Origin: Bacteroidales bacterium
Lineage (GTDB): Bacteria; Bacteroidota; Bacteroidia; Bacteroidales; JAHJDW01
Reading direction: 5' to 3'
NCBI GenBank assembly: GCA_041671145.1
Contig: JBAZBZ010000011.1
Coordinates: 6,255-70,254, forward strand
DNA length: 64,000 nt
Part shown: piece by piece, positions 1 to 64,000 of the stretch
Numbering within the stretch: the stretch's first letter is position 1
Layout of the letters: each line of letters begins with the position of its first letter
Translations under genes and position numbers: made by a program
The notes under the pieces: generated by a model
What the model was told of the DNA's origin: nothing
What the model saw: only the letters and a program-made list of their open reading frames with translations
The model's database searches: none

Positions 1-657
1 AAGAAAAAATTTGAATATGCAGGTGGCGCTGGAGGGTACATTGATAAGTTCGGTTATCCGTTTTGCAGAGGAAGAATTTTTCAAAATATTGAAGAAGATA
101 AAAGTCAATATAATGATGCAGTTGAAATTTTTTGGGCAACCGGTGCATGTATGTTTGTGAGAGCCGATTTGTTCAGAGTTATTGGAGGACTCGATGACGA
201 TTTTTTTGCACACATGGAAGAAATAGATTTTTGCTGGCGTTTGAAAAATGCCGGCTATAAAATAATGTACTGCCCCGATTCTGTGGTTTATCACGTTGGA
301 GGGGGTACATTACCGAAAAATAATTCACGCAAAACATATCTGAATTTCAGAAACAATCTTTCATTGCTTTACAAAAATCTTCCTGAAAATAAATTTCACA
401 GAATATTTTTATTGCGATTTATTTTAGATGGCATTGCCGCTTTTCGTTTTTTAGCCGAAGGACATATTTTAGATTTTATTGCAGTTGCAAAAGCTCATTT
501 TTCATTTTATTTTTCAATACGAAAACTTGATAAAAAAAGAAAACTCATGAGCCACCGTAAAGTAAGTTGCATTTATCAAAGAAATATTGTTTGGGATTAT
601 TTTGTAAATAAAATAAAACTCTTCACGCAATTAAATTCATCTGATTTTTCAAAATAA
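1..657 (+). CDS. glycosyltransferase family 2 protein, C-terminal part (5' end outside window)
   Basis: Frame 1 is open from base 1 (KKKFEYAGGAGGYIDKFGYPFCRG...) and runs into the listed ORF 151..657. WATGACMFVR and DDFFAHMEEIDFCWR are GT2-like. Confidence 0.75.
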   Translation, partial: KKKFEYAGGAGGYIDKFGYPFCRGRIFQNIEEDKSQYNDAVEIFWATGACMFVRADLFRVIGGLDDDFFAHMEEIDFCWRLKNAGYKIMYCPDSVVYHVGGGTLPKNNSRKTYLNFRNNLSLLYKNLPENKFHRIFLLRFILDGIAAFRFLAEGHILDFIAVAKAHFSFYFSIRKLDKKRKLMSHRKVSCIYQRNIVWDYFVNKIKLFTQLNSSDFSK

Positions 658-792
658 AAATTACTTTACCGCAGAGACGCTAGGGTTTTAAAATAAATAT
701 TTTATTTTTGCGATTCAGCGTATTAGCGGTTATAAATAAAACTTTTGAAATATCCTATTTTAATATTTTTTAGCAAATCAATTCAGATTTCT

Positions 793-800
793 TATTTTTG
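793..800 (+). promoter_or_regulatory. -7 box TATTTTTG upstream of the PBP1A gene
   Basis: TAnnTTTG match 20 nt upstream of the start at 820. Confidence 0.4.
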
Positions 801-819
801 CATTCCCAAAACTTAAAGA

Positions 820-3165
820 GTGAAAGATTTTTTAAAAAATATTTCTGCAAAAGTTTTAGAAAAAATAAAATCTTTTCGCAAAAAAGATAAGCCGAAGCTG
901 CCGCTAAAAAAGCGAATTCTTAGATATGTTATTTATTTTTTCGTATTTTTATTTTTATATTTTGGTTGCGTTGACCTCAATATTCTGTGGCTTTTCGGAA
1001 GGTCGCCGAAAATGCGTGAACTCAAAAATCCCAAACTTAATGTTGCCTCCGAATTATATTCAGCCGACGGAAAATTAATAGGAAAATTTTTTAACGAAAA
1101 TCGAACCCCTGTCAAATATAAACAAATTTCACCTATTTTAATTAAAGCATTAATTGCAACCGAAGACAACAGATTTTATGAACATTCCGGAATTGACTTC
1201 AAAGCACTTCTTTCTGTTTTCTGGTCAATAATGAAAGGTGATGCACGCGGAGGCAGTACTATTACACAGCAATTAGTAAAAAACTTATTCAAAACCAGAG
1301 CAAATTATTCGAGAGGTTTATTCGGATATATTCCTTTTGTTAAAACAATTATTTATAAAACAAAAGAATGGATAACGGCAGTTAAAATTGAAGCAAACTT
1401 CAAAAAAGAAGAAATTCTTACGATGTATTTCAACACCGTTGACTTCGGAAGCAACGCCTACGGGATAAAAACAGCAGCAAAAACTTTTTTTAACACAACT
1501 CCCGATAACTTAAATGCCGAACAATCAGCTTTGCTTGTGGGTATTTTAAAGGCACCAACATTTTACAGTCCGATTATGAATCCCGAAAATGCTTTGAAAA
1601 GAAGAAATATAGTTCTCCGACAAATGCTGAAATACGCTATAATTAATCAGAAAGAACATGATAAATATGTTACACTTCCGATTTTACTCGATTACAAAGT
1701 TGAAAATAATTACGACGGAAATGCTTCATATTTCAGGGAAGCCGTTTATAATTCACTCAAAGAATGGCTGAAGGAAAATAATTACGATTTATATGCAGAT
1801 GGCTTGAAAATTTATTCAACTATAGATTCAAAATTACAGCAATACGCCGAAGCAGCAGTGGCTGAGCACATGAAGAAATTGCAAAAAAAATTCAATCAAC
1901 ATTGGGAAGATAAAAACCCGTGGATTGATGGAAGAGGCAATGAAATAAGCGGTTTTATTGAAAATGTAGCAAGGGAAACAAGCACTTACAAATATCTTTC
2001 AATAAAATATAAAAATAATAAGGATTCTGTAAATTATTATATGAACAAACCTCATAGGATGAGAGTTTTTACTTGGAAAGGTGAAAGAGATACAACGCTC
2101 AGTCCGATGGATTCAATAAGATACTATAAAAAATTTCTTCATGCAGGCTTTTTTACAATCGACCCTTTTACAAGTTTCATTAAAACATGGGTTGGTGATA
2201 TTAATTTTAAATATTTTAAATACGACCATGTAAAGCAATCGAAGCGTCAACCCGGTTCAACATTTAAAGCATTTGTTTATGCGGCAGCGTTGGAAAACGG
2301 ATTCGGTCCTTGCGACAAAATGATTGACAAACCCGTAATAGTTAATTATGTTGAAAAAGGTCAAAAGAAAACATGGACTCCACATAACGCCGATGGTGTA
2401 TTTACAGGCGAAGAAGTTACTCTGAAATATGCTTTTGCAAAATCAATCAATTGCATTGCCGTTCAGGTTATGCAGGAAATAGGATGGAAAAAGGTAATTG
2501 AATATGCACATAAACTCGGAATAAAAACTCCTTTAGCTGATGTTCCTTCTGTATGTCTTGGCTCATGCGATGTTTCGCTTTATGAACTTGTTAATGCATT
2601 TTGTCCTTTTATAAATGAAGGATATTATATCGAGCCGGTTTTGGTTACAAAAATTACAGATAAAAACGGAAAGGTTTTATATGAATATAAAGAAAATAAA
2701 AAGCGTGTTCTGACTGAAGAAACTGCTTTTCTGATGCAGGAAATGCTGAGAGGTGGATTACATGAGCCCGGTGGAACCACACAGGCATTGTTTGAATATG
2801 ATTTATTCAAAGATTGGCGAAATGATTTCGGCGGAAAAACAGGTACTTCTACAAATTATTCCGACGGATGGTTTATCGGTGTTACAAAAAACCTTATTTC
2901 CGGCTCATGGGTTGGCGGCGAACAAAGATGCATTCATTTTAGAAATCCCGAAAACGGAGAAGGATGCCATACAGCATTGCCTATTTACGGAATTTTTATG
3001 GAAAAAGTTTTTAAAGATAATAAATTTGATTACGTGAAAGGACAATTTCCAAAGCCAAAAATTAAAATTTCAAAATCATACACCTGCCATACACGTATTG
3101 AAAAACTTGATAGCATAGGAGCTGCCAAAGATACTATTAAAACTTCCGGAGATTTGGGAGAGTAA
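820..3165 (+). CDS. class A penicillin-binding protein (PBP1A-type transglycosylase/transpeptidase)
   Basis: GT51 motifs EDNRFYEHSGID and GGSTITQQLVKN. Transpeptidase motifs STFK, SIN and KTGT. N-terminal membrane anchor. The only start upstream of the anchor is GTG at 820. Confidence 0.9.
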   Translation: MKDFLKNISAKVLEKIKSFRKKDKPKLPLKKRILRYVIYFFVFLFLYFGCVDLNILWLFGRSPKMRELKNPKLNVASELYSADGKLIGKFFNENRTPVKYKQISPILIKALIATEDNRFYEHSGIDFKALLSVFWSIMKGDARGGSTITQQLVKNLFKTRANYSRGLFGYIPFVKTIIYKTKEWITAVKIEANFKKEEILTMYFNTVDFGSNAYGIKTAAKTFFNTTPDNLNAEQSALLVGILKAPTFYSPIMNPENALKRRNIVLRQMLKYAIINQKEHDKYVTLPILLDYKVENNYDGNASYFREAVYNSLKEWLKENNYDLYADGLKIYSTIDSKLQQYAEAAVAEHMKKLQKKFNQHWEDKNPWIDGRGNEISGFIENVARETSTYKYLSIKYKNNKDSVNYYMNKPHRMRVFTWKGERDTTLSPMDSIRYYKKFLHAGFFTIDPFTSFIKTWVGDINFKYFKYDHVKQSKRQPGSTFKAFVYAAALENGFGPCDKMIDKPVIVNYVEKGQKKTWTPHNADGVFTGEEVTLKYAFAKSINCIAVQVMQEIGWKKVIEYAHKLGIKTPLADVPSVCLGSCDVSLYELVNAFCPFINEGYYIEPVLVTKITDKNGKVLYEYKENKKRVLTEETAFLMQEMLRGGLHEPGGTTQALFEYDLFKDWRNDFGGKTGTSTNYSDGWFIGVTKNLISGSWVGGEQRCIHFRNPENGEGCHTALPIYGIFMEKVFKDNKFDYVKGQFPKPKIKISKSYTCHTRIEKLDSIGAAKDTIKTSGDLGE

Positions 3166-3319
3166 AGAAATAAGTACTTCGAGTACTTCAAATACTTAAA
3201 GCTATAAAAAAGATACATTTTAATATAGAGATTCTTTTTTCTTTTTAATCAATATTTACTGGAAAAAGTTTTCGGTTTGTAGTTTGTTTATAAGTTTCTT
3301 TAAATTAAATAAATTTATG

Positions 3320-3327
3320 TATATTTG
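3320..3327 (+). promoter_or_regulatory. -7 box TATATTTG upstream of the TA pair
   Basis: TAnnTTTG match 78 nt upstream of 3405. Confidence 0.35.
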
Positions 3328-3404
3328 TTAATTCAATTCTGTATGGAATTTTGTGTTTTTATTTATAACAAACAATTTTATACATACCAACTAAAATTAT
3401 TAAT

Positions 3405-3593
3405 ATGCAATCCCTTAAAGATATTTCTGTTGACGTTATAAAAGGACTACCTGATACTTGCTCCATTGAAGAGATTATGTATCAGATTGATATTGTTGCT
3501 AATGTTATTGATGGTCTTAATGATATTGAAAAAGGCAAAACTATTTCTACTGAAGAACTTTTAAAAAGAGTTGATAAATGGCAACAAAAATAG
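3405..3593 (+). CDS. putative antitoxin of a type II TA pair
   Basis: 62-aa ORF that overlaps the downstream ParE/RelE-like toxin ORF by 16 nt. No family recognised from the sequence. Confidence 0.55.
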   Translation: MQSLKDISVDVIKGLPDTCSIEEIMYQIDIVANVIDGLNDIEKGKTISTEELLKRVDKWQQK

Positions 3594-3907
3594 AATGGTC
3601 TGAAAAATCCGTCAGTAATTTAAATCATATATACGATTTTATTGCTAAAGATTCTCCTACTTATGCTAAACGTTTTGTTAAAAGTTTAATAGAAACTACC
3701 GAAAAACAACTTTTTAAATTTCCTCTTATCGGCAGACCTGCGCCTGAGTTTCAGAATACTCCTGTTAATTTCCTTAAAGAAGTTATGTACAAAGGATATA
3801 GAATTATTTATCTGCATTCAGATTCTTCTGAGAAAATTTGTATAATTGCTGTTATTAATGGCAGGCAGGATATAATTAAAAATGTGAAGCCGGATTGGGT
3901 TTTATAA
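3578..3907 (+). CDS. type II toxin-antitoxin system RelE/ParE family toxin
   Basis: 109 aa. IEWSEKSVSNLNHIYDFIAKDSP...GRPAPEF...YRIIY...ICIIAVINGRQD is a typical ParE-like layout. Confidence 0.75.
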   Translation: MATKIEWSEKSVSNLNHIYDFIAKDSPTYAKRFVKSLIETTEKQLFKFPLIGRPAPEFQNTPVNFLKEVMYKGYRIIYLHSDSSEKICIIAVINGRQDIIKNVKPDWVL

Positions 3908-4071
3908 TTTTTTTTGCTATTATACCTAATAAAAAAAGAAAACTTCTTTCCTTATTATCTTTTATTTTCTTCAAAATTCATTATTTATATTCGATATTTT
4001 TTAAATCTGTGAATTAAGCGAAGCGTTCTCATGAGCACCTTTAAAAATGAATGTTCGCAAATAATCTGTGG

Positions 4072-5358
4072 TTATTTTATTATTCTTTCTTTTGGTGGAT
4101 TGAAGTATCCATACACAAGTTTCGGAAATTCTTTTTTTAATTCATTCATTATATTTTTTATTCCGAGAATTTCTGTAGTTTCTTTTATGCCAACCTTTTC
4201 CATATACCAATCGGGGTCAATATTAAAATTGCGCCACTGAATCATTGAAGCATTGGTGTATTTTAATATTTTTTTTAATTCCTCAAATTCATCAACAGAA
4301 TCGGTAATTCCGGGAAAAGTAAAATAATTTATCGAAACCCACTTTTTGTATTTTCTTCCTATTTTCATTGATTCAATTACATCTTCGAAAGAATAATTTT
4401 TAGGTAAATAATATATATTATATAATTCTTTTTGCGAACTGTTCAAACTTACACGAATACTGTCTAATCCAGCTTTAAAAAGCTCATCAACTGTATCGGG
4501 TTTGCTGCCGTTTGTGTTCAAATTTATAATTCCCTTATCGGTTTTTTTTCGTATTTCTTTTATTGCATCACGAATTACTTTCCACACAAGCAATGGCTCG
4601 CCTTCGCAGCCCTGTCCGAAACTAACAATTGGTTTGGGTGCATTTTCAAGATGTGGCACAGCTATTTCAACAATTTCATCAACTGTAGGAACAAATTCTA
4701 TTCTGTTTTGCGTAGATTTTATTTTATTTTCTTTCGGCTGATATGAAATGCAACCAAGACAATTTGAATTGCATGAAGGGGAAGTTGGCAGAGGCATTTC
4801 CCATCGTTTTAAAAAATAATTTCGTGCAGCAGGACAAAAATAAACTGTTGCACAATGTCCAATATGCGTCAGTAAACGATTTTTCGGATTTGCCTTTAGC
4901 ATTTGCTTTGCATTGCGTATTACAATTTTCTGATTGAATTGCTCACAATCCTGCCTTATATCATCATCGATTCTTATTGCGGTTGTATAAAATTTATTGT
5001 CGAGCCAGCCGATTGCGGTGTATGCATATAAAGGAAGAATGACCGCATCATTATTTTTTTCGTAAGCAGAAAAATAAAGTTGTGTATATGCAGGGGCAAC
5101 AAAAGCGGCAACAGCAGAACCTTTGCTACATATTTCAAATTTATTTGTTTTTGGATTGAAGCCAATTGGTTTTCTTTCGGGCAATTGAAAAAAATCACTT
5201 CCATCGGGAAGTTCAATAAAATCTTCGGGTTTTAATTTTAATATTTTTTTCCCTGCTTTGCCAACTGCCTCCATATTTTTATCTTCAAATAAATTTCCCT
5301 TCTCATCACTGAAAAGTAAATACGGAACTTTGCGTGGATGTTTGTTTTTCATTGACAT
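4072..5358 (-). CDS. radical SAM protein with uncharacterised ~190-aa N-terminal domain
   Basis: CxxxCxxC cluster motif CNSNCLGC, followed by GQGCEGEPLL and a TIM-barrel-like pattern. ATG at 5358 or 5352 is preferred over the TTG at 5367. Confidence 0.75.
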   Translation of the reverse strand: MSMKNKHPRKVPYLLFSDEKGNLFEDKNMEAVGKAGKKILKLKPEDFIELPDGSDFFQLPERKPIGFNPKTNKFEICSKGSAVAAFVAPAYTQLYFSAYEKNNDAVILPLYAYTAIGWLDNKFYTTAIRIDDDIRQDCEQFNQKIVIRNAKQMLKANPKNRLLTHIGHCATVYFCPAARNYFLKRWEMPLPTSPSCNSNCLGCISYQPKENKIKSTQNRIEFVPTVDEIVEIAVPHLENAPKPIVSFGQGCEGEPLLVWKVIRDAIKEIRKKTDKGIINLNTNGSKPDTVDELFKAGLDSIRVSLNSSQKELYNIYYLPKNYSFEDVIESMKIGRKYKKWVSINYFTFPGITDSVDEFEELKKILKYTNASMIQWRNFNIDPDWYMEKVGIKETTEILGIKNIMNELKKEFPKLVYGYFNPPKERIIK

Positions 5359-5401
5359 ATATTGCAAATATAAAAAATTAAAATCGTATCCGATTTTTCT
5401 T

Positions 5402-5409
5402 TACTTTTG
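5402..5409 (+). promoter_or_regulatory. -7 box TACTTTTG upstream of dut
   Basis: TAnnTTTG match 28 nt upstream of 5437. Confidence 0.45.
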
Positions 5410-5436
5410 AAGTTAATTTTGTAATTAGAAAGAGAA

Positions 5437-5871
5437 ATGAAAATAAAAATTGTCTCCAAATCAAAGCACAACCTTCCTGAATATGAAACAGGAGCATCCG
5501 CAGGAATGGACTTAAGAGCAAATATTGACGAGTCGGTTTTATTAAAACCTTTAGAACGGGCTTTAATTCCTACGGGTTTATTTATTGAACTGCCGGTTGG
5601 ATATGAAGCACAGGTGCGTCCAAGAAGCGGACTTGCATTTAAAAAAGGAGTTACCGTTTTAAATACTCCCGGAACTATTGATGCCGATTATCGCGGTGAA
5701 ATAAAAGTTATTTTAGTAAATTTATCAAACGAAAATTATTCAGTTGAGAATGGCGAAAGAGTGGCGCAGATGATAATTTCATCACACGAAAAAGCTGAAT
5801 GGCTCAAGGTTGAAGAACTTGAGGAAACAAAACGGGGAGCAGGCGGGTTCGGACACACAGGAGTTAAATAA
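5437..5871 (+). CDS. dut: dUTP diphosphatase
   Basis: 144 aa. Motifs [27 protein letters not shown] and [10 protein letters not shown]. Confidence 0.95.
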
Positions 5872-5896
5872 ATTAATAATTAATAAATAATAATTA

Positions 5897-6907
5897 ATGA
5901 AGATTATAATTCCAATGGCGGGGATGGGGAAAAGAATGCGTCCTCATACTCTTACAATACCAAAGCCATTAATACCGATTGCAGGAAAGCCCATAATACA
6001 ACATCTGGTTGAAGATTTATCAAAAGTATGCAAGGAAAAAATTGAAGAAATAGCTTTTGTTACAGGTTTTTTTGGTGATGATGTTGAACAGGACTTGCTT
6101 AGAATTGCAAAAAACGCAGGTTCTAAAGGCAAAATTTTTTATCAGGAAAATGCACTCGGTACGGCACATGCGGTTCTTTGTGCTGAAAAAATACTCGAAG
6201 GAAAAATTATTGTTGCTTTTGCAGATACCTTATTTAAAGCTAATTTTGCAATAGATGATTCTTATGACGGAACGGTATGGGTTCATAAAGTCAGCAATCC
6301 AAGTGCTTTCGGCGTTGTAAAAATAAACAACGAAAATATTATCACAGACTTTATCGAGAAACCTAAAACTTTCGTTTCCGACCTTGCAATTATCGGGATT
6401 TATTATTTTAAAGATGGTGAAAATCTTAAAAAAGAATTACAACATCTTGTTAACAGCAACATTCAAAAAGAAGGTGAATTCCAGCTTACCGATGCTTTGC
6501 AGAATATGACAAAAAATGGAAAAAAATTAACTGTCGGCAAGATTGATGAATGGCTAGATTGCGGAAATAAAAATGCTACGGTTTATACAAATCAGCGAAT
6601 TCTTGGATTGAAAAAAAACGAAAACCTTGTTTCTAAAAATATTATTGTAAATAATTCTCTGATAATAAAACCGTGCTATATAGGAGAAGAAGTTGAACTT
6701 GCAAATTCAATTATAGGTCCTTATGTTTCCATTGGTAATGGTACAAAAATAAGCAACTCTTTAATTGCAAACAGCATCATTCAGGAAAATGCAGTAATTG
6801 AAAATGCAAACATTGATAATTCAATGATTGGAAGTTATGTTGAATATCAGGGAAACAGAAATAATCTTAACATTGGCGATTATACTTCAATTACACAGGA
6901 CTTGTAA
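5897..6907 (+). CDS. sugar-phosphate nucleotidyltransferase with C-terminal left-handed beta-helix
   Basis: N-terminal PMAGMGKRMRPHTLTIPKPLIPIAGKPII signature. C-terminal hexapeptide-like repeats (IGPYVSIGNGTKISNSLIANSII). Confidence 0.75.
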   Translation: MKIIIPMAGMGKRMRPHTLTIPKPLIPIAGKPIIQHLVEDLSKVCKEKIEEIAFVTGFFGDDVEQDLLRIAKNAGSKGKIFYQENALGTAHAVLCAEKILEGKIIVAFADTLFKANFAIDDSYDGTVWVHKVSNPSAFGVVKINNENIITDFIEKPKTFVSDLAIIGIYYFKDGENLKKELQHLVNSNIQKEGEFQLTDALQNMTKNGKKLTVGKIDEWLDCGNKNATVYTNQRILGLKKNENLVSKNIIVNNSLIIKPCYIGEEVELANSIIGPYVSIGNGTKISNSLIANSIIQENAVIENANIDNSMIGSYVEYQGNRNNLNIGDYTSITQDL

Positions 6908-7007
6908 ATTAATTAATAAATAATAATTTTTAAAATAAATCACATTAGATAGTGTTTGTCCATAAAGTAGAGAATTTATAAACATGCATTAAATTATTGA
7001 ATAAAAC

Positions 7008-8756
7008 ATGAGCAACAAATTTTTTTCTTTTTTTAAAATTCAGATTTTGGTTATTGTCTGCTTGTGTTTCACTATTTCGTCATGCAAGATTTTTAAACAT
7101 ACTGAAAAACCTTTATCAGAAATATCACAACAACAGCAGCAAGAATTTAATTCAAACTTTTTTAATGCAACAAAAGAAAGATTGCTTGGCAATAATGAGA
7201 ATGCTGTAAAATATTACAATCAATGCCTGAGGATTGACAACAATAATGCGGAAGTTTTGTATGAGTGTGCAAACCTATTTTTTAAAAACCATCAATTAAA
7301 GGAAGCACTTCTTTATTCAAAAAAATCAGTAGAAAACGACGATAAAAATATATGGTATAAATTACTTTTATCCGACATTTACACAAAGACCGGAAAATAT
7401 CAAGATGCAGCTGATTTATGTGAAAAAATTACAGCAATGCAACCCAACAATCTGAATTATTATTTCGATTGGATTAATAATCTCACTTTTGCCGGAAAAT
7501 ATAATGATGCTATTAAAGTTTGTAACAAAGTTCAGGATAAATTCGGAATACTCGAAGAACTTTCTTTTCAGAAAGAAAAACTTTACCTTCAAATGAAAAA
7601 GCTTGATATGGCGATGAAAGAAATCGAAACATTAATACAAAAATATCCCAAAGAAATAAAATATTACGGAATTCTCGCTGAGTTGTATCTGATGGATAAT
7701 AAAAAAACGGAAGCATTCGAATTATACAAAAAAATGCTCGAAATAGAACCCGACAACGGAATGGTTCATATTTCTATAGCAAACTATTATCAAAATATCG
7801 GGGAAAAAGAAAAAGCATTCGAAGAAATTAAACTTGCGTTTGCCAATGGTAATCTTAATATTGATGCTAAAGTCAAGATTCTGCTTGACTATTATGCTTT
7901 TTCTGAAAAAGATACATCGCTGAAAAATCAGGCGTTTCAGCTTTTAAAAATATTGGTTGAAGTACATCCTGAAAATGCAAAAGCACATTCCATATACGGC
8001 GATTTTTTGTATAGGGATAAAAAAACAGAAGAATCAAAAAAAGAATTTCTGAAAGTAGTTTCCCTCGACAGCAGCAAGTACGTGGTATGGGAACAATTAA
8101 TAATAATTGATAATGAATTAAAAGATTATACGTCACTTGAAAAAACATGTTTAACAATAATAGAGCTTTTCCCTAACCAGCCGGTGCCATACATCTATTG
8201 TGGCATGGCAAGAATGTTTATGAAAAAATACGATGTTGCAATTGAAATATTGAAGAAAGGAAAAGATTATGCAGGAGCAAACAAGCAAATGCTTTCCGAA
8301 TTTTTTTCAATGCTCGGTGAAGCATATAACGAAACAAAAGATTACTATGCATCCGATAAATCTTACGAAAAATGTCTTGAGGTTGACCCTAAAAATGCCG
8401 GTGCTCTCAACAACTACAGTTACTTTCTTGTTTTAAGAAATAAGAATCTGGAAAAAGCAGAAGAGATGGCAAAAAAAGCCAATACTCTGAGCCCCGATAA
8501 TTCTGCTTATGAGGATACTTACGGCTGGGTCTTATATAAAAAACAAAATTATAACGAAGCAAAAAAATGGCTCGAAAAAGCCATGAATCATGATGGTGGT
8601 AATGACCCTGTGATGTTGGAACATTATGGAGATATTTTATATAAACTCGGTGAAGCCGAAAAATCTTTGGAATATTGGAATAAAGCAAAATCAAAAGGAA
8701 AAGGTTCCGATTTGCTTGATAAAAAAATACAGGAAAAAAAATTAATTGAGGAGTAA
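7008..8756 (+). CDS. TPR repeat lipoprotein
   Basis: Signal peptide ending in SSC. Many 34-aa TPR-like units (A..Y..aL..dP.n). Confidence 0.7.
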   Translation: MSNKFFSFFKIQILVIVCLCFTISSCKIFKHTEKPLSEISQQQQQEFNSNFFNATKERLLGNNENAVKYYNQCLRIDNNNAEVLYECANLFFKNHQLKEALLYSKKSVENDDKNIWYKLLLSDIYTKTGKYQDAADLCEKITAMQPNNLNYYFDWINNLTFAGKYNDAIKVCNKVQDKFGILEELSFQKEKLYLQMKKLDMAMKEIETLIQKYPKEIKYYGILAELYLMDNKKTEAFELYKKMLEIEPDNGMVHISIANYYQNIGEKEKAFEEIKLAFANGNLNIDAKVKILLDYYAFSEKDTSLKNQAFQLLKILVEVHPENAKAHSIYGDFLYRDKKTEESKKEFLKVVSLDSSKYVVWEQLIIIDNELKDYTSLEKTCLTIIELFPNQPVPYIYCGMARMFMKKYDVAIEILKKGKDYAGANKQMLSEFFSMLGEAYNETKDYYASDKSYEKCLEVDPKNAGALNNYSYFLVLRNKNLEKAEEMAKKANTLSPDNSAYEDTYGWVLYKKQNYNEAKKWLEKAMNHDGGNDPVMLEHYGDILYKLGEAEKSLEYWNKAKSKGKGSDLLDKKIQEKKLIEE

Positions 8757-8765
8757 GTTTGATAT

Positions 8766-9614
8766 ATGATTAAATTAATAAAAAGTTTTTTAGTAATATT
8801 TTTTGGCTTGATTGTTTTATCATGTCATACTTCAAAGAAAATTATAATTAACGAGAAAAAAGTAGAAACTCCTATTGATACTGTAAAAACAAAACCTGCT
8901 GAAGACCCCACAGTATTCCTGTTTAATAAATTACAAAGCAACCAATTCAAATATAAATGGATAAATGCAAAATTCAATGCTTCTGCAACAATTGATAAAA
9001 AAGAAATATCCTTTAACGGCAATCTGAAAATACGCTGCGACAGTGCTATATGGTTCTCTTTGTCGGCAATGGGGATTGAAGTTACGCGAATTTTAATTTC
9101 CAATGATTCCCTGAAATATATTTATAGATTAAAGTCAAAGTATTTTGTCGGTGATTTTAAGTATTTGAATCAGTTGTTTAACACCGACCTTGATTATGAC
9201 ATGCTTGAGTCATTCCTTACAGGCAACGATTTCAGATATTATGAAAACGATAAATTCAAATCATCTATATCAAAAGATAATTATTTGCTTTGGACGGTTG
9301 GCAGACGCAAATTAAAAAAATCAAAAACTGATACCGACCCTTCACGGCTTTTTATTGAAGATATATGGCTTAATCCCGAAAATTACAAAATCATAAAACA
9401 TTTTATAAATGAATTCAAGCAGGGAAGAAAGCTTGAAGTAGAATATTCGGATTTTAGAAGTGTTGACGGGCAGATTTTCCCATTTAAAATGAATTTTGAT
9501 ATTAATGCTGAGAAAAAAATAAATATCAAAATAAATTTTACGAAATTTGTTGTTGATGAGCCGCAAACATTTCCATTCAATATTCCTGATAGTTTTAATA
9601 AAATAATAAAATAA
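8766..9614 (+). CDS. DUF4292-like (LolB-fold) lipoprotein
   Basis: Signal peptide with LSC lipobox. Sits between a TPR protein and an M23 peptidase, an arrangement I recall as conserved in Bacteroidota. Confidence 0.5.
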   Translation: MIKLIKSFLVIFFGLIVLSCHTSKKIIINEKKVETPIDTVKTKPAEDPTVFLFNKLQSNQFKYKWINAKFNASATIDKKEISFNGNLKIRCDSAIWFSLSAMGIEVTRILISNDSLKYIYRLKSKYFVGDFKYLNQLFNTDLDYDMLESFLTGNDFRYYENDKFKSSISKDNYLLWTVGRRKLKKSKTDTDPSRLFIEDIWLNPENYKIIKHFINEFKQGRKLEVEYSDFRSVDGQIFPFKMNFDINAEKKINIKINFTKFVVDEPQTFPFNIPDSFNKIIK

Positions 9615-9621
9615 TTTTTTT

Positions 9622-10902
9622 ATGCTGCATCAGAACAGAATAAGGTTTGGTTTTATATTAATCTTACTTTGTTTATTATTTTTTTTTAATACCCTGAATT
9701 TATCATATTCTCAAAGCAAAGACAAATTACAGAAAGATAAAAGTAAAATTGAAAAAGATATTGAATATACAAACAAGCTTCTCAAGGAAACAAAAAAGAA
9801 CAAACAAATTTCGCTCAGCCAGTTGATGATTCTTAATAATAAAATAAGCATGCGCGAAGATTTAATTGAAGCTCTGAGCGAAGATATTACAGGATTGGAT
9901 AATAAAATATTAAGCACTTCGTCAATAATAAAAAATCTGGAACAACAACTTCATGGATTAAAAGATGAATATGCACAAATGATTTATTATGCCAATAAAA
10001 ACAGAAGCTCATACAATATTTTACTTTTTATTTTTTCTGCAAAAGATTTTAATCAGGCATATAAACGACTTAAATATATGCAGCAATACAGCAAATATCG
10101 AAAAGAGCAAGCTGAGATGATTATTAAAACCGAAATGAAACTTTCACAAAAAGTTTCGGAATTGAAAGAGAAAAAAAACAGTAAGGAAACAATACTGAAA
10201 AATAAAGAAACCGAAAAAGAAAAATTGTCAAGGGAAAAAGAGGAAAAAAATATTGCAGTAAAAAAACTTAAAGTAAAAGAAAAGGAACTTATTGCTACAT
10301 TGAAAGAAAAAGAAAAAGCAGCTAAGAAACTTCAACGAGCTATTGAGTCTATTATTGCTGAAGAAATAAGAAAATCAACGGAAGTGAAAAAAGCAAAAAA
10401 AGTTAAGGATAAGATTAAGGTTAAGGATAAGGAAGAAAAAAATGTTAATTCAATATATGAATTAACTCCCGAAGAGCAGATTATTTCAGATGATTTTGCA
10501 AACAACAAGGGGAAATTGCCATGGCCATCGGAAAAAGGAGTTATAGTAAGCTCTTTCGGTTCGCACCCGCATCTTGTATTGCCGAATGTTAAAATTAATA
10601 ATAACGGTATTGATATAGGTACAAATCAGGGAGCGACATGCAGGGCAATATTCAGTGGAAAAGTTACGGGCATTGTTTCAATTCCCGGAGCGAATAAAGC
10701 CGTAATTGTCCGACACGGCAACTACCTGACTGTTTATTCAAACTTGTTCGAGGTTTATGTTAAAATGGGCGAAAATATAAAAACAAAACAAAACATAGGT
10801 AAAATATATACCGACCCAAGCGATTCAAAAACCGAACTTCATTTCGAAATATGGAATGGCAAAAAAACTCTTGACCCTTCATTGTGGATTAGTAGGAAAT
10901 AA
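9622..10902 (+). CDS. M23 family peptidase with coiled-coil N-terminus (EnvC-like)
   Basis: Long K/E-rich coiled coil followed by a C-terminal LytM/M23 domain (GIDIG...VIVRHGNYLTVYSNL...LHFEIW). Confidence 0.8.
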   Translation: MLHQNRIRFGFILILLCLLFFFNTLNLSYSQSKDKLQKDKSKIEKDIEYTNKLLKETKKNKQISLSQLMILNNKISMREDLIEALSEDITGLDNKILSTSSIIKNLEQQLHGLKDEYAQMIYYANKNRSSYNILLFIFSAKDFNQAYKRLKYMQQYSKYRKEQAEMIIKTEMKLSQKVSELKEKKNSKETILKNKETEKEKLSREKEEKNIAVKKLKVKEKELIATLKEKEKAAKKLQRAIESIIAEEIRKSTEVKKAKKVKDKIKVKDKEEKNVNSIYELTPEEQIISDDFANNKGKLPWPSEKGVIVSSFGSHPHLVLPNVKINNNGIDIGTNQGATCRAIFSGKVTGIVSIPGANKAVIVRHGNYLTVYSNLFEVYVKMGENIKTKQNIGKIYTDPSDSKTELHFEIWNGKKTLDPSLWISRK

Positions 10903-10930
10903 TAGTCATTTGTCAATAGTCGTTAGTAAA
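10903..10930. repeat. heptamer array x4
   Basis: tagtcat ttgtcaa tagtcgt tagtaaa, immediately after the M23 peptidase stop. Confidence 0.7.
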
Positions 10931-10965
10931 AACTTCGAAGTTTATTATTCGATGTTTGATTTATT

Positions 10966-10973
10966 TATCTTTG
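10966..10973 (+). promoter_or_regulatory. -7 box TATCTTTG upstream of nnr
   Basis: TAnnTTTG match 20 nt upstream of 10993. Confidence 0.45.
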
Positions 10974-10992
10974 TATTTTCAAAATCTTTGCC

Positions 10993-12507
10993 ATGAGAAT
11001 TCTTTCTGCAAAACAAATCAAAGAGGCCGATGCATATACGATAACAAACGAGCCGGTAGAATCCATTGACTTGATGGAACGTGCCGCAAAGGCATGTTCG
11101 GGGTGGCTCACAGATAACTTCAATAAAAATTATAAAATAAAAATATTCTGCGGATGCGGAAATAATGGAGGTGATGGATTGGCTGTTGCCCGCCTTTTAT
11201 CTGCAAAAAAATATAATGTTGAGGTTTTTATTATTAAACATTCCGACAAGTTTTCGGATGATTTTAAAATAAATGAACAACGTTTGAAAAAAATCAAAAC
11301 AGTTAAAATAACCGCCATTTCATCAAAAGAACAAATTAAAAATTTTAAATGTGAACAAAAGTGCGTTATTATTGATGCAATTTTCGGTTCGGGTTTATCC
11401 AAACCTGTTGAGGGATTAGCTGCCGATGTTATTTATATAATGAATAAAACAGAAGCAGTGAAAATTGCAATTGATGTTCCATCGGGTTTATTTTGTGAAG
11501 ATAATTCAAAAAATATTTTTAATAATATTTTTAAAGCCGACTATACTCTCACTTTTGAATTGCCGAAATTATCTTTTATGTTTCCGGAAAATGCCGAATA
11601 CATTGGCGATTTTGTGGTGTTGCCTATCGGCTTAAATTCTGATTTTATAAATAAAGCAGAAACGCAAAATTTTATTTTAACATTTGGAGATGTAATACCT
11701 AATCTTAAAAAACGTAAGAAATTTGCACATAAAGGAAATTTCGGACATGCTTTGCTTTTATCGGGAAGTTATGGAAAAATTGGTGCCGCTGTGCTGGCTT
11801 CAAAAGCATGTTTACGCACCGGTGTGGGATTGCTGACCGCACATATTCCGAAGTGCGGCTATAACATTTTGCAAACCGCTATTCCCGAAACAATGCTCGA
11901 CATTGATGAAAATGAAAATATTATTTCATCTTTTATTGATATTTCGAAATATTCTGCCGTTGGTATTGGTCCCGGAATAGGCACTGAAAAAGAAACTCAA
12001 AGCGCTTTAAAGCTGATAATTCAGAATGCAAGCTGGCCATTGGTTTTTGATGCAGATGCAATAAACATTATTGCCGAAAATAAAACTTGGCTTTCATTTT
12101 TACCATTGAATTGCATATTCACTCCCCATCCGCGTGAGTTCGAACGATTATGCGGAAAGCCAAAAAATGAAGTAGAACGCCAGCAAATACAACGCGATTT
12201 TACGTATAAACATCAGGCATACCTTGTTTTAAAAGGCGCGCACACTTCCATAACCTGTCCCGATGGAAATATTTATTATAATTCTACGGGAAATCCAGGA
12301 ATGGCTACAGCCGGCAGCGGTGATGTGTTGACAGGAATGATTTTATCATTGGTGGCTCAAGGATATTCTTCAAAGGAAGCATGCATTATCGGAGTTTATC
12401 TGCATGGGCTGGCAGGTGATATTGCAGCCGAAGAAACCGGCTATGAATCTCTCATAGCAGGTGACATTATCGAAAATATCGGGATGGCATTTAAAATGCT
12501 GAAATAA
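10993..12507 (+). CDS. nnr: bifunctional NAD(P)H-hydrate epimerase/dehydratase
   Basis: YjeF_N motif GCGNNGGDGLAVAR. C-terminal carbohydrate-kinase part KGNFGHALLLSGS...GMATAGSGDVLTG. Confidence 0.9.
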   Translation: MRILSAKQIKEADAYTITNEPVESIDLMERAAKACSGWLTDNFNKNYKIKIFCGCGNNGGDGLAVARLLSAKKYNVEVFIIKHSDKFSDDFKINEQRLKKIKTVKITAISSKEQIKNFKCEQKCVIIDAIFGSGLSKPVEGLAADVIYIMNKTEAVKIAIDVPSGLFCEDNSKNIFNNIFKADYTLTFELPKLSFMFPENAEYIGDFVVLPIGLNSDFINKAETQNFILTFGDVIPNLKKRKKFAHKGNFGHALLLSGSYGKIGAAVLASKACLRTGVGLLTAHIPKCGYNILQTAIPETMLDIDENENIISSFIDISKYSAVGIGPGIGTEKETQSALKLIIQNASWPLVFDADAINIIAENKTWLSFLPLNCIFTPHPREFERLCGKPKNEVERQQIQRDFTYKHQAYLVLKGAHTSITCPDGNIYYNSTGNPGMATAGSGDVLTGMILSLVAQGYSSKEACIIGVYLHGLAGDIAAEETGYESLIAGDIIENIGMAFKMLK

Positions 12508-12536
12508 ATATAATTTGTTCGTTAACAAAAAATGAT

Positions 12537-12544
12537 TATATTTG
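12537..12544 (+). promoter_or_regulatory. -7 box TATATTTG upstream of the RRM protein gene
   Basis: TAnnTTTG match 31 nt upstream of 12575. Confidence 0.45.
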
Positions 12545-12574
12545 TAACTTAACCAATTAATTTAAATAATTTTT

Positions 12575-12928
12575 ATGAACATTTTTATTGGAAGTCTTCC
12601 TTATAGTTTAGAAGAATCTAAACTGGGGGAGTATTTTGAAAACTACGGTGAAGTTTCCTCAGTTAAAATCATTACTGATAAATTCACAGGAAGAAGTAAA
12701 GGTTTTGGATTTGTTGAAATGCCAGATGATGAGCTAGCTCAAAAAGCAATTGATGAATTAAATGGTACTGAAATCCAGGGACGTTCTATTGTTGTTAATA
12801 AAGCGGAAGAGAAAAAAGAAAGAACCGGAGGAAGCGATTCCAGAAGAGGAAATGACCGCGGAGGTTACAATAAAGGCGGTTATAATAAAGGAAATAGCAG
12901 AGACGGTAACAGACGATCTAGTTATTAA
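12575..12928 (+). CDS. RRM-type RNA-binding protein with Gly/Arg/Asn-rich tail
   Basis: RNP-2 NIFIGSL and RNP-1 KGFGFVEM. Tail RRGNDRGGYNKGGYNKG. Confidence 0.85.
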   Translation: MNIFIGSLPYSLEESKLGEYFENYGEVSSVKIITDKFTGRSKGFGFVEMPDDELAQKAIDELNGTEIQGRSIVVNKAEEKKERTGGSDSRRGNDRGGYNKGGYNKGNSRDGNRRSSY

Positions 12929-13143
12929 GGATTTTTCAGGTATTTGAATCCCTTTTAATCAGAAAAGTTTATTAATTCTAATTAATCCCGACAACTAAGT
13001 TAGTCAGGATTGGTTCTGTTATTTTATTAACGAAATCAGAAAATGTTTTATTTTATCGAATTTTGTTAGTATACTGCTGTATTTTATTTTTCTATCTCAC
13101 CGCCGCTACATTTCCCAGCACTTATCATTATAGAACCAAAACT

Positions 13144-14370
13144 TTATTCAATAATAATCTTACTTGTTTTTACAAACCTGCTGTTTATCAATTTTACAAA
13201 ATAAATTCCCTTTGAATAATTTGTAATATTTACAGGCATTATAAAATTATCATTACAAACAACTCTTTTAGAAAGAACAATCTGTCCGTTTAGATTTTGC
13301 ATTTCAATAAGTAAATCACTTTCAATTTTAATATCGGTTAATATTTTTACATAAAAAACATTTATACATGGATTAGGAAAAATGGAAATATTTATTTTAT
13401 CGATAAGTTTTTCTTTCACAAAATCAACACCACCATCAGTGGTTTTAAGTATTAGTCCGTTGTTTCCTACAACATATCCCGTATCGGGATTAAGGAAGAA
13501 CAATGAATTTATATGGCTTGATGTATTTGAAATCTGACTGCTCCAGCTTGCATCATTTGATGACTTGAATATAACACCGTTGTTACCGACAGTATAGCAT
13601 TTCCCGTTTTGGTAACAAAAAATACCATTCAGATTTTCATTAGTAAAATTAATTAATGAATCCCAGTCGCTGCCTGCGTTTGTGGTTTTATATATTTTCC
13701 CGTTGTTTCCTGCAATATAGCAAATACTATCGTTTATTAATGATAAACTATTTAACGTATTGGTTGTATTTAATGTGCCGGTTACCCAGAAATTTCCGCC
13801 ATCGGTAGTTTTAATAATTGTTCCGTTAATGCCAACAGCATAGCCGGTATTATTACGAAAAGAAACAGCTTTTAAAATATAAATAGAAGGGGATAAAACG
13901 TAAGTCCAATTGTTGCCGCTATCCGTGGATTTAAGAATAATTCCGTTGTCACCAACGGCAATGCCGGTGGAAGAATTAATGAAATGCAAACTGTTCAACC
14001 GGCAATTGTAAGCATTTGAAATTGTTATCCATGTACTTCCGGCATTTGTTGTTTTTAAAATTATTCCACTGTCGCCAACCATGTATCCGTTTGTTAAATC
14101 CGTAAAATAAAGAGCATTAAAATATTTATTTTGCGGAGTGGACAATGCTTTCCATGAATTTCCGCCATCGGTTGTTTTAATTACTATTCCACTGTAGTCT
14201 GTAATATATCCCGTAGAAATGTTATTAAAAAAAACAGAATTGAAATTATACAGCATCGACAGGGAAATGTCGTTCCACTGTGCATTAACGTTGCTCATTT
14301 GAAGCAATAAAAAGAATGAGAATAAATAAAGAAATTTGATTTTTTTCATGTGTATATTTTTTTCATTCAA
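13144..14370 (-). CDS. BNR/Ycf48-like beta-propeller protein with T9SS type A sorting domain
   Basis: Repeated TTDGGNSW, TTNAGSTW and STDSGNNW BNR motifs. C-terminal FPNPC...GIYFVKL CTD. Start may be the Met at 14349 (MKKIKF signal peptide). Confidence 0.7.
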   Translation of the reverse strand: MNEKNIHMKKIKFLYLFSFFLLLQMSNVNAQWNDISLSMLYNFNSVFFNNISTGYITDYSGIVIKTTDGGNSWKALSTPQNKYFNALYFTDLTNGYMVGDSGIILKTTNAGSTWITISNAYNCRLNSLHFINSSTGIAVGDNGIILKSTDSGNNWTYVLSPSIYILKAVSFRNNTGYAVGINGTIIKTTDGGNFWVTGTLNTTNTLNSLSLINDSICYIAGNNGKIYKTTNAGSDWDSLINFTNENLNGIFCYQNGKCYTVGNNGVIFKSSNDASWSSQISNTSSHINSLFFLNPDTGYVVGNNGLILKTTDGGVDFVKEKLIDKINISIFPNPCINVFYVKILTDIKIESDLLIEMQNLNGQIVLSKRVVCNDNFIMPVNITNYSKGIYFVKLINSRFVKTSKIIIE

Positions 14371-14448
14371 TGTTCAGAGTTCAATTTTTTATGCTTTACG
14401 CCTTATTTTTCTTATTACTTACGCCTAAATTCTTACGACTTTTTCGTT

Positions 14449-16506
14449 TTAATCTTGTTTATAAAATTCGCCAATAATTTTAAATTCAACTCTTCTGTTT
14501 TGTTGTCTTCCTTGCGGATTATCGGTTCCGTCAATATTCGTATTTGGAGCTAAGGGATTTGTTTTTCCACATCCTTTCGGAATTAAAAGCTTTTCACTGA
14601 TTCCCTTATCAACAAGATACTGTACGACACTATTGGCGCGATTTTGCGATAAAATCAGATTATATTGTTCGTCGCCTATACTGTCTGAATATGCCGCTAT
14701 TTCTACAATTGCATTTGGTAATTTTTTAAGAATGCTTACAAGATAATTTAATTCTTCCATCGATTCGGCTGTTAATGTTGCTTTATCAAATTCGAAATAA
14801 ATATTTTTCAGTGAATATGTTTTATTTTGTTCCGGTTTTTTCTTGAGGTTAAAATTCAACTTATAATTTTCAAGCTTGGTTAATCCTGTTGTGTTTATGC
14901 TGTATTGTTCATCAAAATATCCTTCTTCCGATACATTAAGCTGATAATTTGTATTAGGTTTTAATTTGAGAATAAATTCTTCATTGCTTAAAATCGAATC
15001 GGTTGATAAAATAGAAACCGTGTCGGTAATAACTGAGAGAGTGATTACGGAATTCGTAGGCACCTTTGAATCGGAATGTTGTTCAAATACTTTTCCTGTA
15101 ATGACAAATTCGTTATTATTAAGATATTGAAATTTATAAATATCATCACAGCATGTATTTCCTTCGTCGGTTGTATCATTTACAGCACGATTAGAACTAA
15201 AAAAACCCTCTTTGTTTTTTTCAGTGCCTGAGTTTATCAAAATATAATAAAAATCATCAACGCTTGAATTTATAGGACAACCGATATTCACAGCATCTTT
15301 CCATTTCGAAAGCGAACCATTAGAACTGAAAACATCAAGACCTCCTATGCTTTTCAATCCGTCGGAACTGAAATATAATGTTTCGTTTTTTTCGTCATAA
15401 AAAGGAGTGATTTCATTTCCGGGAGTGTTTATTTTTGTGCCGGAGTTCACCACTTCGGAATAATTATTCTTATTAGTTATGATAGAGTACCAGATATCAT
15501 AACCACCGTTTCCGCCAGGTCTGTCGGAAGAAAAATATAAAATTTCCTGAGTGCTGTCACTTGCACTAATTGAAATGTTTGGTTGTGTGGTTGAATATCC
15601 GGGATAATTAATTACATCAGGTAGTTTGACGGGCTCCTGCCATTTAAGGTTTTTAAATTCGCTTACATATAAATTACATATTGTTTTTGAATTATCATCG
15701 GTTTTACAACGTGTAAAATAAAATCTTTTTTTATCGGCTGAAAAAGTTCCATTGGCAGTATGTGCTTTTTCGCTGTTTAAAGTACTGTCAAATTCTTTTT
15801 TTAAAATATATTTTCCGTTATCATTTTTTTCGGCAAGATATAATTTTGTTTTGGGTAAACATAAATTATTATTTTCGGAACTGTTGAGCCGCAGAGATGA
15901 AAAAATAAGTTTGGTGCTGTCGAATGGTATTGCTGCGAAATCGGAATTTTCCCTGTTTATGCTTGTATCAAGATGCTCAATGATGACAGCGGATGAGTCA
16001 ATACTTGCTGCTAAAGCAAATTCACAATCTTTAATTTCTTTCTTAACGAGTTTTTTATAATACTGTGCATCCTGACCTTTATATGTTTTAGAGAACTCTG
16101 AAAAAGCATTTATTGCCGCTTTGTAATTTCCGTTATATTTCATCATTGAAGCGTATTTAAATTTTGCAAGCGGGTATGCATTGGGGTCAGAAAAGCAGGT
16201 TTCTTTATACCATATTTCCGCCTTTTTGTACTTGCGGAGATTGTAATATGACTCTGCAATGTTGTATGAAATATATGCTTTGTTGGGTTCAGTTTCGTAA
16301 ATTTTAAGATACAAGTCAACCGCAGCATTGTAATTCCCGTTAGTAAAAGCATAATCAGCAAGGCGGATAGTTTTAAATTTATTTGCTTTATTCTTTTTAT
16401 TAAAATTGAAAAGTTGTGCTGACGCATTGGAAAAGCAAAACGTTAAAACAAATAATATAAAAAATATATGTATTTTATTTTTGAGCATTTTTACAATCTT
16501 ATACAA
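14449..16506 (-). CDS. PorE-like OmpA family protein (TPR + beta-propeller + OmpA_C)
   Basis: N-terminal TPR. TolB/WD40-like repeats (FSSDR, GGYDIWYS, LYFSSDG). C-terminal OmpA motif NRRVEF. Lies directly after PorP/SprF. Confidence 0.7.
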   Translation of the reverse strand: MYKIVKMLKNKIHIFFILFVLTFCFSNASAQLFNFNKKNKANKFKTIRLADYAFTNGNYNAAVDLYLKIYETEPNKAYISYNIAESYYNLRKYKKAEIWYKETCFSDPNAYPLAKFKYASMMKYNGNYKAAINAFSEFSKTYKGQDAQYYKKLVKKEIKDCEFALAASIDSSAVIIEHLDTSINRENSDFAAIPFDSTKLIFSSLRLNSSENNNLCLPKTKLYLAEKNDNGKYILKKEFDSTLNSEKAHTANGTFSADKKRFYFTRCKTDDNSKTICNLYVSEFKNLKWQEPVKLPDVINYPGYSTTQPNISISASDSTQEILYFSSDRPGGNGGYDIWYSIITNKNNYSEVVNSGTKINTPGNEITPFYDEKNETLYFSSDGLKSIGGLDVFSSNGSLSKWKDAVNIGCPINSSVDDFYYILINSGTEKNKEGFFSSNRAVNDTTDEGNTCCDDIYKFQYLNNNEFVITGKVFEQHSDSKVPTNSVITLSVITDTVSILSTDSILSNEEFILKLKPNTNYQLNVSEEGYFDEQYSINTTGLTKLENYKLNFNLKKKPEQNKTYSLKNIYFEFDKATLTAESMEELNYLVSILKKLPNAIVEIAAYSDSIGDEQYNLILSQNRANSVVQYLVDKGISEKLLIPKGCGKTNPLAPNTNIDGTDNPQGRQQNRRVEFKIIGEFYKQD

Positions 16507-17513
16507 GGTATTGAAAATGGAATTTTATTTTTTCCTGATAAAAATTTATCGGTATAAATTATTGAAAATTCAAAACCTCCATTGAAATTAGTTGCCGGAT
16601 GCAGCTTTGAATTATTAATATCATAGCTAACGCAGACATCCCATTTTTCATATTTAATTCCTGTAATTACAATTATTGCATCTGATGTGCGATAAGCGGC
16701 GCCAATTGTAAAATTCAAAAAAACTCCGTTAGTGGTTTTAAAGATATATTCCAATCTGCTGCCAAGATTCAATTCTTTGGCTTTATTCTGCATAATAAAT
16801 AATATATCTGGTTTTATATTTATTTTTTCGTTAATGACTTTTTTCGCATTGAAGTATAATCCAAATAATAATGGCATTGGTGCAATATTTCCCGATAACG
16901 ATTCATTGGGCTTTGTTATGTGATGTACGGAAAATCCTCCGTTAATATTTAGATTACCGGGCTTTTGCAATTGGTAGGAAATCCCCGAACTCATATCGAA
17001 TTTACTGATGTTAAAATTCAAAGTGTTTTCTCCGCTTTGAATATTTGTGTTGAAATCACCAGCTAAATACTGACTTTCGAAAGATAATTTCGTAAAATCA
17101 ATTTTCTTCTGAAAAAAACCGGCTTGAAATCCTATTGATATTGAATGTTCTTTTTTTGCATCAAGTTTTTTGCAATATGATGTGCTTAACATAAACTGGA
17201 AATTACTCAAATGACCTTCACCGCTTCTGTCGTTAATAATTATCAGTCCTGCACCTATAGCATCATCTTTTAACCGGTCCTCAAGAAATTTTGAATCGAA
17301 AGAAATGGAGGAAGTTATATAAGGAACGGAAATGCTGTTCCATTGATTTCTGTAATTAGTAATAGCTCTCATGTTTCCATCAATATTTCCTGTGAGGGCT
17401 GGATTTAAAGACAGGGGAGAGTTATAAAATTGTGAAAAATGAATATCCTGACAAAAAATAAAATCAGAAACAAGCAATAAAAATAATAATAATATTTTAT
17501 TTGCATAGGGCAT
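16491..17513 (-). CDS. type IX secretion system membrane protein PorP/SprF family
   Basis: Signature QDIHFSQFYNSPLSLNPALTG. Start placed at the ATG at 17513 (MPYANKILLLF signal peptide), because the longer ORF-track N-terminus is encoded by heptamer repeats. Confidence 0.8.
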   Translation of the reverse strand: MPYANKILLLFLLLVSDFIFCQDIHFSQFYNSPLSLNPALTGNIDGNMRAITNYRNQWNSISVPYITSSISFDSKFLEDRLKDDAIGAGLIIINDRSGEGHLSNFQFMLSTSYCKKLDAKKEHSISIGFQAGFFQKKIDFTKLSFESQYLAGDFNTNIQSGENTLNFNISKFDMSSGISYQLQKPGNLNINGGFSVHHITKPNESLSGNIAPMPLLFGLYFNAKKVINEKINIKPDILFIMQNKAKELNLGSRLEYIFKTTNGVFLNFTIGAAYRTSDAIIVITGIKYEKWDVCVSYDINNSKLHPATNFNGGFEFSIIYTDKFLSGKNKIPFSIPCIRL

Positions 17514-17537
17514 AGGGCATAGGGCATGGGGCGTACA
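17503..17537. repeat. heptamer array (GCATAGG-like)x5
   Basis: gcatagg gcatagg gcatagg gcatggg gcgtaca, at the 5' end of the PorP/SprF gene. Confidence 0.85.
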
Positions 17538-17561
17538 GCTATATGTCAGCAATATTTTCTT

Positions 17562-17579
17562 AACTTTAAACATTAAACT
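17562..17579 (-). repeat. TTTAAAG-type element, partial copy
   Basis: AACTTTAAACATTAAACT, 9 nt after the stop of the giant PKD gene. Confidence 0.6.
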
Positions 17580-17587
17580 ATTTTAAT

Positions 17588-20500
17588 TTACCTTACTAAT
17601 GTTACATTTCCCTTTAATAATTTGGGAGTTGTTGAGCTTATCATTTTTGCCAGAATATAATAACTGTATGTTCCTTCTTCCTGTGGTTTACCTTTATAAG
17701 TGCCGTCCCAACCAGTATTTATATCATTTGTTTCGAATACCATTTCGCCCCATCTGTTGAAAATTCTGAACTCCAGTGATTGAATAACTCCGCTGTATAA
17801 TATTCTGAATTTATCGTTCCGTCCATCTCCATTAGGAGAAAATGCTTCGGGAACTTTTATGAAATCTTCGGAAGAAACATAAATAGTTTTGCGTATTGTA
17901 TCACTGCATCCGGAGCTGTTGAATGTTATAAGTGTAATAGTATATGTTCCGGATGTTTTATAAGTATAAATAGGATTTTTAAGAATCGAAGAATCACCAT
18001 TACCAAAATACCAAAGCCATCTGTTTCCATAAGAAGATATATTTCTGAAAATAATTGCAGGATTTGTCAAAGAAGGATTTATAGGATTGAAAGTAAAATC
18101 GGAAACAGGCCATTTGAATGCATTAATATGAATGATATTATTTTTTGTGCAAATATTATTGGCATATATTACATTCAAATTTACCATATAAGAACCTTGA
18201 TTTATAAAAGTGTGAGTTGTAATATTGCCTGTGCCGTTGTGTCCATCGCCGAAGTTCCACAGCCATGAGTTAACATATACTGATGTGTCGGAATTGTTTC
18301 CCGAAAATGTTAAACTAAAAGGAATACAGCCGGCAGTATCTTCGGGAGACAAAATAATAACGGGAGCTTTGTTAACTTTTATTGTTTTTGTTATGGTTGA
18401 TAAACAACCGATGTCGCTTAATGCGTAAAGAGAAATGTTATATTTACCCTGATTGCTGAATGAGTGAGTGGGTGATACGACAATGCTTGTATTTCCGTCT
18501 CCAAAATTCCATGTATATGAATCGGGAAAAATATGTGTTGTTGTATTTATTAGAGCCATATTTCCAGTGTTGCAAAATACAGTATCGTCAAGATTAAAAC
18601 CGGCAATAATATTTTCGAGATATATTTTTTCTGTTTTCGGAACTATATAAGTGCAACCGAGAGAATCCCGCAATAGTAAACTTGGAGTATATGTTCCGGG
18701 TTTTGAATAGAAATGTATTATGCTGTCTTTATTGCTTGATGAAGAACGATAAACAACGCTGCCATCACCAAAATCCCAAAAATAATCAATGGTGTTTTTG
18801 GTATTTGCAGCAAACAAAACCGTATCGGGGTTGCAAATTGAATCAGGATTGAAAGACAGATTTCCTACGGGTCCGCCTACCTTTACAAATGTGTTTTTTA
18901 TCAATGAGTCGGAACATCCTTCATTATTTGAAACAATTAATTTAACATCGAAATTACCAGAAGTAATAAATAGATGAGCTGCATTTTGCTGGTTTGAAAA
19001 GTTGCCATCGCCAAAATCCCAGTGCCATTGGTTTACATCGGAAGAAGACAAATCGAAAAAGATTACTGCTAATGGTGGACAATCTGTAGAAACAGGATTT
19101 CCGTTGAAGTTTGCAGTTGGCTTTTGTTTCATGAGTATATTACTCATCGTTTTTTTATGACTGCAACCCGATGAATCAGTTACTGTGAGAGAAACAGTAT
19201 ATGTTCCTATTGAGTTGTATTTATGTTTTGGATTTAAAACGCTACTTGTGGTGCCATCACCGAAATTCCATGAGTATGTTAGTTTATAACCCGAAGAAGA
19301 ATTCATAAAGAATAAAGAATCGCCATAGCAAAGGTTACTGTTTTGTATTGAAAAATTTGCTAAAGGTCTAATGTGTATGAGTTGTTTTTTTATAACAGTA
19401 TCTTCACATCCAAAGATATTTTTCACATAAAGTGTTACGGAATAATTACCGGAAATTGAATATGAATGAACAGGATTTTGAACTGTATCGAAAGGACTGC
19501 CATCGCCAAAGTCCCATCGCCATTTGGTTACCGTATAATCGGAAATTGTAGTATCTGTAAAAAAAACCGGAGCTCCGGGACATGCTGTGGTATTGCTGAC
19601 TGTAAATCCTCCTTTTATACCTGCTTTGCTAACGATTTTGATAGTGTCTGTTGATACATAAGTACAGACCAGAGTATCATTTTTTAAATCACCACAACAC
19701 AAATAATAAACGTTTACTTTCAATATGCGTTTTACAATATAAGTTCCGATGTCTTTATAGGTATGAATGGGATTTCTGTATGTGCCTTTAGTTCTCCCGT
19801 TGTGATTGCCATCATGGTTATGTTTGGGATAAATAATTGTATCGGTACCCGTAACTCTGTACGGGAAAATTATTTCGTTAATACCGGGAATATAATCCAA
19901 GAAATCATAATAAATAGAATATTGAACTTTATCATTAACAAGAGTATCACCATCACCAAATTCCCAGTAATATTGTTTTATTTCACCATAGAAACTTATA
20001 GAAGTATCTTTAAAATAAAATGTTATTCCCTGGCAGGTAGTATCTGCAGTGGGGGTAAACCCATTAACAACACTATCAATTACCAGCATATAATCCGGGT
20101 TACAATCGCCGCAGCCGCCAGTTTTTGAAGTGAAGTTTCTTGTTATAATGTTAAAACCATAACGTCCGGCTTTAGTAAAATTAATAAATGTAGTATCCAA
20201 AGGATTTAAGATGGTATTTATTCCCGTTTGTAAATCTGTCATTTTGAAATCAACTGTAGTATCAGCCCCGATGGAGCAGTCGTAAAAACCTAATTTTACG
20301 GGAGGATAGCAGGCAGCCATATCAGTAGTTGAACCTTCAGATGAATCAGGTCTGAGATGACATATTCCCGACCTGGGTTTTACATTCCATATTCTTTTAT
20401 ATATTGTATCATTACAACCGTTAAATCCTGCAACAAAAAAAATAGTATCCAAACCCATTGGTATATGTCCTGTATTGAAAACAGGATTTTGTACTTTAGA

Positions 20501-22336
20501 TGAGTCCATAAGTTTAAGTTTTAAATATGGAATGTATACAAAACTCCAGAACCAATTATTGGTATGGATTGAAGTATCGTTGAATCCTGATAGGTCCCAG
20601 GATTGATACCAATTATGAAAGCACAAAGTATCAACAGAAAATACAGAATTGAAACAATTGCCTGCTGGAGTAATTGTAAAATCAATGAAATCGGGCTTGA
20701 TTCCTGCTTTTATATAATCTGAAATTGCAAGTGTATCATTGCAACCATTAATTGTTTTTATTATTAAAGTAACTGAATATTTTCCGGTATCTGTATAAAT
20801 ATGAGTTGGGGTTGGCAGATTTGATGTTGTCCCGTCACCGAAATTCCATAAACGGAAATTTATAGCTTCAATAGAAATGCTTTTATCTGTGAACTGAACC
20901 TGTAACGGAATACAACCTTCAGTAGGAGTGGCTTCAAACTTTGCAATAGTTCTGACTATTGATATAACTTTTGTAATAGTATCAGTGCATCCGAAATTGT
21001 TTGTAACGATAAGTTTTACATTGAAGTTTTTGAACTTTACTGAGGAAGCAACAGAATATATATGAACCGGATTTTGAACTACTGAACTATCACCATCACC
21101 GAAAACCCAAAAATAACTTGAAATATTCGTGCCTGTGGAAGTATTTATAAAATTTACCTGAAACGGGGATGAACAAGAAATACTGTCAGCAGTGAAATTT
21201 GCCTTGGGTGGAATATATACTTTTGTTGTTGTATCCATACATCCATTGCCGATTGTGGATATCAGCGTTATAGTAAAAGGGGTTTTCAAATAATAATCAT
21301 GAGAAGGGTTTTGTATATTTGAGTTAAACCCATCGCTAAAACTCCAGTTCCACGATGAAGGAGACGGAGTTGATAAATCGTGAAAATTGACAATGAAAAA
21401 AGGGGCAACAGTATCGCAGTTGACGTCGTAAATGAAATCTGTTTTATAATTTTTTACAATTAAATCTTTCGGAAATGTATCTCTGCATCCTATGTTATCT
21501 GTAACAATCAAGTTGACTTTAAAAGTGTCGGCTGTATTGTAAATATGTGTCGGATTTACCGCAATAGAAATTGTACCATCGCCAAAATTCCATCGGTATG
21601 ATAGCTTGTCACCGCTTGATGAATCAATAAAAATAACATTTGCCGGAGGTGCGCAGCCAACAATGGAATCGTTAAAATGAGCTTTTGGTTTATGTACTTT
21701 TATGTAATTGTTGATAAAGAAAAAATTCTGACAACCGTTAGCATCTTTAACTATAAGATAAACGGTATAATTGCCTGCCGAGTCATAGGTATGTGTTGGG
21801 TTTTGTGAAGTTGAATAACTTCCGTCTCCGAAATTCCAGAACCAGCTTGTAATGACACTTGATTGCGGAACTGATGCATCGGTGAAATTAACCTTGAAGG
21901 GTGCACAGCCAGCAGTATCTTTTGTATTAAATTTACTTTCAGGCGATGAATATGCTCTGATATAATAAGGTTTTATTAAAGTATCACTTCCGGAAATATT
22001 AGATGCTACAAGCTTTACCGTATATGCACCCGGCGTGACATAAAATGATGTCGGATTTTGCAGAATCGAAGTGTTTCCATTACCGAAATCCCAAAACCAT
22101 GATGTGGGATTGCCTGTCGACAAATCAGTAAACTGAATGATGGCTGGTGTGCATTCAACTGTTTTGTCGGAAGAAAAAATAGCAGTTGGCTGAGCAAAAA
22201 GGAATGATGTTATAAATAGAAGAAAAAATGAAAGTATGAGTTTTATTGACTGACTGTACGAACTACTCCGGGCGTTCTTAAAAAAAATATTATGAGCTTT
22301 CATATTCATTGTTGTCAATCTGATAAAATAAAACAT
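17588..22336 (-). CDS. giant multi-PKD surface protein with T9SS type B (gliding-associated) C-terminal domain
   Basis: About 14 W.FGDG PKD signatures. C-terminal PEAFSPNGDGRNDKF...GWDGTYKG motif of the type B CTD. Start may be Met10 or Met12. Confidence 0.85.
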   Translation of the reverse strand: MFYFIRLTTMNMKAHNIFFKNARSSSYSQSIKLILSFFLLFITSFLFAQPTAIFSSDKTVECTPAIIQFTDLSTGNPTSWFWDFGNGNTSILQNPTSFYVTPGAYTVKLVASNISGSDTLIKPYYIRAYSSPESKFNTKDTAGCAPFKVNFTDASVPQSSVITSWFWNFGDGSYSTSQNPTHTYDSAGNYTVYLIVKDANGCQNFFFINNYIKVHKPKAHFNDSIVGCAPPANVIFIDSSSGDKLSYRWNFGDGTISIAVNPTHIYNTADTFKVNLIVTDNIGCRDTFPKDLIVKNYKTDFIYDVNCDTVAPFFIVNFHDLSTPSPSSWNWSFSDGFNSNIQNPSHDYYLKTPFTITLISTIGNGCMDTTTKVYIPPKANFTADSISCSSPFQVNFINTSTGTNISSYFWVFGDGDSSVVQNPVHIYSVASSVKFKNFNVKLIVTNNFGCTDTITKVISIVRTIAKFEATPTEGCIPLQVQFTDKSISIEAINFRLWNFGDGTTSNLPTPTHIYTDTGKYSVTLIIKTINGCNDTLAISDYIKAGIKPDFIDFTITPAGNCFNSVFSVDTLCFHNWYQSWDLSGFNDTSIHTNNWFWSFVYIPYLKLKLMDSSKVQNPVFNTGHIPMGLDTIFFVAGFNGCNDTIYKRIWNVKPRSGICHLRPDSSEGSTTDMAACYPPVKLGFYDCSIGADTTVDFKMTDLQTGINTILNPLDTTFINFTKAGRYGFNIITRNFTSKTGGCGDCNPDYMLVIDSVVNGFTPTADTTCQGITFYFKDTSISFYGEIKQYYWEFGDGDTLVNDKVQYSIYYDFLDYIPGINEIIFPYRVTGTDTIIYPKHNHDGNHNGRTKGTYRNPIHTYKDIGTYIVKRILKVNVYYLCCGDLKNDTLVCTYVSTDTIKIVSKAGIKGGFTVSNTTACPGAPVFFTDTTISDYTVTKWRWDFGDGSPFDTVQNPVHSYSISGNYSVTLYVKNIFGCEDTVIKKQLIHIRPLANFSIQNSNLCYGDSLFFMNSSSGYKLTYSWNFGDGTTSSVLNPKHKYNSIGTYTVSLTVTDSSGCSHKKTMSNILMKQKPTANFNGNPVSTDCPPLAVIFFDLSSSDVNQWHWDFGDGNFSNQQNAAHLFITSGNFDVKLIVSNNEGCSDSLIKNTFVKVGGPVGNLSFNPDSICNPDTVLFAANTKNTIDYFWDFGDGSVVYRSSSSNKDSIIHFYSKPGTYTPSLLLRDSLGCTYIVPKTEKIYLENIIAGFNLDDTVFCNTGNMALINTTTHIFPDSYTWNFGDGNTSIVVSPTHSFSNQGKYNISLYALSDIGCLSTITKTIKVNKAPVIILSPEDTAGCIPFSLTFSGNNSDTSVYVNSWLWNFGDGHNGTGNITTHTFINQGSYMVNLNVIYANNICTKNNIIHINAFKWPVSDFTFNPINPSLTNPAIIFRNISSYGNRWLWYFGNGDSSILKNPIYTYKTSGTYTITLITFNSSGCSDTIRKTIYVSSEDFIKVPEAFSPNGDGRNDKFRILYSGVIQSLEFRIFNRWGEMVFETNDINTGWDGTYKGKPQEEGTYSYYILAKMISSTTPKLLKGNVTLVR

Positions 22337-22349
22337 AAAATATTTTTAT

Positions 22350-22357
22350 CAAATATA
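22350..22357 (-). promoter_or_regulatory. Bacteroidota sigma-A -7 box (TATATTTG) for the giant PKD gene
   Basis: Exact TAnnTTTG on the minus strand, 13 nt upstream of the first ATG. Confidence 0.4.
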
Positions 22358-22540
22358 GTAAATTTATTGCTTTTTTTAATCTTGATTTTAAGTAATTATG
22401 ACTCTAAAGTTTATTATACGAAGAAAAGGTATTTTTGTTTGCTTTTACTAACGTGAGTTTGGAATTTTAAAAATGAGAATTAAAAAGATAATTATTTTGT
22501 TTTGGAAGATAAGTTGGTTTATTTTGAGGAGTTAGCCACA

Positions 22541-22672
22541 ACTGTGATAATTCAAAGCTGTATTACCCATTAATTTTAATTTCTCTTTTTAATAAGGCAC
22601 CATAAATATAGTAAAGTTGCCTGAGAAAAATATTTTTTTAACCGGTAGGTTTTTAGCATAGTATTACTAAAA
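22541..22672 (-). pseudogene. relic of the ECF sigma gene 5' end (promoter + leader + ATG joined to codons ~85-94)
   Basis: 22581..22672 matches 26381..26465 with about 6 mismatches. 22543..22570 matches 26098..26126 inside the sigma CDS (MVNTALNYH). The ~240 bp between these blocks is absent. Confidence 0.6.
22593..22621 (-). promoter_or_regulatory. ECF-type promoter-like motif P3 (variant -10) inside the sigma-gene relic, upstream of the giant PKD gene
   Basis: Minus strand reads GGCAAC-N15-GTGCCTTA, one T-to-C change from P1. About 256 nt upstream of the start at 22336. Confidence 0.35.
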
Positions 22673-22695
22673 TTTCAAAGTTTAGTAAAGCTAAT

Positions 22696-22723
22696 AAAAA
22701 AACCCGCAGGAATTTCCTGCAGG
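22696..22723 (-). terminator. intrinsic terminator after the PKD/T9SS type A gene
   Basis: Minus strand reads CCTGCAGGAAATTCCTGCGGG followed by TTTTTTT. 6-bp GC-rich stem plus 2 further pairs. 35 nt after the stop. Confidence 0.65.
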
Positions 22724-22757
22724 TTCTTTGCACTGACAATCGAAACAAGAAGTTTTT

Positions 22758-24017
22758 CTATTTTACAATCATTATTTTTTCTTGAATTGTATTACTTTCC
22801 AAAACAACAGAAAGAGTATAATACCCTGCCGGAAGTGTTGAAACATCAACTATGATATTTTTTGAATTAACTTTTTCATTATATACTTCCCTGCCTGTAA
22901 TATCTGTAATTTTCAGTTCTCCCTGTATTGACTGACTTAACGAAACTTCTATCCTGTTATTAGAAGGATTTGGGAAAACAGAATTCAGAGAAACTGTATT
23001 TTCTCTAATACCTGCTGCTGCATCCACAACTATAAGTTGTTGAATAAAACCTGATTCTCCTCTGTTGGCTTTGGTTGTTTCACATGTAGAACTGCTGCAT
23101 CCATTGGCATCAGTAATGGTTAAGCATATATTATAATGACCGGGAGTAGCATAAGTATGCGATGGATATTGCAGTGTGGAAGTACTTCCATCACCAAAAT
23201 CCCAAAGATAGCTGAATGGAGCAGTGCCTGTTACAGAAGGGTAGGCATACCATAATAATGAATTTGTACCACTACTATCTTGCACTAAATATATGTCTGC
23301 ATTGCAATTATTCTGTCCGTTTCCAATAACAATTGTATTGCAATACGCATCACTGCATACTACATTTTGTTGATTTGAAATTTCAGATACTGTCAGACAA
23401 ACATTAAATGTGCCGGTAGTTGAATAAATATGGCTCGGATTTTGAATATTTGATGTTGTACCATCACCAAAATCCCATACCCAATTATTTATGTTGCTGC
23501 TTGATGATGTACTGTTAAAATAATATGTGTTATTAATATTAACAGAATCCTTATAAGAAATAAATGAAGCAACACAGTTTCCGGTCGGGATGGAATCGTT
23601 TCCATTATCATTGCCAACTATCACATTACTGCAATACGTGTCACTGCATATTATATTTTGCAGATTAGAAATTTCAGATACTGTCAGACAAACATTAAAT
23701 GTGCCGGTAGTTGAATAAATATGGCTCGGATTCTGGATATTTGATGTTGTACCATCACCAAAATCCCATACCCAATTATTTATGTTGCTGCTTGATGATG
23801 TACTGTTAAAATAATATGTGTTATTAACAGAATCTTTTTGATAAATAAATGAAGCAATACAAGCGGAGTCATTTCCATTCGGGATGGAGTCATTTCCGCC
23901 TTTTAGCGTTTTCATGGAGGTTGAATTAAAATCAACCCTGTTGTTTGCGGTATAACCGCTTGCTATAATTCCTGTAAATATCAGGTTTAACAGCAACTTT
24001 AGAATAATCTTTTTCAT
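22758..24017 (-). CDS. PKD-domain protein with T9SS type A sorting domain
   Basis: Three WDFGDG PKD units, two of them near-identical. C-terminal FPNPSNNRIEV...GYYTLSV CTD. Signal peptide present. Confidence 0.8.
   Translation of the reverse strand: MKKIILKLLLNLIFTGIIASGYTANNRVDFNSTSMKTLKGGNDSIPNGNDSACIASFIYQKDSVNNTYYFNSTSSSSNINNWVWDFGDGTTSNIQNPSHIYSTTGTFNVCLTVSEISNLQNIICSDTYCSNVIVGNDNGNDSIPTGNCVASFISYKDSVNINNTYYFNSTSSSSNINNWVWDFGDGTTSNIQNPSHIYSTTGTFNVCLTVSEISNQQNVVCSDAYCNTIVIGNGQNNCNADIYLVQDSSGTNSLLWYAYPSVTGTAPFSYLWDFGDGSTSTLQYPSHTYATPGHYNICLTITDANGCSSSTCETTKANRGESGFIQQLIVVDAAAGIRENTVSLNSVFPNPSNNRIEVSLSQSIQGELKITDITGREVYNEKVNSKNIIVDVSTLPAGYYTLSVVLESNTIQEKIMIVK
23377..23827 (-). repeat. tandem in-frame duplication of a PKD module inside the type A CTD gene
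   Basis: 23377..23536 and 23668..23827 differ at 2 of 160 nt (offset 291 nt). The full unit is about 291-297 bp and spans about 23334-23900. Confidence 0.9.
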
Positions 24018-24059
24018 TTTTTTAAGTTTTTAGTGATTAATGATTTTTAATTTCATCAA

Positions 24060-24087
24060 TAAGACACTAACTTTTAAAAAGGTTGCC
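24060..24087 (-). promoter_or_regulatory. ECF-type promoter-like motif P2 upstream of the PKD/T9SS type A gene
   Basis: Minus strand reads GGCAAC-N14-GTGTCTTA. Shares the plus-strand 14-mer GTTGCCTGAGAAAA and 10-mer AATAAGACAC with P1. 42 nt upstream of the ATG at 24017. Confidence 0.45.
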
Positions 24088-24110
24088 TGAGAAAATAAAA
24101 AAAGAATTTA

Positions 24111-25775
24111 TTAGAATTTAAAATTCACACCGGCATTTAATCCTGCCGATTTTATTTTTTGATTTATCCCAAATGAATTTTTGAAGATAGAATTAAACGT
24201 ACAATTGAATGAAGGTTCCGCAACAATACTTATTTTATCATTTAACTTATAACAAAAGCCCAACCTGCATATAAAATTAAAGAAATTGCTTTGGAAAGGG
24301 AAATAATTTTTATTAAAATCAACTACTTCTTTTAAATCGGTTGAAATAATTTTGCCTTTTGAAGAAAGATAAAATGCAACTGACGCTCCCATGGTAACCC
24401 GCAATGTAAATTTGTTCTTTCCAAATTCGTATCCGATGAGCAAAGGTATTTCAAAATACCTTAATGAGTTTATTGACTTTATGTTTTCATCTTTCGATAC
24501 AGGTGAGCTAATGTGTTTCCAATTACTATCTAACATTGGTAAATTTTGATTGGTGCTATCATAGCCAATTGTATCAATTTTCAAAAAACTTTTACTTGTA
24601 TCATAACCTGTGATTTTATTTATTGAAAATTTACTTTTTGTTATATATTCAGAATAGTTAATTCCACTTTTAATAAAAAACTTTTTGATATTATATTTTG
24701 CTTCTGCTCCAAAAGAATATGATAATGCTGGTTTTTCATATTCTTTTATTTTATTTATATAATCTTTAAATTCAACAGAAGACAAAGTATTAATTGCACA
24801 AAACGGAGAACCATAAATATCAACAGAAAATTTATTTTTACGAACGTAATCTGCAGGTAATGGTGGATTATTCTGAGTGATGCTTGTTGAGTCGGATTTA
24901 ACATTAGTTAAAGTGTCTTTTTGTGATTTTTTGTTTTCTGCAGGCAAATTATTTTGAGGTTGTTGTTGATTTGAAACTTCATTTGGATTATTCGTCTTTT
25001 CATTATTTTCTTTACTTGTTATATTATTTGTGTTTGGAATATTGTTAGTAATAGTATTTGTTTTAATTATCGGTTTTTTATTACTCGTTTTCGTGGAAGC
25101 AACATTTTTTTTATTTGTACTGGAATTAGAATTTCTTGACTTGGTTTCATTATTATTTGTTTTATCAATCCCGGCAGTTGATTTAGTTTCTTTAAACATT
25201 TTCTTCTTTTCTGTATTGCCTGCAACAAATGGCTTTTCATTTGCCTTTCCTGATTGCTTTTTAATGTTTTTCTCGTTCTTTGTTGTTTTGGATTCAGTAT
25301 TTATTTCAGCAGATTCTGTTTTTGTTTTTTCTTTTCCCGCTTTTAAATTGCCTGATTTTTCGGCACTTTGCTTTCCTTCATTTCTTTCTATTTCAATATT
25401 TTCGGTATTATTACCTTTAGCATTGTTTGAAAAAGTTGCGTTTACAGCTTTTTTCTGAATTGCATCATGATTAGTTTCATTTGATGAATTTTTAATGCTG
25501 AAATTTCTTGAAATAAGAACTTTGTTATAAGCAGTATTAACATTTGATTTGGCATTATAGCTAAAATAAGTAGTTGCACAGAAAGAAAATATTATAAGAA
25601 TATCAACTATCTCAAATAAAAACAAATTTGTGCCATTTAAAAATCCTTTTGTCAAAATCTTTTTAAGGAATAAATCTTTTTTTACTCCTTTCAAAAGCCC
25701 GGAACCGGGTTCGACGCGATAGTTTTCCAAACCTCCTTTAAAAAACTTATCTATATTTTCTAAATCATTTTTCAT
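24111..25775 (-). CDS. anti-sigma-like membrane protein with low-complexity linker and C-terminal outer-membrane beta-barrel-like domain
   Basis: ATGA start/stop overlap with the ECF sigma gene. One TM segment at about residues 50-72. ~230-aa N/K/T/S-rich linker. C-terminal alternating-strand domain with RYFEIPLLIGYEFG, ending ...GVNFKF. Confidence 0.5.
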   Translation of the reverse strand: MKNDLENIDKFFKGGLENYRVEPGSGLLKGVKKDLFLKKILTKGFLNGTNLFLFEIVDILIIFSFCATTYFSYNAKSNVNTAYNKVLISRNFSIKNSSNETNHDAIQKKAVNATFSNNAKGNNTENIEIERNEGKQSAEKSGNLKAGKEKTKTESAEINTESKTTKNEKNIKKQSGKANEKPFVAGNTEKKKMFKETKSTAGIDKTNNNETKSRNSNSSTNKKNVASTKTSNKKPIIKTNTITNNIPNTNNITSKENNEKTNNPNEVSNQQQPQNNLPAENKKSQKDTLTNVKSDSTSITQNNPPLPADYVRKNKFSVDIYGSPFCAINTLSSVEFKDYINKIKEYEKPALSYSFGAEAKYNIKKFFIKSGINYSEYITKSKFSINKITGYDTSKSFLKIDTIGYDSTNQNLPMLDSNWKHISSPVSKDENIKSINSLRYFEIPLLIGYEFGKNKFTLRVTMGASVAFYLSSKGKIISTDLKEVVDFNKNYFPFQSNFFNFICRLGFCYKLNDKISIVAEPSFNCTFNSIFKNSFGINQKIKSAGLNAGVNFKF

Positions 25776-26371
25776 TTTACTATAATATTAGTTAAATGAT
25801 TTTTATTTTCAAATTTAAAGTACTCATTTACTTTTTTCTTTAAATAATTTCTTGCTTTAAATAATTGCGATTTTGATGTGCTTTCGGTTATTCCAAGCAT
25901 TTCGGCAATTTCCTTGTGTCCGTATTCTTCAAAAACATAAAGGTTAAATACGGCTCTGTAACCTTCGGGTAAACTCTGAATTATTTCGAGCAACTCTTTT
26001 TCACTTAGTATTGCTTCTTCGTAATTTTCTTCTTCCACTTCTAATTTGTCTTCAATTTCATCAATATCCTTATGGAAGAAATGCTTAAGATTATCCCTGT
26101 GATAATTCAAAGCTGTATTAACCATTATTTTCTTCATCCATCCTTCGAAAGAACCTTCAAACTTGTAATCTTTTATTTTTAAAAATATTTTCACAAAACC
26201 CTCCTGTGCAATATCTTCGGCTTCATCTTTATTTCTCGAATATCTCATGCAAATAACCAGCATAGTTGGTGCATACCTGTCGAAAAGCATGGTTTCAAAA
26301 CTACGCTTTCCAGCCATACATCCCTCAATTAAAACCTTATCGTCTAACTGTATTCTTTCTGAAATACTCAT
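25772..26371 (-). CDS. RNA polymerase ECF-type sigma-70 family factor
   Basis: Region 2 (DEAEDIAQEGFVKIF, W.KKIMVNTALNYHR) and region 4 (LPEGYRAVFNLYVFEEYGHKEIAEMLGITESTSKSQL). Confidence 0.85.
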   Translation of the reverse strand: MSISERIQLDDKVLIEGCMAGKRSFETMLFDRYAPTMLVICMRYSRNKDEAEDIAQEGFVKIFLKIKDYKFEGSFEGWMKKIMVNTALNYHRDNLKHFFHKDIDEIEDKLEVEEENYEEAILSEKELLEIIQSLPEGYRAVFNLYVFEEYGHKEIAEMLGITESTSKSQLFKARNYLKKKVNEYFKFENKNHLTNIIVK

Positions 26372-26393
26372 TAACTTATATTTCTCTTTTTAA

Positions 26394-26422
26394 TAAGACA
26401 CCATAAATATAGTAAAGTTGCC
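26394..26422 (-). promoter_or_regulatory. ECF-type promoter-like motif P1 upstream of the sigma/anti-sigma operon
   Basis: Minus strand reads GGCAAC-N15-GTGTCTTA, ending 22 nt before the sigma ATG. No TAnnTTTG box nearby. Confidence 0.5.
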
Positions 26423-26473
26423 TGAGAAAAATATTTTTTTAACTGGTAGTGTTTTAGTATGAGACAACCTCTG

Positions 26474-27922
26474 TCAAATAGGTGCTATGAAATGCAGAAA
26501 AACTGCCGATTCGCCAAGCATATTTATAGAATATTCCAAGCGGAAAACCTTATCGTAATATGTTACAAAATCAATACCTATGCCACCGCCGTATATGAAT
26601 GTATTTGAAAGAGGATTGTTTCGCTTTAATTGCTCATCTGATACATAAGCGGCGTCACCGAATAAATTCACGTATAAAGCATAATGTATAGTATTAAATT
26701 TTTCGGTTTTTATGAAATTGAATTTATGAATTCTTGTTGGTAAAAGTGCATATTTAAAGTTCGATTTATATAATGCAAAATGTTGTCCATCCATCACGTA
26801 GTATTCAAATGAACGAACAAAGTCGTTTCCATAACCTAATGATTTCTGAATGTAATATGGCTGAAATGATTTATTAGAAATCTTAGCGCTCAAACTGTTT
26901 GCAAAATATAACCTTTTACTTATAGTGAAATATTCACAGAACGAAGTATTGATATATGTTATGTAGAGATTATTATCATTTATTATGCCTATTCCGTCTT
27001 TTGTCAGACTAATATCAAAATAATAACCACTTAAAGGATATGCTTTCGAATCCCTGCAATCTCTTTTATAAAGATAACTCAGTGATAAGTATTCTCTCTG
27101 AGTTTTACCATTATTAATATATTCTTTGCTTAAAACTGATAGTGAATCTGAGATTCTGGTATTATTATAATAAATTTCAAGATTATGTGTGTTGTAAATT
27201 CCTTGCCTGTATGAATAAATTATTTCTCCTTCATAATCAATTCTTGCAAAGCGTTGGTGCTCCCTGAAATATACAAGTTTATTACTTGTAGAGGTATAAG
27301 GTATTTCGTGAAAGCGTGAATGAGCAAAAGAAACGCTAATGCCGCTTCTCTGATTTTTATTCAAATAAGGAATTTTATACGAAAATCCGTATTCTTCTTC
27401 GTAGCCCATTTTTACAAGAAATTTAAGTATTTCTTTTCTTCCCCTGAAATTTTCTCTTACGAGAAAAAGTCCGTAGTTAGTGCGACTCAAATCTTTTTCT
27501 TCGAGCCATGTATTAAAGTTTCTGTCGGCAATTTCAAACAGGGGATACGGCCATGTGTACCATCTCTCAATAACATTTATTCTAAGTGTTACTTTTTTGT
27601 TTTCTTTAATATTATAATCAATGTTTACAAAATTGAACAATGATGTATTTAAAAGGTTTTCCCTGCTCGTCTTTATGTATTTGCCGAACATTATTTTCCC
27701 GACAGTATCATTTTCTTTATACTGAAGCTCGCGCAATATTATATGCCTTCTTGTGATATTGTTGCCGGTAATGATTATACTATCTATTATATAATATTCA
27801 TCTGTAGATTTATCGGGAAAAATTTTCCCTGTAGCATTATTTAGAGCAATATCCTGCGATTTTAAAAAAAAAGTAAAAAACAAAAAAAATACAATGATAA
27901 ATATTGGAATTATTCTTTTCAA
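26474..27922 (-). CDS. Omp85/BamA-family outer membrane protein (POTRA + surface-antigen barrel)
   Basis: Signal peptide. POTRA-like IIDSIIITGNNITRRHIILREL. Beta-rich C-terminus ending in an aromatic-rich strand. Confidence 0.6.
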   Translation of the reverse strand: MKRIIPIFIIVFFLFFTFFLKSQDIALNNATGKIFPDKSTDEYYIIDSIIITGNNITRRHIILRELQYKENDTVGKIMFGKYIKTSRENLLNTSLFNFVNIDYNIKENKKVTLRINVIERWYTWPYPLFEIADRNFNTWLEEKDLSRTNYGLFLVRENFRGRKEILKFLVKMGYEEEYGFSYKIPYLNKNQRSGISVSFAHSRFHEIPYTSTSNKLVYFREHQRFARIDYEGEIIYSYRQGIYNTHNLEIYYNNTRISDSLSVLSKEYINNGKTQREYLSLSYLYKRDCRDSKAYPLSGYYFDISLTKDGIGIINDNNLYITYINTSFCEYFTISKRLYFANSLSAKISNKSFQPYYIQKSLGYGNDFVRSFEYYVMDGQHFALYKSNFKYALLPTRIHKFNFIKTEKFNTIHYALYVNLFGDAAYVSDEQLKRNNPLSNTFIYGGGIGIDFVTYYDKVFRLEYSINMLGESAVFLHFIAPI

Positions 27923-28058
27923 GCGGATTTATCCTTATTAATTCATCAACTTTTTTATTTTTAGATACGAGCTGCAAGCTTCGAGCCAAGAGAAAGAAAG
28001 AAAATAACAACAAATAAAGAATCTTTTAATTTTTTAATCTTTCAATCTTTTATTTTTT

Positions 28059-28721
28059 TTAAATATTTAAGTAATTCATAAAAGAATCATATCTTTCTTT
28101 TAAATCATCATAAAAATTATCTTCACCGAAAGATGCTTTTATAACATAATCGTATCGCGTAAATGTCTTTAAAATGGGAGTTATATCGGTTCTGTTAACT
28201 TTAAGAGTAACATCAATTTTTGTAGAATCGGGATGTGCTGTTACGAACATATTCAGAATTTTTGCATCATTGGATTCCACAATCTGCGAAATCTGTGCAA
28301 GTGTATAGTCGTTGCTGTTTAACTCAAGGATTATTATTCCACCGGGATTTTGAATTGCAGTGAATTCGGCGAATTTTATTAAAAGAGTTTTTAAAGTTAT
28401 TGCTCCCAGATAATTATTTTTATCGTCGAGCACCGGAATTAATGATAATTGTAGGAACGACATTAATTTTAAAACATCAAGTATATGCTGACTTCTCAAT
28501 ACATAAGGTTTGGTTAATGAAAGTGAATGATTTCCGAGTGGTTCATCTGGCTCGTTGATATCCAGAATATCATTTTCGGAAATCAATCCGAGAAACTGTT
28601 CATTATTAACAATAGGAAGATGTGTAACTTTATATTCCTCCATCATAGTTAATGCTTTGTTGGCATTATCCGATGTTTTCAGTGAAGGGATTGAATATGA
28701 TATTAATTCTTCTGCAATCAT
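28059..28721 (-). CDS. CBS domain pair protein
   Basis: Two CBS-like units (VTHLPIVNNEQFLGLISENDIL and LIPVLDDKNNYLGAITLKTLL). Confidence 0.7.
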   Translation of the reverse strand: MIAEELISYSIPSLKTSDNANKALTMMEEYKVTHLPIVNNEQFLGLISENDILDINEPDEPLGNHSLSLTKPYVLRSQHILDVLKLMSFLQLSLIPVLDDKNNYLGAITLKTLLIKFAEFTAIQNPGGIIILELNSNDYTLAQISQIVESNDAKILNMFVTAHPDSTKIDVTLKVNRTDITPILKTFTRYDYVIKASFGEDNFYDDLKERYDSFMNYLNI

Positions 28722-28752
28722 AAAAATAAATCCGTATTAAGTTTTTATTTGT

Positions 28753-28787
28753 GCTGCAAGCCAAGAGCTACGAGCTACAAGCCAGAT
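28753..28787. repeat. heptamer array (GCYRMRA)x5
   Basis: gctgcaa gccaaga gctacga gctacaa gccagat. A related array, gctgcaa gcttcga gccaaga, lies at 27971..27991. Confidence 0.8.
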
Positions 28788-28886
28788 ATTTTAATCTTTT
28801 AATCTTTATTTTTTTTATCTTTTTAAATAATATATTACACAAACATACATTTTTTTTTAGTTTTGTAATTAATTTTATTAAAAAAG

Positions 28887-29609
28887 ATGACAAAGTTAAG
28901 TATCAACATAAATAAAATAGCAACACTCCGAAATGCAAGAGGAGGAAATCTGCCAGATGTTATTAAGGTTGCTATTGACTGCGAAAGATTCGGTGCCGAT
29001 GGAATTACCGTTCACCCGCGTCCCGATGAGAGGCACATTAAATATAAAGATGTTTATGATTTGAAAGATGTGTTAAAAACCGAATTCAATATTGAAGGAT
29101 ATCCATCAGAAAAATTCATAAAGCTTGTTTGCAATGTTAAACCTGCTCAGGTTACTTTAGTTCCCGACCCTCCCGATGCCATCACTTCAAACGCAGGATG
29201 GAATACAAAATTGAATAAAAAATTTCTATCAGATATTATTGAGAAATTTAAAAATGAAAATATAAGAGTTTCAATATTCATTGACCCTATTGTGGAAATG
29301 CTCGAAAATGCTGTGGAAACCGGTACCGACAGAATTGAATTATATACCGAAGCTTTTGCAAAAGATTTTTATTCCAATAGGGAAAAAGCAATAAAGCCAT
29401 ATATAGAAGCTGCAAAATATGCCAACGAACTCGGATTCGGAATTAACGCAGGACATGATTTGAATATCGACAATCTGAATTATTTCGCAAAAAATATCCC
29501 ATCTCTCCTCGAAGTTTCCATAGGTCATGCTTTAATCTCCGATGCTATTTATTTTGGATTGGAAAATACAATTAAAATGTATTTGAATAGTTTAAAGTTT
29601 AAGGTCTAA
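28887..29609 (+). CDS. pdxJ: pyridoxine 5'-phosphate synthase
   Basis: [32 protein letters not shown] and GHDLN motifs. The last 6 codons and the stop lie inside a 32-nt repeat. Confidence 0.9.
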
Positions 29610-29620
29610 AGTTTAAAGTT
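29589..29620 (+). repeat. 32-nt TTTAAAG-type element, copy A
   Basis: AGTTTAAAGTTTAAGGTCTAAAGTTTAAAGTT. Contains the pdxJ stop codon. Confidence 0.9.
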
Positions 29621-29756
29621 TTGCGAAATTTCGCATTTGTCAATATTTCTTGGCAGTTTGCAGTTGAATATTTTTTTAAGTTTCTCGCAGAGCCGCAAAG
29701 TTTTTCTTTGTTTGACTTTTGACCCGTTAGGCAATTGTTAATGTTGAATGACCAAT

Positions 29757-29788
29757 AACTTTAAACTTTAGACCTCAAACTTTAAACT
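29757..29788 (-). repeat. 32-nt TTTAAAG-type element, copy A' (inverted)
   Basis: 31/32 match to the reverse complement of copy A. 5 nt past the C25 peptidase stop. Confidence 0.9.
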
Positions 29789-29792
29789 CTCT

Positions 29793-32522
29793 TCATTTTC
29801 GAACAACTATTTTTTTTACAAACTTTTTAGTATCACTTTTAATTTCCATGAAGTATATACCATCAGCAATGCTTTTGAGGTCAATGGAATTAGTTTGTAT
29901 TTTATTGACAAGAATTTTATCCGAATATATTATTTCGCCGGTAAGATTATAAATTTTAATATTTACCGTTTCAACATTTTTAAACAAAAAATCCATAGTG
30001 AATTCGCCGTTGTTGGGATTTGAATAAATTGCAACTTCGCTTGTATCGCTGCTATACCTGACGCACCCGATAACAGTTTCACCCATTCTGGAACATCCAT
30101 TTGCATCAGTTACGGTAACAGAATAATCTCCGCAATGTAGATTAACCGCAACCATATTGGTTTGCATCGGTTTCGTATTCCATGAATATGTGTATGGCAA
30201 TGTTCCTTCATTCACATTGACCAACAAAGACCCATCATCGCAAGTCAGACAAAGAGATTTTTTTATATTGAAATCTGTAATTTTGGGCACGGAATTCACG
30301 GTAATAATGGAGTTTCCTGTAACTTGATTTAAAGCAGCATCTGTAATTGTAACCGAATATGTAGCAGTAGTATCAGGAGTTACAGTAATTGTGGATGTGG
30401 TTTGAGTGTTGCTCCATGAGTAGCTGTAATAATTCGCACCGCAAATCGCATTTGCAGTTATAGTTGACGTTTCTCCCCTGCAAATAGTATCTTTTGCACT
30501 AAAATTAACAGACATTACATTGCAAACAAAAAATTCTCCGATATATGGAACATAATTATATGCAGTACAGCAAACTCTAAATGTATCGCCAAGATTTAAC
30601 ACGGGAAGGGTGAAGGATACGCTTCCACTTGATATTGTTCCTGTTCCGATAATGTCATAATTATCTTTTCTGGTCAAAGCAACACTTGCACCTTCAATAG
30701 GGCAATTAACATCAAAAGATAATGTTCCGGGTAATATGCTTGGGAAATGGTTTGCTGTAAGTACTTTCGGAGTATCAGTTCTGAGCATCAATGATGGGTC
30801 GCCGAAAATTGTCCATGTGTCTGCCATTAATGTATCGGAATAAGCATCAAGCATTTTGTTTATGCCGTTAAAGGAAATTCCACCGAAAGTATGTTTTATA
30901 TTGCCTGAATATGACTCGGTAAGAATATTATTCATTTCATCTTGTCCTGCCATTGGCGGGTCCCATGATTGATTAACAGTTGACATTAATGCAGCTACAG
31001 CTCCTTTCGGATTTCCTGAAATATCAACTGCTCTTAGCCATGCTTCGGCAAAGCATGTCTTTCCGTCGAAATCGCCATTTATACAGGCAACAGAAAAAAT
31101 AAAAGGCAGACAACTTATATTATTCAAGGTACTATTAATATAAGAATTACTGAATCCCGAAGTGGTCCATGCATAGGTTGAGCCATGCCCCGTATAATTT
31201 ATAATTCCTGCTCCATTATTAATTTCCGAAGCGACCATTGATGCTGATGGATTGTTGGCAGCATCCTGCTCGTCATGGCTTCCATCGAACAGTTCGGCAC
31301 AATAATGATATTTGTAATTTATTAGTATATTTCTGATAGCACGTTCATGTTGCCAGTCGTATTCACTATTATCGCCAGGACCTTGGTCGGAACCAATGCA
31401 TAACCCTTTTCCGAAATCACCTGTAATTACCGGATTTTTTTCATACTCCAGAAATCTTCTCACCTGTGTTTGCACATGCGAAATATTTTCTGCTGATATA
31501 CGTCCTACAAGTATTTCAGAATAATGGTCGTTTCCTGTAATGTAGCCATATATATTGTCAGAAGTATTTCCCGAATTGTCGTTTGAAGGAATCTGAGCAG
31601 CATCGCCCACAAGAACAAGAAAAGCTAGTCCTTTGGTATTATAATAATTAGCAACAAATGTTTTAATATCCGATGAAGTGTTTCCAATGGAATCAATATT
31701 TACTATTTCACAGGAAATTCCTTCGGTTTTTTTCCAGTTGACGAAAGGTTGCATTTCAGCCATAAACTGTCCGTAGCAAATTACAAGCATATTTCCCTTT
31801 TCAGTAACCGGAGTATATTTTAAGGAGTTGTAATTCAGAAAATGTCTTGAATATAAATTGTTAAATTCCTCAACAATTTTATTTGTATTTTTTGTTTTGT
31901 GAAATTGATTTTTTCCGTTTTTACTTTTTGATGAAATTTGAATTGTTAAATCAAGATATACACGCAGGATTTTTGTAACCGGATTATACCGAAAAGGATA
32001 AATAACAATTGTTTGACCGCGGTAATCCCTTAGAATATAGGGTTCTTTCAAATCAACAAGTTTTGCAGGAAAAAATTCATTTTTCGAATATTGTTCTCCG
32101 TATTTATAAGGAACATCGTCAGGATTGACATTGCGAAGAAGATTTCCTTTTGAGGGAGCTATCAAAATGTTAGGATAATCTTTATATTTTGAAGAGATGA
32201 CTTCCGCCCGCATTTCATCCATATCAGGAATAAGAATTGATGAAGTAAACTTAACTAAATCGGGTGCACCGGCAATAAGTATGGAGGTTGCGTTTTCGGT
32301 ATTAATAGAATATTCGGTTCTATTGTTTACTTTTCTTTCAACAAATGTAAAATCATCAAGCGAATAATTTATAATAGTCGTTGTTAAGTTTGATGATACT
32401 AATTCTATTTTTCCGGAATTTGCTTTTTTGGAGTTCGAATACTTAATGCAAAAAGAAATATTTGCATTAAGTAATAATGCAATTACAATAAAAAATATTT
32501 TTATAATCTTTCTGTCAAACAC
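29793..32522 (-). CDS. peptidase C25 (gingipain-like) family protein with SprB-type repeats and T9SS type A sorting domain
   Basis: LVLVGDAAQIPS, catalytic-type YTGHGS and FSVACINGDF. CGDYSVTVTDANGC repeat. C-terminal NPNNGEF...GIYFMEI CTD. Confidence 0.75.
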   Translation of the reverse strand: MFDRKIIKIFFIVIALLLNANISFCIKYSNSKKANSGKIELVSSNLTTTIINYSLDDFTFVERKVNNRTEYSINTENATSILIAGAPDLVKFTSSILIPDMDEMRAEVISSKYKDYPNILIAPSKGNLLRNVNPDDVPYKYGEQYSKNEFFPAKLVDLKEPYILRDYRGQTIVIYPFRYNPVTKILRVYLDLTIQISSKSKNGKNQFHKTKNTNKIVEEFNNLYSRHFLNYNSLKYTPVTEKGNMLVICYGQFMAEMQPFVNWKKTEGISCEIVNIDSIGNTSSDIKTFVANYYNTKGLAFLVLVGDAAQIPSNDNSGNTSDNIYGYITGNDHYSEILVGRISAENISHVQTQVRRFLEYEKNPVITGDFGKGLCIGSDQGPGDNSEYDWQHERAIRNILINYKYHYCAELFDGSHDEQDAANNPSASMVASEINNGAGIINYTGHGSTYAWTTSGFSNSYINSTLNNISCLPFIFSVACINGDFDGKTCFAEAWLRAVDISGNPKGAVAALMSTVNQSWDPPMAGQDEMNNILTESYSGNIKHTFGGISFNGINKMLDAYSDTLMADTWTIFGDPSLMLRTDTPKVLTANHFPSILPGTLSFDVNCPIEGASVALTRKDNYDIIGTGTISSGSVSFTLPVLNLGDTFRVCCTAYNYVPYIGEFFVCNVMSVNFSAKDTICRGETSTITANAICGANYYSYSWSNTQTTSTITVTPDTTATYSVTITDAALNQVTGNSIITVNSVPKITDFNIKKSLCLTCDDGSLLVNVNEGTLPYTYSWNTKPMQTNMVAVNLHCGDYSVTVTDANGCSRMGETVIGCVRYSSDTSEVAIYSNPNNGEFTMDFLFKNVETVNIKIYNLTGEIIYSDKILVNKIQTNSIDLKSIADGIYFMEIKSDTKKFVKKIVVRK

Positions 32523-32544
32523 TTTATTTGAGAATTAAAAAAAA

Positions 32545-33294
32545 TTAAATACATCCTTTATTTTCCGAAGCCAATTTATTAATAGTTTCGGGAGGTAATT
32601 TTGTTTTTGCAATATTAAAAACTTCCTTTTTCTGTTGGCAAGTAACGCTTTTAAGCAAATTCATTATGTTTTCATTGTTCAAACTGTTCATAGCAGCAAA
32701 TCTTATGCCATCCTCTTTATCATTTTTTGCTATGTCAAACAATAATTTCTGGTCGGTTATTTTTTCAGCAGCAGCTTTTCTTGCTTCGGGAAATTCACAG
32801 TCCTTGACAATGCTGTAAAGTAAACTGTTGTCGCTTATTTTTTCAATAGCAAATTTTCGTATTTCAGTAAAGTGTGATTTTCGTGCAATATCGGTAAGCA
32901 CGTTCTGGTCGTTAATTCTTTTCACTGCCGCTCTCACGGCTTCCATGTCTTCATCGTGCTTTGCAATATATACCAATGTATTTAGGTCGTTTATTTTTCC
33001 AATTGCCACTCTGCGTACATCGATATAAGAAGAATTTTTGGCAATGTCAATTAATAATGCTTCTTCGGTTATTCGCGACATAGCCGTTCTTCTGATGTTT
33101 TTAATGACAGTATTCATTACAATATCGGCAAGTGCTTTCTGACTTTGTATTTTATGAATTGCACCAATGCGAACTTCATTATTGAGTGTATCGTTTGATG
33201 CTGTTTTTATTAATTCTTCCTGACTCTGACAAAAAGAATTTGCAAACGAAAACAGCGATATTACCATTAAAAAAGCAATTCTTTTGAATTTCAT
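32545..33294 (-). CDS. HEAT-like repeat protein (about seven 31-aa units), probable lipoprotein
   Basis: Signal peptide ending in FANSFC. Repeated L.DIAKN....vR.aA...I.D...L units. 22 nt upstream of the C25 peptidase gene on the same strand. Confidence 0.5.
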   Translation of the reverse strand: MKFKRIAFLMVISLFSFANSFCQSQEELIKTASNDTLNNEVRIGAIHKIQSQKALADIVMNTVIKNIRRTAMSRITEEALLIDIAKNSSYIDVRRVAIGKINDLNTLVYIAKHDEDMEAVRAAVKRINDQNVLTDIARKSHFTEIRKFAIEKISDNSLLYSIVKDCEFPEARKAAAEKITDQKLLFDIAKNDKEDGIRFAAMNSLNNENIMNLLKSVTCQQKKEVFNIAKTKLPPETINKLASENKGCI

Positions 33295-33403
33295 AATAGC
33301 TTTAAGTTTAGGATAAATAAATTCAAATATAGCATTTTTTTACATAAAATAAAAAAGCACCCAATAAATTATTTTGAATGCTTTTTTAATGAAAAAATAT
33401 TTT

Positions 33404-34429
33404 TTATTCTTCAACAATATTAACCCATCCGTATTTATCGGGTTCTTCGCCATATTGGATGGCTCTTAATTTATTATAAAGTTTCGTGGAAATTGCACCT
33501 GCTTTTCCATCTTTGCAATATAGATATTCTTTCTTTGTTTCTCTGTCAATTATTTTTTTGATTGGAGTTATAACGGCAGCTGTGCCACATGCTCCAACTT
33601 CATCAAATTCGCTTAATTCTTCGAGGGGAATTTTTCTTCTTTCAACTTCCAGTCCCATGTCTTTTGCGAGTTCAATCAAACTCATGTTGGTAATTGAAGG
33701 AAGTACTGATGTTGATTCGGGTGTTATGTATTTCTTGCCTTTTATAGCGAAAAAATTAGCAGGACCTGCTTCATCAATGTATTTTTTTTCTTTAGCATCC
33801 AGATATAAAACGGTTGAGAATCCTTCGTCATGTGCTCTGCCGAGAGATTTTAAACTTGCTGCATAATTTCCTCCTACTTTTATATTGCCTGTTCCAAGTG
33901 GTGCGGCTCTATCAAAATCTTTAACAATCTGTATGTTCACAGGGTTAAAACCTTCTTTAAAATAAGGACCAACAGGAGAAACAAAAACCAAAAATAAATA
34001 TTCAATTGCCGGCTTAACGCCAACCTGTGCACCGGTGCCAATAAGCAAAGGACGAATGTATAAAGAAGCACCAGATTCCATCGGTGGAACATATTTTGTG
34101 TTTGATTTTATAGCAGTAATGACAGCTTTTTTAAATAACTCTTTGGGAACTTCAGCCATCATAATGCCTTTCGCCGAATTTGCCATTCGCTTCCAATTTT
34201 CTTCCCATCTGAAAATTCTTATTTTGCCATCCTTTCCCCTGAATGCCTTTAATCCTTCAAATGCTTCCTGTCCATAATGAAGACACGTTGCAGCCATGTG
34301 TATGTTTATGTTTTCCGAATCGGTGGTTTCAAGTTCGCCCCATTTCCCATTTCTGAAATAACTGCGAACATTATAATCGGTTTTAAAATAACCGAACGAA
34401 AGTTTTCCCCAATCAATATTGTTTGCCAT
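33404..34429 (-). CDS. ilvE: branched-chain amino acid aminotransferase
   Basis: 341 aa. YGQEAFEGLKAFR, ASLYIRP, GNYAASL and GTAAVITP motifs. Confidence 0.9.
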   Translation of the reverse strand: MANNIDWGKLSFGYFKTDYNVRSYFRNGKWGELETTDSENINIHMAATCLHYGQEAFEGLKAFRGKDGKIRIFRWEENWKRMANSAKGIMMAEVPKELFKKAVITAIKSNTKYVPPMESGASLYIRPLLIGTGAQVGVKPAIEYLFLVFVSPVGPYFKEGFNPVNIQIVKDFDRAAPLGTGNIKVGGNYAASLKSLGRAHDEGFSTVLYLDAKEKKYIDEAGPANFFAIKGKKYITPESTSVLPSITNMSLIELAKDMGLEVERRKIPLEELSEFDEVGACGTAAVITPIKKIIDRETKKEYLYCKDGKAGAISTKLYNKLRAIQYGEEPDKYGWVNIVEE

Positions 34430-34521
34430 GTTTTATGTTTTTTTAATTATTTTTTATTTAATTTTTCTTTATTTGACATCCATGTTTTAAACTTTGTGAA
34501 CTTTGCAAAAACCTTTGTGTT

Positions 34522-34553
34522 CTTTGTAGTTTTACAAAAAGACAACTACAAAG
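34522..34553. repeat. CTTTGTRGTT / AACYACAAAG hairpin with flanking CAAAG word repeats
   Basis: 10-bp perfect stem CTTTGTAGTT...AACTACAAAG with a 12-nt loop. Arms extend imperfectly over about 34478-34585. Confidence 0.7.
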
Positions 34554-34741
34554 TTCACAAAAAAAATTATACAAAGAATACAGAGAACTATAATTAATTA
34601 TATTATTTTAGTACATAATAATAATGTTATAAAATTAAATAAAATATTTTTTTCAATCAAAATATTTTAAAAGAATAATTATAAAGTAAGTAAAAACACT
34701 ACTTGTGGCTAATGATTTTACTTAACCTGTATTACTCTGAT

Positions 34742-36634
34742 TTAAGCAAAAGATTTTATTTTGTTAAAAATGCTTTCGGGGTCGAGTTTGCATTCTTTCT
34801 GGAGTTCTTCAATAGTTCCCTGCTCAATAAAATAATCGGGAATTCCTAATTTAAGAATATCACCTTTATATTTTTTTTCGTTAGCATAATCAAGTACAAC
34901 ACTTCCAAACCCTCCTTTAATAATGCCATCTTCGATTGTAACAATTTTTTTATAATTTGATAAAACATGATTTAATATTTCTTCATCAACAGGTTTCACA
35001 AAACGCATATCAAAATGAGCAATATTAAGTTCCTCGCTTTTCAGTCGTTCGTAAATTTTTGAAATATTGTTTCCAATGTGTCCGATTGAAAGAACGGCAA
35101 TATCCTTGCCATCACAAATTTTTCTGCCCTTGCCAATAGGGATTTCATTAAAGGATTTCCTCCAGTCGAGCATCATACCTTTTCCTCGCGGATAGCGTAT
35201 GCTAAATGGTCCATTATTATTAAGCTGTGCAGTGTACATGAGATTGCGTAATTCCTCTTCATTCATAGGTGCAGAAACTATCATGTTGGGAATAGATGTC
35301 ATGTATGCAATATCGAACAATCCTTGATGTGTTGCTCCATCTTCGCCGACAAGTCCTGCTCTGTCTAAGCAAAAAACAACGTGGAGTTTTTGTATGGCAA
35401 CATCATGAATTATCTGGTCGTAAGCTCTCTGAATAAATGAAGAGTAAATATTGCAAAACGGAATTAGTCCACGGTTAGCCATACCTGCAGAAAAAGTAAC
35501 AGCATGCTGTTCCGCAATACCGACATCAAAAACTCTTTCAGGCATTTTATCTTGCATAATATTTAATGAGCTACCGGTAGCCATTGCAGGTGTTACAGCC
35601 ACTATTGCAGAATTCATTTCAGCAAGTTCAAGAATAGTTTCACCGAAAACATTCTGGTATTTTGGAGGACCCGGTTCTTTAACTGAAGGTACGATTATTT
35701 CTCCTGTTTTTTTATCAAAGTATCCTGGTGCATGCCACTTTATCTGGTCTTTTTCGGCTTTTTCAAAACCTTTTCCTTTTAATGTGAGAACATGAAGAAT
35801 TTTCGGACCCTTAATATCTTTTAAATCATCGAGAATTTTAACCAATCTAACAACATCGTGTCCGTCAACAGGCCCAAAGTAACGAAGATTTAATGATTCG
35901 AATAAATTACTTTGTTTCAGAAGCGATGATTTCAAGCCCCTTCCGAGTTTTTGTAGAACCGAACGAAAGAAAATTCCAATATTTCTGTATGCACTTAATA
36001 AATTCCAAACATTTGTTTTAACTCTGTTGTAGGCATGTGATATTGTGATGTCGGTTAAATATTCTTTTAATGCACCTACATTCTGGTCAATTGCCATCTG
36101 GTTATCATTAAGAATTATCAGTATGTTTGCGTTTTCAACTCCGGCGTGGTTTAACGCCTCAAAAGCCATTCCTCCTGTCATCGAACCATCACCTATTACT
36201 GCAATATGATTTCTTTCTTTGTCATTGTTATGTCTTGATGCAACTGCCATTCCGAGAATTGCAGAAATTGAAGTTGAAGAATGTCCGGTCCCGAAGCAAT
36301 CATATTCACTTTCCGACTTGCGTGGAAAACCGCTTATTCCTTTATAAGAGCGGTTTGTATAAAATAAATCCTTGCGTCCCGTCAGTATTTTATGAGCATA
36401 CGCTTGATGCCCTACATCCCAAACAAGAAGGTCGTTGGGGGTATTGAAAACATAATGTATGGCAACAGTAAGTTCTATAACTCCAAGATTTGCGCCAAGG
36501 TGTCCCGGATTCTTTGAAACTGCGTCAATAACGAATTCTCTGAGTTCATCGCATAATTGCGGCAACTCTTCTTCTTTTAGCTTGCGAAGGTCCGCAGGGT
36601 ACTGTATTTTATCAAGAAGAGGTTTGGGTTTCAT
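34742..36634 (-). CDS. dxs: 1-deoxy-D-xylulose-5-phosphate synthase
   Basis: GHLGANLGVIELT, DVGHQAYAHKILTGR, GDGSMTGGMAFEALN and IAEQHAVTF. Confidence 0.95.
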   Translation of the reverse strand: MKPKPLLDKIQYPADLRKLKEEELPQLCDELREFVIDAVSKNPGHLGANLGVIELTVAIHYVFNTPNDLLVWDVGHQAYAHKILTGRKDLFYTNRSYKGISGFPRKSESEYDCFGTGHSSTSISAILGMAVASRHNNDKERNHIAVIGDGSMTGGMAFEALNHAGVENANILIILNDNQMAIDQNVGALKEYLTDITISHAYNRVKTNVWNLLSAYRNIGIFFRSVLQKLGRGLKSSLLKQSNLFESLNLRYFGPVDGHDVVRLVKILDDLKDIKGPKILHVLTLKGKGFEKAEKDQIKWHAPGYFDKKTGEIIVPSVKEPGPPKYQNVFGETILELAEMNSAIVAVTPAMATGSSLNIMQDKMPERVFDVGIAEQHAVTFSAGMANRGLIPFCNIYSSFIQRAYDQIIHDVAIQKLHVVFCLDRAGLVGEDGATHQGLFDIAYMTSIPNMIVSAPMNEEELRNLMYTAQLNNNGPFSIRYPRGKGMMLDWRKSFNEIPIGKGRKICDGKDIAVLSIGHIGNNISKIYERLKSEELNIAHFDMRFVKPVDEEILNHVLSNYKKIVTIEDGIIKGGFGSVVLDYANEKKYKGDILKLGIPDYFIEQGTIEELQKECKLDPESIFNKIKSFA

Positions 36635-36695
36635 CCGGCAAATAAATTTGTGAAATTGTGAAGAAAATCTTGTTAATCTTAAAGTTTCAAACTTT

Positions 36696-37208
36696 TTATT
36701 TTACTTTGTGTTTAAACTTCACTTTAGAAAGTTCATCATTTGCTTTAATAATCTTTATTTTTAAATTTTCCTTATAATCAATAATCTTATTTAAAATTTC
36801 TTTATTTCCTGTTGCAAGAATCTGAGCGGCAAGAATACCTGCATTTGCAGCACCATTCAAAGCTACCGTAGCAACCGGAATTCCGGCGGGCATTTGCAGA
36901 ATCGAAAGAATGGAATCCCATCCATCAATGGAATTAGATGATTTAATGGGTACGCCAATAACCGGAATTGGAGTGCTGGCTGCAATGACACCCGGCAGAT
37001 GAGCTGCTCCGCCTGCTCCAGCAATTATGACTTTCACGCCTCTTGAATATGCTTTTTTTGCAAACTCCATAACTTTGTCGGGAGTTCTGTGTGCTGAAAG
37101 TGCATTGATTTCAAAAGGAATTCCAAATTCATCGAGAACTTTGGCAGCTTCTTCCATAACAGGCAAATCGGAAGTGCTTCCCATAATAATACTAACTTTT
37201 GGTTCCAT
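36696..37208 (-). CDS. purE: 5-(carboxyamino)imidazole ribonucleotide mutase
   Basis: VSIIMGSTSDLPVM, SAHRTP, AGGAAHLPGV and GVPI motifs. Confidence 0.95.
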   Translation of the reverse strand: MEPKVSIIMGSTSDLPVMEEAAKVLDEFGIPFEINALSAHRTPDKVMEFAKKAYSRGVKVIIAGAGGAAHLPGVIAASTPIPVIGVPIKSSNSIDGWDSILSILQMPAGIPVATVALNGAANAGILAAQILATGNKEILNKIIDYKENLKIKIIKANDELSKVKFKHKVK

Positions 37209-37439
37209 ATTTTAAATTTTATGCAAACGTAATTGTTTTTTTAATAATTATCAATTCGTATTCAAATAAAAATTTAATTTCTTTTACTGAATTTATATTT
37301 ATATTAGCGGAAATAATTGTTGCTGATTAAGCATTTATATTTCGTGAAATGCTCATAACTAAAAAGTTTGTGAACTGTTGTTTTTATTTTTAACGCTAAA
37401 ACAGAAATTAATCATTAATAACTAAAAAAAATCAAAACC

Positions 37440-38015
37440 ATGCTAAATATTGTATTATTCGGACCTCCGGGTTCAGGAAAAGGAACGCAATCTGAAAAAC
37501 TAATTGAGAAATACAACCTTGTTCATTTATCAACAGGTGATATTTTGAGAGCTGAAGTTAAAGGAGGAACCACACTCGGTTTAAAAGTAAAAGGAATAAT
37601 GGAACGCGGAGAACTTGTTTCAGATGAATTAATAATTGAAATTCTTCTCGACAGAGTTTCTAAAAATCAAAATGCAAAAGGTTTTATTTTCGATGGTTTC
37701 CCGCGAACAATAATGCAGGCAGAAAAACTCGACCAGAATTTAAACAATAATAATTCTCCTGTTTCAATAACTGTTGCACTCGATGTTCCCGAAGACATAC
37801 TTATGAAACGATTGCTTCACAGAGCACAACAAACTGGCAGAACCGATGATACAGAAGAAGTAATTAAAAACAGAATTGAAGTTTATAAAAAACAAACATT
37901 TCCTTTGCTTGATTATTACAAGAAACAAAATAAACTTTCATTGATTCATGGCGTGGGTAGTATCGATGATATTTTTGTAAACGTTGCTAAAGTGATTGAT
38001 TCGTTGAAAAAATAA
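37440..38015 (+). CDS. adk: adenylate kinase
   Basis: GPPGSGKGTQ P-loop, LSTGDILR and FDGFPRT. Confidence 0.95.
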   Translation: MLNIVLFGPPGSGKGTQSEKLIEKYNLVHLSTGDILRAEVKGGTTLGLKVKGIMERGELVSDELIIEILLDRVSKNQNAKGFIFDGFPRTIMQAEKLDQNLNNNNSPVSITVALDVPEDILMKRLLHRAQQTGRTDDTEEVIKNRIEVYKKQTFPLLDYYKKQNKLSLIHGVGSIDDIFVNVAKVIDSLKK

Positions 38016-38019
38016 ATAG

Positions 38020-38052
38020 AGTTTTAAAGTTTAATGTCTAAAGTTTAAAATT
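38020..38052 (+). repeat. TTTAAAG-type element, copy B
   Basis: AGTTTTAAAGTTTAATGTCTAAAGTTTAAAATT. Starts 5 nt after the adk stop. Confidence 0.8.
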
Positions 38053-38191
38053 TTTTACTTTTAAACTAATGGCTAATAACTTAAAAGATTTTATAATAAA
38101 AAAATATCGAATTTCGAACATTGAGGAATTGCTGATAAATAAACTTTACATTAAAAATAAAGGTAGTGTTAACCAAATACAGTTCTTTGCC

Positions 38192-38222
38192 CTTTGTGGT
38201 TATCTTTTTTTTAACCACAAAG
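38192..38222. repeat. CTTTGTGGTTA / TAACCACAAAG hairpin
   Basis: 11-bp perfect stem with a T-rich 9-nt loop. Right flank reads ACACAAAGTTCACAAAG. Confidence 0.7.
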
Positions 38223-38354
38223 AACACTAAGGTTTACACAAAGTTCACAAAGTTTAATTTTGCACATGCGGGATATTACCATACCAAATTAATTGTAAAT
38301 ATTATTTTTTAACAAGCCATGAATATTAATTTTAAAGATTTTATAATAAAAAAA

Positions 38355-38389
38355 TATCGAACATCGAATAATGAATATCGAATTTCGAA
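38355..38389. repeat. heptamer array (NNTCGAA)x5
   Basis: tatcgaa catcgaa taatgaa tatcgaa tttcgaa. Confidence 0.85.
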
Positions 38390-38442
38390 GTTTTTCTTAC
38401 TAATGACCAATTAATAGTAGCTTCAAACCCTGAATTACGAAC

Positions 38443-38474
38443 AACTTTAAACTTTAAACATTAAACTTTAAACT
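38443..38474 (-). repeat. TTTAAAG-type element, copy B' (inverted)
   Basis: AACTTTAAACTTTAAACATTAAACTTTAAACT, 30/32 match to the reverse complement of copy A. Ends 8 nt before the obg ATG. Confidence 0.85.
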
Positions 38475-38481
38475 ACCTAAA

Positions 38482-39474
38482 ATGTCCGAATCTAATTTTA
38501 TTGATTACGTAAAAATTTTTTGTAAATCGGGAAAAGGCGGAGGTGGTTCCGTTCATTTGCGCCATGAAAAATCAAAACCGAGAGGCGGTCCCGATGGCGG
38601 AAATGGCGGCAGAGGCGGGCATGTTATTATTAAAGGCAATAAACAATTGTGGACACTTCTTCATTTAAAATACACAAAACATATTACCGCAAAAGACGGA
38701 GGAAAGGGGAGCCATAATTTATGTACAGGCGCTGATGGAAATGATGCCATTATTGAAGTTCCTCTTGGCACAATAATTAAAAACTTCGAAACAAATGAAA
38801 CGGAACTTGAAATTACTGAAGACGGCGAAACAAAAATTTTTATGTCGGGTGGGAGAGGAGGCATGGGAAATCATTATTTCAGAACAGCAACTCATCAAAC
38901 TCCAAGATTTGCACAGCCGGGAGAAAAAGGAACTGAAGGATGGAAAATATTTGAATTAAAATTATTGGCTGACGTTGGTCTGGTTGGATTTCCTAATGCA
39001 GGGAAATCAACATTGCTGTCTGTATTGTCAGCAGCAAAACCTGAAATTGCCGATTATCCTTTTACTACACTTGTTCCTAATTTGGGAGTGGTTGCCTACC
39101 GTGAACACAGGTCATTTGTAATGGCTGATATTCCAGGTATCATAGAGGGGGCAAGCGAAGGGAAAGGACTTGGGTTGCGATTCCTTCGACACATCGAAAG
39201 AAATTCTCTGCTTTTATTTATTGTTCCTGCAAATTCGGAAAATATAAAAAAAGAATATGAGGTTTTGTTGAATGAATTAAAAACTTATAATCCCGAACTT
39301 CTTGATAAGAAGAGAATACTTGCAATTTCAAAATCGGATTTGATAAATGAAAATGAAATGAAAAAAATTAAAAAAAATATTCCGAAAATTCCATTTGTTT
39401 TTATTTCTTCGCATACTGGTTTTGGACTCATGGAATTAAAAGATGTTTTGTGGAAAGAATTGAACAATGAATAA
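38482..39474 (+). CDS. obg: GTPase Obg/CgtA
   Basis: [18 protein letters not shown] Obg fold. G1 [10 protein letters not shown]3 DIPGIIEGA. Confidence 0.95.
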
Positions 39475-39523
39475 TTAACAAATAATAATTAATAATTTGT
39501 TGTCAGTTGTTTTATTTTTCTCT

Positions 39524-39568
39524 GCGTCTCTGCGAGAAACCAAAAAAAATATTTAACCGCAAAGACGC
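39524..39568. repeat. GCGTCTCTGCG / CGCAAAGACGC hairpin
   Basis: 10/11-bp stem with a 23-nt A-rich loop. The reverse complement of the same 11-mer, CGCAGAGACGC, also occurs at 670..680. Confidence 0.6.
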
Positions 39569-39615
39569 CAAGTCGCCAAGTTGCTTGGCAATTGAGCAAT
39601 TCAACAATGTTTTTA

Positions 39616-39650
39616 CTAATGACTAATGTCTTATGACTGATGACTAATTT
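39616..39650. repeat. heptamer array (CTAATGA-like)x5
   Basis: ctaatga ctaatgt cttatga ctgatga ctaattt. Overlaps the PAP2 start codon. Confidence 0.8.
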
Positions 39651-40215
39651 CATCGAAATATTAAACAGCATTGATACCAGAATAACATTATTCCTGAATC
39701 AATTTCACAACAGTTTTTTTGACTTTGTTATGTATTGGATTAGCGACAAATTCATTTGGATTCCGTTGTATTTATTCTTATTGTATCTTGTTATTAAAAC
39801 TGAAAAAAAGAAAACATATCTTGTTTTATTTTTTATTTTAGTTCTAATAATTATAAGCGACCAAACTTCTTGTTTTATTAAAGACATGGTAAAACGAACA
39901 CGTCCTTGCCACGATGATGGTATTATTTTAAAAATTCATATTGTAAAAAATTATTGTGGAGGCGAATATGGTTTTGTTTCATCGCATGCTTCAAATATTT
40001 TTGCAATTTCAATATTCATAATAAAACTTTTGAAACAAAATTTTAAATGGCTTGCTCCTTCTTTAATTATATGGGCAAGCATAGTTTCATTCAGCAGAAT
40101 TTATCTTGGTGTACATTATTTAGGCGATGTTATTTGTGGTGCGGTTTTCGGAGCTTGTGTGGCTTTGATGGTTTTTAAAATTTATACTATTGTGAAAAAT
40201 AAAATTTTTAATTAG
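39640..40215 (+). CDS. PAP2 family phosphatase
   Basis: KDMVKRTRP, SSHAS and SRIYLGVHYLGD tripartite PAP2 motif. Multiple TM segments. Confidence 0.8.
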   Translation: MTNFIEILNSIDTRITLFLNQFHNSFFDFVMYWISDKFIWIPLYLFLLYLVIKTEKKKTYLVLFFILVLIIISDQTSCFIKDMVKRTRPCHDDGIILKIHIVKNYCGGEYGFVSSHASNIFAISIFIIKLLKQNFKWLAPSLIIWASIVSFSRIYLGVHYLGDVICGAVFGACVALMVFKIYTIVKNKIFN

Positions 40216-40322
40216 TTTAATATATTCTGAAGCTCTTCGCATTATAAATTATATTTTTACACAAAAAAAGATTAAAAAAAGAAAACAATCAATAAAATCA
40301 AAAACCTTAAAACTAAAAAATC

Positions 40323-41159
40323 ATGAACAGAGCATTATTAGTAGGGATTAACAAATATCCAGGTGCACCGCTAAGCGGATGCGTAAACGACATCACCGAC
40401 ATGGCAAATTTTCTTGTAAAAAATTGCAAATTCAAAATGCAAGAGATTCGATTGCTTACCGATTCGCGTGCAACTGCAAAAGAAATTTTAGCTCGTTTGA
40501 AGTGGCTTATAACTGGAGTAAAGAAAGGCGACAGAATTTTATTTCATTACAGCGGACACGGTGCACAGGTTGTCACAAGAGATAAAAAAGGTGAAGTTGA
40601 CGGGAAAGACGAAGTTATTTGTCCCGTTGATTTTGACTGGACCGATAAACATATGATTAGAGACAAAGATTTTGCAAAGTTGTTTTCTGCGGTTCCTAAA
40701 GGAGTTGAATTTGTCTGGATTTCCGATTCATGTCACTCTGGAGACATGAGCAAATATTTTCCAAAAACAAAACAAACAGCCAAAACAATGATGCCTCCTG
40801 CTGATATAGAATGGCGATTGCAAACTTTTAATAATCAAACAAAAATACAACCAAATAGTTTACCAAAGGAAGCAAGTAAACTTAATGTTGCTTTAATTTC
40901 CGGATGTCAGTCAAATCAGACTTCTGCCGATGCAACATTTAACAACAGACCAAATGGTGCATTAACTTATTTTTTATTGAAAGAACTTCAAAAACCGAAT
41001 GGTTTATCAGAATCACTTGTTACTGTTGTAAAAAATATTAACAAAGCTTTGGATGCAAATGATTTTAAACAAAATCCGCATCTTGAAGGAAGCAAGGAAA
41101 TTGAGAAAAAAGGATTTTTGGATTCAAGCAAGGTGAAAGAATTTTATTTGGTTAATTAA
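40323..41159 (+). CDS. caspase-family (C14, metacaspase-like) protease, single domain
   Basis: ALLVGINKY, catalytic His in FHYSGHG and catalytic Cys in SDSCHSG. No signal peptide and no extra domains. Confidence 0.8.
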   Translation: MNRALLVGINKYPGAPLSGCVNDITDMANFLVKNCKFKMQEIRLLTDSRATAKEILARLKWLITGVKKGDRILFHYSGHGAQVVTRDKKGEVDGKDEVICPVDFDWTDKHMIRDKDFAKLFSAVPKGVEFVWISDSCHSGDMSKYFPKTKQTAKTMMPPADIEWRLQTFNNQTKIQPNSLPKEASKLNVALISGCQSNQTSADATFNNRPNGALTYFLLKELQKPNGLSESLVTVVKNINKALDANDFKQNPHLEGSKEIEKKGFLDSSKVKEFYLVN

Positions 41160-41205
41160 AATAACTTTTTTTTCTTTGTGCCCCTTAGTGCTATCTTTTG
41201 TGCGA

Positions 41206-41234
41206 CTTTGTGGTTGATTTTTTTTACCACAAAG
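41206..41234. repeat. CTTTGTGGT / ACCACAAAG hairpin
   Basis: 9-bp perfect stem with a T-rich 11-nt loop. Imperfect arms over about 41170-41275 carry repeated CACAAAG words. Confidence 0.7.
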
Positions 41235-41343
41235 GCACACAAAGGTTTTCGCAAAGTACCACAAAGGGCTTTTAAGATAATTTTATTGTTTTATACTAAA
41301 CACACGATAAATTTGTATATTTTGAAATCACTATATCAAAAAA

Positions 41344-42186
41344 ATGAAAGGTAAAATTGTTTTAATAACGGGAGCCACATCAGGTATTGGCGAGGCAACA
41401 GCAATGGCTCTGGCGAAAATGCAGGCGACATTGGTTTTGGTTGCACGCGATAAAAATAAAGCAATAGAAACTGTTGAAGAAATAAAATCGGAAAGTAAAA
41501 ACCCGAATGTTGAATACCTGCTCTGCGATTTATCTTCTCTTTCTTCAGTTCGGCAACTCGCTGCGGAATTCAAAAATAAATACAATCGTCTCGATGTTTT
41601 AATCAATAATGCAGGGCTTATTTTAAGCAAAAGAGAAACTACTATAGATGGTTTTGAAAAAACACTTGCTGTTTGTCATCTTGCACATTTCCTGCTCACA
41701 AATTTATTACTTGATACAATAAAATCAAGCAAGCCGTCACGGATTATCAATGTTTCCTCAGTTGCTCACCTTATGGGACATATTGATTTTGATGATTTAA
41801 TGTTTGAAAAAAAATACAGTTCAGCAAAATCTTATGGACAAGCAAAACTCGCAAATGTATTATTTACAAAAAAACTTGCCGAAAAACTTGAAGGCACCGA
41901 AGTAACAGTAAATTCGGTTCATCCAGGAGGGGTTAATACAAAATTCGACAGAGATTTAAAAGGATTTTATAAATTCGCGTGGAGTTCATTTAAGCCATTT
42001 TTATTAACTCCCGAAAAAGGTGCAGAAACTTCAATTTACCTTGCATCTTCTCCTGAAGTTGACGGCGTGTCGGGTGAATATTTTGCTAAGAAAAAAATAA
42101 AGAGAACATCAAAAGAATCATACGACTCCGAAATTGCGGACAAACTCTGGAAAGTAAGTGAAAAATTTGCGGGACTTGTTGCATAG
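41344..42186 (+). CDS. SDR family oxidoreductase
   Basis: TGATSGIG cofactor motif, NNAG and YGQAK active-site motif. Confidence 0.85.
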   Translation: MKGKIVLITGATSGIGEATAMALAKMQATLVLVARDKNKAIETVEEIKSESKNPNVEYLLCDLSSLSSVRQLAAEFKNKYNRLDVLINNAGLILSKRETTIDGFEKTLAVCHLAHFLLTNLLLDTIKSSKPSRIINVSSVAHLMGHIDFDDLMFEKKYSSAKSYGQAKLANVLFTKKLAEKLEGTEVTVNSVHPGGVNTKFDRDLKGFYKFAWSSFKPFLLTPEKGAETSIYLASSPEVDGVSGEYFAKKKIKRTSKESYDSEIADKLWKVSEKFAGLVA

Positions 42187-42257
42187 ATATTTAAATATAA
42201 AAATGACTAATTGTTATACTACAAATGGTTAAAAATTCAGCAATTTGACAATTCTTG

Positions 42258-42283
42258 AAACTTTAGTCCTTAAACTTTAAACT
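42258..42283 (-). repeat. TTTAAAG-type element, copy C (inverted, 26 nt)
   Basis: AAACTTTAGTCCTTAAACTTTAAACT, 25/26 match to the reverse complement of copy A. Overlaps the stop of the PduO-type gene. Confidence 0.85.
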
Positions 42284-42794
42284 CTTTTCTGGCAAGAACA
42301 AAAAGATAATCGGAAAGGCGATTTAGATATTTTAATATAAATTCATCAACTTTTTCTTTTTCGGAAAGATTAATGGTAATACGCTCTGCTCTGCGGCATA
42401 CTGTGCGTGCAATATGACAATGTGAAGATATTTGGTTCCCTCCGGGAATTACAAATTCTTTGAGTGCAGGTAATTTTTTTTCTATTTTATCAATTTCTTT
42501 TTCAAGAAAATTCAAGTCATTTTCTTTTAAAAAATTAATATTTGGTTTTTTTATTTTTTTTGATTTATCATAACCGACAGCAAGTGCTGACTGGATAGCG
42601 AAAAGATTTTTTTGAATTACAAATAAATTATTTTTTGAAATTTTATCAATTTTCTGAGAGCAAATTAAACCGAGCCACGAATTGAGTTCGTCAACACTTC
42701 CTAAAGCATCAATTCTATGATGACATTTGGAAACACGCAATCCCCCAATTAATGAGGTTTTTCCTTTGTCTCCGGTTTTTGTGTATATTTTCAT
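42270..42794 (-). CDS. PduO-type ATP:cob(I)alamin adenosyltransferase
   Basis: MKIYTKTGDKGKTSLIGG..V.K N-terminus and helical bundle. The last codons (EFKV) and the stop lie inside a 32-nt repeat copy. Confidence 0.85.
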   Translation of the reverse strand: MKIYTKTGDKGKTSLIGGLRVSKCHHRIDALGSVDELNSWLGLICSQKIDKISKNNLFVIQKNLFAIQSALAVGYDKSKKIKKPNINFLKENDLNFLEKEIDKIEKKLPALKEFVIPGGNQISSHCHIARTVCRRAERITINLSEKEKVDEFILKYLNRLSDYLFVLARKEFKV

Positions 42795-42811
42795 TTTCCG
42801 TTTATTATTTA

Positions 42812-43555
42812 TTAGTCGTTGCTTTCAACTGCTAACTTCAGTTTTTCATTTTCAAAAGTTCTTATATCGTTATTTTTTTCATCACTGATAATCATGCCGT
42901 CGTTTAGTTTGATTATGCGGTGGGCATATTTAGCAATATCTGGCTCATGAGTAACAACAATGATTGTGTTTCCGCTTTTATGAATTTCTTCAAAAAGTCC
43001 CATTATTTCCACTGAAGTTTTTGAATCGAGATTACCTGTTGGTTCATCGGCAAGCATTATAGCAGGTGAATTTACCAGAGCCCTTGCAATTGCAACCCTT
43101 TGTCGCTGTCCGCCTGAAAGCTCATTCGGTTTATGTTTAATCCTGTCGGTAAGCCCCACGTTATTCATGACTATACTTGCTCTTTCAATTCTTTTATTTT
43201 TATTAAGCCCTGCATAAACAAGTGGCAGCATAACATTTTCAAGAGCAGAAGAACGGGGCAATAGATTAAACGTTTGGAAAACAAAGCCCACTTGCTTGTT
43301 TCTTACTTCAGCAAGTTCGTTGTCGCTCATTTTGCTCACATTAATTTCGTTTAAAAAATATTCACCTGAAGTAGGTGTATCAAGGCATCCGAGAATATTC
43401 ATAAGTGTTGATTTTCCTGAACCAGACGGACCCATTAATGCAACGTATTCATTTTTATAAATAGCGAGATTTATCAAACGCAACGCCCTGATGATTTCAG
43501 TTCCGACTTTGTAATTTTTTACAAGATTTTTTAAAACTATCAATTCTTCTGCCAT
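42812..43555 (-). CDS. ABC transporter ATP-binding protein (MacB/LolD-like)
   Basis: Walker [10 protein letters not shown], signature [15 protein letters not shown] and Walker B MLADEPT. Confidence 0.9.
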
Positions 43556-43566
43556 TACTTTTAAAA

Positions 43567-43598
43567 AGTTTAAAGTTTAAGGTCTAAAGTTTAAAGTT
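43567..43598 (+). repeat. 32-nt TTTAAAG-type element, copy D
   Basis: 32/32 identical to copy A. 12 nt upstream of the minus-strand ABC ATPase start. Continues into five more heptamers up to 43631. Confidence 0.9.
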
Positions 43599-43631
43599 CG
43601 AACAACGAACCACAAACTACGAACCACAAAC
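43569..43631. repeat. array of nine consecutive degenerate heptamers
   Basis: tttaaag tttaagg tctaaag tttaaag ttcgaac aacgaac cacaaac tacgaac cacaaac. Confidence 0.85.
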
Positions 43632-43649
43632 ATAATTCTGCAAATTTAG

Positions 43650-44432
43650 TTAAAATCTGATAATAAAATTTTGTTTTGTTATTCCTTTTCTGAAAAAAAT
43701 CAAACCCATGAAAAACAAATCAATTGATATGCTAACCTTCTCGTGATTTTTGATATATTTCCATGCATTTTCCATTTCATCAGACCAGTGAATATCATCA
43801 AAAACAAATAGCGAATTATCGTTTGCTTTTTCCAGACATTGCTCAAAATAGCTTATTGTCGGTTCGTAGCGATGATTGCCATCAAAAAAAACATAATCTG
43901 TGTTTTTAATATATTTCAATATTTGAGGTAAAACACGAGTAAATTCACCGGTGATTACATCAATTTTCTGACCTGAAATCTTGAAATTATTTCTTGCTAT
44001 TGCAGCAGTATTTTCACAACCTTCAATTGTAATTACTTTTGGATGATAGTTTGGTAGTGCCTGATAAAGGGTGCTGATGCCAAGTGATGTTCCCAATTCC
44101 AAAATTGTTTTTGGCTTGAAAGAATCTACAAGTCGAAATAATAAAGCACAGTATTTTTGGGACTTTGCGGATTTTTTTGCAATGTCGGAAATTTTTCTTT
44201 TTGTGTTATTTCCTTCCGAGCCGCTTGCCCCATAATCAATGCAGTCAATAATTTCATTTGAGGCAAGCATTGAATTTCTTATGTTTTTAATACTTTTAAA
44301 AATCGAAGAATCTGTTTTTTTATTAATTACGTTTGCAAATAAATCATACACAAAAGGAGAATGAATGGAATGACCTCCAGAAGAAGTTAAGAGATAACGA
44401 AAATATTTTAATGCAAAACAAAAAGTAGTCAT
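43650..44432 (-). CDS. class I SAM-dependent methyltransferase (O-methyltransferase-like)
   Basis: ILELGTSLGIST motif I and FFDGNH. Start placed at the ATG at 44432, because the longer N-terminus is encoded by heptamer repeats. Confidence 0.6.
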   Translation of the reverse strand: MTTFCFALKYFRYLLTSSGGHSIHSPFVYDLFANVINKKTDSSIFKSIKNIRNSMLASNEIIDCIDYGASGSEGNNTKRKISDIAKKSAKSQKYCALLFRLVDSFKPKTILELGTSLGISTLYQALPNYHPKVITIEGCENTAAIARNNFKISGQKIDVITGEFTRVLPQILKYIKNTDYVFFDGNHRYEPTISYFEQCLEKANDNSLFVFDDIHWSDEMENAWKYIKNHEKVSISIDLFFMGLIFFRKGITKQNFIIRF

Positions 44433-44441
44433 TGGGGAAAA

Positions 44442-44531
44442 GTTAATAGTTAATCGTAAATCGTAAAAAAAAATTACAAATTCAAAATTTCGCAAATTAT
44501 TTTAAATCCTAAATCCTAATTTCTAAATTTT
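44442..44531. repeat. long degenerate heptamer-periodic tract
   Basis: gttaata gttaatc gtaaatc gtaaaaa ... aaatcct aaatcct aatttct aaatttt. Confidence 0.7.
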
Positions 44532-44681
44532 ATAATCTTCAGTCAAACTTAAAATTTAGTTTTACGCAATTATACAATTTTTTTTAATCTTAATGTAAAT
44601 ATTGTGTACTTTTGGGCAGGTTAAATAAAAGGTTGTTATTAGCCAACAAGTTTTTTATTATTAATTATTCATTTACTTTAA

Positions 44682-45560
44682 ATGTTTTTTAGAAAAAATA
44701 TAAATATAATTTCGGTTGCACTTATCACATTGTTTATTTTCTCATGTTCGTATTTTAAAAAAGAAAAAAATAATGAAGTTGTTGCGAGAGTTTATGATAA
44801 ATACCTTGACAAAAGTAATTTGCTCAATATTGTTCCTCAGAATACAAAATCAAAGGACAGTGAAATTATTGTTCGGAACTACATAAACAGTTGGATAAAA
44901 CTAAATCTGCTTCTTCATAAAGCCGAAGAAAATCTTACAAAAGAGCAAAAGAATTTTGATGTTCAACTCGAAGATTACCGGAATTCACTTATTACTTATG
45001 CTTATGAAAAGGAACTTGTTCGTCAGAAACTTGACACTGTTGTTACCGAAGAACAAATAAAAGATTATTATAACAAAAATGAAAAGGATTTTTTATTAAA
45101 AGATAATATTGTAAAGGTGTTATATGTAAAAACTCCTTTAAAAGCACCTGCTTTATTGAAAGTAAAAGCGTGGTGTAAATCAAATAATCCAAAAGACAGA
45201 ATGTTGCTTGAAGAATATTGCAGGGAAAATGCCGAGAATTATTTTCTTGATGACCAGTCGTGGCTGCTTTTTGATGATGTGTTGAAAGAAATTCCTATAA
45301 AAACTTATGACCAAGAAAATTATTTGATGAACCATACATTTATCGAAATACAGGATGCCGAAAGCAATTATTTTATAAATATTAAAGGATTTAAAATAAA
45401 AGAGAGTATTTCTCCGTTAAGTTTTGAAAAGGAAAATGTAAAAAACATTATAATAAACAAAAGAAAAATTGATTTGATAAATGAAATGGAAAAACAGGTA
45501 CTTAAAGACGCATTTAAAAATAAAGATTTTGAGATATATGATAAAAAACATAAAAAATAA
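44682..45560 (+). CDS. SurA-N-like periplasmic chaperone domain protein
   Basis: Lipobox FSC. Sits directly upstream of, and overlaps, the parvulin-type PPIase gene. Confidence 0.45.
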   Translation: MFFRKNINIISVALITLFIFSCSYFKKEKNNEVVARVYDKYLDKSNLLNIVPQNTKSKDSEIIVRNYINSWIKLNLLLHKAEENLTKEQKNFDVQLEDYRNSLITYAYEKELVRQKLDTVVTEEQIKDYYNKNEKDFLLKDNIVKVLYVKTPLKAPALLKVKAWCKSNNPKDRMLLEEYCRENAENYFLDDQSWLLFDDVLKEIPIKTYDQENYLMNHTFIEIQDAESNYFINIKGFKIKESISPLSFEKENVKNIIINKRKIDLINEMEKQVLKDAFKNKDFEIYDKKHKK

Positions 45561-46905
45561 AAGCATTTTAAAAGAAATAATTTTAATCCTGGGTTGTATT
45601 ATTTTCGTAAACAATACTGCCTCTTCGCAGGGTAAAGTTATTGACCAAGTTATTGCAACAGTCGGCAACAGCATAATACTTCAATCCGATTTGGAAAATC
45701 AATATATGCAGGCAATGGGTCAGGGAATGACATCCGGTAACGATATAGATATGAAATGTTCGGTTTTTGAAGATATGCTGTTCCAGAAATTATTGCTGAA
45801 TCAGGCACAGCTCGATAGTTTGAAAGTTACCGATTCGCAGGTGGAATCGGAACTTGACAGGCGATTGCGGTATTTCGTAAATCAAATCGGCTCACAGGAA
45901 AAGCTTGAGGAGTATTATAAAAAATCAATTATTGAAATAAAAGAGGACTTCAGGGAAACAGTGAGGGAACAAATTTTGTCGGAACAAATGCAGCGAAAAA
46001 TTACAGATGATATTAAAGTTACTCCATCGGAAGTAAGAGCATATTTCAAAAAAATTCCTGCCGATAGTTTGCCTCTTGTAAATTCGGAAGTTGAAATATT
46101 GCAAATTGTTAAAAATCCCGAGATAAACATCGAAGAAAAGAAAGAAGCACAGGAAAAAATCGAACAAATCAGAAAAAGAATTATCAATGGGGAGGACTTT
46201 GTTACTCTTGCTGCATTATACTCCGAAGATGTAGAATCGGCAAAAAAAGGTGGTGATATAGGATTTAAAGTCAGAAGCGACCTCCCTGCCGAAATATGTT
46301 CTGTTGCATTCAACCTTAAAGAAAAAGAAGTTTCAACCGTAATAGAAAGTCCAGCAGGTTATCATATTCTGCAGCTTTTGGAACGGCGCGGTGAAAGTAT
46401 TGACCTTCGCCAGATACTTGTTGTCCCTAAAATTTCTGCCATAGATATTACAAAAGCTAATAATTTTCTTGACAGCATTTCCACGTTAATTAAAAATAAA
46501 AAATATATATTTAGCGATGCTGCTGCAAAGTTCTCTAATGATGACAGCAGGAACAACGGAGGATTAATTGTAAATCCGGCAACAAGCTCGTCGAGATTTC
46601 AGATGAATGAAATCGACCCTTCATTATTTTTTGTAGTTGATAAAATGACTGTAGGCGAAATTTCAAAACCTGTGATAATGAAAGATAAAAACGGTAAACA
46701 GGCATTAAGAGTTGTAATGTTGAAAAGTCGCACGGCACCCCATAAAGCCAACCTTACCGAAGATTATCAGCAAATACAAAATGCTGCATTAACCGAAAAA
46801 CAAAATAGAGCTATTAAAGAATGGATAAATAAAGCAAAGCAACATTCCTACATTAAAATAAACAGTATATATAAAGGATGTAATTTTAAATATAACTGGT
46901 TATAG
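45538..46905 (+). CDS. peptidylprolyl isomerase (SurA-like, parvulin domain)
   Basis: SurA_N-like region (VIATVGNSIILQSDLE). Parvulin motifs (GGDIGF, AGYHILQLLERR). Start at the ATG at 45538 gives a signal peptide. Confidence 0.75.
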   Translation: MIKNIKNKSILKEIILILGCIIFVNNTASSQGKVIDQVIATVGNSIILQSDLENQYMQAMGQGMTSGNDIDMKCSVFEDMLFQKLLLNQAQLDSLKVTDSQVESELDRRLRYFVNQIGSQEKLEEYYKKSIIEIKEDFRETVREQILSEQMQRKITDDIKVTPSEVRAYFKKIPADSLPLVNSEVEILQIVKNPEINIEEKKEAQEKIEQIRKRIINGEDFVTLAALYSEDVESAKKGGDIGFKVRSDLPAEICSVAFNLKEKEVSTVIESPAGYHILQLLERRGESIDLRQILVVPKISAIDITKANNFLDSISTLIKNKKYIFSDAAAKFSNDDSRNNGGLIVNPATSSSRFQMNEIDPSLFFVVDKMTVGEISKPVIMKDKNGKQALRVVMLKSRTAPHKANLTEDYQQIQNAALTEKQNRAIKEWINKAKQHSYIKINSIYKGCNFKYNWL

Positions 46906-46917
46906 TTAGAATTTGTC

Positions 46918-47019
46918 CAGAATGTCCGATTTCTTCGTTACTCTCGTTTTAAAATCAGTCATTTACTTTAGTAAACTCCTGATTTTAAAACTTCGAAAGC
47001 CTCGAACTCGGACATTCTG
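46918..47019 (+). repeat. three-helix structured intergenic element, copy E1
   Basis: Outer 12-bp perfect stem (46918-46929 with 47008-47019). Middle 13-bp perfect stem (46946-46958 with 46979-46991). Apical TTTAC/GTAAA stem. Conserved TCATTTAC and GTAAACTCC. Confidence 0.75.
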
Positions 47020-47048
47020 AACCAAACTCTCGACTTTATGGACAGGCA

Positions 47049-47111
47049 CTAGTTAGTTCTTAGTTCGCAATTTTACTAATGACTTATGACTCTAAACTGA
47101 AAACCGAAAAC
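47049..47111. repeat. degenerate heptamer-periodic tract
   Basis: ctagtta gttctta gttcgca attttac taatgac ttatgac tctaaac tgaaaac cgaaaac. Confidence 0.7.
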
Positions 47112-47116
47112 TTATT

Positions 47117-47614
47117 TTATTTCGACTTGGTAATTATTAAATATACAGCAAGCGCAATACAGATAATAAGAATGCATGTAATTGCAATATTCCAGAAATC
47201 GTGCCCTCTTCCTCCTCTCGGTGCTGCTTTTGTATCAGATTTTTTCACATCCTGCTTGTAATTTTGTTTTTTTACATCATTAGAATTTGAAACTGAAAGT
47301 TTTTTTGTTGCTTTTTTTAAAATAAAAGGAATTAATGCTTCTTCGTGAGAAGTTGAAATGCTATTTTTATTTTCAGGAATATATGAAAGTAAATCGTTGT
47401 TCTTATCTGGAACATAATTTTCATCTTCTGCTGTAATTACTTTAGATTTTTCTGGTATTTTATTGCTGTTGCAATAATTTGCTCCGTCGCTGTTTACAGC
47501 AGCTTTCTGAAGTTTGTCATATCTTTTTTGTGTAAATTGCTTTTCATGCGAGCAAGATGCAATCAAAAAAAAGCAAACTGAAATTGAAATTAATCGTAAT
47601 GCTTTATTTTTCAT
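47117..47614 (-). CDS. hypothetical lipoprotein with C-terminal TM helix
   Basis: Lipobox LIASC. Low-complexity middle region. C-terminal hydrophobic helix. Confidence 0.4.
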   Translation of the reverse strand: MKNKALRLISISVCFFLIASCSHEKQFTQKRYDKLQKAAVNSDGANYCNSNKIPEKSKVITAEDENYVPDKNNDLLSYIPENKNSISTSHEEALIPFILKKATKKLSVSNSNDVKKQNYKQDVKKSDTKAAPRGGRGHDFWNIAITCILIICIALAVYLIITKSK

Positions 47615-47753
47615 CTTTAATTTATTTTAAAAGTTTATAAAAAAAATAATTCAGCGAAACATTATGTTCCTACAAATGTAAAATAATAATTTATTATATC
47701 AACACTTTTTATGTTACCTCATTTTACTTAATTTTGCCTGATAAAGTAATTTT

Positions 47754-49628
47754 ATGCGAGTTGCAATAAAATATTTTCTGAAATTCTTTATTTTCTGGTA
47801 CATTTTCTTTTTTATGCAAAGAATAATTTTTCTGCTTTTCAGCTTTAAAATGCTCAAAAATGTTTCTGTTCAGGAAATCTTATCATGCAATTATTACTCT
47901 ATTGGCGTTGATATTTCAGCAATATGCTATTTAATTGTTTTTCCGGTATTATTTTTTATAATCTATTTATTTATTGCAAAAAATATATTTCTTAATATAA
48001 TAAATAGCATTACCATAATTTTAATAATTCTTAATATCCTTGTTGGTGCAGCTGACATAGGGCTTAATTTATCGTGGGGTTCGAAAATAAATGCAATGGC
48101 AATGGAAAGTTTTAGATATCCGCGTGAGGCATTCGGACTTATTTTTTCAAAAGAACATTTACTTTTATTTATTCTTATTATTCTTCAAAGTTTTATCTGG
48201 ATTTATTTTTATTCGCAATTTATTTATTTTAAGAATAGCATTAATTTAAATATTTTCAAAAAAATATTATTTTCTGTTTTGTTGATTTTTCTTTGTATTA
48301 CAGGCATCAGAGGCGGATTGCAGAAATATCCTATAAGTAAAAGCTGGGCTTACTATTCGACAAATTCAACTTTAAATAATGCTTCACTTAATGGATTTTG
48401 GAATTTTGCAGAAATATTTTTCAAGAAACAGGTTACAAAAAATCCATATAATTATTTTAATCAAAAAGAAGCTGATAAAATTATTAAAGAATTATATCCC
48501 TATATAAAAGATACGACAGAAATTATAATAAATACAAATCGTCCAAATATAATTTTAATACTTATTGAAAGCTTAAGTGCCGATGCAGTAGGGTGTTTAG
48601 ATGGTGAAAAAAACATTACCCCGCAAATTGATTCATTAAGTAAATCGGGTTATCTTTTTACTGATTTTTATGCAACAGGATTTCGTACCGACCAGGGTTT
48701 AGTTGCTTTGCTTAGCGGTTTTCCGGCACAGCCCCAAAATTCAGTAATTAAAGATTTCGGAAAATTCGAAAAACTTCCTAATCTCATTTCTGTTTTGAAA
48801 AATAAAAATTATTATACTTCATACTATTGCAGTGGAAAATTATGGTTTGCAAATACCGATGTTTACCTTAAAACCGCCGGAATTGATAAACTTATCGGAG
48901 AAAATGACTTTAACATTAAAAGAAAAACATTGTGGGGGGCTTATGATGAAGAATTATTTGATTTTCATTTGAGAGATATTAAAAACATAAAACAACCTTT
49001 TTTCTCAATCATAATGACAAGCACATCCCACGAGTGGTTCGATGCCGATGTTGAAAATATTTTCGGCAATGATAATATTTGTGAGAAATATAAAAACACT
49101 ATTCACTACACCGATAAATGCTTATCGCAATACCTGCAAAAAGCAAAGCAACAGGAATGGTATAAAAATACTTTGTTCATTATTACAGCCGACCATGCTC
49201 ATTCATTCCCGAAATGCAGAAATTACAACGAAATTGGCAGACACCATATTCCATTTCTATTTTATGGCGATGTATTAAAAAAAGAATACCGTGGTGTGAA
49301 AAACAATAAAATTGCTTCGCATATTGATTTCGCTGCAACTCTGCTTTCACAGCTAAATATAAATTGCAGCAAATTCAGATTCAGTAAAAATATTTTTAAT
49401 AAAAATTCCGAAGGTTTTGCATTTTATACTTTCGACAACGGCTTTGGATTTATTGATAAAAACCAATCAGTTATTTTCGACCACAATCTTAATAAAACAG
49501 TTTATGAAAAAAATAAATTGCCTGCAATTCTCAATGAAAATAACTTAAACAAAGGAAAAGCACTTATGCAAAGTGTATTTCAGCAATATCTCGATTTATC
49601 AATAATGAAACGAACTCCTGCGTTTTAA
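47754..49628 (+). CDS. LTA synthase/sulfatase family membrane protein (alkaline phosphatase superfamily)
   Basis: About five N-terminal TM helices followed by a sulfatase-type domain (NIILILIESLSAD, TADHAH). Confidence 0.7.
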   Translation: MRVAIKYFLKFFIFWYIFFFMQRIIFLLFSFKMLKNVSVQEILSCNYYSIGVDISAICYLIVFPVLFFIIYLFIAKNIFLNIINSITIILIILNILVGAADIGLNLSWGSKINAMAMESFRYPREAFGLIFSKEHLLLFILIILQSFIWIYFYSQFIYFKNSINLNIFKKILFSVLLIFLCITGIRGGLQKYPISKSWAYYSTNSTLNNASLNGFWNFAEIFFKKQVTKNPYNYFNQKEADKIIKELYPYIKDTTEIIINTNRPNIILILIESLSADAVGCLDGEKNITPQIDSLSKSGYLFTDFYATGFRTDQGLVALLSGFPAQPQNSVIKDFGKFEKLPNLISVLKNKNYYTSYYCSGKLWFANTDVYLKTAGIDKLIGENDFNIKRKTLWGAYDEELFDFHLRDIKNIKQPFFSIIMTSTSHEWFDADVENIFGNDNICEKYKNTIHYTDKCLSQYLQKAKQQEWYKNTLFIITADHAHSFPKCRNYNEIGRHHIPFLFYGDVLKKEYRGVKNNKIASHIDFAATLLSQLNINCSKFRFSKNIFNKNSEGFAFYTFDNGFGFIDKNQSVIFDHNLNKTVYEKNKLPAILNENNLNKGKALMQSVFQQYLDLSIMKRTPAF

Positions 49629-49677
49629 TTTTCGATATTTTTTCTCTCTGTTCATGGCTCGCAGCTTATTACTTTTA

Positions 49678-50316
49678 CTATTCTTCATTATCATCTTCAT
49701 CTTCCCAATCATATTTTTCGCGTTGCGGTCCTTTTTTTCTAAAAATAATTGCAATAATAAAGCCTGAAATTGCTCCCATTAAATGGGCTTCCCATGAAAT
49801 ATCGGGAGGATAAAATTTAGGAAAAATTCCCCAAATCATTCCTCCATACATAAAAGTTATAAGCAAAGAAATTGCAAGCAATTTTGTACTTCTTCTGATA
49901 ATACCGCTGAAAAACAAAAAAGAACCGGTGGCATAAACCAATCCGCTTGCCCCGATATGACTTGCATCTCTTGCGAAAATCCACACAAGAATGTCGGTCA
50001 TAAAAAACAGCAAAATAAAAATCAGGAATGCAATTTCATAATAAAAATAAAACAACGCCCAAAGCATTAAAAACAAGGGGATGGAATTTGATACCAAATG
50101 CGATAAATTGGCATGAATAAAAGGAGATGTTATTATCCCTATTAATCCTTCTTTTGTACGAGGTATAATTCCATAACTTATAAAATTTAAATCATACGAA
50201 ACCTCAATGTATTCAACAATCCATATTGTTAAAACAAGGAACATCGGAAAAATCATGCTTTTAAATACCTTGTTATCCTTATTCATAAGAGAAGCAAATT
50301 TAATAAAATATTTCAT
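49678..50316 (-). CDS. rhomboid family intramembrane serine protease
   Basis: HANLSHL and GASG catalytic motifs in TM helices. Acidic C-terminal tail. Confidence 0.75.
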   Translation of the reverse strand: MKYFIKFASLMNKDNKVFKSMIFPMFLVLTIWIVEYIEVSYDLNFISYGIIPRTKEGLIGIITSPFIHANLSHLVSNSIPLFLMLWALFYFYYEIAFLIFILLFFMTDILVWIFARDASHIGASGLVYATGSFLFFSGIIRRSTKLLAISLLITFMYGGMIWGIFPKFYPPDISWEAHLMGAISGFIIAIIFRKKGPQREKYDWEDEDDNEE

Positions 50317-50493
50317 TGACTAAGCACAAAATCCAAATCGGTTTTTTATAAATTCTAAAAATATTACTGCAAATTCTAAATAAACTTAAGCTAATTCTAA
50401 AATATGCTTGATGCGATAATTTTATTGTTATTTATTTGTCGTTAAATAAAAAATATGCCACTAAGACACGAGGACATCAAGTATCACAAAAGC

Positions 50494-50535
50494 GTTTAGC
50501 AACTACTTGCGACTTAATACTTACGACTTGCGACT
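50494..50535. repeat. heptamer array (NNNNACT)
   Basis: gtttagc aactact tgcgact taatact tacgact tgcgact. Confidence 0.75.
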
Positions 50536-50638
50536 AATAATGTTAATATCTTAAACAAAAAGAAATTGATTAATTGATTAAAAATATTTTAATTTGTAAA
50601 ACAATAACAGGAAATTATAAACTGAAAACTAAATAATC

Positions 50639-51652
50639 ATGGCAAAAGAAGTAAATGAAACAAGCGAAAAAGTAAAAGCTCTTAATCTTACTATTGATAA
50701 ACTCGAAAAAACTTATGGCAAGGGAACTATAATGAAATTGGGAGACAATGCGATTGAAGCGGTAGAAGTTATTTCCACGGGCTCGTTGTCACTTGATGTT
50801 GCATTAGGAGTTGGCGGATTACCAAAAGGAAGAGTAGTTGAGATATATGGTCCTGAATCGTCAGGGAAAACCACTCTTGCGCTGCATGCAATTGCAGAGT
50901 CGCAGAAGAAAGGCGGAATTGCAGCATTAATTGATGCCGAACATGCTTTCGATAGGTTTTACGGACAAAAGCTTGGCGTTGATGTTGAAAATCTTTTAAT
51001 TTCCCAGCCCGATAACGGGGAACAAGCGCTGGAAATTGCCGATAATCTTATACGTTCCGGAGCAATTGACATTCTTGTAATTGACTCGGTTGCGGCACTT
51101 ACACCTAAAAGCGAAATTGAAGGCGAGATGGGCGATTCAAAAATGGGACTTCATGCGCGACTTATGTCGCAGGCATTACGTAAGTTAACTGCTACTATCA
51201 GCAGAACAAAATGTTGTTGCATTTTCATCAACCAGCTTCGCGAAAAAATAGGGATTATGTTTGGCAATCCTGAAACAACAACCGGAGGAAATGCATTAAA
51301 ATTTTATGCATCCATTCGTCTTGACATAAGAAGAATAAGCCAGATAAAGGAAGGTGAAATTGCTGTCGGTAACAGAGTAAAAGTTAAAGTTGTGAAAAAT
51401 AAAGTTGCTCCTCCTTTCCGAATTGCAGAATTTGATATAATTTTTGGTGAAGGCATTTCCAAAGTTGGAGAAATAATTGACATTGGAGTAGATAATAACA
51501 TAATCAAAAAAAGCGGTTCATGGTTTAGTTACAAAGACACCAAACTCGGACAAGGACGCGATGCCGTCAAGCAAATCATGAACGACAATGTAGAACTTGC
51601 AGAAGAAATTGAAAGTAAAATAAAAGAAGTTCTTGCTGCAAAAGCTAATTAA
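50639..51652 (+). CDS. recA: recombinase RecA
   Basis: [13 protein letters not shown] Walker [15 protein letters not shown] and [10 protein letters not shown]. Confidence 0.97.
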
Positions 51653-51658
51653 CATAAT

Positions 51659-52696
51659 ATGAGAAATTTATTTTGTGTTTTTATTTTATTATTTTTCATT
51701 TCCTGCGGAAATAATGGCAAGGAAAAAGAAAAAAACAGAACAAATTCCAAAGACACAATTACCGCAAAATTTGATGATTTAAATAAAAAAATAGAAGAAA
51801 GTCCTACCAATATTGATTTATATTTCGAGAGGGCAAAACTTTACGTATTAATGCAGGATGCTGGCAAAGCACTTGAAGATATGAGAAAAGTTCTTACTGT
51901 TGATACTAACAAAGCCAGCTATTTTTATACACTTTCCGATATCTATTTCATGATTGGTAAGGCAAAAGCATCTAAATCAGCTCTTGAAAAGTGTATTTCT
52001 CTTGACCCTAAAAACACTGATGCTATTTTAAAACTTGCTGAGCTGCATTTTTATTTCAAAGAATATCCCGAAGCTATTGAATGTACAAGCAAAGCGCTTA
52101 AAGTAGATAAATTTCTCGCAAAAGCATATTTTATAAAAGGAATGATATACAAGGAAAACGGTGATACCGCAACTTCAGTTAAATGCTTTCAGATAACAAC
52201 CGATATGGACCCGAAGTATTTCAAGGCTTATGAGGAATTGGGGTTGTTATTTTTTAAAAAGAAAAATAAACTTGCTTTGGATTATTTTGAAAATGCGTTG
52301 AAAATAAATCCTAAAAGTATTGACATTTATTATGATGTCGCTATGTTTTATCAGGAAACAAAAAATTATAAAAAAGCTATAGAAACTTATTTTGGCTTAT
52401 TGCAATTAGACCCGAAATATAAAAATGCTTATTACAATATCGGTTATATAAATCTTCTGTTTTATAAAGATTATAAGGAAGCGATAAATCAATTTACGAA
52501 AGCCATACAAGTTGATTCGGCATACTCAGAGGCATATTACATGAGAGGTTTATCGTATGAGGAATCGGGTGATAAAAAAAATGCTTACATGAATTATCTG
52601 AAAGCAAATATGCTTAAAACAAATTTTGAAGAAGCAATTGAAGGCATAAACAGAATCGAAGGACATAAAAAAATAAATCCAAAAAAGCATAAATAA
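51659..52696 (+). CDS. TPR repeat lipoprotein
   Basis: Lipobox ISC followed by successive TPR units. Confidence 0.7.
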   Translation: MRNLFCVFILLFFISCGNNGKEKEKNRTNSKDTITAKFDDLNKKIEESPTNIDLYFERAKLYVLMQDAGKALEDMRKVLTVDTNKASYFYTLSDIYFMIGKAKASKSALEKCISLDPKNTDAILKLAELHFYFKEYPEAIECTSKALKVDKFLAKAYFIKGMIYKENGDTATSVKCFQITTDMDPKYFKAYEELGLLFFKKKNKLALDYFENALKINPKSIDIYYDVAMFYQETKNYKKAIETYFGLLQLDPKYKNAYYNIGYINLLFYKDYKEAINQFTKAIQVDSAYSEAYYMRGLSYEESGDKKNAYMNYLKANMLKTNFEEAIEGINRIEGHKKINPKKHK

Positions 52697-52708
52697 AATA
52701 ATTAATAA

Positions 52709-53458
52709 ATGAGAAAGCTTGGTATCATTGGTGGTTCAGGATTAGAAAATCTGAATATTTTTCAAAATGCAAAAGAAAATGAAATTGATACACCCTACGG
52801 CAAACCGAGTTCATCAATATTAACTGGTACTATCGAAGGAGTTGAAGTTGCCATACTTTCTAGGCATGGAAGAACACACTGCATTCCTCCAACTCAGATA
52901 AATAACAGAGCAAACATTAATGCGCTAAAGCAAATTTCCTGCACACACATTTTTGCAACAACCGCATGCGGAAGTTTAAGAGAGGAAATTGGCAGGGGAC
53001 ACATTGTTTTCCCCGACCAGTTTATTGATTTTACGCGACACCGCGCTGTTTCATTTCACGAAACATTTGAAAACGGCAATCTTGCCCACACTCCAATGGC
53101 AGAACCATTTTCAAAAGAGCTTAGAAATATTTTATGCAATAAAGCAAAAGAATTAAAATTAAAGTTTCATCAGGCAGGAACCGTAATAACAATAGAAGGA
53201 CCGAGATTTTCAACAAGGGCGGAATCAAATATGTTCAGATTATGGAATGCAGATATTATAAATATGTCAACTGCTCCTGAATGTATTCTTGCAAATGAAG
53301 CCGGTATTCCTTATGCCGCTATCGCCCTCAGCACCGATTACGATTGCTGGAAAACCGATGAAGCACCCGTTACATGGGAAGAAGTTCTGAAAGTATTTAA
53401 TCGGAACATCGCAAATGTTACTGATTTATTGATTAACGTGATTAAAGCATTCCGATAG
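52709..53458 (+). CDS. mtnP: S-methyl-5'-thioadenosine phosphorylase
   Basis: LGIIGGSG, LSRHGR.H, GPRFSTRAES and NMSTAPE motifs. Confidence 0.85.
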   Translation: MRKLGIIGGSGLENLNIFQNAKENEIDTPYGKPSSSILTGTIEGVEVAILSRHGRTHCIPPTQINNRANINALKQISCTHIFATTACGSLREEIGRGHIVFPDQFIDFTRHRAVSFHETFENGNLAHTPMAEPFSKELRNILCNKAKELKLKFHQAGTVITIEGPRFSTRAESNMFRLWNADIINMSTAPECILANEAGIPYAAIALSTDYDCWKTDEAPVTWEEVLKVFNRNIANVTDLLINVIKAFR

Positions 53459-53483
53459 CTACAATCCGAATATTTCAGGCAAA

Positions 53484-55010
53484 TTATTTTTTTCTTTTTT
53501 TTAATTGATAATTTCCTTTCTTTTTATTTTCAGCAGTAACATTTTTTTTGGAAGGGCTTATTGATTTATACCAGAAGTATAAGCTAATTACAGAGGCAAT
53601 AAACAAAAACATCCAGAAATATATTCCCGTTTCGGGTTTTACATTAAGTACTATTGTTAAAAGATTATTTGCATTAAATCTGTGAGCAGTAAATTCGGGA
53701 ATTATGATACTTGAAAAAGTATTTGAAAATTCATTGCTTTTCTGAAAGTAATCGGGTACCATGTATACCAAAGTTGATTTTGCATACCAAGAACTGATAA
53801 TGCCAAATAAAGCAAATCCGATAAAAACAAATATGTTTACTTTGGTTTTTGAAATAAATATTAATCCTTCGTATAGCAAAACTATTGCAAGTACAATCAA
53901 ATATCTCGGCCCGTATGACCATCCTCCCCACCAAACAAAATATGAAGAGATGATTAAAAAAAATACAATACTGAATATAAAAAGATAATTTGTTTTGATT
54001 TTATTTATGAATTTTTCATCTTTAATAATGGATTTAATAATAAAAAATAGGACTATAAGAAGCGTAGGAACAAAAATAAATAATCCCATTGAGCCGCTAA
54101 AAGACAATCCCCATAACGCTTCGATTGAAGGTAATTTGAATCCATAATTGTGACCAACTTCTTTGTAAGCTTCTAACGCATTGTATGCTATAAGCATTTT
54201 AAAAGGGTAGCCGGTTATAAACCAATTATAAATAGAGATAATAATTATTGAAGGTAGTGTTCCGAGAGCAAAATAGAAAGGAAATTTTATTTTTTTTTCT
54301 TTAATAAGAATAAGAATACACCAGATTGGAGCAGCAATTAAAATAGGATATTCACACAAGAAGCTTAATCCCAGAAAAACGCCTGATAAAAAATATTTTT
54401 TTTCTTTTAGTTCAATGTAGCTTAACAAAAGGAATAATCCTGCTAATATATGATTAAAATATGTACCCGAAAAAACAAAAATAAACGAACCGTAAAATGC
54501 AAGCATTACCAATAATACCGGAGAAAATGATGGTTTGAGTTTTCTTAATGCTAAAAAAGTGAGCGTAATTATTATAACAAAAGGCAGCGAACCGAAAAGA
54601 AAACCTCCGAGGATAAGAAGAGGAATAATTTCAGGGAACATAAAATCGCGTGAGTCATATTTTCCAATCGGACGCCACACGTAAACAGGAAATTTTTTTC
54701 CAGCATCTTTGCTCACTTTAGTCAATCCAGCTAATTTGATGAATTCATAAAATGGTATTGCCAGAAGTGTTGGCAACGGTGCTTTATCTGAATAAAAATG
54801 ATTTCCGACTTTGCTTTTATCAATTGTTTGGTCGGCGTATTTATCAATTATAAGAGTTCTGCTTTCGGAAAAAGTTAAAACAGGCAATGCCCGGGAAACA
54901 GGATTTGGCGTAGGCCATATATCAATAAAATATGAAGATAAAAAAAGATTTACAATGAAGAAAACTATTATAAAAACCTTCCATTTTCTTTTATCATCAA
55001 CTGTTTTCAT
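53484..55010 (-). CDS. polytopic membrane protein, possible GT-C (PMT_2/ArnT-like) glycosyltransferase
   Basis: More than 10 predicted TM helices. First-loop motif YSDKAPLPTLLAIPFY resembles the DKPPL loop of PMT_2-type transferases. Confidence 0.45.
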   Translation of the reverse strand: MKTVDDKRKWKVFIIVFFIVNLFLSSYFIDIWPTPNPVSRALPVLTFSESRTLIIDKYADQTIDKSKVGNHFYSDKAPLPTLLAIPFYEFIKLAGLTKVSKDAGKKFPVYVWRPIGKYDSRDFMFPEIIPLLILGGFLFGSLPFVIIITLTFLALRKLKPSFSPVLLVMLAFYGSFIFVFSGTYFNHILAGLFLLLSYIELKEKKYFLSGVFLGLSFLCEYPILIAAPIWCILILIKEKKIKFPFYFALGTLPSIIIISIYNWFITGYPFKMLIAYNALEAYKEVGHNYGFKLPSIEALWGLSFSGSMGLFIFVPTLLIVLFFIIKSIIKDEKFINKIKTNYLFIFSIVFFLIISSYFVWWGGWSYGPRYLIVLAIVLLYEGLIFISKTKVNIFVFIGFALFGIISSWYAKSTLVYMVPDYFQKSNEFSNTFSSIIIPEFTAHRFNANNLLTIVLNVKPETGIYFWMFLFIASVISLYFWYKSISPSKKNVTAENKKKGNYQLKKRKK

Positions 55011-55194
55011 AATTTAAACTCTGTAAATTAAAATATTTAAAAAGTGCTAAATTATTAAAATAGTGTGAAAATAAAAAGTCGTAAATATAAAGTCGTAAGA
55101 GAAAAATAGAGTTGCTGAAAATTTCACCACTTCATAAATTAAAAAAGGTAACCCTCCGAAAAAGATTACCTCATAATTTTATGATATTCGGGTA

Positions 55195-55542
55195 CTAAAT
55201 ATTTTCTTCTTTAATGCGGGCGCTTTTGCCTTTGAGTTTTCTTAAATAGAATATTTTTGCTCTTCTCACTTTACCGCGTTTGTTGACTTCAATTTCATCA
55301 ATAAACGGTGAGTTAAGGGGAAATATTCTTTCAACACCTACATTGCCCGATATTTTTCTCACTGTAAAAGTTTTTGATAATCCTGTGCCTTTTCTTTGAA
55401 GTACGGTTCCCTGAAATTGCTGTATGCGTTCTTTTGCACCTTCCTTTATTTTATAAGAAACGGTAATTGTATCTCCGGCTTTGAATGCGGGCAGGTTTTT
55501 TTTCTCTGATAATAAATCTTCAATTTCTTTAATCTTATCCAT
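55195..55542 (-). CDS. rplS: 50S ribosomal protein L19
   Basis: MDKIKEIE...[25 protein letters not shown]... Start at the ATG at 55542. Confidence 0.9.
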
Positions 55543-55627
55543 TGCTGTAATATTTATATATATGTCTAAAAAAACGGAGTACAAATATATGGAATAATTT
55601 TGGAAAAACAGAAAAAAGTTAAAAAAA

Positions 55628-56305
55628 TCATTCTTTTAACAAATCGGGATAACGTTTTTTAGTTTTTTCAATTGCTTTTTCAGACCGCCATTTCTGGATT
55701 TCCTTATCGTTGCCCGATAGCAAAACATCGGGAACTTTCAGCCCTTTGTAGTCGGAGGGACGTGTATAAACAGGTGGGGATAGCAAATCGTCCTGAAATG
55801 AATCACTAAGAGCAGATGTTTCGTCTGATAAAACTCCAGGAATTATGCGGATAATGGCATCGCAAAGAATTGCAGCCGGCAGTTCACCTCCCGAAAGGAC
55901 ATATTTTCCTATCGAAATTTCTTTTGTAATAAAATTCTCACGTATTCTTTCGTCCACACCTTTGTAATGACCACAAAGTATGATTATATTTTTCAATGTA
56001 GATAAGTGGTTTGAAGTTTTCTGGTCAAGCAAATCGCCATCGGGTGTCATAAAAATAACTTCATCATATTTTCTTTTTTTCTTCAGATTTTCAATGCACT
56101 TTGCAATTGGTTCAACCATCATTACCATTCCTGCACCCCCACCATAAGAATAATCATCAACTTGCTTGTGTTTGGTCGAACTATAATCCCTGATGTCGTG
56201 AAAATAAATTCTTACTATTTTTTTTTTAATAGCCCTTTTAATGATTGAGTGTTCAAAAGGACTTTTCAGAAGTTTGGGAAATATTGTGAGAATATCTATT
56301 CGCAT
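55628..56305 (-). CDS. trmD: tRNA (guanosine(37)-N1)-methyltransferase
   Basis: [10 protein letters not shown]..., [13 protein letters not shown] and [10 protein letters not shown]. Start at the ATG at 56305. Confidence 0.9.
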
Positions 56306-56376
56306 TGACTTGAAAATTTTATTCACAAATATCAGTTTTTTTATCGACATTTTACTCATCAATTAATAAAATCTAA

Positions 56377-56384
56377 TACTTTTG
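56377..56384 (+). promoter_or_regulatory. -7 box TACTTTTG at the start of a ~310-nt leader before the USP-antiporter operon
   Basis: TAnnTTTG match. A second match (TATTTTTG) lies near 56443. Confidence 0.3.
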
Positions 56385-56703
56385 TGAAACTAATTAAAGC
56401 AATTGAAAAATTATGATATGTGAAGTATAAGATAACATATTGATATTTTTGTGTAACAGTTGTTGAGTGAGTGCTTGAGTTGTAAAGTTAAATTGATATT
56501 AATTATATGAAATATCCATGCAAACAAAAATAGGTTGTACAAACCGTAAATGATTAAAAATTCAGTGCTGTTTTCAACGAAGAAAGGCATGGATATTCGC
56601 GACCAGAATGTGTTTCGGTTGTGGGAGGGAGCAACTAAGAAGGTTAATAAACAAAACATCAAATTAACAGCAGCAATTTCAATCACTTACAAAATTTAAA
56701 CAG

Positions 56704-57576
56704 ATGAAAAACACCATAGAACCTGACTTTTTAAAGAAACATTTTAATAAAATAGCTGTTGCGGTTACGTTCTCAAGCCGTCTGGAGCCAATAATTGCAG
56801 AATCGGGCAGATTAAAAAAGATTGCCGACAGCGAATATTATTTTATTCATGTAGGACATAAAACATCTGAAAAGGAACAAATACTTGATGAACTTTTTAA
56901 AAAATATGAATTTGAAAAGGCAAACATTATATGGGGTACTGGGAATAAAGTTAATGCAATACTTGATATTTGTGAAAGCATGAAAATCGAGCTTCTTATT
57001 GCCGGTGCATTATCAAGGGAAACAATGCTGCAATATTATATTGGTTCTGTAGCGAGGCAAATTATCAGAAAGTCATATTGCTCCGTTTTATTGCTCAGCG
57101 AACCTGCAATTTCACCACGTCCGTACAAAAGAATTGCAATAAATTTTTCAGAAGAAAGGGATAACGAAACTTTGGCTTTAATAGGAATTTCAATTGCTGT
57201 TTCTCATAAATCAGAAAAAGTTTTTCTGACAAAAGAAACAGATGCCAACCGTTTTAAATTGCTTCTTAATAAAGACCTTTCTGAAGCGGAACTTAAAGAA
57301 ACCCAAAAAGAAATCATAAAAGAAGAAAATGAAGTTTTTGATAGTTTATTGAAAAAGATTGAAAAATTTGACGTAGGTGAATTGGATATTTCATCAAAAC
57401 TACTTTATGGTAAACCGGGAAGTGAAATAAGAGATTTTGCTCTTGAAAACAGGGTGGATTTTCTTGTTATACATTCACCTTATAAAAAACTTAATCTGAT
57501 TGACAGAATTTTTCAGCATGACTTGGAATATTTACTTGAAAACTTACCATCGGATATATTGATGGTTCATTCGTAA
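56704..57576 (+). CDS. tandem universal stress protein domain protein
   Basis: Two USP-like halves (...LLIAGALSRE..., ...DFLVIHSPYKK...). 3 nt upstream of the antiporter gene. Confidence 0.7.
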   Translation: MKNTIEPDFLKKHFNKIAVAVTFSSRLEPIIAESGRLKKIADSEYYFIHVGHKTSEKEQILDELFKKYEFEKANIIWGTGNKVNAILDICESMKIELLIAGALSRETMLQYYIGSVARQIIRKSYCSVLLLSEPAISPRPYKRIAINFSEERDNETLALIGISIAVSHKSEKVFLTKETDANRFKLLLNKDLSEAELKETQKEIIKEENEVFDSLLKKIEKFDVGELDISSKLLYGKPGSEIRDFALENRVDFLVIHSPYKKLNLIDRIFQHDLEYLLENLPSDILMVHS

Positions 57577-57579
57577 AAC

Positions 57580-58884
57580 ATGGCGAAACTCGAATATACC
57601 GAATTAATAACACTATTGCTTCAGCTAAGTTTGATGCTGATTGCTGCCAGAATATTCGGTGAATTTGCACGAAAATTACGTCAGCCGGTTATTGTCGGAG
57701 AAATTTTGGCAGGCGTTATTTTAGGTCCTTCTGTTCTCGGTACAATTTCACCACACTCATTCAATTCGATTTTTCCACATATTGGCGGAACCCCGCTTGC
57801 TTTAGATGGAATAATTTCTTTGTCTGTAATTTTACTTTTGTTTATTGCAGGACTTGAAATAGAACTTGACTTATTGTGGAAATATGGAAAATCAGCATTA
57901 TCTATAAGTTTATTAGGCGTGATTATTCCTTTAACAGTTGGTTTTTTTGTTCCTTATTATTATCCCGGATTATTTTATATAACAGATGATAAACAAAAAA
58001 TTATTTTCTGCTTGTTTTTCGGAACTTCACTTTCCATTACCGCCTTGCCTGTTATAGCAAAAATTCTGATTGATTTGAATTTGTTGAAATCAAAATTGGG
58101 AATTCCGATTATTTCATCTGCAATGATAGATGATGTTATTGGATGGCTTATTTTTTCAATTATATTGTCGCATTTTAAAACAACAGGAAAAGAAACAACT
58201 TATTTTTATACAATAATTCTTACAATTGGATTTGTTCTTCTTATGTTTATTGTCGGCAAAAGGATTCTTGACCATTTTTTGCCATGGATAAATAAACATC
58301 TTGCATGGCCCGGAGGTTTTCTTTCACTTTCGCTCGCACTTTGTTTTCTTTGTGCTGCTTTTACCGAATATATAGGTATTCACGCTGTATTCGGTGCTTT
58401 CGTGCTTGGCATAACTTTGCGAGATGTTTCAGCTCTTAACGAAAAAGCTAAAGAAATCGTTTATCAGTTTGTAAATAATGTTTTTGCTCCGCTGTTTTTC
58501 GTTTCAATAGGATTAAAAGTGAATTTTGTTACAAATTTTGATTTGCAATTGGTTTTAATCGTTATAGTTCTTGCATTTTTCGGAAAAATAATCGGCTGCG
58601 GACTTGGAGCATATTTAAGCAAACATAATTTAAGGGAATCTTTAGCCATAGGATTTGCAATGAATGCAAGAGGTGCAATGGAAATTATACTCGGACTTCT
58701 CGCATTGCAAAATAAACTTATAAAAGAAAGTATGTTTGTTGCTATTGTTGTAATGGCTCTGTTTACAAGTATTTTAGCAGGTCCGTTCATGAAACTATTT
58801 CTGAAAAAATCATCGGTATTAAAACCAATATCTCCGCAAAATCCAACACAACTCAAGCTGACAATCGAAGAAACTAAAGAATAA
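57580..58884 (+). CDS. cation:proton antiporter (CPA2/Kef-type)
   Basis: About 12 TM helices. GEILAGVILGPS and AMIDDVIGW motifs. Confidence 0.85.
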   Translation: MAKLEYTELITLLLQLSLMLIAARIFGEFARKLRQPVIVGEILAGVILGPSVLGTISPHSFNSIFPHIGGTPLALDGIISLSVILLLFIAGLEIELDLLWKYGKSALSISLLGVIIPLTVGFFVPYYYPGLFYITDDKQKIIFCLFFGTSLSITALPVIAKILIDLNLLKSKLGIPIISSAMIDDVIGWLIFSIILSHFKTTGKETTYFYTIILTIGFVLLMFIVGKRILDHFLPWINKHLAWPGGFLSLSLALCFLCAAFTEYIGIHAVFGAFVLGITLRDVSALNEKAKEIVYQFVNNVFAPLFFVSIGLKVNFVTNFDLQLVLIVIVLAFFGKIIGCGLGAYLSKHNLRESLAIGFAMNARGAMEIILGLLALQNKLIKESMFVAIVVMALFTSILAGPFMKLFLKKSSVLKPISPQNPTQLKLTIEETKE

Positions 58885-58887
58885 AGA

Positions 58888-59004
58888 GCATCTCTAAAAA
58901 CTCGCCTCTCTTCGTTGGACTTCAAAATCCAAATCCTCATTAACACACAGTTAACTCCTGTTGGAATTTCTTGTCCGCCTCGATATCCGAGTTTTTAGAG
59001 ATGC
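58888..59004 (+). repeat. three-helix structured intergenic element, copy E3
   Basis: Outer 17-bp perfect stem (58888-58904 with 58988-59004). Middle stem GGAC..TCCAA with TTGGA..GTCC. Apical TTAAC/GTTAA stem. Conserved TCATTAAC and GTTAACTCC. Confidence 0.7.
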
Positions 59005-59068
59005 CCTAAAGTAACCGGTACTGGTATGTGGCATTCAGTAAAAAACTCTAAGCTCCTTGCTCTATGCC

Positions 59069-60307
59069 CTAATTCGTACTTAAATTTTTAACATCGAAGA
59101 AATTGCTTTTTCTTAGTTGTCGTATAGGATACCATGAGGTAAGTAGAGCAATTAAAAATACTGTTATAAAAACATATATAAAATCCTTTATGTGTAATTC
59201 TACGGGATAAGTATTTATAACAAATGTACCGGTTGCCTGAATTTTGATTAATCCGAATTTTTGCTGAATAATGCAGATTAAAGCACCAAGAGCAAGTCCG
59301 GCAATCGCTCCGAGCAAATTTATCATCAATCCTTCTATTAAAAATATTCTGCTTATTAATTTATTGCTTGCACCAAGCGATTTAAGAATCATCGCATCTT
59401 TTTTCTTTTCAAGTATGAGCATAGTCAGCGAGCCGATAATATTAAATGTGGCGATTATCAATATAAAACTTAAAATAAGAAACACTGCCCATTTTTCATT
59501 TTTCATGACTTTGTAAAGCAATTTATGCTGCTGGTAGCGATTTTCGACAATAAATCCGCTGCCAACTAATTTCTGAATTTCCTTTTGTACATTTTCCTTA
59601 TCTGTATTTTTTGAAAGTCCAATTTCTATTGCAGTAATATCTTCTTTGTATTCGAGCAATCTGCGGGCAAACCGAAGCGGAACCAAAACATACTTTATGT
59701 CAAAGTCCTGCTGAATAGAAAAAACTCCTGTAGGAAGAATTGCCAGATTATTGAAAGCACTCATCTGGTTGTAAATATTTTTTGTTCGACGCGGAACATA
59801 AATACTCAGTGGTGTAGAAAAATCCTTTAAATTTAAAGAAAGAAAATATGCAATTCCCTGTCCTACAATAGCAAAGTTGTTGCTGTCAGATTCAAGTGTA
59901 AATGAACCGCCAACAATCATTGTATCGAGCTTGCTCATTTTCTTAAAATCACTTTCAACTCCTTTTATTGTGGCAATGTATTGTTTGTCGTGGTACTTCA
60001 AAAGTGCATTTTCTTCAAGTATATTTGTGTAAAAAATAACTCCATTAATTTTTTTAATCTTTTCAATCGGTATATTATGTGGATTAAATGTTTTACCGAG
60101 TTTTGCAGTAATTTTTATATCAGGGTCGAACGAATTGAAAAGTGAAATCACAACACTTTCGAAACCGTTGAAGACAGAAAGAACAATTATCAGAGCCATT
60201 GTTCCTACCATAACTCCGATAACTGAAATCAATGAAATAACATTTATTATATTGTGTGATTTCTTTGAAAAAATATATCGCTTCGCTATGAAAAATGAAA
60301 AATTCAA
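59069..60307 (-). CDS. FtsX-like ABC transporter permease (LolC/E family)
   Basis: N-terminal FFIAKRYIFSKK, large periplasmic loop and C-terminal FtsX 3-TM module. Confidence 0.8.
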   Translation of the reverse strand: MNFSFFIAKRYIFSKKSHNIINVISLISVIGVMVGTMALIIVLSVFNGFESVVISLFNSFDPDIKITAKLGKTFNPHNIPIEKIKKINGVIFYTNILEENALLKYHDKQYIATIKGVESDFKKMSKLDTMIVGGSFTLESDSNNFAIVGQGIAYFLSLNLKDFSTPLSIYVPRRTKNIYNQMSAFNNLAILPTGVFSIQQDFDIKYVLVPLRFARRLLEYKEDITAIEIGLSKNTDKENVQKEIQKLVGSGFIVENRYQQHKLLYKVMKNEKWAVFLILSFILIIATFNIIGSLTMLILEKKKDAMILKSLGASNKLISRIFLIEGLMINLLGAIAGLALGALICIIQQKFGLIKIQATGTFVINTYPVELHIKDFIYVFITVFLIALLTSWYPIRQLRKSNFFDVKNLSTN

Positions 60308-60605
60308 ATTCAGAAGTTTAATTGTTATCAGGCAAAAGTAAGTAAAGTTTTCTTAATATATTTTTACAAGGAATGAATTTTAAAAGTTTGTGGTTTGTCG
60401 TTTGGTAATATGTATGAAATAAATTCCTATTTTTAAATAAAAAATTACTTGTTGTTATTTATTGCAATATTTCGGCAATTTTTTCTCAAGGCATACAGAG
60501 TTTTATTAGCTCTCAATAACATTTTTTAACTATAAACAACAAACATTTTAAACGACAAACGTATTATAAAAGTGAGAAGTTAATAATGGTTAAAATATAT
60601 TTAAT

Positions 60606-60613
60606 TATATTTG
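60606..60613 (+). promoter_or_regulatory. -7 box TATATTTG upstream of nadK
   Basis: TAnnTTTG match 20 nt upstream of the ATG at 60633. Confidence 0.45.
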
Positions 60614-60632
60614 TTTGTTAAAATTATATTTT

Positions 60633-61517
60633 ATGAAAATAGGCATATACGGGAAAAATTTAAATGAGAAGTGCAGAAATAATGCTGTTAAACTCATTGA
60701 AAAACTTGAAAAACATAAATTCGGGTTGTTTGTTTATGAGCCGTTTTATAACTTACTTTTAAAAAAAAATAAAATAAAATTTTCTTCGAAAATAATTCCT
60801 TTTAATTCACATTTGGAAATAAAAAATAAAATTGATTTTCTTTTCGGCATAGGTGGTGACGGAACTATACTAAATACCATAAATCTTGTTTATAATTCAG
60901 GAATTCCGATAATGGGAATTAATACCGGAAGATTGGGTTTTTTATCAAGTACATCCGTCGAAGATTGCGACAAAGCAATTCAGTGCCTCATTGATAAAGA
61001 TTATTATCTTGATAAAAGAACACTTTTAAAACTTGAAACAGAAAATAATTTATTTAGAAATGAAAATTACGCTTTGAATGATGTTACAATTCAGAAAAAA
61101 GATATTTCGTCAATGGTAAATATTCACGCATATATAAATGGTGAATTTCTGAATTCGTACTGGGCTGACGGCTTATTGGTTTCAACTCCCACCGGCTCCA
61201 CAGCGTACTCGCTAAGTTGCGGAGGACCGATTGTAGTGCCTGAATCAAAAAATTTTGTAATCAATCCTATTGCACCACATAACCTTAATGTGCGTCCCAT
61301 AATAATTCCCGATGATAAAACAATAACTTTGAAAATTGAGGGAAAAAGTAAAAGTTTTTTAATTTGTCTCGATTCACGCGTTGAAACAATTGATTCAAAA
61401 ATCGAATTAAAAATTACAAAAGCTAACTTTTGCATAAACCTTGTCAGATTAAAGAATCAGAATTTTTTTTCTACAATCCGTAATAAACTCATGTGGGGAA
61501 TGGATAAAAGAAATTAA
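60633..61517 (+). CDS. nadK: NAD kinase
   Basis: GGDGT motif, NDV and STPTGSTAYSLSCGGPIV. Start at the ATG at 60633. Confidence 0.9.
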   Translation: MKIGIYGKNLNEKCRNNAVKLIEKLEKHKFGLFVYEPFYNLLLKKNKIKFSSKIIPFNSHLEIKNKIDFLFGIGGDGTILNTINLVYNSGIPIMGINTGRLGFLSSTSVEDCDKAIQCLIDKDYYLDKRTLLKLETENNLFRNENYALNDVTIQKKDISSMVNIHAYINGEFLNSYWADGLLVSTPTGSTAYSLSCGGPIVVPESKNFVINPIAPHNLNVRPIIIPDDKTITLKIEGKSKSFLICLDSRVETIDSKIELKITKANFCINLVRLKNQNFFSTIRNKLMWGMDKRN

Positions 61518-61586
61518 TTAATTTTGTTACATCAAGAAAAATAGTTTTGTTAATTTTTTTTATTTTTAATACTTAAAAATGATTTT

Positions 61587-62900
61587 ATGCTTAAACAAAC
61601 TGTTTTTATCATCACGCTTATAGCTACAATTGCTGCTTTCACTTATTCTGTTTCAAAAATCATTGCTTTGCTTAATATTACAAAAAAAGCTTATCCGATA
61701 AAAGATATATGGAAGAGAATAATAATGACAATAAACGTTGCTTTTTCCCAGAGCAAAATATTCAGACGTCCGGTGATAGGTTTTTTACATGCCTTGGTAT
61801 TCTGGGGATTTCTGGTGATTTGTGTGGGAAGCAGCGAAATTATTTTTGATGGTGTTACCGGAAGTGAAAAGGTTTTTTCTTCTTGGGGCATAATATATGA
61901 TATCATCACGACATCGGGAGATATTTTCGGTTTGCTGGTTTTAATTTCAATTATTGTTTTTCTTGTCCGTCGCGTATTCATGCACATCAAGAGATTTTAT
62001 GGCATTGAAATGAAAAAGAAATTTCACACCGATGCCAATATAGCATTGTCAATAATTTTGTTGCTTATGATTTCATTGCTAAGCATGAATTCCTCATATA
62101 TCACTTTTACTCCGTCTTATGATGTTGTTGGAACATACCCTGTAAGCAGATTTATTGCACCTTATTTTCATGGTATGGATTTCAGTGTTATTTATGTGAT
62201 TAATCAGGTAAGCTGGTGGACGCATATTTTACTAGTTTTCTTTTTTGCAAATTATCTTCCTTACTCAAAACATTTTCATGTTTTCATGTCAATACCGAAT
62301 GTTTTTGTCAGCAGATTAGAGCCGCTTGGAAAATTACCGAATATGGAAAATGTTACAAAAGAAGTTAAATTAATGCTTGATACCTCAACTGCTTATTCAG
62401 CAACTGCTGAAGCAGGAGCAGAGCTATCGCGTTTTGGTGTTAAGGATGTTGAAGACGGAACATGGAAAAATTTTGCCGATTCGCTTTCATGCACGCAATG
62501 CGGAAGATGCACATCTGTTTGTCCGGCAAATATTACAGGAAAAAAACTTTCACCGCGAAAAATATTAATGGACTTCAGAGCAAGGATGAAAGAAAAAGGA
62601 AAATTTTTATTGAAAGATAAAAAGTACACAGACAACAAATCTTTGCTTAGAGATTTTATAAGCGAAGAAGAAATATGGGCTTGTACAACCTGCAATGCGT
62701 GTGCAAAGGAATGTCCAGTAAACATAAATCATCCTACATTAATTGTTGATTTGCGAAGATATCTTGTAATGGAAGAAGCCAAAGCACCAAGCGGATTGAA
62801 TGCAATTTTTGCAAATATTGAAAACAATGGAGCACCTTGGCAATTTTCACCGCAGGACAGGTTGTTGTGGGCAAATGATTTGTGTATGAATAAGAAATAG
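61587..62900 (+). CDS. membrane-anchored (Fe-S)-binding protein with two 4Fe-4S ferredoxin motifs
   Basis: About 5-6 N-terminal TM helices followed by CTQCGRCTSVCP and CTTCNACAKECP. Confidence 0.7.
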   Translation: MLKQTVFIITLIATIAAFTYSVSKIIALLNITKKAYPIKDIWKRIIMTINVAFSQSKIFRRPVIGFLHALVFWGFLVICVGSSEIIFDGVTGSEKVFSSWGIIYDIITTSGDIFGLLVLISIIVFLVRRVFMHIKRFYGIEMKKKFHTDANIALSIILLLMISLLSMNSSYITFTPSYDVVGTYPVSRFIAPYFHGMDFSVIYVINQVSWWTHILLVFFFANYLPYSKHFHVFMSIPNVFVSRLEPLGKLPNMENVTKEVKLMLDTSTAYSATAEAGAELSRFGVKDVEDGTWKNFADSLSCTQCGRCTSVCPANITGKKLSPRKILMDFRARMKEKGKFLLKDKKYTDNKSLLRDFISEEEIWACTTCNACAKECPVNINHPTLIVDLRRYLVMEEAKAPSGLNAIFANIENNGAPWQFSPQDRLLWANDLCMNKK

Positions 62901-62925
62901 TTTATGGCTTTTAGTTAGCGGCTGC

Positions 62926-63032
62926 AAGAAAACGCCAACTACTGCGTTATTCTCGTCTTGAAAAAAAGTCATTTACAAAAAGTAAACTCCATATTTTCAA
63001 AACATCGAAAGCCTTGTATTTGGCGTTTTCTT
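62926..63032 (+). repeat. three-helix structured intergenic element, copy E2
   Basis: Outer 13-bp perfect stem (62926-62938 with 63020-63032). Interior closely similar to E1 (CGTTAYTCTCGT, TCATTTAC, GTAAACTCC, TCGAAAGCC). Confidence 0.75.
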
Positions 63033-63212
63033 ATCACCAACTTAAAATTTTAATAGTTTTCTTACAAACACTGGTTAAAGGTTTTGCCAGCAAACGCTTT
63101 ATCTCTATAAAATCCTAAGCCAAACATAGTAATATCGTCACAATAAATGTATAATATGCCATAAAGTCGTTTGAATAAATGTACTCATAATACAATTTGT
63201 CAAATAACTTTT

Positions 63213-63220
63213 GTATCTTT
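63213..63220 (+). promoter_or_regulatory. -7 box TATCTTTG upstream of the AAA ATPase gene
   Basis: TAnnTTTG match 14 nt upstream of the ATG at 63234. Confidence 0.4.
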
Positions 63221-63233
63221 GTAAAAAAAATAT

Positions 63234-64000
63234 TATGGAACGGTTTCAATTCGAGAAACTTATTAATTGGAAAAATTCCAATAATCGCAAACCCTTGATT
63301 ATTCGGGGTGCCAGACAAGTTGGCAAAACATGGCTTATGAAGGAATTTGGGCAACGCGAATACAGTCAGATTGCTTACGTAAATTTTGAAAGTTCTAAAT
63401 CTTTAAGAAATTTATTTATCAATGATTTTGATATTCAGCGAATAATTGTTGCCATTCAGATAGAAACCGGTGTGCAAATCAATCCAAAAAATACCCTTAT
63501 TATTTTCGATGAGATTCAGGAATGTGAGGGAGCCATTACATCATTAAAATACTTTTTCGAAAATGCACCACAATACCACGTCATTGAAGCGGGTTCATTG
63601 TTGGGAGTGGCATCACATCAGCATACTTCATTTCCAGTGGGCAAAGTTGGTTTTTTAGACCTTTACCCATTGAGCTTTGGTGAGTTTTTGCTGGCACTCA
63701 ATAAAAAATCTTTATATGAACTTTTATTGAAACGCGATTGGTTGTTGATTACAAGTTTCAAACCGAAATACATTGAACTTTTGCGTCAATACTATTTTAT
63801 TGGAGGAATGCCCGAAGCCGTAAATTCTTTTTCAACTGAAAATGATTTTAAAAAAGTGCGGGACATACAAATAAATATTTTAAGTGCCTATGAACAAGAT
63901 TTCTCAAAACATGCACCAAATGAAATTGTTCCAAGAATTAGAATGATATGGCAATCCATACCCTCGCAATTGGCAAAAGAGAATAGAAAGTTCATTTATG
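63234..64000 (+). CDS. AAA family ATPase (AAA_14/DUF4143-type), 3' end outside window
   Basis: Not in the ORF track because it runs off the window. My translation is MERFQFEKLINW...IIRGARQVGKTWL (Walker A) ...LIIFDEIQE (Walker B) ...FIGGMPEAV, with no stop before 64000. Confidence 0.8.

Follow-up and report, generated by a model that had tools for sequence, protein, structure and literature searches.

Heptamer-periodic arrays and an inverted 31-nt repeat of fixed polarity in the gene spacers of a Bacteroidales contig

What are the degenerate 7-nt repeats found between the genes of a 64,000-nt stretch of Bacteroidales DNA (the window), and how do they come to lie against start and stop codons? 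The source contig is from a groundwater Bacteroidota; these 64 kb are the data for the organism, whose closest relative by Obg is 72% identical. An earlier note had described the spacers as built from such repeats, with a different word family at each locus, and had proposed a genome-wide autocorrelation check against shuffles and coding DNA. Run on the 64-kb window, that check found the excess. Over 7351 nt of spacers, self-match at lag 7 was 0.358 compared with 0.318 ± 0.0055 in dinucleotide shuffles (z = 7.4), and it was also raised at lag 14 (z = 3.8) and lag 21 (z = 3.5); coding DNA of the window showed period 3 only and no period-7 signal. A fixed scanner called 12 period-7 arrays, 10 of them intergenic, versus 0-3 for each other period from 4 to 12. 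Arrays occupy 13 of 39 spacers and 7.2% of spacer bases, against 2.1 ± 1.4 spacers and 0.6% ± 0.4% of bases in shuffled spacers, 0.3-2.1% of spacer bases for other periods and 0.36% for period 7 in coding DNA. Two thirds of the spacers thus hold no array, and 'built from' overstates the case. A degenerate period-7 array was present at every locus that the note had quoted, the one at 60386 being weak. The arrays are as follows (E denotes a 31-nt unit described below).

10904..10927, minus strand: (ACTAATG)n copy, plus strand TAGTCAT TTGTCAA TAGTCGT TAGTAAAAAC, immediately after the stop of an M23 peptidase gene (9622..10902)
17503..17532, plus strand: (GCATAGG)x4.3, the purest array (95% matches, score 53)
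27971..27992, plus strand: GCTGCAA GCTTCGA GCCAAGA, a direct repeat of the 28753 array
28753..28786, plus strand: GCTGCAA GCCAAGA GCTACGA GCTACAA GCCAGA, word family also in the compared loci L035, L067, L136 and L215
38065..38081, plus strand: (ACTAATG)n copy within the adk-obg foldback, adjoining the left E arm
about 38353-38393, plus strand: (ATCGAAY)n, word family also in L027, L058 and L067
38399..38415, plus strand: (ACTAATG)n copy within the adk-obg foldback, adjoining the right E arm
39461..39500, plus strand: AT-only (AATAATT)n overlapping the obg stop, with similar arrays at 5866-5903 and 6910-6928
39615..39648, plus strand: (ACTAATG)x4.9 with ATG in every unit, running into the predicted PAP2 start (39640)
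43562-43627: period-7 stretch, nine units of two words, containing E copy 6
44435-44470 and 44498-44534, plus strand: two arrays, GTTAATA/GTAAATC and TAAATCC, in the spacer upstream of a methyltransferase gene
47075..47112 (period-7 from 47049), plus strand: (ACTAATG)n copy, then AAACTGA AAACCGA AAACTT
50505..50535, plus strand: (ACTTACG/CGACTTA)x4.4, about 100 nt upstream of recA
60386..60404, plus strand: GTTTGTG GTTTGTC GTTTGGT, 2.7 units, score 31, not significant alone

Dozens of unrelated words occur overall, most of them only once. (ACTAATG)n is found at 5 loci (8 overlapping matches; chance expectation 0.34), E at 6 places, and GCTNNNA, ATCGAAT and AATAATT each recur in the window, so one word family per locus is not the rule. 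Behind each of the two GCT-type arrays comes a period-8 (AATCTTTT)n array (28020-28052 and 28789-28823), and together these flank a CBS-domain gene (28059..28721). An exact 28-nt direct repeat joins 38084-38111 and 38334-38361. On the minus (sense) strand the 17503..17532 array reads (CCTATGC)n and lies between the stop of a 1582-aa PKD/CHU_C gene and a PorP/SprF gene; the array at 47075..47112, on the minus strand, follows the stop of the gene at 47117..47614 in G>C orientation. The 17503 and 44442 arrays fall inside the longest-ORF N-termini of PorP/SprF and the methyltransferase (43650..44495, minus strand), the arrays at 44435..44534 being in a TTG-start extension of the latter, and the earlier suggestion that such N-termini are artificial is reasonable.

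The main family is the 31-nt unit E, GTTTAAAGTTTAAGGTCTAAAGTTTAAAGTT, found at 6 places in 64 kb where 0 are expected by chance.

29590..29620, plus strand: E copy 1, 0 mismatches, left arm, overlapping the final 6 codons and TAA stop of pdxJ (28887..29609)
29757..29787, minus strand: E copy 2, 1 mismatch, right arm, 5 nt past the stop of a C25-peptidase gene (29793..32522, minus strand)
38022..38052, plus strand: E copy 3, 3 mismatches, TGTC variant, left arm, 6 nt past the adk stop (37440..38015)
38443..38473, minus strand: E copy 4, 2 mismatches, right arm, plus strand AACTTTAAAC..., ending 8 nt before the obg ATG (38482)
42252..42282, minus strand: E copy 5, 4 mismatches, solo arm, overlapping the stop of a cobalamin adenosyltransferase gene (42270..42794, minus strand)
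43568..43598, plus strand: E copy 6, 0 mismatches; a second array, (CGAACMA)x4-5, comes next at 43599-43632

E is a dispersed, sequence-conserved unit that occurs in inverted pairs; it is not a local array. We call its G-containing strand the G-form and the C-containing complement the C-form. The abutment on start and stop codons claimed earlier was confirmed: E supplies the final codons of PdxJ and the last 4 codons of cobalamin adenosyltransferase, where copy 5 is the sense G-form after the stop codon, and copy 6, read on the minus strand, places the C-form about 10 nt upstream of an ABC-ATPase ATG (42812..43555, minus strand). Copies 1 and 2 form a foldback (29590-29787) between the convergent genes pdxJ and C25 peptidase, and the segment 29580-29800 folds to −68.7 kcal/mol versus −37.4 ± 4.1 in shuffles. 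Copies 3 and 4 form a second foldback (38022-38473), which takes up the entire 466-nt adk-obg spacer and whose arms are paired in the MFE and centroid structures alike (z = −3.6). The segments between the inverted repeats measure 136 and 390 nt and are unrelated to each other, so that the two foldbacks are not classical MITE copies.

At least 8 other Bacteroidota genomes (Chitinophagaceae, Prolixibacteraceae and others) share the exact 31-mer of E, at 21 loci, and the exact 24-mer occurs at 62 loci; the flanks are unrelated. Only 3 E-like copies occurred in ~900 kb of obg-centred control loci, and none was found in viral contigs. In Draconibacterium rRNA operons, the spacer between tRNA-Ala and 23S holds an E pair. 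(AAAGTTT)n arrays are phylum-wide: there were at least 120 matches, and ~84% of the new loci among the matches listed were labelled Bacteroidota. The period-7 signal is sporadic, exceeding z = 3 in 10 of 69 unbiased Bacteroidota loci. Metatranscriptome contigs from Muribaculaceae run continuously through an array.

The earlier note missed the two most informative features, a fixed polarity with respect to gene ends and foldbacks that run from stop to start. In inverted pairs of the AAAGTTT family the G-containing arm comes first and the C-containing arm second in 42:0 cases, and pairs from ~20 other words are G-first by 21:2. Hairpins inside arrays are likewise G-first (58:9), a bias absent from ordinary hairpins outside arrays (217:253 for AT-rich and 59:86 for GC-rich stems). 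The sense strand carries the C-form near start codons (88:18) and the G-form near stop codons (89:32); for solo arrays the counts are 44:13 at starts and 51:16 at stops (Fisher p = 3e-9). Gene-end counts for words other than AAAGTTT rest on simple ORF calling and may be inflated, because G-containing words hold TAG, TGA or ATG. Arrays typically end 4-6 nt ahead of the ATG and begin no more than 2 nt past the stop. Base composition close to gene ends is nearly unskewed and cannot produce these biases, and the persistence of the polarity in unrelated words argues against a transposase recognising specific ends as its cause. Of the spacers with foldbacks, 30 are tandem, 5 are convergent and 1 is divergent; in 17 of the tandem ones the foldback reaches to within 20 nt of the stop codon at one end and of the start codon at the other. 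Many inverted pairs have loops of only 6-40 nt.

Whole foldbacks are multicopy in some genomes, and arrays turn over. In locus L215 a 109-nt foldback is present in full at least 7 times (93-100% identity) over 4 spacers, and the same foldback was found in four other MAG loci (L144, L151, L214 and L237). Between L144 and L151 it is ~98% identical, compared with 67% for the whole alignment and roughly 80-85% for flanking coding DNA, as estimated from the alignment. L017 and L045 differ by an exact 7-nt indel within an array, the pre-obg (TTAATTG)n has 5 units in L120 and 7 in L136, and a related Muribaculaceae strain has a 17-nt insertion within an array. At the orthologous site directly behind the obg stop, the arrays in L120 use other words than those in L136. 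No transposase or RAYT gene was detected in the window or in any compared locus, no target-site duplications were seen at foldbacks and no empty-site pair was found for them.

The two strands differ in folding. The G-form of E has folding energies of −5.2 (DNA) and −5.0 kcal/mol (RNA), against −1.7 and −1.1 for the C-form. Next to starts the sense strand of an array is mostly the less stable of the two (75:33), next to stops mostly the more stable (101:45), an asymmetry that is correlated with G>C and so is not independent evidence. Arms pair better with their own partners (mean duplex energy −29.4 kcal/mol) than with non-partners (−25.9; permutation p < 2e-4). Among arm mismatches in sense orientation G.U and A.C are equally frequent (47:47), so nothing indicates that pairing in the RNA as such is maintained.

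We favour, at roughly even odds, the reading that the arrays are STRR-type, slippage-prone heptamer repeats, that some families of them have multiplied as foldbacks of the REPIN/BIME kind, and that constraints on mRNA structure filter their orientation. Short heptamer repeats would gain and lose units by slippage and be quickly replaced; they would persist only in non-coding DNA, growing up to stop and start codons. Some word families have become discrete dispersed repeats, E most clearly. E is a quasi-palindrome with its deviant middle unit, GGTCT, as the loop, and its inverted doublets (E ... E'), presumably copied as foldbacks, behave like REPIN/BIME-type elements, multicopy within genomes, patchy across the phylum and seated in transcribed spacers of tandem or convergent genes. 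The orientation filter would act on mRNA. The G-containing strand, self-folding via G.U pairs, may be tolerated or favoured just past stop codons; the C-containing complement, predicted to be unable to fold alone, would be the form allowed just ahead of starts, where the Shine-Dalgarno-less Bacteroidota probably require unstructured leaders. In Flavobacterium johnsoniae initiation is tuned by mRNA structure (PMC6847099). Such a filter would give the G-arm-first, C-arm-second polarity in tandem-gene spacers; between convergent genes the same polarity needs a further reason. Pairing of the arms in tandem spacers would put the upstream stop and the downstream start at the base of one long stem, and a terminating ribosome would melt this base and free the next initiation region, coupling the two translation events. 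Paired foldbacks sequester the C-form leader (stem roughly −25 to −30 kcal/mol), which conflicts with the unstructured-leader argument unless upstream translation opens the stem.

A purely mutational origin, in which all arrays, E included, are neutral microsatellites made in place by replication slippage with a 7-nt preference and their regularity is a by-product of the available non-coding DNA, is rather unlikely. It agrees with the shortness and degeneracy of the arrays, with words that mostly occur once, with the unit-number indels (L017/L045; L120/L136), the word replacement after obg and the sporadic signal, and with the statement that, among the long simple repeats of prokaryotes, heptanucleotides occur most often (Mrazek 2007, as cited in the introduction of PMC4679880). 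It leaves unexplained why one 31-mer, deviant middle unit included, recurs at six places in the window and in distant genomes, and why whole 109-nt foldbacks are multicopy, loop included; nor can the nearly unskewed base composition near gene ends yield the 42:0 and 21:2 polarity or the gene-end orientation.

Somewhat less probable still are cis-regulatory platforms, to each of which a single-strand nucleic-acid-binding protein with a ~7-nt footprint (for example S1, cold-shock or RRM) would bind, as several copies or through several domains, and so exert post-transcriptional control where translation starts and at mRNA 3' ends. TAACTGA repeats have been proposed as post-transcriptional protein-binding control sites (MacGregor, PMC4679880), and the same idea was raised for Beggiatoaceae and Nostoc arrays. 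Tight placement before the ATG, strand-specific orientation to genes, transcription of an array in Muribaculaceae, conservation of E across families and an RRM_1 protein gene in the window all suit such a platform, but dozens of unrelated words, and different words at orthologous sites, fit one specific binder poorly; the flanking genes are functionally incoherent (pdxJ, adk, obg, ABC ATPase, C25 peptidase) and presence among genomes is patchy.

We consider it very doubtful that the foldbacks are transcription terminators of the ordinary kind, or RNase III processing stems, and consist of repeats by chance. The stems are long and stable, as at 29580-29800, they lie after stops and between convergent genes, and one pair sits in the Draconibacterium rRNA spacer; yet they are AT-rich without an obligatory U-tract, their polarity is opposite to that of GC-rich hairpins of the same loci, the G.U:A.C parity holds among arm mismatches, and there is no Rfam match. 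Moreover, 30 of 36 foldbacks lie in tandem spacers up against the next start, where termination would be harmful. That the pairs are invertons, recombination sites of invertible promoter-switching segments, is scarcely credible: Bacteroidota are rich in invertons and 31-nt inverted repeats do flank short segments here, but neither an invertase nor a recombinase gene is present in the window, one pair sits between convergent genes, where no promoter is needed, many pairs have loops of only 6-40 nt, and the source-metagenome contig joints listed include none in inverted orientation, although contigs would miss rare variants.

The favoured reading, slippage-prone arrays partly spread as foldbacks, can be set against known systems. 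The analogy with STRRs of heterocystous cyanobacteria, drawn in the earlier note, holds for short intergenic tandem heptanucleotide arrays at many loci in several word families; phylum and dominant words differ, and the main family, a dispersed inverted-pair 31-nt unit, departs from it. (CAACAGT)n, present in the related loci L215, L144 and L151, is presumably the cyanobacterial STRR3 word, which reportedly goes back to Mazel et al. in 1990. Fixed 31-nt inverted doublets, a polarity that is strictly kept and ends that lie flush against stop and start codons set the window arrays apart; we know of no STRR description with these features, and our literature search found none. Like MITEs and eukaryotic foldback (FB) transposons, the window foldbacks have terminal inverted repeats around a short non-coding interior, and FB arms are themselves made of tandem sub-repeats; unlike them, they have no target-site duplications, related interiors or matching transposase, and the unit number of their arms varies.

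The earlier note was not aware of an equivalent for Bacteroidota, but heptamer arrays had already been reported there: TAACTGA arrays, with other heptamer repeats in the same spacers, are known from five Bacteroidetes, including Flexibacter litoralis, Paludibacter, Gramella and Aequorivita (MacGregor 2015, PMC4679880). Those repeats (Beggiatoaceae, cyanobacteria, Bacteroidetes) are also mostly intergenic, forward and a few nt from starts; that study followed a single word, with one 'indirect' repeat set only, and is without foldback architecture, a G-first rule or a stop-side array class. The window contains a near-word, AAACTGA, at 47094. Long simple sequence repeats share units of 5-11 nt with 7 the commonest, intergenic bias and proposed slippage (Mrazek 2007, as summarized in PMC4679880); against that summary, the arrays here have 3-6 units, are degenerate and gene-oriented, and some are dispersed as fixed units.

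REP/BIME/REPIN elements are likewise short quasi-palindromic extragenic units in hairpin-forming inverted doublets, with the same head-to-tail polarity whichever strand is read (in 'double-foot' REPs, 5' GTAG ... CTAC 3'), a preference for tandem and convergent over divergent spacers, multiple copies and rapid turnover at orthologous sites. The Bacteroidota arrays differ in lacking a GTAG/CGTC head, in AT-rich, heptamer-periodic rather than GC-rich stems, in one polarity for many unrelated words and in having no RAYT beside any array. RAYT subclasses 2.4 and 2.6 occur in Bacteroidetes, 2.6 with 'atypical secondary structures', among them a 122-nt foldback in Belliella whose arms are roughly heptamer-periodic (PMC6006769). 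By this comparison, the main family of the window resembles REP/BIME/REPIN or foldback elements more than it does plain STRRs.

The heptamer arrays in the window are real and non-random, and they are part of a widespread, fast-evolving class of heptamer repeats. Over 7351 nt of spacer DNA, self-identity at lag 7 was 0.358, compared with 0.318 ± 0.0055 in dinucleotide shuffles (z = 7.4), with weaker echoes at lags 14 and 21; the coding DNA of the window showed period 3 only in the same lag analysis. This confirmed the period-7 excess over shuffles and coding DNA proposed in an earlier note, and degenerate arrays were present at every locus the note had quoted. A fixed scanner found 12 period-7 arrays versus 0–3 for each other period in the range 4–12, and TRF and our own scanner together gave at least 12. 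The description of the spacers as built from such arrays was too strong, the arrays occupying 13 of 39 spacers and 7.2% of spacer bases (2.1 spacers and 0.6% in shuffles; 0.36% of coding DNA). Nor does each locus have a different word, as had been supposed: all-versus-all spacer comparison and pattern searches recovered recurrent families, namely a 31-nt unit termed E, (ACTAATG)n at five window sites, and the likewise repeated words GCTNNNA, ATCGAAY and AATAATT. Single-linkage clustering of the words merged everything into one group and was uninformative. Lag 8 was likewise raised in the window spacers (z = 2.8), and period-8 arrays lie beside heptamer arrays:

28020-28052, 28789-28823, 39519-39534 and 39558-39581: period-8 arrays of (AATCTTTT)n, TCTCTGCG (two units) and CGCCAAGT (three units)

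The window is ordinary chromosomal, AT-rich DNA (∼32% G+C) of an uncultured Bacteroidota, and 0.99 of its sampled words were found in one groundwater metagenome run (X1). Its Obg has at most 72% identity to any species representative, the best relatives being Bacteroidota. Pfam detected housekeeping and type IX secretion genes (PorP/SprF, Por_Secre_tail, CHU_C) and no transposase, integrase or recombinase genes in the window. In a run search, no RNA run carried the window or a rumen Prevotella locus. A ParE-family toxin gene (109 aa, 3578-3907) follows a 412-nt gap (3166-3577) that could hold a small antitoxin gene below the ORF cut-off. A 70-nt repeat, 97% identical between 22579-22648 and 26380-26449 and not heptamer-periodic, is found downstream of two minus-strand genes, one encoding a PKD/T9SS-tail protein and the other an ECF-type sigma factor; its 14-nt core is present a third time at 24082-24095, and the repeat may act as a terminator or regulatory module common to both genes. 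The 46-nt imperfect palindrome GTTTTAAAATCAGTCATTTACTTTAGTAAACTCCTGATTTTAAAAC (46946-46991) lies between convergent genes and is probably a multicopy element, because contig depth in the source metagenome jumps there to ∼190 from ∼10–20 around it.

E, GTTTAAAGTTTAAGGTCTAAAGTTTAAAGTT, consists of four and a half heptamers (AGTTTAA AGTTTAA GGTCTAA AGTTTAA AGTT) with a fixed deviant middle unit. Six copies are dispersed in the window, and in two spacers E at the left end is matched by its complement, E', at the right end, giving foldbacks, that is, inverted array pairs able to form one hairpin around a loop:

29590, plus strand: E
29757, minus strand: E
38022, plus strand: E
38443, minus strand: E
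42252, minus strand: E
43568, plus strand: E
29590-29787: E...E' foldback between convergent genes; the arms pair when folded as a single strand
38022-38473: E...E' foldback across the entire 466-nt adk-obg spacer; the arms pair when folded as a single strand

The left end of E touches a gene end in every window copy: the stop codon of a gene on its own strand for pdxJ, the C25 peptidase, adk and the cobalamin adenosyltransferase, and the start codon of a gene on the opposite strand for obg and the ABC ATPase; the gene at 38482 is obg, preceded by adk. For pdxJ and the adenosyltransferase, the Pfam domain stops just short of E, and the last 6 and 4 residues, respectively, plus the stop are encoded by E. 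The 31-nt arms have 1–5 mismatches between partners, and the first foldback folded at −68.7 kcal/mol, compared with −37.4 ± 4.1 for shuffles. The adk-obg foldback also contains, adjoining a CTTTGTGGTTA...TAACCACAAAG hairpin, one copy of a dispersed 40-nt module rich in CTTTGTG/CACAAAG (34487-34527, 38217-38257 as reverse complement, 41237-41257; 90% identity between two copies). A weak palindromic match to the mir-3524 model was seen on both strands at 41178-41262.

An exact 24-nt E core occurred at 62 loci of a species-representative genome collection, nearly all labelled Bacteroidota (Chitinophagaceae, Prolixibacteraceae, Draconibacterium, Fibrella, Roseivirgaceae and others), in unrelated flanks, and the full 31-mer was identical at 21 loci in at least 8 genomes. 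Leaving the middle four bases free gave at least 120 loci; among the matches listed, ∼84% of the new loci were labelled Bacteroidota, with a few from Patescibacteria or other phyla. A scan of viral contigs found no E. Perfect (AAAGTTT)n and many variants were present in Prevotella, Muribaculaceae, Bacteroides, Paludibacteraceae, Flavobacterium, Chryseobacterium, Pedobacter, Cytophagales and Lentimicrobiaceae, and loci with E or (AAAGTTT)n also carried arrays of many other heptamers, several window words among them. Unbiased sampling gave 3 E-like copies in 80 obg-centred loci (∼900 kb) versus 6 in the 64-kb window, and intergenic lag-7 z exceeded 3 in 10 of 69 such loci (maximum 13, in a Paludibacter MAG). 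This frequency, together with the wide taxonomic spread, indicates that the phenomenon is phylum-wide but patchy. In run X1, Logan contigs break off precisely at E copies, as does the one covering 38446-43596, and others join E to E' via loops of 2–34 nt, from which we infer that the community holds many more E foldbacks and that E breaks short-read assemblies; no heptamer-unit variants were found in the run X1 contigs.

Several loci from other genomes (numbered L012 and so on) show related arrangements. AAAGTTT-type foldbacks fill tandem-gene spacers in a Patescibacteria MAG (L152, 4882-4950) and in Candidatus Buchananbacteria (L158, 1583-1653); judged by these sequences, the class may extend beyond Bacteroidota, unless the two candidate-phyla-radiation contigs are mis-binned. 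Draconibacterium rRNA operons carry an E-like/E' pair in the tRNA-Ala/23S rRNA spacer (L057 4217-4398; also L041, L059, L030 and L052), flanking ∼120 nt in which one fragment, GGGGTTCGATTCCCC, resembles a tRNA T-arm; several copies of the rRNA operon carry this insert. E-type arrays closely enclose small PF05635 genes, of the 23S rRNA-intervening-sequence protein family, at 7 of the 62 loci selected by E; 0 such genes occur in ∼1.8 Mb of other loci and none in the window:

L012 3396-3785: PF05635 gene
L043 2344-2730: PF05635 gene
L016 5629-6015: PF05635 gene
L018 3289-3675 and 5412-5765: PF05635 genes
L021 1332-1718: PF05635 gene
L039 4411-4797: PF05635 gene
L061 363-557 and 2207-2458: PF05635 genes

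Three of these genes, at L012, L043 and L016, make up the segment enclosed by an E...E' pair. The protein, an Avd-like four-helix bundle, and its bracketing arrays recall the inverted-repeat-flanked ORF of Leptospira 23S intervening sequences.

The inverted pairs follow an orientation rule. The G-form is the array strand with G (AAAGTTT type) and the C-form its complement with C (AAACTTT). When AAAGTTT-type arrays lay within 600 nt of an inverted partner, the G-form preceded the C-form in 42 pairs and followed it in 0; as the reverse complement of a G-first unit keeps the same order, the rule is valid on both strands. It is also independent of the word, since the first arm had more G than C in 21 of 23 inverted pairs of other words (∼20 heptamers). 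Hairpins within arrays were G-first by 58:9; perfect hairpins outside arrays at the same loci showed no bias with AT-rich stems (217:253) and the opposite lean with GC-rich stems (59:86). Beside start codons, the mRNA sense was AAACUUU in 88 cases and AAAGUUU in 18; beside stop codons, AAAGUUU in 89 and AAACUUU in 32. Partnerless arrays followed the same trend (44:13 at starts, 51:16 at stops; Fisher p = 3e-9). Local base composition was rejected as the cause of the polarity, the skew near starts and stops being too weak (G 0.093, C 0.100 in the 30 nt before starts; G 0.142, C 0.112 in the 30 nt after stops).

Arrays abut start and stop codons, as the earlier note had observed, typically ending 4–6 nt before the ATG or beginning within 2 nt of the stop. 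The 36 classifiable foldbacks occupy 30 tandem, 5 convergent and 1 divergent spacer, and 17 of the 30 tandem ones have their two outer ends within 20 nt of the stop and the start, so that one hairpin takes up the whole gap. The clearest G-first geometry is that of long (GTTTAGG)n facing (AACCCTA)n at L231 1404-1772 (Chryseobacterium paridis) and near 2870 of L181, head-to-head arrays of the plant-type telomere heptamer TTTAGGG; this match is probably a coincidence.

Arrays are copied, change in length and are replaced. An 8-kb locus of a Lentimicrobiaceae MAG (L215) contains at least 7 complete 109-nt foldbacks, arms and loop included, with 93–100% identity, in four different spacers and up to three in tandem; the element is also present in four other MAG loci (L144, L151, L214, L237). 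Between the orthologous L144 and L151 the foldback is ∼98% identical, compared with 67% for the whole alignment, and the neighbouring coding DNA is visibly more diverged, at roughly 80–85% as estimated from the alignment. L017 and L045 differ by an exact 7-nt indel within an array, and the (TTAATTG)n array that precedes obg is 5 units long in L120 and 7 units long in L136, where the array and a GTAG...CTAC hairpin form a 92-nt tandem duplication. The hairpin directly adjoining the arrays upstream of obg, GTAGAGACG...CGTCTAC (L120 5860-5940, L136 5780-5960), resembles REPs of the ‘double-foot’ type, which are tied to RAYT subclass 2.4. Mouse-gut metatranscriptome contigs run straight through the array of Muribaculaceae MF13079, and a related strain differs within this 24-nt array by a 17-nt insertion and two substitutions, as against 22 further substitutions across 1.36 kb. 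Immediately behind the orthologous obg stop, L120 has (TTTAAGR)n and L136 has (ACAAGWC)n, in an alignment with 81% identity overall and higher, by eye, within coding parts. Arms paired with their own partners at −29.4 kcal/mol versus −25.9 with other partners (p < 2e-4).

Wobble pairing is the single physical asymmetry between an array and its complement: the G-strand self-folds and the C-strand cannot. The G-form of E (33 nt as folded) folded at −5.2 kcal/mol as single-stranded DNA (z = −3.1) and −5.0 as RNA, with the deviant unit as the loop, compared with −1.7 and −1.1 for the C-form; (AAAGUUU)5 gave −5.7 and (AAACUUU)5 −1.3 kcal/mol. For all words together, sense was less stable than antisense beside starts (75:33) and more stable beside stops (101:45). 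Bacteroidetes lack Shine-Dalgarno pairing and tune initiation by mRNA structure (PMC6847099), which suggests an orientation filter at the mRNA level. Self-structure would be disfavoured before starts and tolerated or useful after stops, and such a filter would give the G-first order in tandem spacers. Convergent-spacer foldbacks were G-first as well (5 of 5). A candidate reason for the same order there is Rho: in nascent RNA that is not translated, a leading C-rich, G-poor arm would be exposed to this factor, while one transcribed after the G-arm would be captured by that arm immediately. A leader paired within a foldback would be buried in the stem unless upstream translation opened it, a geometry that would fit translational coupling. 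Mismatches between arms were G.U and A.C in equal number (47:47), so upkeep of RNA pairs as such is not supported. Both points restrict the case for a filter at the RNA level.

The best account, to which we assign a probability of about 0.5, combines slippage-prone arrays of the STRR type (the short tandemly repeated repetitive heptamers of heterocystous cyanobacteria), some families of which spread as REPIN-like foldbacks, with an mRNA-structure orientation filter. Pure in-place slippage is less well supported. So are protein-binding platforms; MacGregor 2015 (PMC4679880) had proposed S1, cold-shock or CsrA-type binders for TAACTGA arrays. The window encodes a stand-alone RRM_1 protein of 117 aa (12575-12928), and proteins of this type are candidate single-strand RNA binders. 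The Bacteroidota phylum is not known to encode Hfq, ProQ or CsrA. Intrinsic terminators, whose hallmark is a GC-rich stem with a U-tract behind it, are likewise less well supported, the stems here being AT-rich, flush with the next ATG in tandem spacers and opposite in polarity to GC-rich hairpins; a whole-window Rfam scan (E ≤ 1) gave three chance-level matches, none at arrays. Invertons are also ranked lower, no recombinase being present in the window and no inversion joint among the contig joints listed from the source metagenome (contigs only). A sequence-specific transposase end was rejected as the whole cause of the polarity because unrelated words obey the same rule.

Rather improbable, in our estimate, is that the arrays are not passive repeats but the footprint or working parts of an undescribed phylum-wide system, of which two versions would fit. 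As operon punctuation, G-first foldbacks would place the stop codon of one gene next to the start codon of its neighbour for ribosome handover or gated re-initiation in bacteria unable to use Shine-Dalgarno pairing, and multimeric single-strand binders may read the 7-nt register. As DNA-end extension, tandem heptamers would be added 5'→3' onto both sides of a break, with a geometry like that of telomere fusions; this, if true, would account in a single step for the 7-nt periodicity, for two arms built of one word and for a G-first order that does not depend on that word.

Translation in Bacteroidota does without Shine-Dalgarno pairing, and the coupling of neighbouring genes in their operons is poorly understood; here a repeat class fills the exact stop-to-start gap under one simple orientation rule for any word, in hosts as different as gut Prevotella and Muribaculaceae, Flavobacterium and groundwater lineages. 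Together, these features suggest a very successful genomic parasite shaped by the translation mode, or a part of that mode. In practice, the arrays mislead gene calling, with spurious N-terminal extensions and wrongly placed stops, and they may serve as fast strain markers. Searches of the literature on heptamer repeats in Bacteroidota and for literal AAAGTTT strings returned only MacGregor 2015 and general repeat papers, and the arrays go unmentioned in a 2026 genomic-language-model preprint dealing with intergenic features. MacGregor 2015 (PMC4679880) had described TAACTGA arrays and ‘other heptamer direct repeats’ from five Bacteroidetes, for the most part close before start codons, so heptamer arrays as such were already on record for Bacteroidota, a description of which the earlier note was not aware; the word-independent G-first polarity, the stop-to-start foldback architecture and the cross-family identity of E appear undescribed in the searchable literature.

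With regard to known systems, the analogy to STRRs drawn in the earlier note held for form, the arrays being tandem 7-nt units at many intergenic loci (lag-7 z = 7.4, 13 of 39 spacers), and failed for word and host. The canonical STRR words, reportedly CCCCAGT, TTGGTCA and CAACAGT, occur in no window array, and (CAACAGT)n was found in L215, L144 and L151. The STRR host is a heterocystous cyanobacterium, whereas that of the window is a Bacteroidota, as indicated by its T9SS genes and Obg relatives. Nostoc heptamers near start codons affected reporter expression, and work on the polarity rule could illuminate the decades-old question of the STRR role in cyanobacteria. The foldbacks resemble MITEs in their terminal inverted repeats (31-nt arms) and differ in having no target-site duplication, with no flanking direct repeats at 24 inspected foldbacks, and in their unrelated interiors in the window, an interior common to copies being seen only in the 109-nt family (L215, L144, L151, L214, L237).

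RAYT subclasses 2.4 and 2.6 are typical of Bacteroidetes and cyanobacteria, the latter subclass with ‘atypical secondary structures’ (PMC6006769); in the supplement of Quentin 2018 (PMC6006769), subclass-2.6 REPs are mostly short GC hairpins, together with one 122-nt Belliella foldback whose arms are roughly heptamer-periodic. No Y1-transposase domain was detected in the window, six-frame translations of 258 loci gave no HUH+Y signature, and a search seeded with E. coli RayT returned enterobacterial proteins only. The REP head GTAG or CGTC is absent from E, which starts (A/T/G)AGTTT, and GTAG...CTAC double-foot hairpins were absent from the window and rare in the loci examined. The likeness to REP, BIME and REPIN elements lies in a quasi-palindromic unit (a 20–40 nt feature; E fold z = −3.1), inverted doublets, fixed polarity (42:0), an extragenic location common in tandem and convergent and rare in divergent spacers (30/5/1 here), multiple copies and turnover. 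In behaviour, the foldbacks are closest to REP/BIME/REPINs.

What the first reader, a model, noticed from the sequence alone, without database searches (positions are those of the whole stretch)
13144..26422. ECF sigma / anti-sigma module heading a T9SS cargo island with its own PorP/SprF and PorE-like partners
All seven genes lie on the minus strand, in this order. First an ECF sigma factor, then a translationally coupled anti-sigma-like protein. Next a PKD protein with a type A CTD, followed by a terminator. Then a 1582-aa protein with about 14 PKD domains and a type B CTD, a PorP/SprF family protein, a TPR/beta-propeller/OmpA_C protein with PorE architecture, and a BNR propeller with a type A CTD. 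Pairing of type B CTD cargo with an adjacent PorP/SprF-like gene is established for gliding Bacteroidota. What I do not know as described is placing such a cargo/adaptor module under a dedicated ECF sigma/anti-sigma pair, as the shared promoter motif suggests. This is the only accessory-looking block in the window.
Basis: partly seen in the sequence, partly recalled or inferred. Interest (0 to 1): 0.7.

Follow-up and report, generated by a model that had tools for sequence, protein, structure and literature searches.

The report
Two-membrane anti-sigma switch beside secreted-protein genes
This uncultured Bacteroidales locus places an alternative sigma factor and its two-membrane-spanning anti-sigma partner (the Dma/Das kind described in 2024) next to genes for surface proteins exported by the type IX secretion system; the sigma very probably drives only the first of them, and the large cargo/PorP/PorE-like operon is a separate, already known kind of module.

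Summary

[quoted passage not shown] It has a short N-terminal motif, one TM helix, a disordered tether of about 230 aa and an 8-stranded outer-membrane barrel. The sigma is therefore a Das-like ECF sigma.

**Promoter.** A GCAAC-N16-17-GTCTTA promoter lies upstream of the sigma and of the 419-aa PKD/type A cargo gene. It is conserved at both positions in related MAGs. In other relatives a PKD/CTD cargo gene abuts dma in one operon. 11 of 36 Dma loci carry T9SS cargo at the next position, against 2.9% background.

**Third motif copy.** The copy ahead of the 1582-aa gene is part of a 102-nt decayed duplicate of the sigma promoter plus a sigma-gene fragment. Its -10 box has a T-to-C change at a position invariant in the family. 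It lies behind a strong terminator.

**PKD(type B)-PorP-PorE-like operon.** Its orthologues occur without any sigma in other genomes, and on a different contig in the closest relative.

**Verdict.** The ECF-to-T9SS-cargo link is supported. Dedicated control of the PorP/PorE module is not. This is a new variant of a known kind.

The parts
26394..26429 (-). P_das: ECF-type promoter TTTCTCAGGCAAC-N17-GTCTTA, about 50 nt upstream of the sigma ATG (predicted autoregulation)
   Evidence: The same GCAAC..GTCT motif lies 41-51 nt upstream of the sigma ATG in L001, L004 (x2), L005, L009, L010, L015, L020, L027, L046, L059 and L064, and 82 nt upstream of the called start in L002.
25772..26371 (-). ECF sigma factor (199 aa), Das-like
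   Evidence: Sigma70_r2 and r4_2, TIGR02937 97 bits. 79-80% identical to the L001 sigma. 43-55% identical to sigmas that precede OMP_b-brl_2 anti-sigmas across Bacteroidota, including Tannerella (sigma-Dma-NigD_N-like).
24111..25775 (-). [quoted passage not shown]
   Evidence: ATGA overlap with the sigma. The C-terminal domain alone hits PF13568 at 28.3 bits, cutoff 27. AF2 gives barrel pLDDT about 90 and tether about 30. Foldseek top hits are the OmpA TM domain, NspA, OmpX and OmpW. The N-terminal motif is conserved in homologues.
24060..24094 (-). P_419: second ECF-type promoter TTTCTCAGGCAAC-N16-GTCTTA with a conserved leader
   Evidence: The promoter and 5' UTR are about 95% conserved with L001 over about 95 nt, while the downstream coding sequences are unrelated.
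22758..24017 (-). 419-aa secreted PKD protein with type A T9SS CTD; predicted direct target of the sigma
   Evidence: 3 PKD, TIGR04183 42.1 bits. Homologous PKD/CTD-A genes occupy the same slot after dma in L002/3, L009, L010, L017, L020 and L041.
22697..22729 (-). Intrinsic terminator after the 419-aa gene
   Evidence: 15-bp stem, 6 GC pairs, T-run.
22542..22659 (-). Relic of a second das copy: a 102-nt, 89% copy of P_das plus ATG (22558-22659 against 26359-26460), fused to a 35-nt, 94% copy of the sigma interior (22542-22576 against 26097-26131). The -10 box reads GCCTTA instead of GTCTTA (about 22593-22598).
   Evidence: (D8, D18). The 'TC' of the -10 box is present in every GCAAC-type family promoter I read in the list.
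17588..22336 (-). 1582-aa protein with 13 PKD stretches and a type B T9SS CTD
   Evidence: Orthologues of about 1550 aa head the same operon in L090, L091 and L092. A TAnnTTTG box at 22350-22357 lies 14 nt upstream of the ATG, but this is weak evidence because the motif is not enriched.
16491..17573 (-). PorP/SprF-family outer-membrane protein, presumed cognate anchor of the type B cargo
   Evidence: TIGR03519 195 bits, cutoff 90.6. 85%, 63% and 50% identical orthologues sit in the same operon elsewhere.
14449..16506 (-). PorE-like protein (TPR, PD40 propeller, OmpA_C peptidoglycan-binding domain); probable start at the Met at 16488
   Evidence: NF052230 328 bits, below the cutoff of 600. OmpA 70.7 bits.
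13144..14370 (-). BNR/Ycf48-like beta-propeller with type A T9SS CTD, last gene of the block
   Evidence: PSII_BNR 127 bits, TIGR04183 33.7 bits.

Best explanation
The region is two juxtaposed units, not one regulon.

**Unit A (about 26429-22697)** is a Das/Dma-type cell-envelope signalling module.
- The 554-aa anti-sigma is predicted to hold the ECF sigma at the inner membrane with its roughly 45-residue N-terminus.
- It crosses the periplasm with a disordered tether of about 230 residues and ends in an 8-stranded barrel in the outer membrane.
- By analogy with Bacteroides thetaiotaomicron Dma1/Das1, a surface or outer-membrane cue leads to proteolysis of the anti-sigma and release of the sigma.
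- The sigma then reads GCAAC-N16-17-GTCTTA promoters. One drives its own operon (positive feedback). One drives the next gene, a PKD protein with a type A CTD that the T9SS exports and attaches to the cell surface.

**Unit B (22336-13144)** is a self-contained operon of a published kind. [quoted passage not shown]
- It sits behind a strong terminator and a decayed duplicate of the sigma promoter and gene.
- That duplicate is best read as the scar of a lost second das-dma copy, as in the tandem modules of locus L004.
- Sigma control of unit B is possible but probably weak or lost.

**Shown here:** domain identities, architecture, motif conservation, synteny.
**Inferred:** sigma binding, the signal, proteolysis, promoter use.
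For: **Architecture of the anti-sigma**
- Searches match the Dma definition in PMC10927553.
- Relatives of the sigma precede OMP_b-brl_2 proteins in Parabacteroides, Tannerella (followed by a NigD_N-like gene, as in Bt das1-dma1-nigD2) and Dysgonomonas.

**Promoters**
- Three exact motif copies in the window; no shuffle gave as many matches.
- The same motif sits at a fixed distance upstream of the sigma in 13 related loci.
- It lies upstream of the gene after dma in the window, L001 and L002/3.
- P_419 and its leader are about 95% conserved with L001, although Dma itself is only 39.5% identical and the downstream coding sequences are unrelated.

**Cargo linkage**
- CTD cargo abuts or overlaps the dma stop codon (intergenic -4 to 35 nt) in 8 loci. 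TIGR04183 or TIGR04131 score above cutoff in those tested.
- 11 of 36 Dma loci have CTD cargo at the next position, against 2.9% of background ORFs, p = 4e-9.
- The association clusters in the window's sigma clade: 8 of 10 against 3 of 26.

**Independence of unit B**
- PKD-PorP-PorE-like operons stand without a sigma in L091 and L092.
- In the same MAG as L001, the operon is on another contig (L090, PorP 85% identical).
- No ECF motif is upstream in those loci.

**Relic**
-. The -10 box has GCC where every GCAAC-type family promoter I read has (G/A)TC.
- Terminator.
Against: - There are no expression data. Promoter function is inferred from motif conservation only.
- The relic promoter differs from the functional-looking one at only 11 of 102 positions. 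It keeps a perfect -35 box and spacer, so it may still fire.
- Contig L090 starts inside the PKD gene. A das/dma copy upstream of that operon in the closest relative cannot be excluded.
- I made no direct sequence comparison with Bt Dma1/Das1 or Bf Reo/EcfO, because I could not obtain those sequences. ECF21 group HMMs were not available.
- The AF2 N-terminal region has low confidence (pLDDT 45-65).
- ORF calling in the related loci, the local CTD HMMs and the NJ tree are crude.
- The enrichment tests ignore phylogenetic non-independence, and the clade was defined post hoc.
Confidence: 0.6

Rival explanations
1. The whole island from the sigma to the BNR gene is one ECF regulon. All three motif copies are active promoters, so the sigma/anti-sigma pair is a dedicated regulator of the type B cargo, its PorP/SprF adaptor and its PorE-like anchor.
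For: - There are three exact copies of TTTCTCAGGCAAC with correct spacing.
- The relic keeps its -35 box and spacer and sits upstream of the operon on the same strand.
- Type B CTD cargo directly follows das-dma in L004, L005 and L072.
- In L064 a PorP gene follows a related sigma/anti-sigma pair.
Against: - The -10 box has a T-to-C change at a position where every GCAAC-type family promoter I read has T.
- The copy is demonstrably a gene-duplication scar carrying a sigma-coding fragment.
- Orthologous operons lack both a sigma and the motif.
- No PorE-like gene lies next to any of about 80 related sigmas.
- A candidate housekeeping TAnnTTTG box lies 14 nt upstream of the ATG (weak evidence).
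Confidence: 0.25
2. The pair is a general outer-membrane stress or vesiculation regulator like Bt Dma1/Das1. Its real targets lie elsewhere in the genome, and the neighbouring T9SS cargo genes are incidental neighbours in a variable region.
For: - In Bt the key target NigD1 is unlinked.
- In many Dma loci the next gene is unrelated housekeeping: an SLT transglycosylase, an aldo-keto reductase, UvrA or an ABC ATPase.
- Cargo content after dma differs between the window and its closest relative.
Against: - The ECF promoter in front of the next gene is more conserved than the dma coding sequence.
- Cargo genes overlap the dma stop codon in several lineages.
- Cargo is enriched against background and is clade-coherent.
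- Additional unlinked targets remain entirely possible and are compatible with the best explanation.
Confidence: 0.1
3. The shared motif is not a promoter. It is a repeated or mobile sequence element, or a pure duplication remnant, with no regulatory role.
For: Two of the three copies belong to a 102-nt duplication. A palindromic repeat (22664-22690) lies beside one copy and recurs in L001.
Against: - The motif has the canonical ECF layout (AAC-type -35 box, 16-18 nt spacer, GTC-type -10 box).
- It sits at a fixed 41-51 nt from the sigma start codon in 12 divergent genomes. The spacer sequence varies while both boxes are conserved.
- P_419 shares only the boxes with P_das, not the flanks.
Confidence: 0.05

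Closest known systems
[quoted passage not shown] 2024, PMC10927553)
   Same: - The gene order is sigma then anti-sigma in one operon.
- The anti-sigma has a short N-terminal cytoplasmic segment, one TM helix, a long disordered tether and a C-terminal 8-stranded OMP_b-brl_2 barrel.
- The gene immediately after dma appears to be a sigma target (NigD2 in Bt; the 419-aa gene here).
- The family is restricted to Bacteroidota.
   Different: - The adjacent target here is a T9SS-exported PKD protein rather than a NigD-like lipoprotein.
- No link to vesiculation or oxidative stress is known for this pair.
- Dma sequence similarity to the nearest relatives is low (39% to the best homologue).
- ECF21 group membership of the sigma was not tested directly.
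PorE-PorP-PG1035 complex of Porphyromonas gingivalis, and the type B CTD / porP-like / porE-like gene clusters of Flavobacterium johnsoniae (Gorasia et al. 2022, PMC9143113, citing Kulkarni et al. 2019)
   Same: A type B CTD protein is encoded next to a PorP/SprF-family barrel and a TPR/propeller/OmpA_C PorE-like protein. The published model is that the cargo is held on the surface by PorP, which PorE tethers to peptidoglycan.
   Different: - The cargo here is a 1582-aa protein with 13 PKD stretches.
- The PorE-like protein scores far below the PorE family cutoff (328 against 600 bits), so it is a paralogue.
- A propeller with a type A CTD is a fourth gene.
- A relic sigma promoter lies upstream.
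PorXY-SigP control of T9SS genes in P. gingivalis (PMC7712824)
   Same: An ECF sigma factor is tied to the type IX secretion system.
   Different: SigP acts with a two-component system and controls T9SS machinery genes. Here the predicted targets are cargo genes, and the partner is a Dma-type anti-sigma.
FecA/FecR/FecI-type cell-surface signalling
   Same: A signal at the outer membrane is relayed to an ECF sigma through a membrane-bound anti-sigma.
   Different: The outer-membrane element and the anti-sigma are one polypeptide. There is no TonB-dependent transducer and no FecR domain.

Membership tests
[quoted passage not shown] | Encoded directly downstream of, and co-transcribed with, an ECF sigma factor | tested here: met
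   There is a 4-nt ATGA overlap with the sigma gene. The same arrangement holds in all homologue loci.
[quoted passage not shown] | Short (about 40 aa) N-terminal cytoplasmic region that binds the sigma | not testable with these tools
   A conserved N-terminal motif (MKNDLxxIDxxxKxxLxNY, D9 invariant) precedes the TM helix, and related motifs occur in 65 related loci. Binding itself, and direct similarity to Dma1(1-40), could not be tested.
[quoted passage not shown] | Single alpha-helical transmembrane segment after the N-terminal region | tested here: met
   Mean hydropathy is 2.1 for the 19-residue window starting at residue 51. AF2 predicts a helix at 52-88.
[quoted passage not shown] | Long intrinsically disordered periplasmic linker | tested here: met
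   Residues 76-311 have pLDDT about 30 and no secondary structure. The sequence is K/N/S/T-rich and low in complexity.
[quoted passage not shown] | C-terminal 8-stranded outer-membrane beta-barrel (OMP_b-brl_2) | tested here: met
   PF13568 scores 28.3 bits (cutoff 27) on the isolated domain. AF2 gives about 8 long strands at pLDDT about 90. Foldseek top hits are the OmpA TM domain (TMt 0.64-0.65), NspA, OmpX, OmpW and Ail.
ECF21 / Das-type sigma factors | Two-domain ECF sigma (sigma2 and sigma4 only) | tested here: met
   Sigma70_r2 and Sigma70_r4_2; TIGR02937 97.3 bits, cutoff 42.9.
ECF21 / Das-type sigma factors | Assignment to group ECF21 by the ECF classification HMMs | not testable with these tools
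   The ECF group models are not in the libraries. Indirect support: the sigma is 43-55% identical to sigmas that precede OMP_b-brl_2 anti-sigmas in Tannerella, Parabacteroides, Dysgonomonas and Rikenella. The literature states that ECF21 sigmas are encoded next to Dma members.
T9SS type A CTD cargo | C-terminal TIGR04183/PF18962 domain above cutoff, plus an N-terminal signal peptide | tested here: met
   419-aa protein: 42.1 bits. 408-aa protein: 33.7 bits. The cutoff is 23. Hydrophobic N-termini are visible in both.
T9SS type B CTD cargo | C-terminal TIGR04131/PF13585 domain above cutoff, with an adjacent PorP/SprF-like gene | tested here: met
   TIGR04131 57.2 bits (cutoff 35). CHU_C 66.6 bits (cutoff 27). 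The PorP/SprF gene starts 15 nt downstream.
PorP/SprF family | TIGR03519 / PF11751 above cutoff | tested here: met
   195.2 bits (cutoff 90.55) and 154.8 bits (cutoff 22.3).
PorE (T9SS component) | NF052230 above its curated cutoff | tested here: not met
   328 bits against a cutoff of 600. The rival model CHU_0125 scores 296 against 620. This is a PorE-like paralogue.
PorE (T9SS component) | TPR + beta-propeller + OmpA_C-like peptidoglycan-binding architecture; lipoprotein | tested here: inconclusive
   TPR_16, PD40 and OmpA are all present. The N-terminus MLKNKIHIFFILFVLTFCFSNASAQ has a signal peptide, but the lipobox is unclear.

The most novel reading that the evidence does not exclude
A whole clade of Das-like ECF sigma factors is a T9SS-coupled surface-signalling system.
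- In the window's branch, the Dma barrel in the outer membrane gates expression of co-operonic T9SS adhesin-like cargo.
- In the sister branch, the anti-sigma has swapped its own barrel for PKD domains and a type B T9SS sorting domain. In one case it sits next to a PorP/SprF gene.
- In that branch the anti-sigma itself would be threaded through or docked on the T9SS, which would report secretion or surface status to the cytoplasm.
- On this reading the window's relic second promoter would be the remnant of such a module wired to the PorP/PorE-anchored cargo.
Probability: 0.25. Interest if true: 0.8.

Novelty: new variant of a known kind. Interest (0 to 1): 0.5.

Why it matters
Dma-type anti-sigma factors were described only in 2024, in gut Bacteroides. 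Their signals, and their regulons outside that genus, are unknown.

This locus and its relatives give a concrete, testable output for one clade: T9SS-exported PKD surface proteins, either transcribed from a conserved ECF promoter or placed in the same operon. That would link envelope sensing to remodelling of the secreted surface proteome in uncultured Bacteroidales.

The type B cargo/PorP/PorE-like operon is an independent module of an already published kind. Its apparent promoter sharing is a duplication scar, which is a useful caution against inferring regulons from repeated motifs.

Tried and rejected
- **Full-length Pfam and NCBIfam scans of the 554-aa protein** gave nothing. Only the isolated C-terminal domain hit OMP_b-brl_2.
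I redid it with A3.
- **An Omp85/POTRA gene as a conserved partner of das-dma:** phmmer found it only in L001. Rejected as a general partner.
- **The recurring +2 genes of 320-346 aa after dma as a conserved family:** Pfam showed unrelated functions (SLT, aldo-keto reductase; a similar-sized ABC ATPase lies at +3 in L026). Rejected.
- **A PorP or PorE next to related sigmas:** none, except PorP in L064.
- **The ECF motif upstream of orthologous PKD-PorP-PorE operons:** none found.
- **Sigma-70 hexamer scan:** no enrichment, 77 found against 72 expected. It is not informative for Bacteroidota.
- **TAnnTTTG scan:** not enriched in this AT-rich DNA, so the box upstream of the 1582-aa gene is only a weak hint.
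- **Supplements of the Dma paper** (to get the Dma1/Reo sequences) are not held.
- **Literature searches** for a link between Dma or ECF21 and T9SS, or for an anti-sigma with CHU_C, found nothing relevant.
- **The second PorP paralogue P0035,** listed with a longest contig of the same length as the window's own proteins (76,820 bases), is not inside the window.

Full report
**Observation**

The seven minus-strand ORFs exist at the stated coordinates.
- The 199-aa protein (25772-26371) is an ECF sigma: Sigma70_r2 and r4_2, TIGR02937 97 bits.
- The 554-aa ORF (24111-25775) overlaps the sigma stop codon by ATGA.
- The 419-aa protein has three PKD stretches and a type A CTD (TIGR04183 42.1 bits, cutoff 23).
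- The 1582-aa protein has 13 PKD_4 stretches and a type B CTD (TIGR04131 57.2 bits, cutoff 35).
- The 360-aa protein is PorP/SprF (TIGR03519 195 bits).
- The 685-aa protein has TPR, PD40 and OmpA domains. It scores 328 bits against a cutoff of 600 for PorE, so it is PorE-like rather than PorE.
- The 408-aa protein is a BNR/Ycf48-like propeller with a type A CTD.
- A 15-bp-stem terminator follows the 419-aa gene at 22729-22697.
- TTTCTCAGGCAAC occurs exactly three times on the minus strand. No shuffle gave as many matches.

**The anti-sigma**

The full-length 554-aa protein hits no family. Its last 253 residues alone match PF13568 OMP_b-brl_2 (28.3 bits, cutoff 27).

An AlphaFold2 model built on nine homologues gives the following:
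- N-terminal helices;
- a TM helix at 52-88;
- no structure and pLDDT about 30 for residues 76-311;
- a confident barrel of about 8 strands at 315-553 (pLDDT about 90).

Foldseek against the PDB returns the 8-stranded OmpA TM domain (TMt 0.64-0.65), NspA, OmpX, OmpW and Ail.

[quoted passage not shown] 2024 (PMC10927553). In that family the N-terminal 40 residues bind the ECF21 sigma Das1, and the protein has one TM helix, a disordered tether and an 8-stranded OMP_b-brl_2 barrel in the outer membrane.

The N-terminal motif (MKNDLxxIDxxxKxxLxNY) is conserved among homologues.

**Relatives**

Homologues of the anti-sigma are rare; only 9 were found. The closest locus, L001 (Bacteroidales MAG GCA_029004185.1), is syntenic with the window through these genes: a C25-like CTD protein, PdxJ, a CBS protein, an Omp85/POTRA protein, the sigma (80% identical) and Dma (39.5% identical). 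It carries different genes after dma.

A scan of 185,579 species genomes with a sigma alignment returned 80 loci at 40-55% identity, all from Bacteroidota apart from one MAG labelled Chlorobiota and one labelled only 'bacterium'.

Local analysis of these loci and Pfam checks show three things:
- About 36 loci have a Dma-type protein after the sigma. These include Parabacteroides, Dysgonomonas and Tannerella. In Tannerella a NigD_N-like gene follows, exactly as nigD2 follows dma1 in B. thetaiotaomicron.
- Pedobacter-type loci have a split version: a short anti-sigma followed by a separate OMP_b-brl_2 protein.
- Eight loci have an anti-sigma whose C-terminus is PKD plus a type B T9SS CTD.

**Promoters**

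The window motif is GCAAC-N16-17-GTCTTA, an ECF-like layout.
- The same boxes lie 41-51 nt upstream of the sigma ATG in L001, L004 (twice), L005, L009, L010, L015, L020, L027, L046, L059 and L064, and 82 nt upstream of the called start in L002. The spacer sequences vary. This indicates an autoregulated promoter.
- The motif also precedes the gene after dma in the window, L001 and L002/3.
- The window's P_419 and its leader are about 95% identical to L001 over about 95 nt, while the coding sequences behind them are unrelated (a PKD cargo against a 307-aa lipoprotein). The promoter is therefore under stronger constraint than dma itself.

**Cargo linkage**

- In L009, L010, L017, L020, L041, L072, L005 and L004 a CTD-bearing gene abuts or overlaps the dma stop codon (intergenic -4 to 35 nt), forming a das-dma-cargo operon.
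- Most of these are PKD proteins homologous to the window's 419-aa protein. TIGR04183 or TIGR04131 score above cutoff.
- 11 of 36 Dma loci have CTD cargo at the next position, against 2.9% of 785 background ORFs (binomial p = 4e-9).
- In a crude NJ tree the association is concentrated in the window's clade and its neighbours: 8 of 10 against 3 of 26.
- These tests ignore phylogenetic non-independence.

**The third motif copy and unit B**

The copy ahead of the 1582-aa gene belongs to a 102-nt, 89%-identical duplicate of the sigma promoter and start codon (22558-22659 against 26359-26460). It is fused to a 35-nt, 94% copy of the sigma interior (22542-22576 against 26097-26131). It is therefore the scar of a second das gene with an internal deletion. 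L004 shows the intact version of such a tandem arrangement, with its second module led by a type B cargo.

The relic's -10 box reads GCCTTA. Every GCAAC-type family promoter I read in the list has (G/A)TC at that point.

Orthologues of the PorP gene (85%, 63% and 50% identical) sit in the same operon elsewhere: a PKD protein of about 1550 aa, PorP and a PorE-like protein (cut short at the contig end in L092), followed where the contig extends by further genes. No sigma is nearby in L091 and L092. In the same MAG as L001 the operon is on a different contig (L090). No ECF motif lies upstream.

phmmer found no PorE-like gene in any of the 88 loci held at that point, and no PorP gene other than the one in L064.

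**Literature**

- The type B CTD / PorP-like / PorE-like triad is published. A PorE-PorP-PG1035 complex has been described, and six F. johnsoniae porP-like genes lie next to porE-like genes (PMC9143113).
- An ECF sigma tied to the T9SS is known only as SigP with PorXY, which controls machinery genes (PMC7712824).
- I found no paper that connects Dma or ECF21 with T9SS cargo, or that describes an anti-sigma with a CHU_C domain.

**Verdict**

- The pair is a Das/Dma-type module whose adjacent PKD/type A cargo gene is very likely its target. Dma-T9SS cargo coupling is a recurrent, apparently undescribed feature of one clade.
- The PorP/PorE-like cargo operon is an independent unit of a known kind. 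It is separated from the pair by a terminator and a decayed promoter relic, and its control by this sigma is unproven and, on sequence grounds, doubtful.
- Novelty: new variant of a known kind.
- Interest: 0.5.

Noticed in passing
L015:2349-4040, L018:8292-9629, L046:10592-11926, L051:9415-10761, L059:10512-11492, L064:10554-11918, L065:9147-10439, L078:3788-5065: In eight related loci the protein encoded right after the Das-like sigma has the anti-sigma N-terminal motif and a TM helix, then (in seven of the eight) PKD domain(s), and in all eight a type B T9SS sorting domain (CHU_C) instead of an outer-membrane barrel. CHU_C scores above the Pfam cutoff in L015, L059, L065 and L018, and just below it in the other four. 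These sigmas form the sister clade of the window's sigma in a crude tree. I found no description of such anti-sigma factors in the literature.
   Followed up: partly
L064:12114-13103: A PorP/SprF gene (PF11751, 198 bits) directly follows the anti-sigma that carries a type B CTD. This is the cognate-adaptor arrangement known for type B cargo, here applied to an anti-sigma factor.
   Followed up: partly
L026:10512-12152 (also L025, L028, L016, L034, L037, L039, L076): This is a split Dma arrangement in Pedobacter and relatives. An anti-sigma of about 250 aa (N-terminal motif and TM helix) is followed by a separate protein of about 270 aa that matches OMP_b-brl_2 (44 bits in L026).
   Followed up: partly
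window 22664-22690: The palindrome CTTTACTAAACTTTGAAATTTTAGTAA lies just upstream of the relic promoter and occurs once in the window. Near-identical palindromes lie upstream of the sigma promoter and after the 307-aa gene in L001. The relic therefore resembles the L001-type sigma upstream region more than the window's own.
   Followed up: partly
window 24018-24059: The leader downstream of P_419 (ATTGATGAAATTAAAAATCATTAATCACTAA...) is almost identical in L001 although the genes behind it differ. It can form a short hairpin (ATTGATGA / TCATTAAT). Its function is unknown.
   Followed up: no
window 23336-23536 and 23627-23827: A 201-nt direct repeat, 95% identical with a 291-nt period, lies inside the 419-aa gene. 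It indicates a recent duplication of one PKD unit with its linker.
   Followed up: no
window 26474-27922: A 482-aa Omp85/POTRA-like gene ends 102 nt upstream of the sigma gene, in the window and in L001 (70% identical). It was not found next to other das-dma pairs. A dedicated insertase for the Dma barrel was considered, but I found no support for it beyond these two close relatives.
   Followed up: partly
window 29793-32522: A 909-aa ORF is 79% identical (over the 665 aa compared) to the L001 gene annotated Propeptide_C25 / Peptidase_C25 / Por_Secre_tail. It is a gingipain-family protease-like T9SS cargo, syntenic in both genomes a few genes upstream of the sigma.
   Followed up: no
L004:3191-17598: Two complete das-dma-cargo modules stand in tandem in a Bacteroidales UBA6244 contig. 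The second is led by a type B CTD protein, and an ECF-like motif precedes its last cargo gene. This is the likely intact counterpart of the window's relic arrangement.
   Followed up: partly

What the first reader, a model, noticed from the sequence alone, without database searches (positions are those of the whole stretch)
17562..43598. A 32-nt (TTTAAAG)4-type element in 6-7 copies, oriented consistently relative to gene ends
AGTTTAAAGTTTAAGGTCTAAAGTTTAAAGTT occurs at 29589 (+) and 43567 (+), and these two copies are identical. Copies with 1-3 differences lie at 29757 (-), 38020 (+), 38443 (-) and 42258 (-), with a partial copy at 17562 (-). Every copy sits within 12 nt of a gene end or overlaps one. 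At all five 3' ends (pdxJ, C25 peptidase, adk, PduO-type gene, giant PKD gene) the sense strand reads the AGTTTAAAG form. Just upstream of two start codons (obg, ABC ATPase) the sense strand reads the complement. Two genes, pdxJ (...LKFKV*) and the PduO-type gene (...EFKV*), take their last codons and stop codon from the element. I do not recognise this element as described. The orientation rule suggests a function in the transcript or in defining transcription units, rather than random insertion.
Basis: seen in the sequence. Interest (0 to 1): 0.7.

Follow-up and report, generated by a model that had tools for sequence, protein, structure and literature searches.

The report
Oriented heptamer repeat arrays at gene ends
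The 32-base element is real and sits next to gene ends in a fixed orientation, but it belongs to an already described and still unexplained class of seven-base tandem repeats, seen here in an AT-rich form in Bacteroidota.

Summary
Six full copies and one partial copy of a 32-nt sequence lie at the stated places, where none is expected by chance. Each abuts or overlaps a gene end.

The element is 4.5 tandem units of the heptamer AGTTTAA. Its third unit is diverged in every copy, so the copies are related as whole units.

Stops lie at the 5' end of the G-bearing strand 66 times against 15, and starts 49 against 17. Close inverted pairs always face inward (20 against 0).

This geometry was published in 2015 for G-rich heptamer repeats of Xanthomonas and Nostoc, where it was attributed to G-quadruplexes. 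It includes about four units, the G strand pointing away from the nearest ORF, and convergent pairs. TAACTGA heptamers near start codons were also described in Beggiatoaceae and some Bacteroidetes.

The arrays here cannot form quadruplexes, so the geometry does not depend on them. Function is unproven. My best reading is a dispersed non-coding module at transcript margins whose orientation is filtered at the RNA level. The main rival is a REPIN- or MITE-like selfish repeat.

It is a new member of a known kind, of moderate interest.

The parts
29589..29620 (+). Array copy 1, G-form (AGTTTAA x4.5, third unit GGTCTAA). It supplies the last 6 codons and the stop of pdxJ, and is the left arm of an inward inverted pair.
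   Evidence: Exact match; TRF period 7, 4.7 copies; translation ...NSLKFKV*.
29757..29788 (-). Array copy 2, G-form on the - strand, 4 nt after the stop of the C25 peptidase gene. It is the right arm of the pair and lies 136 nt from copy 1.
   Evidence: 1 mismatch; inverted repeats I4/I12; the two arms close a stem with MFE -68.7 kcal/mol, z -8.5.
38020..38052 (+). Array copy 3, G-form, 4 nt after the adk stop. It is the left arm of the second inward pair.
   Evidence: the third unit is TGTCTAA, and the G-to-T change is shared with its partner.
38443..38474 (-). Array copy 4, G-form on the - strand, so the obg sense strand reads AACTTTAAAC. It ends 7 nt before the obg ATG and is the right arm of the second pair, 390 nt from copy 3.
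   Evidence: 2 mismatches; I15; closing stem in the fold of 38005-38495, MFE -84.6 kcal/mol, z -3.8.
42255..42286 (-). Array copy 5, G-form on the - strand. It supplies the last codons and the stop of the PduO-type adenosyltransferase gene. No inverted partner lies nearby.
   Evidence: translation ...ARKEFKV*.
43567..43598 (+). Array copy 6, identical to copy 1. The sense (-) strand of the ABC ATPase gene reads the C-form 11 nt upstream of its ATG. Together with copy 5 it brackets the two-gene unit 43555->42270 as a 34-nt, 91% complementary outward pair.
   Evidence: Exact match; I13.
17559..17580 (-). Partial copy of 2.5-3 units (TAGTTTAATGTTTAAAGTTAAG), about 8 nt after the stop of the giant PKD/T9SS gene.
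43599..43632 (+). Adjacent heptamer array of another unit type (CGAACAA/CCACAAA). On the sense (-) strand it is G/U-rich and pairs with copy 6 through G-U wobbles.
   Evidence: TRF; fold of 43660->43556: -23.8 kcal/mol, z -3.25.

Best explanation
What it is (shown). The 32-nt element is a short tandem array of 4.5 heptanucleotide units, AGTTTAA, whose third unit is diverged in every copy. It does not form a protein-coding gene of its own. In two copies its first units supply the last 4-6 codons and the stop of the adjacent gene. It is one family, amplified in this lineage, of the class of intergenic heptanucleotide repeats already known from cyanobacteria (STRR), Xanthomonas and Nostoc (GGGAATC, GGGGAYT) and Beggiatoaceae and some Bacteroidetes (TAACTGA).

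Geometry (shown). It follows the geometry of that class. It has about four to five units. It sits hard against an ORF end. The G-bearing strand runs 5'->3' away from that ORF, whether the end is a stop or a start. When two arrays share a spacer they face each other.

How it works (inferred). The 32-mer spreads or is homogenised as a whole unit. It is kept only in the orientation that puts a G-free, unstructured RNA (AACUUUAAAC...) in front of start codons and a G/U/A RNA (AGUUUAAAG...) behind stop codons. Paired arrays form the outer arms of a long stem that brackets the intergenic spacer, and in some genomes that spacer contains a terminator hairpin. On this reading it is a generic module of the transcript margin, a leader or trailer and stem arm, not a gene-specific regulator.
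For: Repeat structure. Period 7, 4.3-4.9 copies at all six sites; 0 matches expected by chance.

Copies related as whole units. The third unit is the variant one in all six copies: GGTCTAA three times, then GGACTAA, TGTCTAA and TGTTTAA.

Orientation. In 176 arrays (170 from loci of other genomes, 6 from the window), stops adjoin the 5' end of the G-form 66 times against 15 at the 3' end (p=9e-9). Starts adjoin it 49 against 17 (p=1e-4). Solo arrays obey the rule too, 40:14 and 32:15.

Pairs. Close inverted pairs are inward 20:0 (p=2e-6). Their spacers are often strong hairpins.

Location. Only 1 of 176 arrays lies inside an ORF.

Controls. G is depleted at -20..-1 of ATGs in Bacteroidota generally, G/(G+C)=0.41. 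This fits the start-side orientation. General intergenic hairpins show no G-first bias, 189:181, so the polarity is specific to the arrays.

Class features. Period-7 arrays of at least 3.5 copies number 64, against 13 for period 6 and 14 for period 8, in 1.3 Mb of unselected Bacteroidota DNA. Their lengths have a second mode at 30-39 nt that other periods lack.

Prior description. The same geometry is published for G-rich heptamers (PMC4692102) and in part for TAACTGA (PMC4679880).
Against: No transcript data were available, so the RNA-level step is inference.

The background composition after stops is unskewed (0.48-0.51). There is therefore no general selective pressure on record that would favour the G-form there.

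Only 7 of 66 stop-adjacent arrays are followed by a strict terminator within 120 nt.

In 13 loci the array abuts a promoter -7 box rather than a start codon. Some C-form copies may therefore not be transcribed from the adjacent promoter.

G-strand RNA folds better than C-strand RNA on both sides of the arrays, so folding energies gave no specific signal.

Positions are not conserved between distant species. That argues against any gene-specific role, and it is equally compatible with a selfish or neutral repeat.
Confidence: 0.5

Rival explanations
1. A selfish small mobile repeat in the manner of REPINs or MITEs. The inward-facing inverted pair would be the unit that is inserted. Solo arrays would be decayed halves. 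The orientation relative to genes would simply follow from a palindromic element being dropped into a very short spacer, so that its outer ends touch the flanking genes.
For: Two identical copies lie 14 kb apart and all copies share the variant third unit.

Inward pairs outnumber outward pairs 20:0.

adk and obg are adjacent in 59 of 80 Bacteroidota loci, with spacers of 3-25 nt in 13 of them. Here the spacer is 466 nt, and the arrays sit 4 nt and 7 nt from its two edges. That is what insertion of a block of about 455 nt into an 11-nt spacer would give.

Other modules inside the spacers recur elsewhere in the window (I2, I5).

An independent assembly of the same organism breaks exactly at two copies.

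In other lineages the array is copied together with fixed flanks (L089, L047/L117, and L005/L026/L038).
Against: There are no target-site duplications at either pair.

The interiors of the two pairs are unrelated and differ in length, 136 against 390 nt.

Spacing in other genomes ranges from 18 to 431 nt.

A single array is not a hairpin: -3.8 and -1.1 kcal/mol.

There is no transposase, RAYT, reverse transcriptase or integrase among 50 window ORFs, although 64 kb is a small sample.

At least eight other heptamer unit types in this window alone share the same placement. That is hard to reconcile with sequence-specific transposition.

Solo arrays still obey the rule.
Confidence: 0.25
2. A functionless microsatellite. 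Replication slippage favours 7-nt units, and arrays arise anywhere that is unconstrained. Purifying selection then removes those that put G in front of start codons or otherwise disturb expression.
For: An excess of heptanucleotide repeats is general in bacteria and has been ascribed to polymerase slippage (Mrazek 2007, as cited in PMC4679880 and PMC4692102). Units are very diverse in unselected Bacteroidota DNA. Arrays are not conserved at orthologous sites in distant species. G depletion before ATGs can account for the start-side bias.
Against: Independent slippage would not give the same diverged third unit in six copies.

Array ends are sharp, with no in-phase decayed units in either flank.

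Lengths show a mode at 30-39 nt instead of a monotonic decline, and no window array exceeds 5.3 units.

The stop-side bias of 66:15 has no counterpart in the background composition.
Confidence: 0.12
3. A double-stranded DNA site. TTTAAA hexamers every 7 bp put three units on two helical turns. This could be bound by a nucleoid or architectural protein, or could act as an AT-rich upstream element of promoters.
For: The unit is a palindromic hexamer plus one base. In 13 loci, against 3, the array lies 4-9 nt upstream of a Bacteroidetes -7 box (TAnnTTTG) that fires away from it.
Against: On duplex DNA the two orientations differ only by one G/C pair per unit, yet orientation is strongly constrained. 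About half of the placed arrays follow stop codons, including between convergent genes where no promoter is expected. The same geometry is seen with unrelated GC-rich units in other phyla (PMC4692102).
Confidence: 0.08
4. A translational device. TTTAAAG and TTTAAAC are X XXY YYZ slippery heptamers, and the array carries stop codons in all six frames. It might therefore programme frameshifting or act as an all-frame stop barrier.
For: The sequence itself: there is a TAA in each unit on both strands, and 7 is not a multiple of 3. Two genes end inside the array.
Against: Five of seven copies lie wholly outside ORFs. No overlapping -1 frame ORF follows, since all frames close within three units. 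The GC-rich members of the class (GGGAATC) carry no stop codons on either strand, yet show the same geometry.
Confidence: 0.03

Closest known systems
G-rich heptameric intergenic repeats of Xanthomonas (GGGAATC) and Nostoc (GGGGAYT, the STRR1 type), Rehm et al. 2015, PMC4692102
   Same: The unit is 7 nt. There is a clear preference for about four units. The repeats are almost all intergenic. They lie much closer to the ORF on the 5' side of the G-rich strand than to the other ORF, whatever that ORF's orientation. They are on the coding strand after stops, often overlapping the stop, and on the non-coding strand before starts. There are many convergent inverted pairs. They are rare between divergent ORFs. 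They are spread over housekeeping genes. No function was found.
   Different: The unit here is AT-rich with a single G, so it cannot form a G-quadruplex, which was the rationale offered for the four-unit preference and the strand rule. The host phylum is different. In this genome the copies are near-identical 32-mers with a fixed variant unit, rather than arrays of variable length.
TAACTGA heptamer direct repeats of marine Beggiatoaceae, cyanobacteria and five Bacteroidetes, MacGregor 2015, PMC4679880
   Same: These are heptamer direct repeats of 2-6 units. They are intergenic and lie within a few nt upstream of start codons in one fixed orientation. One set in Flexibacter litoralis sits just after a stop in the reverse orientation. 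Other heptamer repeats were noted in the same Bacteroidetes spacers. Each unit contains TAA.
   Different: The unit is different. The stop-codon side and the inverted pairs were not analysed there. That paper proposed horizontal transfer and binding by S1, Csp or CsrA. No phylum-wide orientation statistics were given.
REP elements, BIMEs and REPINs of Proteobacteria
   Same: These are elements of about 30-35 nt, dispersed in many copies. They are extragenic, lie at 3' ends of genes or between co-transcribed genes, and are rare between divergent genes. They are often arranged as inverted doublets that form long hairpins in RNA.
   Different: Each REP is itself an imperfect palindrome with a conserved 5' tetranucleotide and is tied to a RAYT transposase. 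The array here has no hairpin of its own, is built of tandem 7-mers, has variable pair spacing, and also sits directly in front of start codons.
MITEs such as Correia elements of Neisseria, and small dispersed repeats (SDR) of Nostoc (Elhai et al. 2008, from my own knowledge)
   Same: Short non-coding repeats bounded by inverted ends lie in intergenic DNA close to genes. SDRs are 21-27 nt and are often embedded in heptamer arrays.
   Different: Here there are no target-site duplications, no conserved interior and no fixed size. The inverted ends are themselves tandem repeats.

Membership tests
Intergenic heptanucleotide repeat class (STRR / long SSR; geometry of PMC4692102) | Head-to-tail tandem copies of a 7-nt unit | tested here: met
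   TRF gives period 7 and 4.3-4.9 copies at all six sites.
Intergenic heptanucleotide repeat class (STRR / long SSR; geometry of PMC4692102) | Non-coding location | tested here: met
   1 of 176 arrays lies inside an ORF. 87 of 91 period-7 arrays of any unit are non-coding.
Intergenic heptanucleotide repeat class (STRR / long SSR; geometry of PMC4692102) | Preference for about four units | tested here: met
   Window copies have 4.3-4.9 units. In 2.24 Mb of unselected DNA plus the window, period-7 arrays show a length mode at 30-39 nt that periods 5, 6, 8, 9 and 10 lack.
Intergenic heptanucleotide repeat class (STRR / long SSR; geometry of PMC4692102) | The 5' end of the G-richer strand lies next to the nearest ORF, whatever that ORF's orientation | tested here: met
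   Stops 66:15 and starts 49:17. All seven window copies conform.
Intergenic heptanucleotide repeat class (STRR / long SSR; geometry of PMC4692102) | Convergent inverted pairs | tested here: met
   Within 600 nt there are 20 inward and 0 outward pairs. Two such pairs are in the window.
Intergenic heptanucleotide repeat class (STRR / long SSR; geometry of PMC4692102) | Under-represented between divergent ORFs | tested here: inconclusive
   14 of 127 spacers (11%) are divergent, against 84 of 504 (17%) in the baseline. Convergent spacers are 19% against 14%. The trend is in the expected direction only.
Intergenic heptanucleotide repeat class (STRR / long SSR; geometry of PMC4692102) | Able to form a G-quadruplex (runs of at least 3 G in each unit) | tested here: not met
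   There is one G per unit (sequence). The element is therefore not a member of the G4-forming subclass, although it shares that subclass's geometry.
Intergenic heptanucleotide repeat class (STRR / long SSR; geometry of PMC4692102) | Transcribed | not testable with these tools
   No RNA data exist for this organism.
REP / REPIN with RAYT | Each repeat is an imperfect palindrome forming its own hairpin | tested here: not met
   MFE is -3.8 kcal/mol for the G-form and -1.1 kcal/mol for the C-form.
REP / REPIN with RAYT | Inverted doublets with a family-specific fixed spacing | tested here: not met
   The arrangement is fixed (inward), but spacing is 136 and 390 nt in the window and 18-431 nt elsewhere.
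REP / REPIN with RAYT | A RAYT (IS200/IS605-type Y1 transposase) gene in the genome | not testable with these tools
   None is found among 50 ORFs of the 64-kb window. The rest of the genome is not available.
MITE | Terminal inverted repeats | tested here: met
   The two pairs are 97% and 91% complementary over 32-33 nt (I12, I15).
MITE | Target-site duplication flanking the ends | tested here: not met
   The flanks are ...tttgaat / ctcttca... and ...aaatag / acctaaa..., with no direct repeat.
MITE | Conserved interior and size among copies | tested here: not met
   The interiors of 136 and 390 nt are unrelated, apart from modules that also occur elsewhere.
Intrinsic terminator | GC-rich stem-loop followed by a U tract | tested here: not met
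   No terminator-like site lies in or next to any window copy. Only 7 of 66 stop-adjacent arrays elsewhere are followed by one.
Any Rfam RNA family | Match at the gathering score | tested here: not met
   There are 0 matches in the whole window.
-1 programmed frameshift site | X XXY YYZ heptamer inside an ORF with an open -1 frame downstream | tested here: not met
   The heptamer pattern is present, but all frames close within three units and five of seven copies lie outside ORFs.

The most novel reading that the evidence does not exclude
Heptanucleotide arrays may be a cross-phylum class of gene-boundary elements. Their geometry is about 4-5 units, with the G-bearing strand pointing away from the ORF and facing pairs bracketing the spacer, and it would be independent of unit sequence and of G-quadruplex formation. 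That would point to one unrecognised common mechanism. One possibility is a polar process that generates or moves such arrays until they meet a constrained sequence. Another is a general RNA-level distinction between transcripts entering and leaving a gene: a G-free leader bound by ribosomes or S1, against a G/U/A trailer bound by RRM- or Csp-type proteins or avoided by Rho. The AT-rich Bacteroidota arrays would be the case that separates this mechanism from the quadruplex explanation.
Probability: 0.25. Interest if true: 0.8.

Novelty: new member of a known kind. Interest (0 to 1): 0.5.

Why it matters
Heptamer repeats next to genes have been known since 1990 in cyanobacteria, and later in Xanthomonas and Beggiatoaceae, without an accepted function. 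The one detailed study of their geometry explained the four-unit preference and the strand rule by G-quadruplex formation.

The arrays here cannot form quadruplexes, yet they show the same unit number, the same strand rule and the same facing pairs in many Bacteroidota. This removes the quadruplex explanation for the geometry and makes the question more general.

It also provides cultivable test organisms that carry the arrays. These include Flavobacterium selenitireducens, Chryseobacterium profundimaris and Chitinophaga ginsengisoli.

On the practical side, these arrays break short-read assemblies, and they supply the last codons and stop codons of real genes. Both points matter for annotation.

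Tried and rejected
Rfam. The whole window at the gathering score gave no hit.

Promoter and terminator scans around the copies were not above shuffles, and nothing lay at the copies.

Orthologous comparison in close relatives was not possible. The best relatives are only 72% (Obg) and 76% (aminotransferase) identical, in genome and metagenome collections respectively. An exact-protein look-up found one 5-kb contig of the same organism.

Growth at one end of the array. I looked for in-phase decayed units in the flanks. Both flanks were at chance level.

A general rule that the G-rich arm comes first in intergenic hairpins is rejected, 189:181.

Strand-specific RNA folding around arrays gave no specific signal. 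The G-strand RNA folds better on both sides, as expected from G-U pairing.

Phage carriage is rare. Only 12 loci were found in 2.9 million viral contigs.

A mobilising enzyme in the window was not found.

RbpB CLIP data for B. thetaiotaomicron mention no heptamer motif. RbpB does bind a G/U/A repeat and not a C/U one in vitro. This is a lead only.

An early orientation count was diluted because the unit is nearly palindromic and arrays were scored on both strands. This was corrected.

The observation that the variant unit lies centrally in other genomes cannot be used, because my search pattern fixed the variable positions there.
Full report
**Observation**

The 32-mer AGTTTAAAGTTTAAGGTCTAAAGTTTAAAGTT occurs exactly at 29589 (+) and 43567 (+). 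It occurs with one mismatch at 29757 (-) and two at 38443 (-). Dinucleotide-preserving shuffles gave no match.

A search allowing indels adds 38020-38052 (+) and 42255-42286 (-). A partial copy lies at about 17559-17580 (-).

Every copy is within 11 nt of a gene end or overlaps one. PdxJ ends ...[10 protein letters not shown] and the PduO-type protein ends ...ARKEFKV*, with those last residues and the stop read from the element.

Two small corrections apply. The 42255 copy differs at four positions over 32 nt. The gene at 43650-44495 (-) ends 51 nt from the 43567 copy and reads the complement form there, so the rule concerns the nearest gene end only.

**Anatomy**

Tandem Repeats Finder reports every copy as period 7, 4.3-4.9 copies, unit AGTTTAA.

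The unit is the palindromic hexamer TTTAAA plus one G. The two strands therefore differ only by G against C at every seventh position. I call them the G-form and the C-form.

The third unit is the diverged one in all six copies: GGTCTAA three times, then GGACTAA, TGTCTAA and TGTTTAA. Within the 38020/38443 pair both arms share the G-to-T change. Independent slippage would not produce this, so in this genome the 32-mer behaves as a discrete unit.

A single array has almost no structure of its own, -3.8 and -1.1 kcal/mol. The copies 29589/29757 and 38020/38443 are inward-facing inverted pairs. They close long stems around spacers of 136 and 390 nt. Copies 43567 and 42255 bracket the two-gene unit 43555->42270 (I13).

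The cumulative GC skew rises steadily across the window. The G-form is on the + strand three times and on the - strand four times, so the copies show no preference for either DNA strand.

**Context in the window**

The window is 32% GC and encodes T9SS components and housekeeping genes. There is no transposase, RAYT, reverse transcriptase or integrase among 50 ORFs.

Its intergenic DNA is full of other short arrays of 3.7-5.3 heptamer units next to gene ends. The units include AATTAAT, GCATAGG, AATATCG, ACTAATG, CGAACAA, TAAATCC and ACTTACG. It also holds other modules that recur in different spacers (I2, I5, D6, D7).

An independent Logan assembly of the same organism yields a 5-kb contig whose two ends fall at copies 38443 and 43567. 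This is as expected for a dispersed repeat.

**Distribution**

The 120 loci returned are almost all Bacteroidota of many orders.

In 2.24 Mb of Bacteroidota DNA fetched for unrelated reasons (Obg and aminotransferase loci) there are only six AGTTTAA-type arrays, against six in this 64-kb window. The unit is widespread but strongly amplified in this lineage, by about 35-fold.

The organism has no close relative in the collections, with best identities of 72% and 76%. Viral contigs rarely carry the array.

**Orientation test**

Strand was assigned by best score, which is needed because the unit is nearly palindromic. ORF ends were detected symmetrically on both sides.

- In 176 arrays, a stop codon adjoins the 5' end of the G-form 66 times and the 3' end 15 times (p=9e-9).
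- A start codon adjoins the 5' end 49 times and the 3' end 17 times (p=1e-4).
- Without the window's own copies the counts are 63:15 and 47:17.
- Solo arrays obey the rule (40:14 and 32:15), and paired ones obey it more strictly (26:1 and 17:2).
- Inverted pairs within 600 nt are inward 20 times and outward never.
- At gene-sized distances the outward arrangement prevails (5 against 2), as the rule predicts.
- Pairs lie between convergent or aligned genes and never between two starts.
- In 13 loci, against 3, the 5' end of the G-form lies 4-9 nt from a Bacteroidetes -7 box firing away from it.

**Controls**

Background composition shows G depletion just upstream of ATGs, G/(G+C)=0.41. It shows none after stops, 0.48-0.51. 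General composition can therefore explain the start side but not the stop side.

Ordinary intergenic hairpins show no G-first polarity, 189:181.

Array ends are sharp on both sides.

**The wider class**

In unselected Bacteroidota DNA, period-7 arrays of at least 3.5 copies outnumber those of periods 6, 8 and 9 by about five to one. 87 of 91 are non-coding.

Their lengths have a second mode at 30-39 nt. Lengths for other periods fall monotonically.

Across all unit types the strand reading away from the adjacent ORF tends to have G>C: 32:14 at stops and 18:9 at starts.

At the conserved adk-obg junction the spacer is 3-25 nt in 13 species but 466 nt here. Other species carry other 7- or 8-mer arrays in the same inward arrangement in that spacer.

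**What is already known**

Rehm et al. 2015 (PMC4692102) described GGGAATC repeats in Xanthomonas and GGGGAYT repeats in Nostoc. Their findings match what is seen here:

- They are almost exclusively closer to the 5' neighbouring ORF, irrespective of its orientation.
- They lie on the coding strand within 50 bp after stops, including overlapping the stop, and on the non-coding strand within 50 bp before starts.
- There are 70-75 convergent inverted pairs per genome.
- They are rare between divergent ORFs and mostly transcribed.
- No function was found.

They read the four-unit preference as the requirement for a G-quadruplex.

MacGregor 2015 (PMC4679880) described TAACTGA repeats just upstream of start codons in Beggiatoaceae, cyanobacteria and five Bacteroidetes. 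One set followed a stop in reverse orientation. That paper also noted other heptamer repeats in Bacteroidetes spacers.

No paper in the library contains the AGTTTAA array sequence in this context.

The element is therefore a new member of a known kind. Its added value is that it shows the geometry without any quadruplex potential.

**Mechanism**

Shown: it is a discrete, dispersed heptamer array that is not a gene of its own, placed against ORF ends with a fixed polarity and forming stem arms when paired.

Inferred, at about 0.5: it is a generic module of transcript margins whose orientation is filtered at the RNA level. That means a G-free leader before starts, a G/U/A trailer after stops, and arms of a bracketing stem when paired.

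The main rival, at about 0.25, is a REPIN- or MITE-like selfish repeat. The shared variant unit, the exclusive inward pairs and the enlarged adk-obg spacer speak for it. The lack of target duplications, the unrelated interiors and the many unit types with the same geometry speak against it.

Pure slippage, a duplex DNA site and a frameshift or stop device are less likely, for the reasons given under the rivals.

A speculative lead: the window encodes an RRM-1 protein (12575-12928). B. thetaiotaomicron RbpB binds a G/U/A repeat but not a C/U one in vitro.

**Verdict**

Novelty is limited to a new member of a known kind, and interest is moderate.

Noticed in passing
window 5871-5898, 17503-17532, 38353-38389, 39466-39497, 39615-39648, 43599-43632, 44503-44528, 50505-50535: Eight further heptamer arrays of other units (AATTAAT, GCATAGG, AATATCG, AATTAAT, ACTAATG, CGAACAA, TAAATCC, ACTTACG). 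Each has 3.7-5.3 units and most lie directly next to a gene start or stop. They seem to belong to the same class as the finding.
   Followed up: partly
window 34487-34539 vs 38205-38257; 29657-29700 vs 39520-39563; 28013-28101 vs 28786-28857: Other 40-90-nt modules built of words such as CACAAAG, CGCAAAG, CTCTGCG and AATCTTTT recur in different intergenic spacers, in either orientation. The spacers look like mosaics drawn from a small repertoire of repeats.
   Followed up: no
window 22558-22659 vs 26359-26460: A 102-nt direct repeat (89% identical) lies in the upstream regions of two - strand genes, the giant PKD/T9SS gene and an ECF-type sigma factor gene. It may be a shared promoter or leader.
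   Followed up: no
window 38016-38481, compared with L122-L201: adk lies directly upstream of obg in 59 of 80 Bacteroidota loci, and the spacer is 3-25 nt in 13 species. Here the spacer is 466 nt. It also contains an 84-nt internal direct repeat (38041-38124 and 38291-38374) and a CACAAAG-type hairpin.
   Followed up: partly
window 12575-12928 (+): A small single-domain RRM_1 RNA-binding protein of 117 aa, of the RbpA/B/C type of Bacteroides. Published in-vitro data show that RbpB binds G/U/A repeats but not C/U repeats. This is a possible, untested binder of the G-form RNA.
   Followed up: partly
L121 (Logan SRR18595301 contig), equivalent to window 38446-43596: An independent short-read assembly of the same organism yields a 5151-bp contig whose two ends fall inside array copies 38443 and 43567. 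The arrays break assemblies.
   Followed up: yes
L089 2529-2660; L047 4099-4274; L117 2842-2975 and 4058-4196; L005, L026, L038 (one MAG): In other lineages the array is copied together with fixed neighbouring sequence. There is a 49-nt tandem unit (array plus gggcaaagccacg). There are long perfect palindromes (array plus gtcgttcggcttg...) around a terminator-like hairpin. There is also a composite of about 70 nt present at least four times in one Bacteroidales MAG.
   Followed up: partly
window 23336-23536 vs 23627-23827; 13439-14208: A 201-nt tandem duplication (95% identical) lies inside the PKD/T9SS gene 22758-24017. Seven 120-123-nt repeats lie inside the BNR/Ycf48-like T9SS protein gene. 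These are coding domain repeats, unrelated to the finding.
   Followed up: no
window 3578-3907 (+): A ParE-family toxin gene, presumably part of a toxin-antitoxin pair, lies among housekeeping genes.
   Followed up: no
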